From: Eledone cirrhosa
Lineage: Eukaryota
Assembly: GCA_964016885.1 (NCBI GenBank)
Contig: OZ024745.1
Location: 88,040,001-88,104,000 of the forward strand
Direction of reading: 5' to 3'
DNA length: 64,000 bases
Made by a program: the position numbers and the translations under genes. Of the stretch, positions 1 through 64,000 are shown piece after piece. Position 1 is the first letter of the stretch. Each line of letters starts with the position of its first letter. Under the pieces are notes generated by a model. It was not told where the DNA came from. It ran no database searches and was given only the letters and a program-made list of their open reading frames with translations.

Positions 1-59
1 GCCTCCCATCTTCACTAAAATTAATCTTTTGTTTGCTTATGGCCTACAAATAAATTTGC

Positions 60-900
60 AGGCATGCACTTGCGCAGAAATTCAGGTAGGAGACACATTG
101 GGGGGCAGTAAACCGACTTAATGAATATAGCAACAAAACGTCATAAATGCTTGAATTGGTGATTGGTTTTCACGAAGCGATACGTATTATAAAGGAAGGT
201 GAACACATGGACCTTTACTTGAACTTATCAAGGGGACCCCTGGGGGAAGGGGGTAGTAAGCTCCTTCGACTTATCTATTGAAGTTCACATTAACACTGTA
301 TTAGTATCTGATAACTTTTGAAGTTTACGTTCGATTTTAATTTTACCGGACACATTGGTTACCCATTACCTAAAGATAATTTTGAAGACACTGTCTATAC
401 CCGGAACAAGCAAAGGGAGCCCCAGGGGGCAGTAAGCCCCGGCGAGTTATTTATTGAATTTGGCTATTGTAATGCAGCAAAGCGTCATATCTTCGATAAT
501 TGGTAGTCCAATAAAACGAATTTCGACTTAGATGTTATTCATGTACTCCAGATGAAGATACAGTGAGGCACATTTACTTTCATTTCAATTCAGCAAGAGG
601 ACCCCCCCGGGGACAATGAGCCCAATTCATTAACCTATAAAAGTTCAAACTGCCACAATAAAAAAGCACCATAACCTCGGGAGTTTATACTTGATTCTTA
701 CAAAAACTAAACGAAAGATAAAGCACCACACATTCGTTATCACTTGAATTTTGCAAGGTAACCCCCTCTGGAGGGCAGTAAGTCCCTTTGGACCACTTTT
801 AAAGTTCATATTATGGTCGCAGCAAAGCATTTGAACTTCTGGAAATAAAAGTCAATTTAAACGAAAGTTGACGCATCGGTTACTCATGTCCTACAAATGG
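60..900. repeat. Degenerate ~150-180 bp tandem repeat, about 5 units, probably Helitron 5' internal repeat
   Basis: GGGGCAGTAAG-like motif after C/G runs recurs at ~101, 250, 426, 609 and 773. Confidence 0.5.
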
Positions 901-944
901 ATAGCGAATTTTAAAATCCTCCTTTAGTTTGTTTAGCTAACTTT

Positions 945-1222
945 AGGATGATTGAATTTAATTTTGCACCCGGTTGTCTCCCCCGTGTAATTGCACCACA
1001 ATTAAGTGCGGAATGGGGAGTTAACTTTTTTCCCTTGAACTTTGGCGTCATTTCACACTGTTAAACAAGAAAACGTGATTTAACCCAGGTGTACATTTTA
1101 ACGCCTACTGTATGTGGATTGTGCTATTTCACACTTATGCCTAAACTGTGCGAATGATTGATTAGTTTTTGCACCCGGTTGTATCTCCCGTTTAATTGCA
1201 CCCCAATTAAGTGCGAAATGGC
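945..1222. repeat. ~75 bp direct repeat, 2 copies
   Basis: TTTTGCACCCGGTTGT...AATTGCACC.CAATTAAGTGCG.AATGG at ~962-1016 and ~1167-1221. Confidence 0.75.
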
Positions 1223-1879
1223 GACATCTCGCCAACCACACATCAGTGACTTGTGTTCAGTAGATTTCATCACACGTATTTGTATTATCTAACCAATCAG
1301 ACAACTCGAGTGTTGTTCATTGAGCGAAATCACTCCTATTTATATCGGTCAAGTCGGACCTAAGATCAGACTTCTTTTTTGGCTTTTGACATGCGTACTC
1401 TCATAAGCTACCCGATGTTTCTGAAACACATGCTTCTTCAACATTTGTCACCTTAAAGGAGGTTTAGTTAATGTGTTTATGGTCATAAGGTACCAGTTTA
1501 TCATGCTGTGATTTTTCGGCCATTTTTGCCTGTATCCTTTCAATGGTTAATACTTACTTATTGCTATGTTCGAACTGAACAAACATACTGACACTTATAT
1601 ACCTACCACTGTAGCCACACTATTTAATTTCCTTTATCACAGGTAGTCCGTACGCTGCGTTTCCCTTAACTTAATATCTTAAATTTGACTGGTACACAAA
1701 ATCTTGCAAAACATACCCACTTTCTCAGACCACATAGATTTATCACATTTTTTCACAATTTATATCTGTGTTTATATTTGCTTACTTAAACGTTATTTGT
1801 CCACTATTTATCGTTCTACCTGGTTAATTTTCTAAGAACAATTTCCCAAAGAAAAGAACTTTCATTGGTTGATTATCTA

Positions 1880-4800
1880 ATGTTGTAAGCAGGTCTAAGC
1901 GAAGGCGTCTCACCGAAGATGTAAATGCGACACAGAATGTTGTGCAGACGGCAGCTACAAGAGCGGAGGAGGATGACAGTCGGCGTGAATTTCGACAGAA
2001 CAGAGATGCTGCCACGACTGCTGCTGCTCGCGCTCGAGAGGATGAAGGACGATGTGCCGTTCGACGAAGCAGGGACGCCGCTGCAACAGCCGCTGCTCGC
2101 GCGCGAGAGGATGAAGGACGACGTGCCGTTCGACGAAGCAGGGACGCCACTGCAACAGCCGCTGCTCGCGCGCGAGAGGATGAAGGACAACGCGCCGTTC
2201 GATGAAGCAGGGACGCCGCTGCCACTGCTGCTGCTCGAAAAACTGAAACTACAGAGCAACGACGTGGCCGACTTCTGCAAAGTGAACAGCGGCGATCATC
2301 GTTACGTGGCATTTCTAGGAATTGCAATTCAAGATGGTTGTTGAAGGCCTTTAACTATGACCCCTCCTCCGACTACGCCGCCCATGCAGATATTCAAATT
2401 GGGGAAATGACCTCTACTTGCCAGTTTTGTCGTACGAAAAAGTGGCCAGGGGAGAGAGATGGAATGTGCTGTTCAAACGGTAAAGTTAGACTATCTCCTC
2501 TTCCAGACCCTCCAGAGACATTGCAACTACTTTTTTGACAAACACGACGGAGGAATCATCGAAGTTTCTGCGTAATATCTGCCGCTACAATTCCGCGTTT
2601 CAGATGACATCCTTCGGAATAAAGCTTGCCTAGGAACGTGGGTTCATGCCTACTTTCAAGGTCCAAGGGCAGATCTACCACTTGATTGGATCTATTCAGC
2701 CTCTGGCAGAAAAGGATCCTCAATTTCTTCAGTTATACTTCGTTGAAAACTATCAGGGGCAGGCAGAGATGCGAAACTCTATTTCGTCCGAAACTAACAT
2801 TGAAACCATAATAAAACTTCAAGAAATACTTCATGACAAAAACAGCTGTTTGCAGGTTCGAGTACGCTTTGGAAACAGCCACCGACCCAAACTTTAGTGT
2901 GATCATACATGCTGACCGAAGCCCATCTGGAGAACACGCTGGTCGGTTCAACGCCCCAACATGTAATGAGAATGCTGCAGTTATTTGTGGTGAACAGCAC
3001 AAGAGAAATATCATTCTAAAGCACCGAGACCGCACTTTACAGCGTACCAATGAGACACACGGGTCCTACGATGCACTCCAGTATCCACTGCTATTTGTCA
3101 ACGGCGAGGACGGATACCATTTCGGCATTCCTCAACATTCAGTAGGCAATGGTGAGGCACATCTTAGCAAAACTGTCACCTGCATGGATTTGTACGCTTT
3201 CCAATTTATGGTAAGGGACAATTCATTCAGCCATCTACACCGTTCTCGGGACCTTTTCCAACAATGTGCTGTTGATATGGCCGTTAAAATGGAGTCCGAG
3301 AGATTATGGTTCATTAAATTAGGTCAAAAGAAAATTCGATCTGAATGCTACATTCATCTACGCGATGGAATTAACAACGACGTATCCCCAGACAATTTAG
3401 GGCAAGTGTGTATTTTGCCTTCAACATTCACAGGGGGAGCCCGATGTATGCACGAGAGGAATCAGGACGCCATGACTTACGTACGACATTATGCGCGCCC
3501 CGACCTTTTCATAACGTTTACATGCAATCCCAAGTGGAAGGAAATTACAAACGAACTGTTCCACGGTCAAGCGCCAAGACACAGGCACGATCTAATAGCA
3601 AGAGTGTTTCGCCTGAAATTATCCAAATTAATGGATTTATTAAAGAAAGGACAGGTTTTGGGGCCTGTTAGGTGCGACATGTAAACGGTTGAATGAAAGA
3701 AACGAGGTCTTCCGCATGCTCATATCTTGATTTGGTTGGTTACAAAAATCAGTTCAAACTAAATCGACAAATTCATTTCTGCCGAACTACTTGATCCGTC
3801 GATTGACAAGGACTTCTTGTCTACAGTCCTATCAAACATGGTCCACGGTCCTGCGAACATGGACTCAATATGAAATCCCCGTGCATACACGACGGAAAGT
3901 GTACAAAACGATGTCCCAGGCCGTTTTTACAGGAAACATAGACTGGCGGTGACGGATATCCGTTGTATAGGCGCAGGAGACCTGAAGACGGTGGGTTCAC
4001 ATCAAAAGTTGGCGAACGCGAAATCGACAAGAGCTGGACAGCGCCATATTGCCCCCTCCTCTTGAAAGCGTTCAACTCCCATATAAACGTCGAATTTTGC
4101 AACTCAGTAAAATCAATTAAATACGTTTGTAAGTACGTAAACAAGGGATCGGATGCTGCCGTCTTTGGTCTTCGTCATGAACATAGTAGAGACGAGGTAT
4201 CTGAATATCAAGCACGCCGATACATTAGCAGCAATGAAGCCTTTTGGCGCATTTTTGGCTTCCCACTGCACCAACGACACCCCGTCATTAAACAACATGT
4301 CGTTCACCATGAAAACGGTCAACGGGTGTATTTCAAAGATGCAACAGCTGCTCAGCTAGCGATCTCACCAAAGGAAACTACACTAACCGCTTTTTTCAAA
4401 CTTTGTCAACACGACGACTTCGCTCGAAGTCTGCTGTATTCTGAAATACGGTCATGGAACCGGACAAAGTGGTTACGGAGGAAGGTAGGGCAAGAGGTGG
4501 TTGGACATCTAGGCATCAAATTCGACAATTGCCTTGGGCGAGTTTATACGGTCCACCCTACCCAACATGAATGCTTCTACCTGCGACTTCTGCTTCATGA
4601 TGTAAGAGGGCCGAGCAGCTTCACTCATCTGAGAACCGTCGGTGGATACGCCTGCAGAACGTACAGGGAAGCCTGCTTGAGGCGTGGACTTTTAGAAGAT
4701 GACGCACAATGGGATGCAACCTTGACGGAAGCTGCCATCTCACAATCAACCCGTAGTCTAAGGGCACTTTTTGCTATCCTCTTGCACGTCTGTGAATTGA

Positions 4801-6425
4801 GCGATCCTTACTCTTTATGGCAAAAGTTTAAAGATCATTTCGCAGACAAATATAGGCGTCTCGCTCAATTGTAATCCCCAAACTTAGATGTCGGCTTTTC
4901 AGACGCTATATATAACAGAGCTCTGATTGATATTGAGGACAGAGTGGCTTCAATGGGCGGAGAAGTCTTGGAGAAATATGGGCTTCCGCAAACACTTCAA
5001 GATGTGCCATCTGACATTCCCAACGACAATATACGTGAAACGTCATATAATGTCGACGAACTCAAAAGGTATGTTGAAGAAAATGAACCAATACTTCCAA
5101 TGGATCAAAAACAAACCTACAATATTGTCGTTGATTCCATATGTAATCGGGGAGGGGATATATTCTTCATGGACGCACCTGGAGGCACGGACAAAACATT
5201 TGTAATCAAACTTTTACTCGCTGCAGTGAGGCAACACGGAAACATCGCATTGTCCGTGGCTTCTTCCGGCATTGCAGCAACTTTGCTGCCTGGTGGCAGG
5301 ACGGCCCAATCTGCCTTCAGTCTTCCTCTCGACGTGGCATCATCTGAGACACCCACGTGCAACACCAGCAAGTCTTCCGGAAAAGCACTGGTGTTAAAAC
5401 GCTGCCTACTAATTGTTTGGGACTAATGCACAATGGCTCACAAGGCGGCTTTCGATGCATTAGACCGGTCACTCAGAGACATCAGGGACTGTCAAGAACC
5501 AATGGGAGGTGTCACTTTCCTGTTATCTGGGGACTTGCGACAGACTCTGCCTGTAATACCAAAAGGTACGCGGGCTGATGAGGTTGGTGCATGCCTTAAG
5601 GCCTCCCCACTTTGGCGTTATGTAAGAAAGCTGACATAACAAAAATGAGAGCACAACTGCAAGGTGATGAGACATCAGCGGGTTTTGCTGCTGCCATTTT
5701 GTCGATGGGAGATGGCAAAGTCCCACTTGACGGATATGGTGCAGTGGACCTCACAGAGATTTGCAGATGCGTTAAGTCAATTGCAGAGTTACGGACGTCT
5801 GTTTTTGCTAATCTTGAGGAGAACTACACAAATAAAGATTGGTTGTGTGAACGCACAATATTGGCTTCGAAAAACCACATAGTTGGAAACATCAATGAAC
5901 AGCTCATGTTGTGCTTGCCTGGAAACCTGCATGTCTACAAGTCCCTTGACTCTATGGCTGATCCGGACGAAGTTGGTAATTACCCTACAGAATTTCTTAA
6001 CTCCATAGACCCTCCCGGATTGCCACCACACTTACTGCGACTTAACAAAGGTGCCCCTGTCATGCTCCTCCGGCACGCGTCTGGTCGTCTAAAAGGCGAT
6101 GCCTTATGTTATTGAGGCAACAATACTTACAGGATGTGGTAAGGGGGATACTGTCTTCATACCAAGAATACCTCTCATTCCATCCGGTAAAGACATTCCT
6201 TTCACATTCAGAAGGCTGCAATTCCCTCTCCGGCTCAGTTTTGCCATGTCGATTAACAAATCACAGGGTCAGACGCCGACGGTCGTAGCGCTTAATTTAG
6301 AAGAACCGTGCTTCTCCCATGGTCAACTATATGTTGGCTGCTCTCGAGTCGGGAGCCGACATAACCTATTTGCTTTTGCAACTCACGAGAAAACACAAAA
6401 TATAGTCTATAAGGAAGTTTTGTAG
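1880..6425 (+). pseudogene. Helitron RepHel (HUH Rep + Pif1-like SF1 helicase), many stops and frameshifts
   Basis: PDLFITFTCNPKW, KRGLPHAHIL (HUH), KYVCKYVNK, Walker A DAPGGTDKT, IVWD, SQGQT and FSHGQLYVGCSRV across the ORF fragments. Confidence 0.95.
1935..2285 (+). repeat. 69-bp coding tandem repeat (23-aa, STPR-like) at the Helitron 1 N-terminus
   Basis: EDEGRRAVRRSRDAAATAAARAR repeated about 4-5 times. Confidence 0.75.
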
Positions 6426-6804
6426 GCACCCCATCCGCCAACAAGTAATCGCTGTTTTTTTTTTTCGTATAAGTGCTCATATTTGCTGTATCCGTGTGCT
6501 ATTTTTTGTCCTTTTGACAATATCACGTACACCTCTGAGGTTGCTTTTACTATACGTTATAAATGTTCAATGTCTCGGTTTTCCGCACTTATATGATGCT
6601 ATTACGCTTTGCTATCGATGCTCCGTAGTTTTAACCTAAATAATCTACTTTTCCCTACATCTTATTTACACATTTCTTTGACATTCCAGCGTGATTTACC
6701 AAGGCCGTTTCTGTCGCCACCGACTGTTACATGCTTTTCTAGGTTACAATCTCAAATAACAAGCAAAGCAAATACGACACACCAAAGTGGTGTGAAGGAC
6801 TTCT

Positions 6805-7175
6805 TAAGGGCCACCACCTCTAATCGGAGTCGTCTTTGGTGACAGCTCTGCCACTGGGACTTTTAAGAGTGAACGATCTAAGGCCCACTTCAGGGCCACC
6901 AAGTTTAAAATCGGATTCATCTTTGCTGGCAGCACCGCCGCTGAGATATTTCAACGTGAACGTTAAAAGGTCCTCTTCAGTGCCACCAACTATAAATTGT
7001 TAGCGCTGGATTCGTCTTTGCTGGCAGCACCGCCACTGAGACTTTTAAGAGTGAACGATCCAAGGCTCTTTTTAGGGGCCACCAACTTTAAATTGTTACC
7101 ATCGGATTCGCCTTTGCTGGCAGTACCGCCGCACAGATGTTTCAAAGTGAACGTTCAAAGGCCCTCTTTAGGGGA
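6805..7175. repeat. ~87-96 bp subterminal tandem repeat in Helitron 1
   Basis: GTGAACG anchors at 6869, 6956, 7051 and 7147 with shared GCCACCAA...GGATTC.TCTTTGCTGGCAGCACCGCC. Confidence 0.85.
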
Positions 7176-7458
7176 AACACCTATACATTTTTCCTTCTAT
7201 AGACCAGTTTAACGTAAGTCTTTCAGTTCATTTGAACGGCTACTCCATTGAGAGTTATACCGGGAAACGCCGGGTACCTCTGCTAGTACACAATAAAAAA
7301 AAATGGAACAAAACATTTATAACTGAATTGCAAAGTAAATACTTGAGCGAAAAACAGCTGCATGTTATGATAATAATATAAGAATGTGACATTTATGTAA
7401 TAATGGTAAAGTTTGATTGTGTTCTGTCCTGTTTTTAAATTGATATATATACACACAC

Positions 7459-7490
<32 letters not shown>

Positions 7491-7566
7491 GTACATATAT
7501 ATATGCATATATATATACATATAAATGTGTATATACATATAAATAAATATGTATATATATATATAC

Positions 7567-7656
<90 letters not shown>

Positions 7657-7818
7657 TTATATATATACACACATATATATATATAGTAATAATAATAAAT
7701 TTGAAGACTAAAATCGAAAGAGGGCTCGATAAGGATTAATATATATCAAATATATATCAACCGTAAGCAAATATTTATTATATATACATATATATGTATA
7801 TATATATATACACACACA

Positions 7819-10800
7819 TTCCGCAGTAAAGGCTCGAGAGTCAATACGTACAGAAGGGAAGAGAGACGGCACCCTTGACAGACCGATCGGGAGAGCTGAA
7901 ATGGTTCCGTGAGGTGGCCATTAACCTTGACCACCGAGCGTCTGCCGCTGTGCATTGCAGCGATCCAGCTTCTGAAGATAGGGCCGAAGCCAGCCGCTTT
8001 TTTGGACAAACTCCAGATACCGATGGTCGACCCTATCGAATGCTTTCGATTGATGTAAATTGATCAGAGCCCCACCGAAGCCAAGTTTACACCCAACCCT
8101 CTCTATGATGTATCGCATGAGGTGGAAATTGTCGTGTATCGACCTGGCTGGGATTGTGCAAGTTTGCGCCTCCCGAACCAAATCCTCGACGACAGCGCCA
8201 ATCTCTTTGCTAACACCTTGGCCAAAATCTTAAACTCTGTGCTGAGCAGAGTTATGGGTCTGAACTGGTCTAACGTATCCCCCTTGTGCTCGTTTTTCCT
8301 TATCAGCGTCAGCACTCCCGCGCTCACAGAACTGGGAATATTCCCATTCTGCTGCCAGTTGCAGTAGAGTGCTTCGACGAGATCGGAGAACAAGTCTGGC
8401 ATATTTACGTAAATATCGTAGGGCAAGCCATCCAAATCAGTTGACTTGCGCCTCGTGCAGCCGAGAAGGGGGTCCTGAATTTCGGCTGAAGTAATCGGCC
8501 TTTCGCAGCGCTCAGCGTCGACCGCCGAGATGTGCGGCAAGCCGTCAAGGTAGGGACTGAAATCCGCTACTCTCTCTGACTCGCCATTCTCCCCGAACAA
8601 CCGAGCAAAGTTCTGGCAAAAGGCCTCACACATCCGCTTGGAATCGCTTATCTCGTGTCCGTATCGGTCCGCCAAAGACCGAATTGTGGTTTTATTACCA
8701 CGATGCGCCTCCGCCACGCGGGCCCATTGAACAGCTTTGGTTCCCTCGTTTCTCAGCGCACGCGCCTTAGCTCTGACAATGCAACCTTCGTGTTTCGCAT
8801 TGAAGAAATGGTCTAATGCCATTCTCGCTGCTAGCACGTCAGTTGCAATGCCACTACAAATAGCCTCGTCAAACTTAGCTACCAGCTCCCTCTCCTTTCT
8901 ATTTTTCTCTAACGCTATTTATTTGCTGAACTCTATCGAAGTTACTCTAATCTCTCTTTTGACATCCCCCCACCATCTGTTGTTGATGATCCTCCCTGTC
9001 AACCTTTGCTTAACTAAATTGTTGACTCGGTCCCTGTAAGCCATACGTGCCGGAAATCTTCACCTTCCAGTAACCCGGTCCCAACCTACGCGATTTATCT
9101 AGCTCGACCATACAGATCACAATTTTGTGATCTGAATAGCCGACCGTTTTAAAAAGTGGCAACCTACACAATTTCTATCTATTTTCCTAATGAAGATCCT
9201 GTCTATATACGATGTAAATGACCCATGCGGTTGGTCCATGTCCATACTGACGCATTGGGGAAATCTAGTCGATACCTGTCTGACAGTTGGAACTGGCTGA
9301 TTAGGTGCTTGAGGCTTTTGCACCCCCCCGCTCCTATCAGCTACTCCCACACAATCCCAGCGTGCGTCTAAGATGCCATTCCAGTCCCCCGCTAACAGTA
9401 AAGTGCGAGACGTACGCAGAAAGGTCTCCAGGCGCCTAAAGAAGTCCGGTCGTCCGGCCCCTGTAGGGGCGTAAACGGCCACAGTCTAAAAACACCACCT
9501 TCGCTACTGCTCACATCCAAGACCACCAACTTACCGTCCGGGTCCCGGAAGATTGACCTTACCTCGAGATTCAGTCTTTTCCTAAATAGCACTGCCATCA
9601 CAACTCCTAACAGATGCGAAGATCTGATAGTCGTCGAATATGGGGGTTAGTGCGCGCGTGTCGTAAATTCTAGTCTCGGTGACGGCAATCACATCCATTT
9701 CCAGCGACCTGAGGTCGTTGAGCAGGCAACCCTGCTTCCTGGGTAACTCCAGGTCGCGAACATTTAAACTTCCTACTCTTAATATGCCCATGTTGGCAAG
9801 CTAAAAGAGAGAGAGAAGGTTTACTTACATCCCGGGATCTTGAGGGGATCGGGTGGTTCGCCCTCCATGGTTGGTGGGGTTTCTTTTGGGAACCACTTTA
9901 AAAGTCTCGATGTGGGTTTCACATTCGCGGTTCCCACGTCTTGAGGAAAGCTCTCCCCAATTTCTTTGAAGGAATCGAGTGAGATTAGGACTAGAAGCAA
10001 ATCTGGCACGCAAAATGTGCTCATTTCAAAGATCTCCCCCTCTGTCTGAATGTCCTCGCTTCGTGCTAAGAGGGCCATTAGTTTATCGTTGGCCCTTCTG
10101 ACAATCACGAAGTTTTAACATTTTGTTGGTGCGGTTTTATTTGTTTTCGTTTTGGTGACAGTGGTGGTTTTGGTTGTGTTGTTTTGGTGTTTGTTGTAGG
10201 TGTGGTGTCTGCAATTTCAGGTATTTGTGCATTTATTTGAACTTGTGTTTGTTTAGGTTGTTTGCGTTTCGGAGATTGTGTCGATGTTGCTGTTGGTGCT
10301 GATGTTATTGAGGAAGTGTTTGCGTTAGTGGTGTCTGTATTTTTTGTTGAGTATGTTTTTGTGTTTTGTTGGGGCTTTTTGGGGGGTGAGTTTTCTCTAT
10401 TTTTTGGCACTTTTGGGTTTACCATCATCTTCGCTGCTGGAAGACAAAGGGTCTGTGGCTGTAAGTGTCTCTGTGTTTGTGTGTGCGTTTATTGTTTTGT
10501 CTATGTGTATAATTGGAGGGGTAGAGGGAGTGGGCGAGCTTTCCTAGTTTACCTCTTGGATTGGTTTCGGTGTTGGTGGTGGTCCGGCTGTTTTTGATGT
10601 TGGTGTCCGTGTCTTTGTAGGTTTTGTTTTTGGCGGTATTGGTGCAGCTTTCCGTGCTGACACTGGCGTTGGCAACAAAGGAGGTTTGCGACCCCCTGAA
10701 CTTTTGTGCTGCGGGCAGAAGGCTTGCAGATGCGTTGCTTCCCCGAAGACGAAGTAGTGCGGCCTTCTCCCCTCAGTGATTAGTTGGAATGTTGTCACGT

Positions 10801-10982
10801 CCTGCAGGCGGGCAAAATCCGGGATGTTGTTCATGCCCTCTGGTTTCATTTGGAGAAGAATCTGCAAACCCATTCCGGACCAGTCTTCTCCCTCTGTACT
10901 TTTGATATTCAGGAGGGTAGTGTCTGTCTCCTCCTCGATTACGCATCCCAGGAGCCACCATATGTTCATTCCTGGTGGGAAT
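7819..10982 (-). mobile_element. Tx1/L1-clade LINE copy 1, truncated at both ends (ORF1 3' part, APE, RT N-half)
   Basis: APE motifs (GSLNV, DVIAVTET, VYAPTG, LAGDWN, SYIDRIF) and RT motifs (FRPITLLSTEFKILAK, QSKAFDRVDH, QGCRLS); homologous to 15406-21013. Confidence 0.9.
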
Positions 10983-11924
10983 GATAATAATAACAATAGG
11001 GAAGATACGCACATAGTGGATACAGTGTTATGGAATCGCTCCCGTAATTTTTTGATTTTTTACATATTGAAAACAATTGTGATAGAATAATTCTTATTAC
11101 AGATAGGACATAAGATACCAGTCTCTACTCTCAGGAAGTGAAAACGCATAACATTATGGCATAGGGCTCCAATATTTAATACTTAATTTTGTATCAGAAA
11201 TGTTATAGTGAAAAAAGAAAATGGTTACAAATGGAAGAAACAACAGCCAAATAATTTCACCACCACCACCACTATCACAAACAATTTAGCTAGATACAAA
11301 CCAAAACCAACAGCTACAACAACAACATCACAACACCATCACTACAGTATTACTATCCCATCACCACCGTCACCACTGCATCATCGCTACCACCACTATT
11401 CCCCCACTACCTCCTGTTAAGAGAGGGATGGTAGTAGTACCACGACACATGACTAGAAGCGAGGAAGTCACCAAAAGATATAAAAATATATAAATAGACT
11501 GATTTAGTGACCCGGTCAAACAGCTAACAACAACAACACCGAAATAATTATTGTTTTTGTATCTCTAAACTCTCTCAAAATGTTTAGTTTAAACGATATC
11601 AAATCTAAACTATAATATAATAATAATAATGATAAGCAACAAGTCGAACAATTACAGAACAGAACACAGACAAAAACAAATGCAACAACAAAAGAAAAAC
11701 AAATTTCAAAAGTTTTGAACGCAACAACCCCTACTTCCCTCGTAGCTAAAATCAAAAATAACAGCAGCAGCAGCAACACTTGTAACCGATGTGACTCGCC
11801 TTGAAAAAAAAAGGGAAAAAACAAACAAACAAAAAAACTAAGTCAGACATTCAAACATTACAATGAAATTTATGTTTATTTTTTAAAGTTTTTATCTATT
11901 TGTTTGTTTATTTATGTTCGTCTA

Positions 11925-14900
11925 CAGCGTGATGGTGCCACGCTAAAATCACCGGTGGTTATGTAACCATATATTCACCAATTCTCGATATGAGTGTTTA
12001 AATATCGAACCCAAACAGTTCGAATAACGGTGAAGAGGAGACTTGAACGTCATGTGAAAGACTCTCGGCCACCAAGTGCTCCCTGGCCCAGCAGCAGGGA
12101 CCTGGCTGTCATCCAAATACTGCTGGTGTTGGATGAAGAAGAAGAAGGAAAGGAACAAGAACCAACTGGATGAAAGAATTGAATAGAACTGTCATGGAAT
12201 GTTACTTGAAGTGTAACCCCATAGAAAAAGGCTATAGGAAACGGATGCATAACATCTGGAACGAGATTGGTCTATTTAAATTAGATGAACAAAAATTGGC
12301 CAAGCAGGCTCGGATAATAAGAATTAATGGATGGGTAAGCGAGTTGGAACTGGAGGAACTGAGCAGAGAGATTAAGTTGGAAATGGAGAGAGGAGTATGT
12401 CAGGCAAACGAGCCAGTGGGAAATGAAGGTGAAGAGGTTGAGAGACTTGAGGAAGCATTCGAAGCAGACAAAGATCTGAATGCTGAAATAAATAATACCT
12501 GGAACAAAGATATGGCTATTGAGGAAGTAAATGCTGACGGGCTGGGAGAATATTTGGTTGATATCCTGAACTTAGTGGTAGATGAATTGAACAATGGTAG
12601 TGGAAAACCTATGAACCTAAGATTTGTAGACAGGAAAAAGTTAAAAGAAACAACAGCTAAGTTAAACAATGTCATCCCATACCTTGAGGCGAGGAACCTC
12701 CACCAATGCAACAATATCCTCAAAGCAACAGCAAATGCGGTGAGGAAATTACTTGGCATAAAAACGAGATGAAACAACAAACGAGAAAGATCATAACCTT
12801 GGTGGAAGAAACGAATCAATTGTCAAATCATGGAAGTGAGAAATGACATTGGAAAGATTGAGTCCCTACTGAATGGGACATTACAAAATATAGACACTAA
12901 AAATAGATTGGAAATAAAGTACAAAACTAGGGTGAAAAAGCTAAATATTATCATAGAGGAACTGAAGCAACGCATTGTAGTAAAGAGTGCAAAGATTAGG
13001 CGGTATGAGAGCAGAGTCAGTCAGTATAGACAGAACCGCATGTTTGACAAGAACCAGAAGATGTTGTTTGGACAGCTTGAAATGGAAAAAATGGTCAGAC
13101 AGTGTGGATTGAGACAGTACAAAAGGAGATGAGTGAACAAGCACACCAACAAACTGATTTGCGTATCACAGTTGAAACTCTTAAAGGGCAGGCCAAAAAA
13201 CTAACCAACAGGAAATCACCAGGCCCAGATGGTGTGCAGGGGTATTGGATTAAAAATATAACATCACTCCACCCGAAACTGACAACCATGTTCAATGACT
13301 GCTTGATGTCGTGGTTGACAAAAGGTACCACAGTTCTGGTAATGAAAGACCGAATCAAGGTTAATGATGTTACCAACTATAGACCTATCATATGTCTGTC
13401 CGTAATGTGGAAACTGCTAAGAAGCATTGTGTCTGAGGAAATCTACCATCACCTCCACATAAACAACTTGTTACCGGACGAACAGAAAGGATGCCGAAAG
13501 AAGTCCCGTGGTACAAAAGACCACTTACTAATTGATAATATGGTAATGAGGAATTGCAAGAGGAGACACATTGGTCTTGCCATGGGATGGATAGATTCGA
13601 CATGGTACCTCATTCTTGGATCACCAAAAGCCTAGAGATCTTCAAGGTGACAGATAATATCAGATAGTTGTTGAGAAAAAGTATGAAGTCCTGGGAAACA
13701 GAGTTAACTTCGGGCATGCGTTAAGATCAAGAGAGGCATCTTCCAGAGAGATAGTTTGTCCCCTCTGCTGTTTGTCCTTACCCTGATACCTCTGACCATT
13801 ATATTGCGAAATGTGAGAGCAGGATACAAGTTGGGAAAAGGAGAGTTTACCATCAACCACCTCCTCTTCATGGACGATCTTAAACTCTTTGGGAAGAGTG
13901 AGAAGGAGTTGGATGTACTTGTTGACACTCCGTATTTTCAGCAATGATATATGTATGCAATTTGGTATTAATAAGTGTGGAGTCCTAGTGATGAGGAGGG
14001 GTAAATTGAGCAGAAGCAACGGAACCCAGGTACCAACAGGTGAGATGAGAAAGGAAATTGACACTGAAGAAGGATACAAATATTTAGGTGATCTGGAGGC
14101 AGATGACATCAAGAACAAAAAAATGAAGGAATTGATAAGATCTGAGTACATTAGGAGAGTAAGGATCGTATTAAAATCACATCTAAATAGTAGGTATGTC
14201 ATAAGTGCAGTGAATTCCCGAGCTGTGTCTATTATTAGGTATAGTGCGGGAATTCTGAAATGGAATGTTGCTGAACAAAACGAAATGGATAGGAAGACTA
14301 GGAAGCTATTGACTACCTACAACATGTTCCACAAGAGGAGTGATGTCGATAGACTCTACTTAAAGAGATCTGAAGGTGGAAGAGGTCTTATCAGCATAGA
14401 GGATTGTGTTCAGAGGGAGAAAAACAACCTGCACAAATACGTGACTGACAGTAGGGAGCCAATGTTCAAAATTGTACTCAAGTAGAGGACAATAGACCAG
14501 GGGATGTCTAAGGAGGAAATAACAACAAGGAGGAAGAGCAACCTTCATGAAAATTCCCTTCATAATACCTTCTTTAAGAAAACTGAATTTAGAGATCCAC
14601 AGACATGGAACTGGTTAAAAAAAGGAGACATTAAAAAGGCTAAGAAGGAATGCTAATGGCTGCGCAAGAGCAGGCCCTCAGAACGAAGTGGGTGAAACAC
14701 CATATTTACAAGGAGGAGGCTAGCCCACTGTGTAGGATATGTGGAGAGAGAGAGAGAGGAGACTGTAGCTCACATTGTAGCCGAGTGTAAACCCATACCC
14801 AGACTCACTATAAAGGCTGGAGACATGATGTGATGGGCAGGGTGATCCACTGGCACCTATGCAAAGTAAACAATTTACCACATTCTGAGAAGTGGTATGA

Positions 14901-15405
14901 GAATAATCCAGAGTCGGTGATAGAAAACGATCAGGTGAAGGTGCTATGGGATTTTAGGATACAGACGGACAAAAAATTAGAACCCAATAGGCCTGACCTG
15001 GTGGTTTCTGCCAAGGAAAAAAGATCGTGCCTGATTGTAGATTTAGCCTGCTCATTAGACACGAGAGTGCAAGAAAAGGAGAGGGAGAAAATTAACCGAT
15101 ACCAGGACTTAAAGTGGGAGGTAAAAAGAATCTGGAACTGCCATGAAGTCAGGATCGCCCGATTGTCATAGGCGCACTAGGTACTATCTCAAAGAGTTTC
15201 CAAGGGTGGTTAAAGAAGATTAGTCCAGCCTCGCTTTTTGAACACTTCAAAAGGCATGCTTGCTGGGAACAGCAAGAACCCTCCAATACGTCCTGAATAT
15301 CTGAGGCTGCAGGTAGCGGCTTGATATTCATTTCAAAAATGTTTCCAGTTAAATAACATCAATGACTGAGACTCAAAGAATAACAATAATAATAATAATA
15401 ATAAT
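11925..15405 (+). mobile_element. Dong/R4-clade non-LTR retrotransposon (RT + restriction-like endonuclease), decayed, with (AAT)n tail; 5' boundary uncertain
   Basis: KSPGPDG, NYRPIICL, GIFQRDSLSPLLF, NHLLFMDDLK, YKYLG, CCHC (CRICGE..ETVAHIVAEC), RHD and NRPDLVV..IVDLAC; short 3' UTR then AAT repeats. Confidence 0.88.
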
Positions 15406-15678
15406 GATTTCATTTATTGGTCACAAGGGCCGACATATAGGGGACAATACAGAATACTGGGACAGTGGGGTTTTACAGAAAAATCGAGTAAACAATATGA
15501 ATAACAATAACAAAGTAACAAAGTAACAATAAAGTAACAATAAAATTACAACAAAAAAATTTCCCCAATAGAGGCGATGACCACTCAGGTTTGCTCAGGT
15601 ATCCCACCAATCCTGAACGACCCGACGCTTCGAGAGCACCCTGGAATGGCACCCCCTCTCCTCCTCAAATTTACCTAC

Positions 15679-18600
15679 CTACAGCCGCATGACCAGAGTA
15701 GGCCCACTCACACAGGCCATTCTCGCCACATTCACCCACCTTTCAGCAAATGTACTGGGGTGCAGCACTTCTCTCTCCACCCTCACCTTCCTTTCCAAGT
15801 GAAACTTGAAAAAGTTGATGAGGGATTGGCCGAAGAGAAAAGTGTCTGTCTTCAGTCCTTTCAACCCCGTCCGCCATACAACCTCTTTCGCTACTGCAAC
15901 CAGACAGAGGAAAATTGTCTGCCCTTCTTGGCCAAAAGAAGGCGGCGTGTCTATCTTCACTTTGGACTCGGCCGATAGCCGGATCCGTTCTCCACGCGAC
16001 AACAGCTGCTCAACATAACTCCGCAAGTCAGTAATGCACGGACACTGGACGAGTGCGTGCAGAACGGTTTCGACGCTCTGCGCGCATCTCGGGCAGGTCC
16101 ATCTGACAGCACTTCCGTGTCTGTAGAGTTTATCTCGAACCGGCAGTGCACCCCCCACCCCCACCCCAGGTAACACAATGCCAAGCGAGGGATTTTTGGA
16201 AATTATCCATCGTCTCCGGCTCGAAAGTCCTCCGGTACAGACTGGTTAGTTCGACTTCGTTGACTCCCAGAGTCTCTCCGAGTGCGTTGTCGCACTTGCC
16301 GTCCACTAATCCTCTATAGAACTCGAGAGTGGAAGTTCCACTGACCGCACTGCCCGCCTGGTAGAGGGCAGTGAGTGCTTGGCAACATTGAAGATGCCAG
16401 TCACCCAGTCTCGGTCTCTTCTTGACCCAGGACTGCAGCTCACTCAAAGAAACGAGCTGCGGAAAGGCCCGTCTGACAAATGGCGACCACACCTGTTCAC
16501 CGTTTAGGCAGAATATCTGGAGATGCCGCAGCCTCAGCGCGTGCCTGCGCATCATTAGCCACGGCATGCCCAGCCATCCACGTAGAGGGTGCTGGCAGCA
16601 GATGGACCGCCTCACCAGTGGAACCTGACCATTCCACAAGTATTTGAAGAGGAGCCGCTCCAAGCTGGCGAGGCGCGAACAGGGGCAAGGCACGACGGTC
16701 AGACGGTAGTAGATGACGGACGCGATGTACACGTTCGCCACCTCCGACCGACCTTTCAGTGATAGCTTCATCCCAGCCCATTTCTGGGTGAGACTGGCTA
16801 CCCTGCCCGTTACCTCGTCCCAATTTTTATCCACCTGGAGGTCTGGCCCGAACCAAACCCCTAGCAACTTTAAAGGTCCGTTCGTCCAGCGCCTAACTTG
16901 GACGGCATGGACATGCCTCTCCAGGTGCCGAGTTGCAAGCCCACCGACTTTTCCGGGTTAAGTTTTGCTCCCGTCAACCTTTCATATTCCTCCAATAAGT
17001 TGCCGACCACCTCGATTTCTGTGGTCTCCGCCACCATCACGGTGATGTCGTCCGCATAAGCCGACACAGCCTTTCCGCGTCCCGGTTCGAGCGGGATGCC
17101 CTGCAACAGCTCCAGCTTCCGCAGTAAAGGCTCGAGAGTTAATACGTACAGAAGGAAGGAGAGAGGGCACCCTTGATGGACCGATCGGGAGACCTGAAAC
17201 GGTTCCGAGAGGTGGCCATTAATTTTGACCATCGAGCAGGTGCCGCTGGGCTTTGCAGCGATCCAGCTTCTGAAGACGGGGCCGAAGCCAGCCGCCCTGA
17301 GGACAGCCTCCAAGTACCGATGGTCGACCCTATCGAATGCTTTCGATTGATCTAAATTGATCAGAACCCCACCGAAGCCAGGTTTACACCATACCCTCTC
17401 TATGATGTATCGCATTAGGTGGATGTTGTCGTTTATGGACCTGGTTAGGATTGCGCAAGTTTGCGTCTCCCCAACCAAATCCCCGATGACAAGCGCCAAC
17501 CTCTTCGCTAATACCCTGGCCAAAATCTTAAACTCTGTGTTGAGCTGAGTTATGGGCCTGAAATTGTCTAATGTGTCCCTGTTGTTCTCGTATTTCCTTA
17601 TCAGCGTCACTACGCCCCGGCTCACAGAACTGGGAATACTCCCGTTTTGCTGCCAGTTGCAGTAGAGGGCTTCGAGGAGATTAGAGAACAAGTCTGGCAT
17701 ATTTACGTAAAGCTCGTAGGGCAGACCCTCCAAACCGGGTGTCTTGCGCCTCATGCAGCCGCCAAGGGCATCCTGAATCTCGACCGAAGTAATTGGCCTT
17801 TGGCAGCGCCCAGCATCAGCCGTCGAGAGTTGCGGCAAGCCATTGAGGTAGGGACTGAAGTCCGCCACCATCTCTGACCCGCCATTTCCCCCGAACAACC
17901 GAGCAAAATGTTGGCGAAAGGCCTCACACATCTTCTTGGAATCGCTCAGCTCGTGCCCGTCTCGGTCCGTCAAAGACCCAATCGTGGTTTTATTACCACG
18001 CTGCGCTTCTGCCACGCGGGCCCTTCGAACAGCTTTGGTTCCCTCGTTTCTGAGAGCATGCGTCTTCGCTCTGACAATGCAACCTTCGTGTTTCGCATTG
18101 AAGAAATGGTCTAATGCCATTCTCGCCGCTAGCACGTCAGTTGCAATGCGTCTTATCTAGGTCAACCATACAGATCACAAACTTGTGATCTAAATAGGCG
18201 ACCGTTTCAAAACGTGGACAGCTTACACTATTTCTGTATATTTTCCTAATGAATATCCTGTCTATATACGATCTAGATGACCCTATGCGGTTAGCCCAGG
18301 TCCACACTGGCGTATTAGGGAAATCTAGTCGGTACCTGTCAGACAGTTGGAACTGGCTGATCAGGTTCTTGAGGCTTTGGCACCCCCCGCTCCTATCGGA
18401 TACTCCCACACAGTCCCAGCGGGCGTCTAAGATACCGTTCCAGTTCCCCGCTAACAATAAAGGGCGAGACGAACCCAGAAAGTCCGGCCGTCCTGCCCCA
18501 GTAGGATCATAGACGGTCACCAGTCTAAAGGCACCACCTTCGTTATCGTTCACGTCCAGGACCACCAACTTCCCGTCCGGGTCCCGGAAGATCGACCTTA

Positions 18601-18843
18601 CCTCGAGATCCAGGCCTTTCCTAAACAGCACTGCCACCCCGACCCCCATTCCCGGCCGGCTAACAGATGAAAGGATCTGATAGTCGTCGAAAATGGGGGC
18701 TAGTGCGCGCGTGTCGGAAAACCTGACCTGCTGACGGCAATTACATCCATTTCTCGAGACCTGAGGTTGTCGAGCAGGTGACCCTGTTTCCAGGACGATC
18801 CCAGTCCTCGAACATTTCAACATCCTACTCTTAATACGGCCAT
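15679..18843 (-). pseudogene. Tx1 ORF2 (APE endonuclease, RT, C-terminal CCHC)
   Basis: LDQSKAFDRV, HQGCPLS, AYADDI, LGVWF, CPRCAQSVETVLHALVQC; frameshifts and a ~240 bp deletion relative to copy 1. Confidence 0.92.
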
Positions 18844-18874
18844 GTTGGCAGGTTAAAAAGAGAGAGAGGAAGGT

Positions 18875-20806
18875 TTACTTACCTTCTGGGCTCTTGTGAA
18901 GGTCGGGTTGTTCGACCTCCATAGTTGGTGGGGTATCTTTTGGGAACCCCTTTAAAAGTCTTGAAGTGGGTTCCGAGGAAAGCTGTCTCGTATTTCTTTG
19001 AATATATCGAGCAACATTCGCACCAGAACCAAATCTTCCGGCACGCGAAATGTGCTCGATTTAAAAATTTCCCCCTCTTTTTGTATATTTTCACTTCGTG
19101 CTACGAGTGCCATCAGTTCCTTGTTGGCCCCTCTGACGAGCACGAAGTTTTGTATGTTTTGTTGGTGTGATTTTATTTGTTTGCGTGGCTGTGGTGGTGA
19201 TGGTTTTTGGTGGTGTTGTTTCGGTTGTATCTGTGTTTGTTGTGAGTGGTTTCAGATGTTTGTGTGTATATTTGTACTTGCGTCTGTTTAGGTTGTTTGC
19301 GTTTGGGGCATTCTGGTGATGGTGATGGTGGTTTTGATGTTGGTGTTATTGGAGAGATGTTTGCGTGGGTGGTGTCTGCGTTTTTTATTGTGGGTGATTT
19401 TGTGCTTTGTTGAGTTTTTTTTTCTTTTTGTGTTTCCTTTTTTGTATTTTGGTGGATTTTGGTTTTCCTTCATTTTCACTACTGGTAGATGATGGGTCTG
19501 TGTCTGTAAGTGTGTCTGTATGTATGTTTATGGTTTTATTGGTGTGTGTATTTTTGGGGTGAGGGAGAATTTGACAGCTTTCCTCGTTTCCCCCATGGGT
19601 GGTCAATGTTGGTGGTGGTCTTTCTATTGGTGTTGTTGTTGGTGGTTTTGCCGGTGCTGGTGTTGGTTGTGGTCCTCACCCCGGCGTGGGCAGCAGTGGA
19701 GCCTTTCGACCCCTTGCCTCTTTCAGCAGTTGAGGGCAGAAGGCTCGCAAATGGGTTTTTTCCCCACAAACAAAACACTGCGGCCTTTTACCTTCAGTCA
19801 TAATGTGAATGACTGTCCCATTCTGAAGGCGGATGTGGTTCGGGATTGTCTTCACATTCCCGGGCCTGATCTGGAGAAGGATCTCCAGGTCAACCCCGGA
19901 CCAGTCCTCTCTGGCCGTTCTGGTTACTTCTATAGGGACGGTATCCGTCCCCTCCACAATCACACATCCCAGAAGCCACCACATCTCAAGTCCTGGTGGG
20001 ATTCTGGGAATGCGGAGACGGGCCATTCTTTTTCCCATGTGGCTGGTTTTGCAAGGAGTCATAGCCTCTCTCATAGCGTGGGCCTCTGACTTGAACAACA
20101 CCGAAATGGTGCCGTACTGTCTGCCCCTCTCTATGTATTCAGTGTCTTCTCTGATGTACCTCAGCGCGATTTCGACATCTTCTTGTGGGATTAAAGCTGC
20201 TCTTTTGGTTTGTGCTGAGATGCATCTATAATGCACCGTTCTGCGCTTCACGGCCTCAATAGCTTCTACCGGGACAGTTAAGTCGGCTCAGGTTTGCTCT
20301 TGCTTGATGAGCTTCCATGCCTGGGCCAACTTTACATATTTGTTTCAGAGGTCCATGTTGAAGCATGGCCACATTTTTGCTGCTGCCGCAGCGAAAGTGT
20401 TCTTCTTGTTTTCGTTGGGGGTGTTGTGGTCGTTGTCGTTGTTCTTGTTGGTGTTGTTGTTAGCACTGTCGCTGTTATCATTGTTGTCTTTGTTGCCACT
20501 GTTGTTCTCGGTGCAGTTGGTATTGTTTCTGTTGGTGTTGTCGCTATTTGTTTTCATGTTAGTGGTGTTGATATTGTTGTTGTATTTGTTATTTTTTTTT
20601 TGTTATCTGTATTTTCGTTGTCGCTGTTACTGTCATTTTTTTTCACAATTAGAGTTCTCATTGGTATCACTGGTGTCTTTGTTTACCTTGTTTGTGGTGG
20701 TGTTCGTGTTATCAATTTGTGTTAATTTCGCTGTAGCGCTCCTCTCAACTTCCACGTCGTTGTCGCACGCCAGCAGACATATGGCTGGGGGGCGTGGCTC
20801 AGCCAT
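18875..20806 (-). pseudogene. Tx1 ORF1 (gag-like, zinc knuckle, N/T/K-rich low-complexity flanks)
   Basis: CFVCGEKTHLRAFC (CX2CX4HX4C); lies upstream of ORF2; homologous to the copy 1 ORF1 fragments. Confidence 0.8.
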
Positions 20807-21013
20807 GTTTTCTTTTCTCCGTAAATTTTTTAACATGTAAAAAAGGTTCAAATATTTGGGCCAAATGGCCCAAATATTATACTTTGCCCTTCACGGGGCA
20901 AAGTCTAAGGGCTTATATCCCTTACACAACAAGAAATATTTAACAACAAATAATTTTAACAGGCAAATAAAGCGACTTACTGGGAGCGAGCCAAAAATAC
21001 GTCCGAACAGACC

Positions 21014-21066
<53 letters not shown>

Positions 21067-21080
21067 TAATAATAATAATA
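21014..21080. repeat. (AAT)n microsatellite
   Basis: Read directly. Confidence 0.95.
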
Positions 21081-23361
21081 AACATGGACGAGGTGCCAAA
21101 TGTTCATTACGATTATATCTGTGTGTGTATGTTTGTACGTATGACTAAATACATGCATACATACATATCTGTGTTTGCATTTATACTTCTATTTATACAG
21201 AAATAGCGATATAAACTTACAGGTGTTGAGTAAAATAGAATATATGCTTTCCTGTGATTTAATAAATATATACCTAGGACACGAAATACCTAACACATTG
21301 TTGAGATAAAATGGTTTTTCTGAATGCATCTGATATAAGTAGTATTAGTTGAAAGTATTTAATTTCAGCAACATTTCCTACACCAATTCTTGCATATATA
21401 GGAAATTATCTCAGTGTGTATGGAACTATATCATTTTTGGAAAAAAAACATGATAGTCTTTGTTATATTTGGGGATGGTCATGTTGTCAATATTGGCGTG
21501 AGAAAGAAACACATGCACTATATAATTTTCACTTTAACTTTATCTTTATTGTTAGTTATTCATATTTACGTCAAAGTTCTTTCGTTACACTTTCTACGAC
21601 CTCTTCAATTATGATCTATTGTGTGCCTCCTCTTTTTCATGGGCTTAATCTTCTCCATCTTGTCTTTATCCATGTTTGCAATATGAAGAATGGCTGCAGA
21701 ATAGTTAAAAAATTTGCTTCATACTCATCACATTCTGGATGAAATCCCACTTCACTTCATCTCAGACAGGTGTTTTTTCTTACCCTGGCTTCAGGTTGAT
21801 TTAAGTCTTGGTATCGAATGAACTGAAACTGTTTGGACTGCGCTTGGAATTTGAAGAGCAGTCTTTGCTACATACGATGACCCTGAATCTTGCTGAGAAT
21901 TACCTATAAATCATATATGTACATGGATTACTCAGCCGCCTACAGGTTAATTCAATGAGTAGGAAGTTCTAGAAATCGAATGTTATTGGAATATTTAACG
22001 TCGAAATTTACGGAGTTCCATTTACGATGGTCACATTCGAGCTCAGTACATCAATGTAAATTACGAACACTCATTAGTTATACAGTGTTCTAGCCGGATT
22101 ATTTATAGCTAGATATATGTAGCCAATAAAAGGAAGTAGCTTTGGTATATATTTCTAATGATAGGCATTGTCATAGAGAGGAGAGATGATCTATACATTT
22201 GTTCTACAGCCTATTGTTAGTGGTAATATACAGGAAACTAATGATATGTTGGCTTTTAGCCCAATACTCCAAGGAATCAATCTATAAACCAACGGCAATG
22301 ATCTAAACAGAACATTATCGCGTCTGTGTTGATTACATTTACAGAATTAAAATATTTACATACAAACAAATCTTGTGGTTCAGTAAGGTATGTCTAAATT
22401 ATTTCCGGTTGGTATTATGGTATAGTCCTATGATCAAAGGTATTACTGCTGTGGTCCTCATGCTTCTTCACTGACAGTTTATCTCAAATCCTTATCATTT
22501 ATGACCAAATATGCTCTTTTTATTTGAAAGACATTTATGTGTGTTCTAGCGAGTACCATATAGAGGCATCTTAAGTGGCTCTTATCACACCCAGTAATCT
22601 ATACTATGTTCAATTATACTGATTATATATACACTGTTCAAGTATGTATTTATAAGTATTGATTTCTTAGGATTGTCTTAACCCCACATAGGATAAATCG
22701 AATTCATAGAAGGTTATTTAAACAGAGAAAGCATTTTCGTAATTCCCGGAACGAGAATCTGTCGCCTTGGTTAACACTACACCCACATGGTCCTTGAATG
22801 TATTTAGTAGAATGCACTTAGTTAGGGGTAAAGTTACTTTCTTCGTCTCACCAGTCCCAAAAGCCAAGAAAAATAAATGGGTCATTCATGCTACTCTTCT
22901 CTCCTTTGTTAAACTTTAAAAGAGAGTATGGTGAACTAAAATAAAATACATACAATTGTTTTCTCTTCTACAAATATTGGTATTTATTATCGAATATAGA
23001 TATGAATTTGAAGGTGGGGTGGCATTAATCGTAGTGTTGGCTTACAAATATAATATTTCCTTCATTATGTGAATAACCTATGATCAGAAATCGATTTAGC
23101 ATTGGGAAATGAAAGCACCATTCACCTGTCTTACCAGACAATTGAAAAGGTTAGCTGACTTGCAATAATTATTGCCGTTCTTTAATATCCAATGATCAAA
23201 ATAAATATTTCAATGATATTCCAAAATGTATTACAATGCACGCCCGCAAATACTTTACACACAGCCATAAACACACACACACATACACGCACATACACAC
23301 GCAAACACACACACACACACGCATACACACGCACACACACGCGCACATACTCACACACACA

Positions 23362-23960
23362 TGGTGCTACTGGTAACATGTATCCCAGTACAACCTGTCT
23401 CATGGTCGGGTTGTTGGCGACTAAACTGGCAACCCCACCAAGGTTTCTTGGTGAGGAGGGTGACTTTGGACAACCTGGAGGACTAAAAACAAAACCCGTC
23501 AAAGGGCAAAGAGCTCGTAAGAGTCAATGGCCATCCAAAATCATCACCGGGAGAGATGACCCCTTAGCCTTTGTCAAGGCAGAATTCTAGGAGAAGAAAA
23601 ACTCTGATATAACACCTGCATCCCTGATGGTATCCAATGATGTTGACTTGTTCTTCTTTTTGGTAAATATCAACTTGGTTTAAGAGAGTGGGACTGGTTT
23701 TGTGCAGTGCCTTTGCTCACTATAAAAGCTTCACGGCACAGGCATTGCTTTATATCTGGAGAACTCTCTGGACTTGTCGTCACATGGTACCATGGGCCCA
23801 GCAGTATATGTCAATAATTGTCACAAGTGTAGTGTTTGTAACAGAGTTTTCAAGTCGCTGGCTGGACTAAAAAGTCACACTCGTTTAGCGCATCGGTAGG
23901 AGTTCTCTTACATGGATATAAAGTAGTGGCCGTACTCGAAAACGAGTTGGCAGCCACCAT
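23362..23960 (+). mobile_element. Non-autonomous, internally deleted RTE derivative (~600 bp)
   Basis: RTE-type 5' UTR words (GGCGACTAAACTGGCAACCCC, CTAGGAGAAGAAAAACTCTGA); 3' end encodes a C2H2-like C-terminus (CSVCNRVFKSLAGLKSHTRLAH*); second copy at 38888-39300. Confidence 0.7.
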
Positions 23961-24568
23961 GTTTGTATATATGTATGTATGATTATATGTACTCTTTTTC
24001 TCTTAACTTTGAGTTTATTCTTAACCGATCACCTTCCCGGTAGCAAGGTTAGAAAGAAAAGGAAATTGTTGTCGTCTCTTGTGTAAGCGTTCATTCTATC
24101 TTAGCATCGTCAGAATAATTTACAAATTTAGAAGGTTCCACATATCACGGTATTTGTAGTTTATGAATTAAAGATCTACGTTCTTTCCCCACAAATCCAC
24201 GTTCAGTTATACTTTGGTTCAGTGTGATATAAGAATTTTTTCGTGTAACTGTATTCACATATATGCGGCTATAAGATCGCCTGTTAAGTAATTTCTATTT
24301 CACTCTTCCCTGCTCTTTCAAATGATGTGATTGTTATATATCCGAACCAACGTATTTCTATAAAATGTTATTCGTTACTTCTGTCTCTTTGAAGTTTAAT
24401 AATACCACTTATTTTTATATGAAACAAATAATTGAATTCTCGATAAAACATTTTAGAAATAATTATATCTGTGTTCTACAGATATAAATCACATCAGTTT
24501 CTGATGTACTCCCGCAATAGTGGAAACATTGTTTCTTTACTAAACCTTAATAACTCTCACACACACAA

Positions 24569-24601
<33 letters not shown>

Positions 24602-24603
<2 letters not shown>

Positions 24604-24670
24604 CAGGGTGTCCCAAAAATGTATAGACTCTTTAATAGCATTCTAATCAAAGCATGTATACATTTTTGTA
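24602..24670. mobile_element. Tiny Tc1/mariner-type TIR remnant
   Basis: TA|CAGGGTGTCCCAAAAATGTATA with partial inverted copy TATACATTTTTG. Confidence 0.45.
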
Positions 24671-24806
24671 TATATATATAAAGTATATATATAAATTATA
24701 TATATACAAAGTATATATTATTTTGCCAGGTGGTGCTATTAAGTTAGACATGGCCCGGGCCAATACTAGCCGAAAGCTATCAAAGTTATTAAATTTATAT
24801 ATATAC

Positions 24807-24963
24807 ATGGACACACTGTAAGAGGAAGACCAAGGTTAACGTATGTTGATGCCCTAAGGACAGACACTGGTCTGTTGGAGACGCAGGACATGGCAGCGAT
24901 AATGAGGGACAGAGACCGCTGGAGAGAACTCGTCCATGGATCTCGGGAATTTTACCCGCCTTA
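24807..24963 (+). mobile_element. 5'-truncated 157-bp 3' end of the RTE-group LINE, set in TA repeats
   Basis: About 4 mismatches versus 42806-42963; ends at the TAG stop followed by (AT)n. Confidence 0.92.
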
Positions 24964-25035
24964 GATATATATATATAATATAAGATCTTATATTATATAT
25001 ATATATATATAATATAAGATCAAAATAGTTCCAAG

Positions 25036-25106
25036 TATTTTATTATGCGCATTTCAAAAACAAATATCATCATGGGATGATATCTGCGTTCTCATCAGAT
25101 AAAATA
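25036..25106 (-). ncRNA. Minimal type I hammerhead ribozyme (family A)
   Basis: tattttat CTGATGA [stem II atatcatc/gatgatat] GAAA t-gcgc-a TA ataaaata. Confidence 0.8.
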
Positions 25107-25731
25107 GGGATACATGATATGAAGCTTAAAAAACACTTGTGAATAGTGAAGTTTTAAATCAACATATGAAAAAATAATTTAAGAACGATGTATGAGATTG
25201 GGAAAAAGTGAGGGGGTGGTGGAAAAGGTAAGGAAGAGGAGGAGATGAGAGTAAAGAATGATGAGGGAGGAGTATAAGAAGGAAGGAGGAGAGAGGAGGA
25301 GAGATGGGTGATAGAGAGAGAGAGATAGCCTTTACAACTGAGAAAAAAATATATATTGTCTCACAGAGAGAAGTTAAAAAGCCGTTGGAAGATAATAGAT
25401 AATTTAAAAGAATTTGAAATTAAAAGATAATGAGGTTTATGCATGAAGAGAAAAAGGAATTAAGAATAATATTAAATTAAGGTTTGTATATTGAAGGGTT
25501 TAATAATATGTGCGAGGAAAAGAAATTATTAATATATATTATTAAAATAAAAATATTAATGTTATTAAGGATATAATGTGAAAAGAAGGAGAAGAATGAA
25601 TGAGTTATGATTTAAGAGGAATTAGTTAGGGTTTAAATCTGTTTTTAATATGTTTTAAATATTTAAATATGTTTTTAATATTTTCAACTGTGCCAGTTGA
25701 AAATTGCAAACTTGACTGTCACCATAGAATA

Positions 25732-25770
25732 TGAACCTGAAGATTGCGAAAGCATGAAAGTACTTGTTCA
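25732..25770 (+). ncRNA. Minimal type I hammerhead ribozyme (family B)
   Basis: tgaac CTGAAGA t-tgc-gaaa-gca-t GAAA gtac TT gttca. Confidence 0.75.
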
Positions 25771-25934
25771 ATTAACACTTAACATTTAATATTCTACCAT
25801 ACTATTTCATTCTAATACCATTATACATTTTAAAGGATTGTAAATAAAACGAGTAAATCAGACAAAGTTGGAATTCCTTTTATTAATATAATCTTCTATA
25901 CACAATCATACACACCCATGTATATTTATTTATA

Positions 25935-26021
<87 letters not shown>

Positions 26022-26789
26022 GTGCGTGTGTGTGTATTGAACAATGAAAACAACAAAAAGTGAAGTTAAGTGATTAATTATTTCATTATTTTACAATCGT
26101 TTTAGAGGGTTGATTTGTGTGTGTGTGTGTGTGTGTGCATGTATATATATGTTTACATTCATAACATTCTTAAAGTTACTCATTCTTAAGAGAACGAGTA
26201 TATCTATTAGCGATTGAATGAGATCTTGGTGAATAAACTCTAATATATGTATTGAACAGATTCTTGATGCCTGGTTGTATATATTCATATACATATGTGT
26301 GTAATTATTTGTGTGTATTTGTGTGTATATATTTGTGTGTATGTATTTGTGTGTGCATTACAGTGTGTATAGATTTTTGTACAACAGAAATAGTAAATAT
26401 ACGAGATGTTTTTAGACCCTTTAAAATGTCCATAGAACGAATTACATAGAATTCTAAATAACCTGCATTGATTTTGTGTGCATCACTAAGAACTATTGCT
26501 AAACTACATGAACATGGCTAGATACTCAAGTAAATAACTGAATTTATGTAAACGAACTATCAGTTTGGGGTAAGCAGATTTCTATAATTCTAGAGGTTCT
26601 AAAATATGATATTTTCTTGACATATTGGACTGAGCTTCAAATGTCAGCAAGGAAGATAGTGCTCTAAACCATAATATATAATTCTGTTCTTTGTTGTTGG
26701 CAAATGTTCCTCGATTGTATAGGTTTGCATTTATTGCAAATGTTTCCATTTACATATTTAATGATACTAGGTTTTATATTCTGCAATAA

Positions 26790-26900
26790 GGCAGTGAATT
26801 GGTAGAGTCATTAGAACGTCGGATAGAATGCTTTGCGGTATTCGTTTTAGCTCACTGTTCTCTGAACTGAATTCAAAACATTGTATTTTCATCCATTAGA
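26790..26900 (+). mobile_element. Degenerate tRNA-derived SINE 5' part
   Basis: GGCAGTGAATTGGTAGAGTCATTAG...GAATTCAAA...TTTCATCC resembles the other SINE copies. Confidence 0.5.
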
Positions 26901-26965
26901 GGTCGTTAAAAAGAGGACCAGACTAGAATATATATATATATATACACATACATACATATACACAC

Positions 26966-27050
<85 letters not shown>

Positions 27051-27052
27051 CA

Positions 27053-27186
<134 letters not shown>

Positions 27187-27188
27187 TG

Positions 27189-27261
<73 letters not shown>

Positions 27262-28183
27262 TCATATATGTATAGATCAGCACATGGTAGAGAGTAGTAG
27301 CGTATTTCAATTGTTCTATGTATGCTAGAGTGTGGGTTCAAAATACGGTGGTGGTACTCAGGGCATACTAGTTATATTATCAGTCAAGATATACACACTT
27401 TATCTTGATTGATGGGTTCCTCCATCATCTGGGTAAGTCTATTTTAGAGTAATCCTGTGTCATTAAATCACATAATAGTGACACTAATACAACTTTGTCT
27501 TATATTTGTTTTATTTTTATGGACTCATATTATGGTTTTGCTGATTATAACCAATTTGAATTCATTATTTAGCCAGAATTTAGGTTTTACTATAAACTGC
27601 TCTTATGTTCCATCGGCTTTTACGTGGACTGATGTGTTCCATATAGTCTTCTTTTTTTAACTGTATAGCTAGCTCCACCATTTATATCTCTCATGCATGT
27701 GACTATCTAGAAAAGATTCAACATTTTGCCTACTAACTAATTAGTTGTATCCAATTAATGAGATGAAATATATATTATGTAACTAACAAAAACTATATGT
27801 TTCATCAAGTGAATCACTATCAATTGGGAAGCTGGTAAACGTATCTCAATAAAGCATTTTGAAATCTTCGAAATAAAACTATCGTAGATTTTAAAGAAAG
27901 TTTAGAAAAGTAAGGGATATCTCATATTAGAGATGTTTGTTTACGAGATTGTGTTGTTTTGTGTCAATAAAACAGTAAGTTTCTATTGTTGGGAAATGGG
28001 TCAATATAAATTTATAGATTCGTTTTATGTTAAAATTTAAATGTTTTCTTTTGATGTGCTAATTAATTTCAAAGAGAATAAATATGAAAATTGAAAGATT
28101 TCATGTTTAAACAAGACGTTAATTAGAAGCGCAGATGCGGTATAGCTCTTCAAGTACATCGATTTTGTTTCTAATATATATAT

Positions 28184-28469
28184 ACATGATCAACAATACA
28201 AAAAAGGAGAATTTATTTACAGTCTAATAATTGTTTCTCTGATTAAGTAGTCTATAAATTGCTGAACACTAGAAACAGTGCCACTCAATTTTAAATACGA
28301 TGCTAGCTCAATCGGAACATCAGAGACTCTGATGTTCTGATTGAGCTAACATCGTATTTAAAATTGAGTGGCATTGCTTCTAGTGTTCAGCAAATTTTAG
28401 ACAAGTTAATCAGAGAAACAATTGTTAGACTGTAAATAAATTCTCCTTTTTTTGTACTGCTGACCATGT
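28184..28469. repeat. ~285 bp foldback (arms ~140 bp, 1-nt spacer at 28326) with a hammerhead-like motif (family C)
   Basis: Arms are reverse-complementary; CTGATGT, 9-bp stem II tctgattga/ttaatcaga, GAAA c-aatt-g TT agac, then AATAAA. Confidence 0.88.
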
Positions 28470-29290
28470 TATTCTTCACTTTTTCAATTTTATATATATA
28501 CTAGACCACCCGTGACCCCGTTGGGTCATGTTCACTTTAAAATATTTTTTAAATAATTAAAATTTACACAAAATGTATATAATGTAAAATGACATTGGAA
28601 AGCCAATATATATATATACGTGTATGTGTGTGTGTATATGTACGTGTATATATATATATGTGTGTTTGTGCGTGTGGGTATCTGTGGCCTATATACACTG
28701 GTTACAGACACACACACACATACATCCTGTCCTAACACAAGTTATAAGATACATATAACTTAATATTCAGTCACCAAATTCCAGCTAGATACAGTAATGC
28801 TGTATTCGATTCTTTGAAGTCACCTGTCATAATTTCATTCAACAACACCATCAGCTCTCTCACAACCACTATCTGCGTTTGTATTCAGATTTCAATGGTA
28901 CCTTACTTTCAAAGAATTTTCCAATTATGCGCTGATTTGGTTATTTATAAAGGTACCCGAAAAAACCCGCGTATATCGGGAACCCGTGGTCCAATTTACA
29001 CGAAACTTGTCTTTTCACTGTATTATTCACAAGTATTTTCACAAAGGAAATATCAAATCATTTTTCACTAATAGCTATACAATCACTCCAGTTAAAAATT
29101 ATTTTTTTTATAACTCTATGGATGCTTGACTGTTTGTTCTGAAAGATTTTTCTGCTTAAAAAGTTGCAATGTTAATGTAAAACTGGTTTTATTTACAAAA
29201 ATGTGACAGAAATGATTCTTACTTGTCTTAGTTTTTCCTTTTCCTTTCATTTTCCGACGTCAGAATCCACATTTTCTCATATTTACGCTG

Positions 29291-32200
29291 TTACAGTTTG
29301 TTCAAAAGAATGCTTTTGATGACAACATTCTTAGTTGACTGGGTATCCTTCAGAAACACTCTGACATTTTCTTTTCGTTTTCCGCGGCTAAGGGCTACAT
29401 ACAGTTGACCGTGTTGGAATACAGGTCGTTCCAGATAAACCTAGACGTTTTCCATAGTTTGTCCTTGTGCTTTATGAATAATCATAGCGAAGCACGATTG
29501 AACTGGGAATTGGCTTCGCTGCAAAGGGATATCCTCACCTTCGGATAGATTAATTCTTATGCCAGGTATCATAATGATCTCATTTCTGAAAGCAGCAGTG
29601 TTGATTCTTGCTACTGTGAGATTGTCGTGCAGTTCTTCCACGATCATGCGTGTTCCATTACAAAGTCTTGGAGGATTCAAGTTTCTCATAAGAATTATTG
29701 GCGATCCTTTTTTCAATTCCAGGTTATGTAGTGGCAACTGAATCAAGGAATTCAGTCGGGAAATGTGTGGCATTGACACCATCACTCACAGAATTATAGG
29801 ATCGGTACTCCTTTATGGTTCCGGGGAAGCGTCTGATACAGGTGGAATTGATGCTTCTCGTCATTTCATTGAGAGGTACTAAGATGCAATTGTTCGAAAA
29901 CACTTCAGCTGGATTGTCAAATGAGGGGTAGATGAAATCAATACATTCTTCCATAGTTGTTGCTTGGATAACCATTTTTGGGGCAAAATAATTTCCTCAT
30001 TTTCAGTTTTTTTTATCTTATCTTCTCCAATATCCAATAGGAACTGTGAATAGTCTCCTGCTCCCCCAACCAATTGCATGTTTGTCTTCAACTGAAATCT
30101 TTTGAAGCTTCGCCATAAGTAGGATTTTTTAATGCAGGCGTTTTCCACGTCCGCTTCATTTCCCCTTTTCACTACCGGAAGAAGCTGACGGAAAGCGCCA
30201 CAGCAAATTGTCAAAATTCCACTGAATGCCTCATTGTTGTCGCATATGTCACGCAAAGTGAGGTCAACAGCTTCGAAGCTTTCCCTCCAAATCATAGGAC
30301 ACTCATCCCAAAACAATCAGTCTTGTATGCTGGAAGAGGTTTGCCGTCTTTGAGTTTTTATCAATGTTGCACAGACCATTTTCTTTCACTACTATCGGTA
30401 TTTTGAACCTAGAATACGCTGTTCTTCCACCAGGCATGAGTGTTTCGGTAATGCCAGATGACGCAACAGCAATAGCCTCGTCACCGTTTCCCCTGACTTT
30501 TGAAAGAATTAAGTTAATCAGGAATGTCTTTCCTGTTGCACCTGGAGCGTCAATGAAAATCAATGCAGATGTGTTCGTCTCTAAACTGTTAGAAACGAAG
30601 TCATACACGTGTTTTTGTTCACTATTCAATAGAGGCTCCGTGTCTTCTACAAATCGTCGCTGCTCTTCTCTGCTGTATTCATGCAATAACTCCAAATTGC
30701 CAATATCCTGATTAGCAACAATATTATTTGGCCTTGGCAAGTTAAAGTCACTAAGACCTTTGCCCAGGTCGTTAAGTTTGTCTTCAAAATACAGAAGACA
30801 TTGATCATAATGTCTCTCGCTAATCAAAAGGTTAGAGTTTCTGGTAGCCCTTTTTTCTATTTGAAGGTAATCCTCAGACAGCGAATGCTTAAATCGAACC
30901 CATAAAGCACTGGAATTGTCAATTTCCGTATTTGTGAGGAGCACGATGAATAGATCTCTCATGGCTTTGGGAAGCGTTGTTCGCTCAGCATCTTCCAGAG
31001 ACTGCTGCCAATGATCATCCGATTGAAGCAAACCTTTCTCTCGGCAGACGTCTTTGAATAATGGCAGGAGTTCTCCATCACACATTTTCAAAGAGTTGAA
31101 AGATACTGGCCCTTTGACGTGATGCAGAATGAGACTTAAATAATACAGGTCACCACTTCGTGGAGAAACAGTGTATACTCGTCCCAAATCGTTCACCTCA
31201 AAAATCCCTGGATACTGTTCAACTGTTTTCCTCACCTTTCTCCTTTCCCCTCTCTTATTACTCCAAGTGTAAAACTTTGGGACATCGGCATAATACAATG
31301 TTTTTGCAAACGGATCGCGATCGTAAAGATCCATGAACTCAGTCAGAGTCGTCTTAGCCATGTTATTGTTTACTTTAACAGCAGCATTGACCCGAAAGAA
31401 GATTTGATTTTCCTCAGGTAGATGAACTTGAAGGCGAACTACGGCCGGTTCTCTCTCATGAATTGGAAATCCAAGTACCAAGTCAACATCTTCTGAAGGA
31501 CCGATATATCTTCCTGTTAAATACTGTATTATCTCATCTTCCCTGTTCATTCCAAACATTGCCTGATCACTGCCCTTCATGGTATATTTGATAACGTATT
31601 TGATCGATTTCACGGAAGAGCACATCTCTACGTTTAGGTGGCAGTTGAACAGTTTTAATAGTTTCATATTTTAGGGAGCCACCCATTCCAAAGTTATATT
31701 TCGGCTTCCCCTTCCTTCTTGGTGCCCCTCAAATCGTCCCATTCCTGGAGACCGTCTTCTGTACACAGGATGAGAGTCCTCTCCACACAATGTATATTCA
31801 TTGAAAGGCTTAGAGTACCGCTTACTGCACGTTCGAACGCGGCGAATTGTTAGAGCAATTCGGGCCGTGGATCATGTGCGTGATTCATGACCCTCTGGAT
31901 CTTTGTTTGGATCTGGTATTTCGGCTTGAACAAATTTATCATATTCCTGCGATCTGGGCTTGGAGGCTTCATTGAGCCATAGCAAACAATGCACATGCGG
32001 AAGACCTCGCTTTTGATATTCGACTGTCAGCACGTAAGCAATGCACTTGCCAAATAGGCCATCTACTCCAGTAAGATACTTTCTTAACAGTTTCCGCTTC
32101 AGTTCAAATACTCTGGCAATTAAATCTGGCCTGTCATGTGGCTTCTGATTCAGGAATAGGCTTTGCCGGATTTCAGACCAGTTTGGATTGCATGTCATTG

Positions 32201-33751
32201 TGATGAAGAAAGAAGGATTGCCGTACTTCCGTATGTACATCATGGCATCCAGGCATTGCTCCATCATATATCTCGGTCCACCGACAAATGTGGAAGAGAG
32301 TATGATTCGCCAATATTGCGAAAATCGTCATCATCATTCAATGCGTCAGTAAGGCCCTTGTATGTTGTAGATCGCAATGATGTTTGATTCATTCAGATGT
32401 ATTGCAGTCTATCTCCTTCAATCTTCGCAGCCAGGTCAACCAAATATTGCTGAAATAAACGACCGCCTCTGAGAAGTTGGTTGAATTCATTCTCATGGTT
32501 CATTATTCGATAGGCATAGTAGCCCATTGGCGTCAACTTCTTGTTGTCGCTCATTAACAGCTCATGATGCCATCCGTCATCGCCAAAAGGAAAAGCTAGA
32601 ACATACTGCAAACTGTCATAGGACCGGTGGGACTCTGAGATTATTTGCAATTGTCCGCCTTTTTCTTTCAACACAGTGTGCCGTGCTTTTGCTTGACGTT
32701 CGGTGCTGTTTTGTATAATAACGGCAACTTCGTTTGCAGTTTGTGCATTGAATTTTCTCTCATGTTCCATTGCTGGTCTCCTATCAGGATCAATAATAAT
32801 CGAAGCTTCGGGAATATTTTTAATTTGTTCTTTTGCCATTCGAAATGAAGCAACGTAAGGGTTATATTGTCTGAGTATTATTTCCAATAATTCAACTATG
32901 TCGCGCTGAATGCCATCGTTATGGAGTAACCTGATCCTCAAATCAACACTATCCTAAGGATCCAAGAAGTAAATTTGAAGAAATTAGCGTTCTTCGTTGG
33001 GATTAGTGGTTAAGGAACCGATGTAATGGTGAATTTGACCATGAATAACGATAGAAGGATTCCATCCACTCCCTGAGGAACGAACTTCTTCGGCCCCAAA
33101 AGATGTCATTTGGAACAGGCAGTTGTATTGTCTGAGGTTCTTCCTGAACTCGTTTGCCCTAGGTTGATCAGTACTAAATAAACTGTGAAGTTCCTGGGGT
33201 AAAGGCTGCAGATTCCCCAACCTGACTTTTCCATTCATACAGCAAAAGTTAGCAGTTTCACCATGAAAAAGCATTGCATGACAACAGACACATATCTTAT
33301 TCATCTGTCCAACATCAGCAGATATATCACGTCGTTGAACTGTCCTTGCTCTATCCCTAATGGTTTGTTGGCAAAGACGTTCAGTTCTCCGAGCGTCCGA
33401 TTCATGATCTCTCCTTCTGTTTCTTTCCCTCTGTTCCGCCTGACGCTCAGCTCTCCGACCATCCGATTCATGATCTCTCCTGCTTCTGTCTCTTTCCTTC
33501 TGTTCCGCCAGACGCTCAGCTCTCCGACCATCCGATTCATGATCCCTCCTGCTTCTGTCTCTTTCCCTCTGTTCCGCCAGACGCGCAGCCCTTGCTTTAT
33601 CAGCCTCATCGATCCTTCTATTCGCATGCCTGTCCAGATCTTGTTGGCGTTGACCACTATCTTGCTCACCTTCTTCGGCTCTCCTTAGCGGTGCTTTCTT
33701 TCCACTATCGATAGACAAACCAGATGTTTTCTTTCTTCCTAGTGGAGGCAT
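29291..33751 (-). pseudogene. Helitron RepHel (HUH Rep + Pif1-like helicase), frameshifted
   Basis: PSFFITMTCNPNW, VEYQKRGLPHVH, KYVIKYTMK, DAPGATGKT, WDEC, AQGQT and FQHGQLYVALSR. Confidence 0.95.
33340..33680 (-). repeat. 69-bp coding repeat (23-aa, STPR-like) at the Helitron 2 N-terminus
   Basis: ESDGRRAERLAEQKERDRSRRDH about 4 times; E1-S2-R6-R9-L10-R20 pattern. Confidence 0.8.
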
Positions 33752-34985
33752 TATTTAAGAATAGAAAATCGTATTCAACTTAGAAAAAATTCCTATTACT
33801 CAACAAATATTTCTTTTAAATCATCATTTAGAAATATTTCTAAATAATGAAAATATTGTCTGTTTAAACAACTCGTATTTTTCAAATCATATTCACTTAA
33901 AAAATACTTATTAATAATTAAAATATTCTGTTTAAAGAAAGCTGAAATATATATACTCAGTGTACAAATAACTTGTATTTTTTAAGTCATTTTCACTTAA
34001 GAATATTTTTTAAGTACAAACAACTTGAAGTACAAACAACTTATTGTTTTGAAATCATATTCACTGAGAAATCACTGAAAAACTTTTTTTTAATAATTAT
34101 TAAACTATTTTCATCATTCGAGAAATATTTTTAGGTCGATTTACGTCAAACCTGTTTTATCCCCATTTCATTTACAGGGCTATTTTTCCATTATGCACCG
34201 TTTTGGCTACTTACGAAGGTATCCTACACACACACACACACACACACACACAAATATATATATACATATATATATATGTCTCTAACTGAAGTACTGTTAC
34301 ACACACATGTCTCTAAGTACGTAAACATGCACTGGCACACATACACATACAAATACACACGGTGGCAGTATAACTGTGAGAGAGAAAGAAATAACGTTAT
34401 GGTTAGGGGAAGAGTTAAAATAAATAAAAGTTAAGGACGCTGTCTCTTTCCCTATCTGTCATCCCCCTCTCTCATCCCATCACTCTCTCTCTTTCTCTCT
34501 TTCACCCTCACTCTCTCTTTCTCTCTCTCACCCCTCTCTCTCTTTCACCCCCTCTCTGTCTCTCTTACCTACAGAATGGACAACCAAAAAAACAAACGGA
34601 TTATTTCTTTCGATATTCGTTATAAAATAAGATAAATTGAATTTAAAAGAATTCCTTGCTATTTTTTGAAAATTGAAAATATTGTCCGTGTGCGATATAC
34701 GACAAACTTGTTTTATTCAGAGTATTTTCTCATTAAAATGTTTTGGCTATTTACGAAATTTTGCAGAGTTATGTTCATTTCGGGGTATTTTCCCAGTATG
34801 CACCGTTGTGGCTTTCTACGAAGGTACCCCCAAAACCCGCGAATCTCGGGAACCCGGGGTAAGATTTTCGTGAAACTTGTTTTATTCAATTTGTATTCCC
34901 ACTTCAGAGGCAACCCATTATGCGCCCCTTTGGCTGTATTACATAACAGACAAGCAAGCAAGCACGCAAGATCAGAGTTTTAGTA

Positions 34986-35069
<84 letters not shown>

Positions 35070-35142
35070 TTAAGTACCTGTGCAATAGAACGAATATTAT
35101 AATATATAAACGTACATACATGCATACATACATGAATACACA

Positions 35143-35222
35143 CCTTACGGGGTCGATAAAATAAAGTACCAATAATTTACTGGGAAATTGCTGGTCTTGT
35201 GCTAAAAGTAGAAACAATAATT
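35143..35222 (+). mobile_element. tRNA-SINE 3' fragment
   Basis: CCTTACGGGGTCGATAAAATAAAGTACC...TAGAAACAAT shared with the full copies. Confidence 0.8.
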
Positions 35223-35271
35223 TAAAGATACATTCAGAGAGAGAGAAGGAGAGGGAGACAGAGAGAGAGAG

Positions 35272-35350
<79 letters not shown>

Positions 35351-36162
35351 TATATATAATGAGAACAAGGAATACTCTATTGATATTGATAGAAAAAGAC
35401 AAGAAATAATAGAATGAATGTATAGAGTAAAAATGAAACAAAGATTTGCCTTTCAATTTATCGATCAGTGTATGTATGTAGCTATGGCTGCACGAATGTT
35501 TGCATGTACTCATGTATATATGTATGTATACACGCAGACGCACACTCATATATATATATATATATAAATATATATACATACACACGCACCCACCCATACA
35601 TATATGTATATATATATACATACATATATATATTATATATATTTATATATATAAATGTATGTATACATGTATGTATACATGTATGTATATGTATATATAT
35701 ATATAGTTAAGTATATATCTATTTATGTATATTTGTCTGTATGTATGTATATGTGTTTGTATGACTGTATGTATTTATATTTATATATTCATATGTCTAT
35801 ATGTTTTTTTATATGCTAATATTCCTTCCATTATAGACCATTCAATGAAACCAGTGATATAGGAATCTATGACTAAACTTGTTACTATATTTGGTGTGTG
35901 AGACTATTTTAGAACATCTAAGGGTAACAAACTAAAACGAAAGAGGGAGAGAAAAAAAAACCAACCGAACATAAATAAGCATCGTAAACAAATAAAAAAG
36001 ATATACGAAATGGATGTGGTAAAACTGAAATTGTTTGTCTTCCTTCGCTTCATTTGCTTTCCGTTATGGTTTGTTGTTAATCAGGCATCAATACAGTCGC
36101 CATTCTGGAAACAGTTTTAATTATGGATGTATATATATATATATTTATACATCAATATATAT

Positions 36163-36220
<58 letters not shown>

Positions 36221-36779
36221 CCTTTGTTTGAGTGTGTGTTTGAAAAAGCAAGTAAAAAATTCATTTTATAGACATTTCTGTTTGTGTGCCTATATATAGT
36301 ATAGCTGTGTTAGTATGGCTGCAAAGAGATATTTATATTTAATTAAACGTAGTCTAATATTTAATATATTTGTATGCTGGTAAAATTTACATTGCTATAT
36401 TTAGTCTATCAGAAAGAGAAGATCGGCTAAATAAAATGAATAAAAAGACGAAGAAAAGACACAGAGAAGCAAGTCTAGTCATTAAGAAGATCGTAGATTA
36501 TGTGATGACAGAGTTTTGATAATTAAACGACTATCTGGTTATCCGAACTAAAAGGACAGGATTAGTTACGTTTTTAAGTGTAAAACTAGAGTGAAACCCA
36601 ACTGGTGCTCGTTTGATTTTTTTTCCTTTTGACAGCGTGCCTCATCCAAGTTATAAACACACACTCGTGCACGTGCAAACGCACACATATACACATACAC
36701 ACGCACATTCCCACATATATCATAAATATAATCATTTTGAAGAAATTTAAAACATTTACTCTCCCCATGTCTGCTCTTA

Positions 36780-36817
<38 letters not shown>

Positions 36818-36913
36818 CACACACACAAACGAACCCGCTCCCACATCCACCTACATACCCACAAAACACACCTACACCCACATAACACACACACGCACAC
36901 ACACACACACAAT

Positions 36914-36945
<32 letters not shown>

Positions 36946-36993
36946 AGTATATATGTATATATATGAATATATATGTATATATATGTATATATA

Positions 36994-37096
<103 letters not shown>

Positions 37097-37484
37097 TATG
37101 CAAGAGGCCAGACAGACAACCTTATCTATTCTGTCGATCAATTATTCATGTTATATATATATAAATAATACAATTTAGATGAAAATAAACCCCAATGACT
37201 TTATAGTTCAAATCATTTTATTTATTTCTACGGTTGTTTCGATTCATCGAAATGTAATTGGTATCATTAGTAACAATTTGCATATTAATTTTCACATTAA
37301 TTAAATCAACAAATGTTTCACTTACTCACATTTCAAACATCACCCCAGGAAATAAATTTTAGATTTGGGGTATAAATATCACGATTACTACGTATACATG
37401 CAGGCATAAAATGAATAGAAATGTTATCAGTGTTTGGAAAACAAACGTTATACGATCAAATGAACGCGTTATGAACTGTTAACA

Positions 37485-37508
37485 TCTATATTACTAAAAC
37501 AGAGAATA

Positions 37509-37553
<45 letters not shown>

Positions 37554-37800
37554 ACAATAACTAAAACTCGAGAACCACCCAACCGATTGTTTTCAAACTT
37601 TTCACATACCCAACCGATTGTTTTCAAACTTTTCACATGTAATACGTATTGTCCTATTGAGTGTTCTGAGGAAAAAAAATTCAAATTTTCAATGCCCTAG
37701 GGACCGCATTAGGCGATATAGATACATAAATATGACGTCGCGCCCTTATAATATCTGTATGCCTGACTGTCTCCATTACGTCATTATGACGCGATCAGGG
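37485..37800 (+). mobile_element. Non-autonomous Helitron-type 5' end
   Basis: A|TCTATATTACTAAAAC start, (GTCT)n, CTCGAGAACC...CCGATTGTTTTCAAACTT motif with a 31-bp tandem duplication. Confidence 0.6.
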
Positions 37801-37960
37801 TGTGTGTGTGTATATGTATATATAGTGTGTGTGTATATATATAGTGTGTGTGTATATATATTTGATAGTGGTGTGGGTTTATGAAACACGCTAGGATGCC
37901 ATGTGCGCTATTTTATGTATTTTATAGATTGCATACTTTGATGTTCTAGGATACTAATTC

Positions 37961-38038
37961 ATCACCCACTGATGAGCTTGGATTGGTATTTATATTCACA
38001 ATTAACTTTGCGAAGCAACAAGAAGTTGTCTGGGTGAT
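37961..38038 (+). ncRNA. Type I hammerhead with true stem III (family D; GAAA changed to GAAG)
   Basis: atcaccca CTGATGA gc..gc GAAG caac-aagaa-gttg TC tgggtgat. Confidence 0.7.
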
Positions 38039-38216
38039 TGGTAGTTACCACAATTCCGGTTTGTATTTATTTTCTTAATTTTTCCTTAAATTGAGATATG
38101 CGAACCCTATTGTCTATAGTTAGTATTCTTTTCACCTTAGCGAATCAGGTCCCTTACGATTTGAACACATATATGTCTGTGTTCGTTTCTCTTTTTTATA
38201 TTGTATTATAATATTA

Positions 38217-38263
<47 letters not shown>

Positions 38264-38343
38264 TTGCGTATAATGGTAGCATTGGTGCTTCCATAGGCGG
38301 TATGCCAAAATTAGCACTCAATATTCAACAGAGTAGAGTGTGG

Positions 38344-38590
38344 ATAGTATAAAAAAACGAAAAATCAGTGATGCATCTGGACTCAATTTATTGCGTGTTA
38401 CAATTGTTTCGCTGGCAGGTAGCTCGAGACATGGTCCCTGTATGGATCTGACTGATTCTACGGCTGCAGGTTCTTTCAGACACGCGTAGTTCGTTGGTAG
38501 CAAATGTTATCACTACCTTCCGGCGAAACAATTGTAAAACGCAATACATTGAGTCCAGATGGATCACTGATTTTTCGATTTTTATACTAT
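38344..38590. repeat. Foldback with ~78 bp arms; minus-strand hammerhead-like motif at 38393-38485 (family E)
   Basis: Arms are reverse-complementary; gcgtgt CTGAAAGA ... GAAA c-aatt-g TA acacgc, then AATAAA. Confidence 0.8.
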
Positions 38591-38593
38591 ATA

Positions 38594-38662
<69 letters not shown>

Positions 38663-38788
38663 AAGCATGTTCAGATAATTATTTGATAATATATATACAT
38701 CATGTCAACCCTCAATCAGCATAATTAACCACACAAAAAATCAATTAGACAAGGCTATAATACCTGGTTTAATTGGTGTATGTGTAAA

Positions 38789-39379
<591 letters not shown>

Positions 39380-39690
39380 GGAAAGTTATATTTAAATTGT
39401 AGGGTTACAACTAGTAAATATTTATAACTGATATAAAAGCACTCGACAAGTATTTGGAGTATATTTACGATATTAAATAAATGGAAACTATATTTATAAA
39501 ACCATATCTATTTCATTATATATATTTCAGGGATATCATATTAACAATATGCTATGCCTTCCTCAGACAAAATACAATATAAACAGTTTTATAGATAAAT
39601 AAATTTGACATACCGTACAACATCGACTTGTATTTGAAAAGTTGAATTGGCAGTATATATATATTGGCAGTATATATATATATATTGGCA

Positions 39691-39729
<39 letters not shown>

Positions 39730-39900
39730 CAATATCGGAGAAAGCTTTTTAGCGATACTCCGGCCAAATTCCAACTCACTCAACAAACATTAGGAAATAA
39801 GTGATTATATTCCCAATTATGTGTTCGGGGTGCTAACTAAAAATATTGCGTGGAAAATTGGCTGTATTATTTCAAATGAGACATATCTAATATATCTCTT

Positions 39901-40027
39901 CCCAGACGGACGTCTCGTTTCATTTTATGACTCCTACAATTTGGGTGAAATTATACCAGTTTATGTAGGAGCTTGTATACCATCAATAGATATATATTCA
40001 AGTGGGCTCCTATAATTCATCAGTGGG
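39901..40027 (-). ncRNA. Decayed hammerhead with long stem II (family F)
   Basis: ccca CTGATGA ...~100 nt... GAGA c-gtcc-g TC tggg; flanks homologous to 61400-61690. Confidence 0.55.
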
Positions 40028-40212
40028 TGCTCCAATAATACTAATATTGATAATATAACCAACATCAGCATTTAGCGATAATCACTTTCTGTGCCTGAGG
40101 TATCTGTCAGGTAGCCAGTCCAGCAGTTCTAAAAGAAGTGCTCGAACTGCTTCAAAAAATGAGGAAGTGAATTACCGCCAATATATATATATACACACGT
40201 ATATATATATAT

Positions 40213-40275
<63 letters not shown>

Positions 40276-40616
40276 ACTGTATATGTATATGCATATCTGC
40301 GTCAGTGTGTATGTGAATGTGTGCTCATGTGTGTGTAATATGTGTCCTCCGTCTCCGTCTGTGTTTGTATATCTGAGTGTGTATGTATATAAAATGATTC
40401 TAAAATTTTCTATGTTCAGGAGATGCAAAAGTGGATTTGATGGAAAGAAGATATACGTGGAGAGAATAACGTAAATGGATTATTTTATTACTAGTTAAAC
40501 AGATCGATAAATACATACATAGATGAATAAATATATAAATAAATGAGTAAACAAGAAGATTAAATTAGATAAACTACGATTGTCTATCACGATTCCCATA
40601 TTTTGCATTGACGCCT

Positions 40617-40888
<272 letters not shown>

Positions 40889-42961
40889 CAATCAACAGGT
40901 CTAGTGCTCTGTGTGGAGAGTCAGAGGAGAGAGAGATTGGATGGACTGAGGAGAGTGTGACGAGGGGTTACGGGCACTTCACCAATGCAGTAGCGAAAGC
41001 AAGTGAAACCCTGGTGCCGAGGAAAAAGAACAAAGGGAAGCATGTCAGCTCTGCAGACCCAAAAGTGTGTGCAGCCAGAGAACACCTGAAAGCTGCCAGG
41101 GACCAATTCTATGCTGATCCTACGGAGGAGAGGATGGAGACTGTGGAGGTGATGAGGGAAGAGCTCTGTACCGCTTACACTGAGGTCAGAGAGGAGGCAC
41201 TGATAGAGAATATCAGAAGTGTGGAGAGAGCGGTTGACAGATCTGGATGTAAGGAGAGCTGGATGATCATCAACGAGATCACAGGGAGGAAGAAAAGGTG
41301 TTCGAGTCAGATCCAGGGAACGGGGCCCGAGGATAGGAAGAGGAAATGGCTAGACCATTTTAGGACCCTACTAGGAGAGCCACCCTCCACAGCCCAGAGC
41401 ACTGGGGAGATCAGGCGGCTGTTTGAGGAACTGGATGTTGAGACAGAGCCCTTCACCAGAGAGGAGCTTCAGAGAGCCAAGAAGAAGATCAAGGAGGGCA
41501 AGGCTCATGGAGAAGATGGAGTGGCATCAGAGGTGATGAAGCGGTGTGATTTTGATGATATCATCCTGGGGTTCTGTAACGGGGCACTGGAGAAAGGAGT
41601 TGCCCCGAATCAGTGGAGGATCAGTAACATCGTCCCAGTGCCAAAGAAGGGAGATCTCTCTAACACCAACAACTACCGGGGGATCTCACTGACGTCACTT
41701 GTGGCAAAGACCCTCAACAGGATGATTCTTAACAGGATCCAGCCTGAGATGGAGAAGAAGCTCAGGGACAACCAGAACGGCTTCAGAGAGGGTAGATCAA
41801 CCACCAGTCACATCCTGATGCTGAGGAGGATATTAGAGGGAGCTAGAGCAAAGTGCCTTCCTGCGGTCATGGTTTTCATTGACTTTAGGAAGGCCTTTGA
41901 TTCTGTGGACCGTTACTGCCTGATGAAGATCTTACAGGCTTATGGAATCCCCAAGAGGATAGTGGACCTGATATCACTGCTCTACACCAACACCAAAGCC
42001 CAAGTCATTACACCTGATGGGATGACAGAGTTCTTTGAGATACTGGCTGGAGTGCTCCAGGGAGATACATTGGCTCCCTACCTTTTTATCATCGTAGTGG
42101 ACTATTGCATGCGCCTTGCACTGGAGAAACACCAGGACTCTGGCTTTACTGTAGCACCGGCTCAGAGCAGGAGAGTTGGGGCGAAAAAGGTATCGGATGC
42201 TGAATTTGCCGACGACATAGTTTTGGTGACAAATACAGTGAAGGAGGCAGAGGATTTGATGCGGGAGGTTGAGACTGTGTCGATGAGTGTGGGGCTGAGA
42301 ATGAATGAGACTAAAACAACATTTCTGGTAGAGAATGTTGAGAAGCCAGAGGGGATCACTAATGTAGGCGGGAAGCCGCTGGAATTGGTTGAGGACTTCC
42401 TGTGTTTGGGAGCAAAGATTGGGAATACGGAAGATGATGTGGTTGAGAGGAAGAGCAAGGCCTGGGCGGCGTGCCACAGCTTGAGATCGGTGTGGAAGTC
42501 GGACCTTCGTAGAGACCTGCAAATCCGCCTCTTCATTGCTGTAGTGGAGTCTGTGCTGCTGTATGGGTCTGAGACTTGGACACTGACCAAGAGACTCACT
42601 CAGATGGTGGATGGGTGCTACACGAGAATGCTGAGGATGGCTCTGAACATTAATCAGTATACACTGAGGATGAAAAACTCAGAGCTGTATGGGAGCCTCC
42701 CAAAAGTCAGCTCCAAAGTGACACAGAGGAGACTGAGGTTGGCTGGACATACTCACCGACATCCAGAGTTGACATTGCACTCAGTGCTCCTTTGGGAGCC
42801 CCTACATGGACACACTGGAAGTGGAAGACCAAGGTTAACATATGTTGATGCCCTAAGGGCAGACACTGGTCTGTTGGAGACGCAGGACATGGCAGCGATA
42901 ATGAGGGACAGAGACCGCTGGAGAGAACTCGTCCATGGATCTCGGGAATTTTACCCGCCTT

Positions 42962-42963
<2 letters not shown>
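40889..42963 (+). mobile_element. Young 5'-truncated RTE-group (RTE/Proto2-like) LINE with an open RT reading frame
   Basis: [53 protein letters not shown]; no stops; APE absent; stop codon abuts (AT)n. Confidence 0.92.
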
Positions 42964-43016
<53 letters not shown>

Positions 43017-43102
43017 GGAGGTGAGTTTTATTGTAGTACAATAAAGCAATGCAGATATCGGATAAGTAGCACTCTACAGTTTGTAGGACTGCAGTATAAA
43101 TA

Positions 43103-43435
43103 ATAATATATAAGATCAAAAGATGGTTAAAAGAGTTCCATGTATTTTATTATGCGTATTTCAAAAACAAATACCATCATGCAATAACATTTGCGTTTTC
43201 GTCAGATAAAATAGTGCTACATGATATGAAGGTTAAAACACACTTGTGAATAGTGCAGTTTTAAATCAACATATCATATGATGATTTAAAACTGCACTAT
43301 TCACAAGGGTGTTCTAACCTTCATATCATGTCTCCCTATTTTATCTGACGAAAACGCAAATGTTATTGCATGATGGGATTTGTTTTTGAAATGCGCATAA
43401 TAAAATACATGGAAATCTTCTAAACATCTTTTGAT

Positions 43436-43445
<10 letters not shown>
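43103..43445. repeat. Foldback (~165 bp arms) with a hammerhead in each arm (family A)
   Basis: Plus 43337-43407: tattttat CTGACGA .. GAAA t-gcgc-a TA ataaaata; minus copy at 43143-43213. Confidence 0.9.
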
Positions 43446-43495
<50 letters not shown>

Positions 43496-43504
<9 letters not shown>

Positions 43505-43845
43505 ATATTTGGGGAGGGTCATATTTGCGTAATATTGCCAGAATTAATAACAGAACACACTCACTGTTTGGTTGGTTTTCGCTTCTCGCTGTCTTTTATA
43601 TATATATATCTGCGATCTAACTTACTCGGTCCTCAATGTTGCCATTGACTGACCGGCGGTCAAAAATAATACAGATACAATATAGACACAAACACATATA
43701 TATAAAAGACAGCGAGAAGCGAAAACCAACCAAACAGTGAGTGTGTTCTGTTATTAATTCTGGCAATATTACGCAAATATGACCCTCCCCAAATATAACA
43801 ATATCTGTTTCGACACACGATTTCATATAAAAAACCTCGCAAAAC

Positions 43846-43846
<1 letters not shown>
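43496..43846. mobile_element. Head-to-head inverted fragments of the 3' region of the 49.7-51.9 kb Penelope-like element (family J)
   Basis: 43496-43700 is the reverse complement of ~51630-51820; 43700-43846 is a direct copy of ~51720-51867; TA on both sides. Confidence 0.88.
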
Positions 43847-43877
<31 letters not shown>

Positions 43878-43889
43878 CAGGTATATATA

Positions 43890-43951
<62 letters not shown>

Positions 43952-43969
43952 TATATATATATTTATAAG

Positions 43970-44600
43970 TATGTATACGTACATACATATATGTATACAG
44001 ACGTACAGTAGTATGTATATATATATATACATACATGCACACATATGTATAGGTACGTAGGGGTTTACCGAACATTTATTATAATGCTCGGTTTGTTTGT
44101 AAACAAACAGCCCTAATTAAGCCGTACACTGTCAGGCTACCATCGTCGCCTTTTTGTTCAACACTGACACAGGAACGATGTACTAGTTTCAAGCTTATTA
44201 GCTATCGTCAGCATGGTATACCTTCCTGTCAGATGATTGAACGTCTGAAAGTATATACTTTCCTGAGCAGCCTAATTTGCATATCGAGTGACTTAGTCGG
44301 CCGGGCGCACCGAAAACGATAAATGGAAAAGAATGAAACGAAATTTCATTTCTCACTCTTAGTACGGCTGGTACTTAAATGTAAGAATGTATGTATACGT
44401 ACATACATATTTGTATACAAAAGTACAGTAGTATGTATATATATACATACATGCATACATATGTATATGCACGTATGGGTTTACCGAACATTTATTATAA
44501 TGTTCGGTTTGTTTGTAAACAAACAGCCCGAATTACGCCGTACAGTGTTCAGGCAACCATCGTCCCCTTTTTGTTCAATCTTTTCATTCTTTTCCATTTA
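43970..44600 (-). mobile_element. ~1.5-mer tandem of a ~420 bp unit containing a minimal hammerhead (family G, retrozyme/pLTR-like)
   Basis: Direct repeats 43970-44160 and 44389-44578; minus strand 44178-44214: atg CTGACGA t-agct-aata-agct-t GAAA ctag TA cat. Confidence 0.78.
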
Positions 44601-44992
44601 TCATTTTCGGTGCATATATATATGAATGTATATATAGTGTATTTTGCAATACACTTTATGCTTAATTAAAAGCATTTCGATATATGGCTATTTTAGAGCA
44701 CCAATTCTAATTTTTAATTTCTGCTTGACCGGCAACCGCTCTGTATAATCAGTTCCTGATTATTTACTAGAATTCTATAAGAACCAAACATCCGTGATTT
44801 CAGCAGACGGGAGGAGTAGTTGGCTTTGATAAGCATCAATAAATGCAGAAACAAGGCCTTGTCAGCTTTATCTCCCCCTGTTTGCTGAAATTAAAGTAAG
44901 TGAGTCAGTCACTACTCTAAAACAATAGCATAAGGTCTTCGAAATGCTTTTAATTAAGCATAAAGTGTATTGCAAAATACACTATATATACA

Positions 44993-45061
<69 letters not shown>

Positions 45062-45605
45062 CACGTTATACACTCCTTGGATATATCTATTAAACTTAAG
45101 CCAAAATCTCATTTTGGGGGCGGTGATACAAGTCAAATCGACTTACAAGCGTCAATTTTAACATATATAATGTCCCAACCAAAGTTTCTGAAACTCATGA
45201 TACACCATCGGGAATTCCAAGACATTCAACTTTCCAAGAACTCAACTTTCTTAATCAGGAGGCGTGTATCTTCATAAAAATAAGGGTACAATTTGAAAAT
45301 ATAACATACATATCATTTCACTGCTAGATATTATATGGTGATCAAGGTTGAATATATTTACCTTTCCTATATCCAAATCGAACATTTTACCCAAAGTGAC
45401 AAGTTGAATATATATCAATTAACCTATGCCGTTTGTAGACCGCATGGTGAAGCAACGTGATTCAAATTTGAATTACTGTAAGAACATTTTCTACTCTATG
45501 TAATAGGGCCACGACGGGCTTATATCGACGTTAGAAATAGCAGCCAAATCCGCTTGAATCAGCTCAAACAATGATGGAGCAGTTAATATTCATGTGTGAC
45601 TCTAT

Positions 45606-45643
45606 AGTTAACTGTCTCTAATACGTATAAGAGACAGTTAACT
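45606..45643. repeat. 38-bp near-perfect palindrome beside a TA run
   Basis: agttaactgtctct-a-atacgtat-a-agagacagttaact. Confidence 0.85.
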
Positions 45644-45652
45644 TTATACAGT

Positions 45653-45685
<33 letters not shown>

Positions 45686-45869
45686 GCACACACACCCTTA
45701 TATTAACTTACTTTTGCTCATCGCTTCGTATTTACAAGCACACACACACCACACTATTTTACTTACATACACACACACATATCCGCTTAGCTTCGTACGG
45801 AGGTATAATAACACACACACCCATGCACACACTCACGCATGCACGCATACACACGCATCTATCTTATTT

Positions 45870-46000
45870 CTCATTCTTTCTTCTGATGAAAGACTAGCGA
45901 CCGAAACGTTAAGACCCTCTTCCTGCTATTTCAAGCGTTAACCTAATATATTCCTTCCTTAAACTGTACCGATGGTGTTGTTATTTCTGTTTACCTTTTA
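45870..46000 (+). mobile_element. Short hammerhead-like module (family H); further partial copies on the minus strand at 47081-47200 and 48821-48892
   Basis: tctt CTGATGA .. GAAA cg TT aaga (stem II weak); shared downstream CAAGCGTTAACC...GTGTTGTTATTTCT.TTTACCTTTT. Confidence 0.6.
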
Positions 46001-46053
46001 AATGCATACATATACACACATACACACACACACAAACACACACACATAAATAT

Positions 46054-46146
<93 letters not shown>

Positions 46147-46708
46147 TGCACACACCACACACACACACACATATTTATATATATATATAAATAATTGGAT
46201 GAAGATGTTCCATTCACTATATTTAGCATTTGAGAATCGACAGCATAGAGCATCATGTAGAATACTTAGCTCAAGTATTTTTTGTCCCCATCAATTATTG
46301 ATGCAGATAATTAGCGTTAATATCCTTTTGGCTTTCCTATATCTAGATCGAACATTTTACTTAATGTAACCTATACCAGAATATGTTTCACTGTGGTGAT
46401 CTAACATGATTAAATCACGTCCATTGGTTTCCCCAGTTGGCAATAAGACAAGATACATTTCCTACTGGGATGGTAAGTCATATCGCCCATCCTTACAGAT
46501 TTTGAAAAAAAACTATCTGTGTAGGAGGATTGTGTCTACTTTAATAGAACGTTGATGATATCTCCTTAGTGCAAACATAATTTCGATCCACTGATATTTT
46601 AGGAAATATCATTCTTTCTAAAAGTAGATTTTGTTTTCAAATTGGAAAGATAATCTATCTTGATTGAAGTTTTTCAATTCACTCTATATTCAACGTGAAA
46701 GTTTACTA

Positions 46709-46871
<163 letters not shown>

Positions 46872-46936
46872 AGAGAGAGGGAGAGAGAGAGAGAGAGATA
46901 GATAGATACACATACATACACACACACACATACATA

Positions 46937-47080
<144 letters not shown>

Positions 47081-47229
47081 CAAAAGGTAAACAGAAATAA
47101 CAACACAATCGGTACAGTATATGGAATATGGAAGGGATATATTTGGTTAACGCTTGATATAGCAGGAATAGGGTCTTAACTTTTCGATCGTTAGATAAAA
47201 ATAACAGGTCCATTCATGTTGACATCTCT

Positions 47230-47277
<48 letters not shown>

Positions 47278-48082
47278 ACGGTTTACCATGAGTGGTATTT
47301 GGACTGTATCCAGTCGTCAGATTTCTGTGATTCAACCCTCCCATTGTCATCTTTGCATTCTACCCCTCTAAGGTAGAAAAATAACGACGAACCACGCAGT
47401 TTTGTTTATAAAATAAGCTAAGTGTATAGGGTCGAATCAATTAATAACACCTCCTCTTTAAATTTTGAATCTCAGACGTTACAGTATCAGAAATGTCTCT
47501 CAGATATGTCTTCTCATTTAATATCAAGTATCAGAAGGTTTTGCTTGAAAATGTAATATAATGAAAATCACAAACGCTAGCAAATCTAGCACACACACAC
47601 ACAAACACATACAGTCAAACATGCGAATAATCACGCATACAGATGGATGCATGGCTACATTCTCACACTTGAGTAAAACATATAGGTAAAGAGAACAGTG
47701 ATGGCACACAGTTAGAGCCTGATTCAGTGATATGGTTACCATGACAAATATACATCCATCATGAACTTAAAATGGTCTATTCATAATCGGTAGAATGATA
47801 AGAGGAAATTACTCGAATATCAGACTCTCTCTGCCACAGCTATGACAACGTTGCTGAAAGATTGGGGAGAGCAATCGATCGACACCATAACATAGAACAG
47901 GCATCTTTATTTTAATAAAAGTCGATTAAAACGTCTGCTAATGTCAGTACAATGAAATGTGTTACATATTACATAGTCATTTACACACACACATATGGTC
48001 ACTTACAAACACGCACATATGCTCACATACACAAACAGATATTGTGAAACATTACATGCACAGATATATTTATACATATAAT

Positions 48083-48149
<67 letters not shown>

Positions 48150-48154
<5 letters not shown>

Positions 48155-48395
48155 TTGCAAGGTTTTTGATATTAAATCGTGTGTTGAAACAAATATTATT
48201 ATATATATATATTGCCAGAAATGATAATAGAACACACTCACTGTATGGAGATATAAAAGACACAGAACGAAAACCAACCAAACAGTGAGTGTGTTTTTAT
48301 TATTATTTCTGGCAATATTATAACAATAATAAATAAAGATAAATATAAATATATAAAGAATTCAATATTATAACAATATGACCCTCCCCAAATAT
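48150..48395. mobile_element. Second inverted-fragment copy of family J
   Basis: ATTGCCAGAA..ACACACTCACTG mirrored by CAGTGAGTGTGTT..TCTGGCAAT; matches 51720-51867. Confidence 0.8.
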
Positions 48396-48417
48396 ACACA
48401 CACGCATGCACACACAG

Positions 48418-48491
<74 letters not shown>

Positions 48492-48497
48492 ACACAC

Positions 48498-48531
<34 letters not shown>

Positions 48532-48608
48532 ATGTATATATGAGTCCCAGGTTCAAATCAGGGGTAACCACAATAAGGTACTCAATATATTAGTAGAGTG
48601 TAAACATC

Positions 48609-48759
48609 ATGTTTAATATAGAAATGGCTTCTTCAGGGCTGTATGTGTCGAACAAATCATTGGGAAAGCCAACTGTTCTTCTAAAACAGACACTTGGCTT
48701 TCCTGATGATTTCTTTTGAATGAAACAGTTCTAGTCCTGTAGAAGCCATTTCTATATTA

Positions 48760-48763
<4 letters not shown>
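48609..48763. repeat. Foldback with degenerate hammerhead cores (family I)
   Basis: ATGTTTAATATAGAAATGGCTTCT / AGAAGCCATTTCTATATTAAACAT termini; CTGATGA-ttc..gaa-t-GAAA inside. Confidence 0.7.
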
Positions 48764-48804
<41 letters not shown>

Positions 48805-49099
48805 TCATATATATATATATGTAAAAGGTAAAAAGAAATAACAACACAATCAGTACAGTATATGGAAGGGATATATTAGGTTAACGCTTGATCGTTATTT
48901 TGTTGCGTGTATAGTTTGTGCCTTCGGTCGGATCCCTTGCTGCCACATATATATCGAAAATTAAAACAATAAGACTTATTGTTTTAACTTTCGATCCATT
49001 GACTGCTCTGTGATTGCCTCAAAACAAATCAAATTAAACTTGCTGTAGTGCAGCTAAATTTCGATTTAAAAATATTATATATATATATGTATATATATA

Positions 49100-49685
49100 T
49101 ATTAATAAGAGGAATTCCAACTTTGTCTGATTTACTCGTTTTATTTAAAATCCTTTAAAATTTATAATGGTATTATAATTGTTTCTACTTTAGGCACAAG
49201 GCCAGCAATTACCCAGTGCATTATTGGTACTTTATTTTATCGACCCCGTAAGGATGAAAGGCAAAGTAAACCTCGGGGGGATTTGAACTCAGAACGTAAA
49301 GGGACGTAATTATGCTATCTACCGATACTGCCAATCCACCTCCAATAATGGAATTATAATGAAATAGTATGATAGAATATTAAATGTTAAGTGTTAATTG
49401 AACAAGTACTTTCATGCTTTCGCAATCTTCAGGTGACAGTCAAGTTTGCAATTTTCAACTGTTGAAAATTGCAAACTTCAGTGTCACCACACATTATGAA
49501 CCTGAAGATTGCGAAAGCATGAAAGTACTTGTTCAATTAACACTTAACATTTAATATTCTATCATACTATTTCATTATAATACCATTATAAATATTAAAG
49601 GATTGTAAATAAAACGAGTAAATCAGACAAAGTTGGAATTCCTCTTATTAATATAATCTTCTATACACAATCATACACACCCGTG
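49100..49685. repeat. Foldback (family B) centred at ~49460 with a hammerhead at 49497-49535; left arm interrupted by a SINE
   Basis: Arms are reverse-complementary; right arm matches 25695-25930. Confidence 0.9.
49180..49344 (-). mobile_element. tRNA-derived SINE with 16-bp target-site duplication
   Basis: A/B-box-like TGGCAGTATCGG and GAGTTCAAATCC; TSD ATAATGG(T/A)ATTATAAT at 49164-49179 and 49345-49360. Confidence 0.9.
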
Positions 49686-49718
49686 TATATTTATCTATCT
49701 CTCTCTATATATATATAT

Positions 49719-51867
49719 GAGTGCAACAAAAACAGGAACCTATCCAACTGCATAATAGGCAGTATGGATGTGGTATCACTGTACCCATCCATTAACATTG
49801 ATTTTGCTGTGGAAAAATGTGTGGAGATGATCATTGAGAGTGAGGTGGAGTTCTGCGACGTCGACACATACGACCTGGGCCACCCACTTAGACTTACCTA
49901 CGACACTGACTACCTAGACAGACATGACCTTAGACGTTTCTGCCCCAGTAGACCCATAAGAGGTAGACCCCCTACTAGCCCCTATTGCACATGCAATAGG
50001 GGCTAGTATCAAAACTACCCTAAAGGGCCACATATTCAAGTTCAACGAGAAGATCTACACCCAAAATGAGGGAGCAGCCATTGGCGTCAGCATAGCTGGT
50101 GACGTTGCCAACCTTTTTATGGTATGGTGGGAAAGGAGACTCAAATATCTGCTTGGTGAGAGTTCCATAGACCTCATCATGTACTTTCGTTACGTAGACG
50201 ATATCAATATAGTAATAAGGACATCCCCACAAGAGTGCACTAACAAGTTTGATTTAGAACGTAGCACAATGGAAAGCATCCAGCAGATAGCTAATTCCAT
50301 ACACCTGAGTATAACTGTAACTATCGACTACCCTTCCAAACACCCTAACAATAGACTACCTGTATTATACACGGAACTCTGGATTAACGCTATAGACGAG
50401 AGAGCCCAAATTCTCCACTCACACTATGCTAAACCCATGGCCTCCAAATACCCGATACTCAAAAACTCAGCAATGTCCAGTAGTGCTAAGTTTAATATTC
50501 TGATCGCAGACTTGGTACGAGTGATGAAGAACGTGTCCCGCATGTGCGACCCAACAGAAATGGAAAGAGACATCCAACACTTCATCAACCGCATGCAGTT
50601 CTCTAGCTACAACCAAAGAGACAGAATCGGAGTATACGAAGGAGCCACGGAGAAGTATAAGACCCACATAGAACTGGACATGAGAGGAATTTTCCCATTA
50701 TACAGGAGCAAATTATGGAATAGCTTAGATAGGACTAGACATAAGATAGGGAAAGCCACCTCATGGTACGACAACCAGAGATACCAGAGTGTCATGTTTG
50801 TGGATGCAACCCCTGGAGGGAAATTTGCTAACCAGTGTAGAAATGCCCTGAGAAAGACCCACTTAAAGATTAAGGTGGTAGAAAAGTCAGGAAACACCAT
50901 AAAATCCCTGATCAGCAAAACCTACCCTTTTAAGAAAACCCACTGTACTAATAGGAAATGTATCATATGTAGAGTAAACCCCCGGATAAACTGTACAACT
51001 AGAAACGTACTCTATAGCATAAGATATACAGAGGGTACTTGCAGAAACATGACAACAACATACATAGGCGAGACAGCTCGTAGCATAGGTGAAAGCATAG
51101 AACAACACTGGGGGGAACTAAAAGGACGAAAAAACGGTTCAGTACTATACGAACATGCCAGACAACAACACAACGGTAACATAGACAACATAGAAGTTAG
51201 AATAATATCTAAACATAGAAATGACCCAGCAGATAGGCAAATCAGAGAGGCCAGCGAAATAGAACTTAGAAGGCCAAGGCTAAACAGAAAAAATGAATGG
51301 AATAACAACACCCAAACAAACAACACTGACCTAAAAGAAGTAAATAAATAAATAAATAAATAAATAAATACATATACAAGCACAATAACAACAAACACAT
51401 ATACACACACACTAGTAAACTAAGATAGAATACATTAACCAATACACAGTCACCCAACAAGAACACACATCAAACAAAACACTATACGCAAGCGCATGCG
51501 CAGAGAAGACAAAAAAATAAATAAACATACTAAATAAAGATGGCGTAAGCATACAATGCAACGGGAGGAAATATAATAGCAACACTGACGATGTTGCAGA
51601 TGTGCAACGAAAGAACTTTGATAGACTATATATATGTGTTTGTGTCTATATTGTATCTGTATTTTTGACTGTTGGTCAGTCAATGGCAACATTGAGGACC
51701 GAATAAATTAAATTAACCGATATAAAAGACACAGAAGCGAAAACCAACCCAACAGTGAGTGTGTTCTGTTATTAATTCTGGCAATATTATTACACACATA
51801 TGACCCTACCCAAGTATAACAATATTTGTTAGTCACACGATTTGATACAAAAAACCTCGCAAAACTA
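49719..51867 (+). mobile_element. 5'-truncated Penelope-like element (Neptune-like): RT, Cys-rich linker, GIY-YIG and 3' pLTR
   Basis: SMDVVSLYPSI, GAAIG..ANLFM, YFRYVDD, CTNRKCIIC..CTTRNVLY, YIGETAR; decayed hammerhead CTGACGA-gttgca/tgcaac-GAAA at ~51585-51612. Confidence 0.88.
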
Positions 51868-51889
51868 ATATATATATATATATGCATAA

Positions 51890-51970
<81 letters not shown>

Positions 51971-52020
51971 TGTCTGTGTGTGTCTGTGTGTGTCTGTGTG
52001 TGTCTGTGTGTGTCTGTGTA

Positions 52021-52092
<72 letters not shown>

Positions 52093-52298
52093 ATGTATAA
52101 CTTTTCAATTCCAATTACTTGCGTCAAGTTAAGTTTGATATGTAAAATTCGAGGTTTGATGTGTATTCTAATATTTTGTGTATGATGCCACCCCCAAGGT
52201 CTAAACCAGGCGCTGGGTCGACTGTGGATTTATTTAAACTTGAAATGAAAAACAGACTTATATAAAGAAAGTGCGCAATCAACCAATTCAATCATTGA

Positions 52299-52385
52299 TC
52301 GTTCTTGTATAATTTTACGTCGTTCTGGCACACCTTTGCGCCGTTCTTGCATAGTTTTGTGTCATTGTTGCATAATTTTGCATCT
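52299..52385. repeat. 21-bp minisatellite, 4 copies
   Basis: CGTTCTTG(C/T)ATA.TTTT.. units. Confidence 0.6.
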
Positions 52386-53075
52386 TTCTATGGAGGTATA
52401 ATGTAGGAAATTGAACACAAGTATTTGAATTCTATAAATGTCTTCACCCCTCAACAAAACTAAATGAAAACGTCAATTCCGGAGTAGTTTGAACACACAC
52501 AAATATGTTAGTAATGTCATGTATTGTCGTTGGAATCCTTCGTCAGTTTATATTCTACTTCTCGTTAGGTAGATTAAATGCAACGGAGCATACTTATTTT
52601 AACGGCTCAGCAAGAGAATAAAATTAGATGTCAACACCAGATAGAGTTGAACACATAGTGATTTAACGAACTAGATAAAAGAATATATTATATACTAACA
52701 TTTTCTCTATGTCACATTTTCTCTAAAGTTCTACCTCTCGTCTTTTGCAGACTTTCCAAATAAAATAGATTGGAAAAATAAATTTACAAATAATTAAATT
52801 TCATTATCTGAATTTTATTGTTATTTGATTCTAAGCACGGATAGATAAAAACAAATAATAAAGTTACAAAGATAAATTGAAGGAAAACATTAGAAACATA
52901 AAACAGCCATATATTCTGATTGATCGTTATAAACGATGACAGTAAGCCTGATACATGGGGCTATATATTACAAAATACAATAGTTCGAGATAGGGCCTTC
53001 CTTGATGAAAGCTATTCTAAAATAATGTATGAGAATGCAAATGACCTTTGAGAAAACATTTTATTGAAAACGAAC

Positions 53076-53143
<68 letters not shown>

Positions 53144-53316
53144 ATGTGTGTGTGTGTCCATGTGTGTGTGTGTGTGTGTGTGAGAGAGAGGGGAGAGAAA
53201 GTGAGAGAGAGCGAGAGTTAGAGAGAGGGGGACAGTGAGAGAAAGAGAGAGAGGGGAGGGGGCAGGGATAAAATAGAGCTTGATATAATTGAATTACACA
53301 AATCGATATCATTATA

Positions 53317-53502
53317 TGGATTGGCAGTATCGGTAGAGGTTCGGACGCCATGCTTTGACGCATAGAGTTACGGCCCTTGCCATTCTGAGTTCAAATCCCG
53401 CCGAGGTTAACTTTGCCTTTCATCCTTACGGGGTCGATAAAATAAAGTACCAGTAATGTACTGGGTAATTTTCTGGCCTTGTGCCAATAGTAGAAACAAT
53501 TA
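53317..53502 (+). mobile_element. tRNA-derived SINE (octopod-type)
   Basis: TGGATTGGCAGTATCGGTAGAG...GAGTTCAAATCCCGCCGAGGTTAACTTTGCCTTTCATCCTTACGGGGTCGATAAA. Confidence 0.88.
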
Positions 53503-53722
53503 TATACATATATCTGTATTTCTGTTCGCAAGAAAAGGTTTATTGATACAAAATAAAGTATGTAATGCTTCAATTAGTTACGTGTATAACATGATGTACT
53601 AGAAGAGTGTTTTACAGACATAATTCTGTTTCGACCCTAATACAGATCAAACACTTTGTTTATCGACATCGAAAGGATGAAAAGTAAAGTTGACCTCGAC
53701 GGGATTTGATCATATGGTCAAA

Positions 53723-53769
<47 letters not shown>

Positions 53770-53895
53770 CAGGATGGATTCAGTTTGAAACTGTTTAAAC
53801 CATTACTCAACAGAGTACTCGATACTTGGGGTAGTAGAGTATGGTTAAATTATACAGAGTCTGGATCTACTACAGAAGTGGACCACTGTTCGACC

Positions 53896-53967
53896 CATAC
53901 CATACCATACCATACCATACCATACCATACCATACCATACCATACCATACCATACCATACCATACCA
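53896..53967. repeat. (CCATA)n pentanucleotide repeat
   Basis: Read directly. Confidence 0.95.
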
Positions 53968-54461
53968 CACACACATATATATATATTTATATTAAGTATT
54001 ATCACCCCACATTTTGTATGTGAGGATGTGTGTGTGTGTCTGTGGAGTTGGGTGTGAGTGTAGTGCAAGCCAACCTACATAAGTCTTTTTATTTGTAAAT
54101 TTTCTACACCAACCATAAATTTCAGTAGCACCACTCCACATAAATACCTCAATTTAAGAATGATCTGTAGTATCTATTTCATACTATTAACCTTAATTGA
54201 ATATATTTCTGACCAGGAATGCCTTTTGTGAAAATCAGTCATATGGAACTATTGTCATCTTGCCTGACGGTTTGAACTTTACAAAGCCACCTGCCTCTTT
54301 GAGGTCAAATACCAACCCTACTACCATCTACAAACTGACCAATGAGAAACAAGACCATTCCTGCTGACAACATTAAATTATTCCTAACAAGCACACATGT
54401 CCCAAGGCTCTGAAACCATCAACACTATAAACACAGAGCAGGCATATCTAAGAACTGACTA

Positions 54462-54517
54462 ACTGCCTGATGACATCATAGCCATTCAATGGCTATCATC
54501 GAAATATATATAGCAGT
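54462..54517 (+). ncRNA. Minimal hammerhead ribozyme in the 5' pLTR (family K)
   Basis: actgc CTGATGA ..atagccatt-c-aatggctat.. GAAA t-atat-a TA gcagt. Confidence 0.8.
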
Positions 54518-54706
54518 AAATAAAGGATAATGAGTTCATTCAATTGACTTATGTTTCGTCACTATTATAACTCCGGAACTTATATCTTCGTTGAGTGCTC
54601 CCTATCCGCATACTGAAGTACTGGATTTTACCAACACTTACTTTCTTGCTTACCCCATGCTCCACACCCTGTTGAGCGCTTGATACAGTAGCGGACCGCA
54701 GCCAAT

Positions 54707-57303
54707 ATGAATAAACTCACCACTCTGGTATTACTGAAGAACATCCCATTACCGGGTAAAAGAGAATACACCAGGAATCTCCCTAAGAGTACTGACTCCC
54801 TAATACGCAGGATGAGGTGGCGGGCTTACCACTTTGATAGAGGAAACCCCAATATTAATAACCAAAAAAAACCTGTGCGTACCTCTTCACAACAGACTAT
54901 TGGAAGAGTTTGAGAACGAAATGATTGGCATCATTTCCAACATGAAATTTTCCGACGAACCATACCGGGGTCGAGAGTACCTTAGATGACTGGAAAATGG
55001 AATTACCGAGCTTAAGGAATCTACAGGAATACTCGTCCATGCCGACAAAACCAACAACCTTTACAGCATGTACGTTCAACTTTACCATGAGCTAATCCTC
55101 AGGGAATTGTTGAGAAAAAGCTACAAAAAAGCGCCGAGGCTACCCTGGAGGATATCAACATCAAGGCTTATGAGATCGTATCTGGTCTTGGTATAGATGA
55201 TAGGACGGCCCCATACTAACCAAGGGAGCCGAGGATTACAATAAAGGACCACAAACCAAACTTCGAGTCTAACCTGCCGGTCAGACTGATAGCCCCCTCA
55301 CGATCAGACATGGGGGTTATTAGCAAAAGCATTTTAGATAGGATCCTGCTCACACTTAAGAGTAAAATAAGGTTACAACTCTGGTCCTGCACCAGCCAGG
55401 TGCTGGACTGGTTTACATTTTTACCTGAAAAACATAGGACTAGCTTCATACAACTAGACATCAACAATTACTACTCCTCTATCTCGCCCATAGTCCTGAA
55501 CAAGGCATTCATAGTCGCGATGAATAGGACAGACCTAACACACGACGAGGTCCGAATCATACACGCCGCCAGAAAGACCCTGATCCCATTCGATGGGGAC
55601 ATATGGACCCGGCGCGACTGGCCAAATAATGTTGACATTACAATGGGCTCCAGTGACTCCGCGCAGCTAACAGACTTTGTTGGCATATACATACTCTACG
55701 AGATCAGGAGTGAAATACCCAACCTTGTTGGCGGGCTGTACCGAGACGACGCACTCTTCACCGTAGTGGACCACAGCACCACTATGGTCGAAAATATGAA
55801 GAGGGGATTAGACACTTCTTTAGCAAGGTAGGACTTAAGGTAGTGATGGAACCCAATAGAAAAGTAGTGAATTTCCTGGACACCACCCTCTACCTCAACA
55901 CCAAACTACACCACCCATATCATAAACCCAATGAGAAGCTGCTGTATATCAACGCTGGGTCTAATCACCCTAGATCTATAGTTAAGGCCATAGTTAAGAG
56001 TGTCTCTGACAGGGTCTCTAACTTGTCGGCCAATAAAGAGATCTTCAATAGTAACGCTGATTACTATAACTCAGCGCTAGCTAAGGCGTCCCACAGCGAT
56101 AGGATCAGCTACAACTCTAAGGGACATGATCGAGATGACCCAAGGGTATCCCGGACAAATACCCTCAGGAGCATGAGTCGCCCACCTAATACCTCAGGGA
56201 CCAGTAGTAACACTCCCAGACCCCTATCCGTCACCACCTCCGGTAGGAGGTCCCGTATACCCCACCGGTCTAATACCTACAACGCTGAAGACCACTGTGC
56301 TGCGGAGCACAGGCACCCCTGCACCGGCCCCACCACCCGCCGAACCCTAATTGAGCAGGGAGGCCGAACCTCGCAGGTTTATAGCCCCACGGTGGGCCCA
56401 TATAACCCTCATGATAGTGACCGTTCCGCACACCAGAGTGACACCAACCGAGCTCGAGCTGAGCTGGGCACAACCACGCGATGGCCCACGGCGGACACCC
56501 AACAACCCCGCGAGAATAGGACCAGGAAGGTCACATGGTATAACCCTCCGTACTCGGTGGGTCTACGTACCAGCCTGGCTAGAACATTCTTTAGAGTACT
56601 GGATAAATATTTCCCTAAGGCCCACAAGTACCATAAAATATTCAACAGGCACACTGTGAAACTTTCCTACTCAACCACACGCTCCGTAGCCCAGCACATA
56701 GCTGGCATAAATAGGAATAGGCTCACTGTCTCTAATACTACCGTAAACACCGGAGCCACCCAACAGAACCAGCACGCGGGACGCAACGGAACCCAGACAG
56801 GCCCAACTAGCACACCGGAACCCAATGACCCTATGCTGATTGCGGGGGCTACCCAGCCAACCCCGAATGATGGTAACCACGAGGTACATGTGGTGGGGCT
56901 TAAGAAGTCATGTAATTGCAGAGACCCAAAACTGAAAAACGTAGTCTAGAGGTGCAAGGTCGCAACCCTAACTCGGAGCACCATTACATAGGATCCACAT
57001 CGACGAACTTCAAAGATCGGTCGTATAATCACGCCATTCCTTTAACAGAATAGATAAGAGGAAATGTACGGCCCTTTCTGAATTGATCTGGAAGCTCAAA
57101 CTTGAAAAGACCCCGCACTCTCTGGTTGGTCCGTGGTTACAAAGGTTCCCTCAGACAGAGGCGAGTCTGGTATTTGCAACCTCTGTCTTAGTGAGACACT
57201 CGAGATTTTTCATGGCGGAACCAAGCTATTAAGCAGAAGGGCCGACTTATTCGGTGCCTGCAGACACCTAAGGACGGGAACTTTCCTCAATCTATATGGA
57301 TAA
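54707..57303 (+). pseudogene. Penelope-like RT + GIY-YIG ORF, frameshifted
   Basis: ADKTNNLY, QLDINNYYSSI, ITMGSSDS, GLYRDD, VNFLD, WYNPPYS, KIFNR..VKLSYS, CNCR, YIGST. Confidence 0.9.
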
Positions 57304-58340
57304 ACCCCGGTTACGGCCTCCCACAACGCCCCCCCATACACCCATGTAGGTCCCCTACACCCCGTACCAATGTGCAATGGACAACAACAATCACCCATAG
57401 TTTGTGGTCCCTATGGTGGATGGTCCACCGGACCCTCGACGGGTTAGGAGTCATCTAAACGATGTTTTATTGAACCTGATTTTTTATATATATATCATGT
57501 GTATATATATATATTTTGTGTGTATATATGTGTATTTTATATATATGTATGTATATGTATATATTATATATATATATGTATGTGGGTATTTTATGTATAT
57601 ATTTTTTTTTTATATTTTTATATGTATATATTTTATATATATGTATGTTCTGTGTATATATATATATATATATATTATATATGTATAGTTGTGCGTACAT
57701 ACATGCATGCATATATATGTATACAAACCTGTATGGATTTGTGTGTGTAGATGTGTGAGCGTCTGTGGGGGTAGGTGTGAGTGTATGTACAAATCAACCA
57801 GCATAAACCTTTTATTTCTAAATTTTCTAAACTATCTAAGTATTGGACTCTAATCATTATATTAAGTATTACCACCTCATATTTTGTATATGTGGATCTG
57901 TGTGTGTGTCTGTGGAGGTGGGTGTGAGTGTAATGCAAGCCAACCTACATAAGTCTTTTTACTCCAACCATAAATTTCTACTCCAACCATAAATTTCAGT
58001 AGCACCACTCCACATAAATTCCTCAATTTAAGAATGACCTGTAGTATCGTCTCTATTTCATACTATTAACCTTAATTGAATATATATCTGACCAGGAATG
58101 CCTTTTGTGAAAATCAGTCATATGGAACTATTGTCATCTTGCCTGACGGTTTGAACTTTACAAAACCACCTGCCTCTTTGAGGTCAAATACCCACCCTAC
58201 TAGCATCTACAAACTAACTAATGAGAATCAAGTCTATTCCTGCTGACAACATTAAATTATTCCTAACAAGCTCATATATCCCAAGGCTCTGATACCATCA
58301 ATACTATAAACACAGAGCTCGCATATCAAAGAACTTACTA

Positions 58341-58396
58341 ACTGCCTGATGAGGTCATAACCATTCAATGGCTATCATCGAAATATATATAGCAGT
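58341..58396 (+). ncRNA. Minimal hammerhead ribozyme in the 3' pLTR (family K)
   Basis: actgc CTGATGA .. GAAA tatata TA gcagt. Confidence 0.78.
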
Positions 58397-58430
58397 AAAT
58401 AAAGGATTATGAGTTCATGCTTATGTTTCG

Positions 58431-58469
<39 letters not shown>

Positions 58470-58580
58470 CGAAGGAAATGTGGTAAAGGTCCAGGTGGAC
58501 CATAGCGCACCAAAGTACTCAATACTTAGGGTAGTAGAGTGGGTAATAGGAACGAATAGAACGATGGGGTCCTACTCGTT

Positions 58581-58628
<48 letters not shown>

Positions 58629-58991
58629 ATATATATATTGGTATAATTTAGAAGGGTCATGCTGCTAATTTACATACACGCACCTGTTGGTCTTCTCTTC
58701 AATTTCTTATAAATGCCCGGTTGGTTGGTTCCATAACCGGATGGTTGTTTATATATTGTCAAAGCTCTTTCATCACACACTCTGTGAACTCTATGAGTGA
58801 TTTTTTATGATGTGTCTCTCCTTTGTTCTATCTTACACCATCTTGTTTTTGTGTGTTAAGAAATCTTGCAAAACAATTTCAAAAACAAAGTATATACACA
58901 TATATATATATATATATATGTAAAAATCAGTAAAAAACTAGACAAGAAGATATTGACAGAAGAATTTATAGTCTATTTTTAATATGTTTCT

Positions 58992-59108
<117 letters not shown>

Positions 59109-59880
59109 GGTGTGTTGGTGTGTGTGTGTATGTGCGTACATATATATTTATATATTTATATGTATGTGTGGGTGCGTGTGCGTGTGTGTTTGAATGTGCG
59201 TGTGTGTGTGAGGGGGAGGTGGTGCGTGTATATATGCGTGCATGTGAGCACATGTCTTTCTTTATCTATATGTGTGTACATGTGTCTTTCTCTATCTATA
59301 TGTGTGTTCGCGTGTATATATATCTAGCTGTGTATTTGCTTGTGTGTGACTGATATATATGTACTACTTACTATACGTAGATATAGTTATATATGGAATA
59401 ATATTTCTTAAAGTGAATACAATCAGATTTAGAACAACCAGACTGGCAAGTCAGATATTCATAGTCTACGGTCACGTAATGCCTTCGTCAGCCAAATAGA
59501 AAAAGATTAGAAGAATTATTGATGTTGTTGCACACAAAAAAGTGATGATATATGAAAACAAAACTGCAACATATTAAATGTGTACACATTTTTTGATCAT
59601 ATCGATGAAATCAAAATCAAAAATAGTGTTTTAAATTAACTTATAGAAATGAGCTATCATAGTCATTATATAGGCAGATATTTCGTAATTAAATCTAAAA
59701 ATCTTTTTTTTTCGTGCAAATCTTTATGTGACTATACACATGTGTATGAGATTGTCATGATAGACAATTGTGGCGGCGAGCTTCTGTTTTCAAATAATCT
59801 TCCATACACACACTCTCTCCCATTCACACATAGCGCAATGAGGCTGTTTGCTTGCAAACGAATGGAATATTATTATTATG

Positions 59881-60078
59881 TGGATTGGCGGTAGATTGGC
59901 AGTATCGGTAGAGGGTCTGAGATCACGCTTTGTAACATAGTTACGCCCCTTTACAGTCTGAGTTCAAATCCCACCGAGGTTAACTTTGCCTTTTATCCTT
60001 ACGGGGTCTATAAAATAAAGTACCAGTAATACACTGGGGTTATTGCTGGCAATGTGCCACAAGTAGAAACATTTATTA
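59881..60078 (+). mobile_element. tRNA-derived SINE
   Basis: Same consensus as 53317-53502. Confidence 0.88.
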
Positions 60079-60394
60079 TTCGATACAAAACTCATGAATA
60101 CATTTACGTATCCTCTATGTTAGAACGAAAAACCAGATTCTAATTTTGTTTTTAAATGTGACAAACCCAGCCGTAAAAACGCTCGATATACAAATAAGGT
60201 TAATCAGCCGATGCATATTTTAGAGAATACTGAATAATCTCAAGAGTTCTAGTAAGTGGCAGAAAGAGATACTCAATCTTGACAAAGGGAAATAATCCAG
60301 AAGCAACGTTCTTGATTGTTTTTCTCTGTCACCGCTAGAACAAACGATGACGGTCATCTAAAAAACATAGTGTAATGAAGGTTGCTTGCAAACG

Positions 60395-60565
60395 TGTAGA
60401 GGGTCGGACCCCATGCTTTGCAGCATAGAGTTATGGCCCTTTATGTACTGAGTTCAAATCCCCCCGAGGTTAACTTTACCTTTCATCCTTACGGGGTCGA
60501 TAAAATAAAGCGCTAGTAATGCACTGGGGTAATTGGTGGCCTTGTGCCAAAAAGTATGAAACACA
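60395..60565 (+). mobile_element. tRNA-derived SINE, part of a local duplication with 59849-60150
   Basis: SINE consensus; shares flanks TGCTTGCAAACG and ACATTTACGTATCC..TTCTAATTTTG. Confidence 0.8.
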
Positions 60566-60839
60566 CGAACACATTTACGTATCCGCTATGTTAGAGCGAA
60601 AAACCAAATTCTAATTTTGCTTATATATATATAATAATACAACCAGCTATCCACGAAATACTGATTAGTTAGCACCCCAAACACTAAATTGGGAGAATAC
60701 TTAGGTATATCCTAATGTTTGAGTGAGATGGAGTTGGTCAGAGTATCGCTTAAGGCTTTCTCTGTTCATGTATTAAATATATACTCTTGGTGGCCAGATA
60801 TGATTTCCAGATATAAAGTATGACTTTCTTTATTGTCAT

Positions 60840-61020
60840 TGGATTGGCAGTATTGGTAGAGGGTCGGACGCCATGCTTTCACGTATAGAATTACTTGCCA
60901 TTCTGAGTTCAAATCCCGCCAAGGTTAACTTTGCCTTTCATCCTTACGGGGTCGATAAAATAAAGTACCAGTATTGCACTGGGTAATTGCTGGCCTTGTG
61001 CCTAACGTAGAAACAATTAT
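60840..61020 (+). mobile_element. tRNA-derived SINE
   Basis: Same consensus as 53317-53502. Confidence 0.88.
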
Positions 61021-61412
61021 TTTTATATGAAATACTAATTGATTTTCCCTATATCCCATGTCTGCTTTTTTAGCCTTAGAGAATATCTATGTGTATATAG
61101 GTGGTCCATACATGTATTAATTATATTTTAATATCTCTATGTGTGCATCGATCGTGTTTACATATATTTATTCTCTTAATATCCAATTGAGTTCTTAAAC
61201 ACGTGGTTATAATACCTAACAGGTTTAAATGACCAGCGTGTATATTGTTTTATATTTTAAGATGACCTCTCCTTACCCTCTTGGGGGCAGCGTGTATCTT
61301 ATCTTTATAAGGACTGCTGGCCTTTCGAATCTACCAGTCTCTTTAGCGCTGAAGGAGACCATCACTAATTTATTAATGTCGATGTAATTTTTATATCGAT
61401 ATTATTTGTGCA

Positions 61413-61536
61413 TCCACTGATGAGTTTATAAGGGCCCGCTTGTGTATAGGACTATGGATTATATACAAGTTTCTATATAAGCTGGACATTATTTATCCCA
61501 AATTGTAGAAATCTTATAACGAAACGATCGTCTGGA
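61413..61536 (+). ncRNA. Minimal hammerhead with ~95-nt stem II domain (family F)
   Basis: tcca CTGATGA gtttataag...cttataac GAAA c-gatc-g TC tgga; lies between direct repeats 60631-60785 and 61572-61690. Confidence 0.78.
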
Positions 61537-61778
61537 ACGAAAGAGATATTTATTTAATTATGTCTCATATAAAATAATACAACCAGCTATCCTCGAAATA
61601 CTGATTAGTTAGCACCCCAAACACTAAATTGGGGAGATGGAGTTTACCAGAGTATCGCTTAAGGCTTTCTCTGTTAATGTATTAAATATATAAATATGTA
61701 TATATATATCGATATATATCAAAATAGTCTCTTACAATCAAATAGCTCAAGAAAAGAAATTTTTCGGGCCGTGTAATG

Positions 61779-62270
61779 TAATTGAATATAAAAGAGAGAT
61801 AAACACAGATATATACATATATGTATCCAAATTGTAAGGGACCAAATTCGCTAGGGTGAAAAAAATACTAACTATGGACAATAGGGTTTGTCAGACTCAA
61901 TTTAAAAGAATAAATTAAGTAAAAAGATACAAACCGAAATCGTGACAACTATCAGACACCCATACAGTTTTTGGTAATGCTATTTCGCAATTTAGTGATA
62001 GGGAATTACCAATTCTATTGCTCTTCAGTGGGTGTGAAATTAGTAAATCCTTCACTTCTAAGTAACTCAGAAGACTGAATGGTGTGCGTCTATAAATTAA
62101 AGCACATGGCATCCAGAACCTATCGTGTCTCATAAAACGTATCTACTAAAAATAGCATTCAAGATCACTCGACATTCAAAATAGTTCACCAAATTCAGGG
62201 AATCTGTTCCCTTACGGTTTGAACACATATATGTATATATCTGTGTTTATCTCTCTTTTATATTCAATTA
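61779..62270. repeat. Foldback element (family D) with a minus-strand hammerhead at 61956-62035
   Basis: Terminal ~70 bp inverted arms; acaccca CTGAAGA gcaat..attgc GAAA tag..ctg TA tgggtgt; homologous to 37870-38205. Confidence 0.82.
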
Positions 62271-62289
62271 TATTTATCTATATATATAT

Positions 62290-62366
<77 letters not shown>

Positions 62367-62748
62367 GCTTATTCTTGTCTCAACACCAAATGAGTAAACA
62401 TGTTTATTTCTGGCGTTCTCACACGGCTTCTGAGATATGTGTCACATGACCCCAGCTTAAAACATTCCTAGCTGTGTTATTCGCTGGTTTAAAATGTGTT
62501 GTTTTCTATTCTTGACCCTTCTACAATTACCAGAACTGTCTCCTTTCATCCGAATTAGAAGGCCGTGTCTTTCTTCACATTCCCGTTATTTTACTACAAA
62601 CATCGATCTATAGAAATTTCACACGGGAACTGAATTTCATCGATCACATCATATCAGTCTGTGAAATTATAGACATTCATAGACACGTCTCCTCCTTCTC
62701 CTTCCCAGTAATTGATAACAAAAATTCCCCCCAAACCAAACAAACAAA

Positions 62749-62786
<38 letters not shown>

Positions 62787-63410
62787 CATACATGCAATAC
62801 ATAAAAGAACATGTGACTAGACTGAAGCAGAAACATATGTGTATACACTTCACTGTTGGAAAGCAGAGTTCAGTTGAGTGAAGCTGATCGTCTAGGCTTG
62901 AAGCCATCTCTTGTGTCTATAAGGTGAAAACAAAGTAAATAGCCTGTAGCTCAGGTAACTACTCTGAGAGCTCTCCTCAGAGTGCAGACATGATATATCT
63001 CATTTATGGACGGAGATGGATGGCTAATGTACATATTTGTATTTGTATCTGTGTAAGCAGGTTTACTATTTTATTTTTTAGTTTTTAACCAAAGAAAATA
63101 TAAGAAGGTTTTCTCTTTCCTAGAAATATACTGATATATTTATGCATTATGTGCTGTTTGTTAGCACATATGTGATTATGGCATGTCACTAGCATTACTA
63201 CTTAAAAAAAGACTGTGGCATCGTAGAGTGAGATCGATAAACCTGAAGACAAAATAGTGAAAGGATGTGATAGATTCAATATTGATTATTTCACACAGGA
63301 ATTACTTCTTAGTAGCTCCTAATCGGTTTTCTTTATTCTCATGTCTCTCTCTCCTTACACACACACACACACATACATACACACATACATACACACGCCA
63401 CACACACACG

Positions 63411-63444
<34 letters not shown>

Positions 63445-63499
63445 ATATATATATATATATGCCTCAAAAACATCATTCACTGCACTCCTCCAAATCACC

Positions 63500-63748
63500 A
63501 CTCCTCCTCCTTCTCCTCCACCACCTCATCATCATCATCATCACCATCATTGCCAGTATCGCATTCTTCTTCTTCTTCTTCTTCTTCTTCTTCTTCTTCT
63601 TCTTCTTCTTCTTCTTCTTCTTCTTCTTCTTCTTCTTCTTCTTCTTTCCGCCAATACATCTACATATGTTGTTATTTTTCTGTAGGAATGTCCATAAATA
63701 AAGAAATCGATTGAGAGCAGCCATCCAGTCATCCATGTCTCTAGCCAA

Positions 63749-63779
<31 letters not shown>

Positions 63780-63885
63780 TCTCTCTAGCCAACCAGCCAG
63801 CCAACCAGACAGCCAGCCAGACAACCAACAATCTAGCCAACCATCCATCTCTCTAGCCAACAAACCAATCACCCATCCAACCAGT
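63500..63885. repeat. Compound microsatellites (CTC/CAT, (TTC)n, (CCAG)n/(CCAT)n)
   Basis: Read directly. Confidence 0.9.
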
Positions 63886-64000
63886 TAATCAATCGAAACC
63901 AATCAATAAATCGAAACATGAACGTGTAACTCTCTCTTTCTTTTCACTATTCATATTATACATATATATATATACGATATTGACAAATGGAAACTATATT

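What the first reader, a model, noticed from the sequence alone, without database searches (positions are those of the whole stretch)
28184..62270. Uniform head-to-head foldback architecture with 3' ends pointing out into TA
Seen: in 28184-28469, 38344-38590, 43103-43445, 43496-43846, 48150-48395, 49100-49685 and 61779-62270 the two arms are joined 5'-to-5'. The sense direction (set by the ribozyme, or for family J by the parent element) points outward to TA tracts at or near both ends. Arms carry scattered mismatches, so they are old and not read chimeras. Established: Penelope elements often carry an inverted, truncated pLTR. Inference: both ends of a cut in (TA)n are primed on the RNA 3' end and the two cDNAs are joined, giving MITE-looking hairpins that are really retro-products.
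Basis: partly seen in the sequence, partly recalled or inferred. Interest (0 to 1): 0.75.

Follow-up and report, generated by a model that had tools for sequence, protein, structure and literature searches.

The report
Two-start-site Penelope foldback insertions
These seven DNA hairpins are back-to-back, cut-short ends of Penelope-like jumping genes from five families, and because one arm nearly always carries a short tail that the other lacks, each was likely written by both cut DNA ends copying the element's RNA from two different fixed start points; the layout is already described, the likely mechanism is untested.

Summary
All seven sites are head-to-head inverted pairs with the sense 3' ends outward. 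They are 3' ends (pLTRs) of Penelope-like elements (PLEs). Families A, B, K and J lie downstream of RT/GIY-YIG-type ORFs on the same strand as their hammerhead motif. C is linked with gaps, D has no ORF found.

In 800 kb sampled evenly, 13 of 13 hammerhead-bearing inverted repeats point outward. Classifiable head-to-head pairs were 145 I/T, 3 I/I, 5 T/T. In 20 of 50 pairs each arm holds sequence the other lacks, which a snap-back copy cannot give. Best reading: double priming at two RNA start sites, then end-joining (inferred).

Head-to-head polarity, one-sided tails and TA targeting are in print (PMC3846280, PMC8557442), and so are two-strand extension and two start sites in vitro (PMC11167929). 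This scan has reported the same thing before, in this genome and in at least 14 genomes. No empty site was found.

The parts
28190..28488 (.). Family B foldback: left arm 28190-28328 (-) stops about 25 nt short of I; right arm 28324-28488 (+) ends at I. No tail on either arm, an exception to the rule. Hammerhead core mutated here.
   Evidence: intact core in 4 of 30 loci; parent ORF pieces on the same strand in L047, L262, L263
38263..38591 (.). Family C foldback: long arm 38263-38514 (-) with 75-nt tail and a degenerate hammerhead; short arm 38513-38591 (+) ends at I
   Evidence: likely parent endonuclease ORF in L261/L266, linked with gaps
43014..43437 (.). Family A foldback: left arm 43014-43274 (-) with 93-nt tail, right arm 43262-43437 (+) ends at I; sits in the TA run at the end of an RT-bearing LINE-like ORF (40627-42963)
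43335..43409 (+). Type I hammerhead motif with palindromic stem III (mirror copy 43215-43141 on -); cleavage untested
   Evidence: folding energy alone not significant, z 0.10
43501..43845 (.). Family J foldback: left arm 43501-43704 (-) ends at I, right arm 43700-43845 (+) with 42-nt tail
48152..48396 (.). Family J foldback, decayed: left arm 48152-48244 (-) with tail, right arm 48250-48396 (+) ends at I, then (CA)n
49103..49699 (.). Family K foldback: left arm 49103-49462 (-) ends at I; right arm 49458-49699 (+) with tail (39 nt in the reference copy) and a minimal hammerhead motif at about 49499-49535
   Evidence: parent RT plus GIY-YIG-type ORF in L111
49172..49346 (-). Later insertion of a multi-copy SINE-like repeat into the left K arm, with a 15-bp target duplication (1 mismatch)
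49720..51867 (+). 5'-truncated parent PLE of family J: broken RT and GIY-YIG-type ORF (49720-51351), 3' pLTR with hammerhead-like motif at about 51581-51625, tailed end at 51867 into TA
   Evidence: RVT_1 weak, E 0.002, below cut-off; endonuclease motif read by eye
61719..62274 (.). Family D insertion: long arm 61719-62201 (-) with hammerhead 62038-61953 and nearly full tail; short arm 62200-62274 (+) ends at I. No ORF found; partial tandems in other loci.
58639..58886 (.).

Best explanation
The hairpins are head-to-head pairs of truncated Penelope-like element 3' ends in TA repeats, likely made by double priming on the element's RNA at two fixed start sites. Shown: PLE origin for A, B, K and J, outward polarity, two fixed ends per family, one tail per pair, TA flanks. 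Inferred steps: (1) the GIY-YIG endonuclease cuts both strands in (TA)n; (2) one freed 3'-OH starts reverse transcription at the outer site (T), the other at the inner site (I), probably on the same RNA held by a dimer; (3) each cDNA stops early or runs to the RNA's 5' end, which would explain the pile-up of arm starts at one position and the MITE-like look; (4) the two cDNA ends are joined by host end-joining, with short microhomology or added bases. The ribozyme marks polarity; no role in insertion is needed.
For: Parent ORFs on the hammerhead strand. 13 of 13 hammerhead-bearing inverted repeats point outward, out of 135 inverted repeats in 800 kb. Pair census: 145 I/T, 3 I/I, 5 T/T; evenly spaced sample alone 27 I/T plus 3 I/partial tail, 1 T/T, 0 I/I; independent choice would give about half I/T. 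In families A, B and K, 20 of 50 I/T pairs have mutually unique arms, 7 of them a tail-only arm. Arms of one copy are closer than arms of different copies: A 0.049 against 0.087 (n=16), K 0.068 against 0.090 (n=14), C 0.057 against 0.075 (n=30); no permutation reached the observed value. Arm starts cluster: K 33 of 55 in one 10-nt bin, A 21 of 69. Among 39 flush or overlapping joints, 21 have microhomology of 2 nt or more against 20% simulated. In vitro, PAc cleaves and extends both strands, starts at two sites that define the tail, and is predicted to be a dimer (PMC11167929).
Against: No priming or joining was observed. 142 arms have no detected partner (109 T, 33 I), and TA at their 5' side is not linked to end type, p 0.81. 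68 of 214 head-to-head rows had an end at neither site and were left out of the I/T count. 8 of 153 pairs are I/I or T/T, and 28184 has no tail. 67 of 106 joints show extra bases, part of which may be divergence. Arm likeness could also come from later gene conversion or from two RNAs of one source locus. Two or three possible cross-family joins (L142, L130, L119) would need two RNAs. PMC11167929 saw no strand difference in start site. No empty site or target duplication could be read in TA.
Confidence: 0.7

Rival explanations
1. Double priming on two separate RNA molecules, bound by an asymmetric dimer that forces one subunit to I and the other to T.
For: Fits polarity, the one-tail rule and mutually unique arms equally well. 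It avoids copying one RNA stretch twice. Two or three possible cross-family joins.
Against: Arms of one copy share subfamily variants (family C position 32: TT 15, CC 12, mixed 1 of 30), and cross-family joins are rare (at most 3 against 145). Tail-only arms fit an outer cDNA stalling at the inner primer on one RNA (inference).
Confidence: 0.15
2. Self-priming or snap-back: an antisense RNA (model in PMC3846280) or the first cDNA folds back at a palindrome and is copied, giving a head-to-head hairpin that is then inserted.
For: Joints cluster at short palindromes, e.g. four 6-nt overlaps in family A. Arms of one copy are alike. 31 of 57 pairs in A, B, K, J have near-equal 5' starts.
Against: A copied arm must be contained in its template arm; 20 of 50 pairs are not, and 7 have no overlap at all. 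Unpaired arms start at the same positions. The in vitro work used a template spanning the pLTR-ORF junction and showed target-primed extension on both strands (PMC11167929).
Confidence: 0.08
3. MITEs of a TA-targeting DNA transposon, with these arms as terminal inverted repeats.
For: Short, high-copy, TA-flanked inverted repeats; family C first looked like a fixed unit.
Against: Ends are unequal (I against T) and swap sides (C: 15 and 11). Joints vary once the query bias is removed. Arms continue into RT/GIY-YIG-type ORFs. I did not search the genome for transposases.
Confidence: 0.02
4. Two independent insertions at different times, the second landing at the 5' end of the first; or an assembly foldback artefact.
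For: Elements do pile up in each other's TA runs (43437-43501; nine tail-to-tail rows, three of them from one locus).
Against: Tail-to-tail neighbours are all 21 nt or more apart, while 95 of 114 head-to-head joints are within 15 nt. Same family and same subfamily variants on both arms, and the one-tail rule. A nested repeat in one arm only.
Confidence: 0.05

Closest known systems
Insertion unit of endonuclease-bearing PLEs, e.g. Pen2a_Av (Arkhipova et al. 2013, PMC3846280; passages read)
   Same: Inverted, shorter pLTR at the 5' end; head-to-head most frequent; 31-bp tail at the end of one inverted pLTR; palindromes and microhomology at joints
   Different: That paper proposes self-priming on an antisense template. 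Here non-nested arms argue for two primings. No target duplication is readable in TA.
Hydra-clade and Neptune-type PLEs (Craig et al. 2021, PMC8557442; passages and section 11 read)
   Same: Inverted 5'-truncated copy, tail often at one end only, (TA)n targets, hammerhead in pLTR. A, B, M and the likely C parent show the CxCX5C linker (B also DKT); K and J show a CX4CxxC linker.
   Different: Tails here are 39-167 nt against 30-40 in print; the one-tail pattern is near-strict (145 of 153); clade placement rests on motifs read by eye, no tree
Poseidon PAc of Anolis, in vitro (Frangieh et al. 2024, PMC11167929; parts 1-2 of 4 and passages read)
   Same: Both strands cut and extended, AT-rich target, two RT start sites that define the tail, ribozyme dispensable, dimer predicted
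   Different: In what I read it does not link the two sites to the two arms of inverted insertions, and it found start sites not homologous to the target; here both sites end in AT-rich letters that could pair with TA (boundary ambiguous)
L1 twin priming (search listing and abstract start only, PMC2837659; mechanism otherwise recalled)
   Same: Both target ends prime on one RNA; inverted, truncated product
   Different: As recalled, L1's second primer starts at a variable internal site and arms do not overlap; here both sites are fixed and arms often overlap, giving hairpins
Animal non-LTR retrozymes (bioRxiv 10.64898/2026.07.22.740005; part 1 of 5 read)
   Same: Family D: non-coding, about 500 nt, type I hammerhead, partial tandems
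   Different: Circular RNA and cleavage not tested; D also obeys the I/T pairing

Membership tests
Endonuclease-bearing PLE | RT plus C-terminal GIY-YIG ORF upstream of the pLTR on the same strand | tested here: met
   K: 371-aa frame in L111; J: window 49960-51351; A, B, M: endonuclease-like frames. Motifs read by eye; Pfam gave only a weak RVT_1 hit for J and no GIY-YIG hit.
Endonuclease-bearing PLE | Parent ORF for families C and D | tested here: inconclusive
   C: endonuclease-like frames and C 3' UTR on one strand about 4 kb apart, interrupted. D: no ORF found in the reference copy; tandem units seen.
Endonuclease-bearing PLE | Type I hammerhead motif in the pLTR | tested here: met
   Descriptor hits for A, D, K; B intact core in 4 of 30 loci; J read by eye; C degenerate; none seen for M. 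Rfam found no hammerhead in the window.
Endonuclease-bearing PLE | 5' truncation, inverted upstream copy, tail at one end | tested here: met
Endonuclease-bearing PLE | RT groups with telomerase-related PLE clade in a tree | not tested
   No tree built; no reference PLE proteins at hand
Hydra clade | CxCX5C linker, DKT motif, (TA)n target | tested here: met
   Linker in A, B, M and the likely C parent; DKT in B (L262); by eye, on broken copies. RWK and absence of CCHH not checked.
MITE / TIR DNA transposon | Fixed, symmetric termini and fixed internal structure | tested here: not met
   Ends I against T, side varies, joints vary
MITE / TIR DNA transposon | Partner transposase with the same termini | not tested
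   No transposase search run; long copies lead to RT/endonuclease frames instead
Non-LTR retrozyme (family D) | Tandem units with a hammerhead, circular RNA, self-cleavage | tested here: inconclusive
   Partial tandems in L127, L131, L133; RNA not testable here

The most novel reading that the evidence does not exclude
Double priming from two fixed sites on one RNA is the normal way PLEs insert: a dimer assigns one start site to each cut strand, so the inverted pLTR, the one-sided tail and on the order of 10^5 MITE-like hairpins in this genome are one outcome, and repeat libraries may be filing them as DNA transposons.
Probability: 0.5. Interest if true: 0.6.

Novelty: new member of a known kind. 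Interest (0 to 1): 0.4.

Why it matters
PMC8557442 lists the origin of PLE tandem/inverted structures as undefined. The near-strict one-tail rule and the non-nested arms turn this into a direct test in the existing PAc system and argue against the published self-priming model. In practice, inverted repeats occur about every 6 kb here (135 in 800 kb), and eight PLE-end families extrapolate to about 19,000-190,000 arms each (rough), so calling them MITEs would misstate the DNA-transposon share of the genome. The elements themselves are ordinary insertion debris.

Tried and rejected
Fixed-foldback 'retro-MITE' for family C: all 30 first hits shared a similar centre, but my query spanned the joint. 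A tail-only query gave variable joints in 29 loci, so I rejected it.

Rfam found no hammerhead, only simple-repeat miRNA noise. Folding energies of six ribozyme regions were not beyond shuffles. The first microhomology test failed on reference-specific mismatches and was redone with an allele profile. The genome search for family J returned nothing, probably because its words are too common; J copies came from other loci. A first all-against-all script timed out.

Homology-based polarity in the even sample gave 34 out and 4 in, of 135. Of the four: two were SINE-like pairs caught through a seed's flank (judged from printed ends), one was two neighbours tail-to-tail across a TA run (L227), and one (L174) I could not resolve; 97 stayed unassigned in that call. 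Fourteen 'tail-to-tail' rows of type T/partial tail were mostly a small hairpin inside the A tail (13 rows) and were dropped.

Paralogous empty-site search: 1 candidate, a shared neighbour arrangement, not an empty site. Public runs: no RNA holder listed; contigs and RAD reads bridged no junction and showed no empty allele. Unpaired arms showed no link between end type and TA at the 5' side.

Literature searches showed no paper stating double priming from two sites for PLEs. The library lacks most subscription papers and I read no supplements, so this is weak.
Full report
Setting. The window is G000:C5:88040001-88104000 of a 3.0-Gb genome, rich in TA and CA repeats, with Helitron-like and LINE-like fragments (labels from motifs I recall, RT confirmed for 40627-42960). 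Earlier scan notes suggest an octopus; I did not test this.

Observation. Self-BLAST and the repeat finder confirm inverted arms at the seven places. A hammerhead descriptor of my own found full type I motifs at 43335-43409 (+), 43215-43141 (-) and 62038-61953 (-), and half motifs at 28415, 38410 and 38525. A stricter version gave 65 hits in 800 kb of evenly spaced genome and none in block shuffles. Rfam found no hammerhead, and folding energies are unremarkable, so the motifs rest on core letters plus pairing; cleavage is untested.

What the arms are. I collected up to 30 loci for each of families A, B, C, K and D, 30 more for C and 80 evenly spaced 10-kb stretches. The searches return the best 40 candidates, so these sets favour copies like the window's. 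Long copies run upstream into coding frames on the hammerhead strand. K (L111) gives 371 aa with RT and endonuclease motifs; A and B give endonuclease-like frames; B has RT and endonuclease pieces in L262 and L263. J's parent lies in the window at 49720-51867. A very common further family, M, leads to such a frame in L200. C is linked only with gaps and D has no frame but partial tandems. Pfam support is weak (RVT_1 E 0.002 for J, nothing for the endonuclease), so these are motif readings. The CxCX5C linker of A, B, M and the likely C parent, and DKT in B, match the Hydra clade as described in PMC8557442; K and J have a Neptune-type linker.

Polarity. In the even sample there are 135 non-redundant inverted repeats; all 13 with a hammerhead in an arm point outward. 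By homology 34 point out and 4 in; three of the four are artefacts or neighbours and one is unresolved. Over eight families, 95 of 114 head-to-head joints are within 15 nt, whereas the nine tail-to-tail rows are all 21 nt or more apart. TA lies at one or both ends of 131 of 133 I/T pairs and at both in 86, against 7.7% at random sites.

Each family has an inner end (I) and an outer end (T); the stretch between is a tail of 39-167 nt. I saw, before looking up earlier notes, that foldbacks carry it on one arm. Census: 135 I/T rows (133 unique), 4 I/partial tail, 2 I/I and 5 T/T among 214 head-to-head rows; the other 68 had an end at neither site and were set aside. With more loci: 145 I/T, 3 I/I, 5 T/T (a few D rows may be double counts, and 29 C loci were chosen for having a tail). 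The even sample alone gave 27 I/T plus 3 partial, 1 T/T and 0 I/I. Six of the seven window sites follow the rule (the tail at 61719 is 16 nt short); 28184 has no tail. Two long insertions also fit loosely: L262 has T and I 7.9 kb apart, and L263 has T and a partial tail 2.6 kb apart.

Mechanism. If one arm were copied from the other it would be contained in it. In A, B and K, whose references reach far upstream, 20 of 50 I/T pairs break this: the I arm reaches further 5' while only the T arm has the tail, and 7 T arms are tail only (J, J2, M and D left out because of cross-matches or short references). Later deletions could explain some. Arms of one copy are closer than arms of different copies in A, K and C, and cross-family joins are at most three; this favours one template RNA, though conversion or one source locus could do the same. 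Arm starts pile up at one position (K 33 of 55, A 21 of 69), which I read, following note e1-9849436, as the likely RNA start (untested). Of 106 joints, 30 overlap, 9 are blunt and 67 show extra bases; among the 39 flush or overlapping ones 21 have 2 nt or more of microhomology against 20% simulated. I therefore infer a two-strand cut in TA, priming at T on one side and at I on the other, and end-joining of the two cDNAs. Against generality: 142 arms have no detected partner.

Literature. PMC3846280 (passages) describes the inverted pLTR, a tail on one inverted pLTR and head-to-head as the most frequent form, and proposes antisense self-priming. PMC8557442 (passages and section 11) shows the inverted truncated copy, a tail often at one end and TA targets, and calls the origin undefined. 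PMC11167929 (parts 1-2 of 4 and passages) shows both strands cut and extended, two start sites and a predicted dimer. PMC8969392 and PMC9977147 (passages) add short truncated PLE insertions as routine. Seven searches found no paper joining these into double priming; supplements were not read, and the one of PMC11167929 (Fig. S2) may bear on this. The scan's own notes hold the same reading in this genome and in at least 14 genomes; these are unchecked notes, not support.

Verdict. Real, non-random and of a known kind. The value lies in a sharp, testable rule for an open step of PLE transposition. Interest 0.4.

Noticed in passing
   Followed up: partly
window 55220-58442: A second broken PLE-like ORF (Hydra-type motifs by eye) with a hammerhead at 58336-58401 before a TA run; 53987-54569 is a copy of its 3' end.
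   Followed up: no
L142 and L130 (upstream of the D match); L119 1698-1710: An inverted J arm joined 5'-to-5' to a D arm without a TA run, both ends inner type; and a K/M join. Possible two-RNA events or deletions between neighbours.
   Followed up: partly
L151, L199, L202, L220, L221 and others: Family M: about 110-bp hairpins plus an 80-nt tail on one side, the commonest of the eight families (51 arms in 800 kb); parent endonuclease-like frame in L200; no full hammerhead seen.
   Followed up: partly
window 42803-43014 and 24804-25010: Two copies of the same LINE 3' end each have a family A element in their TA run, one starting at the tailed end and one at about the inner end, so likely independent insertions.
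   Followed up: no
window 43020-43050 (A tail): The A tail holds a small perfect hairpin just before the outer end; no matching hairpin was seen before the inner end.
   Followed up: partly
family C loci L232-L260: The hammerhead core is degenerate across the family, with two common variants and no canonical core among the variants counted, so the ribozyme may be inactive.
   Followed up: partly
window 1800-6430 and 29400-33750: Two broken Helitron-like Rep/helicase regions with a shared 69-bp tandem repeat; histone-like fragments near 6826-7174 (labels recalled).
   Followed up: no
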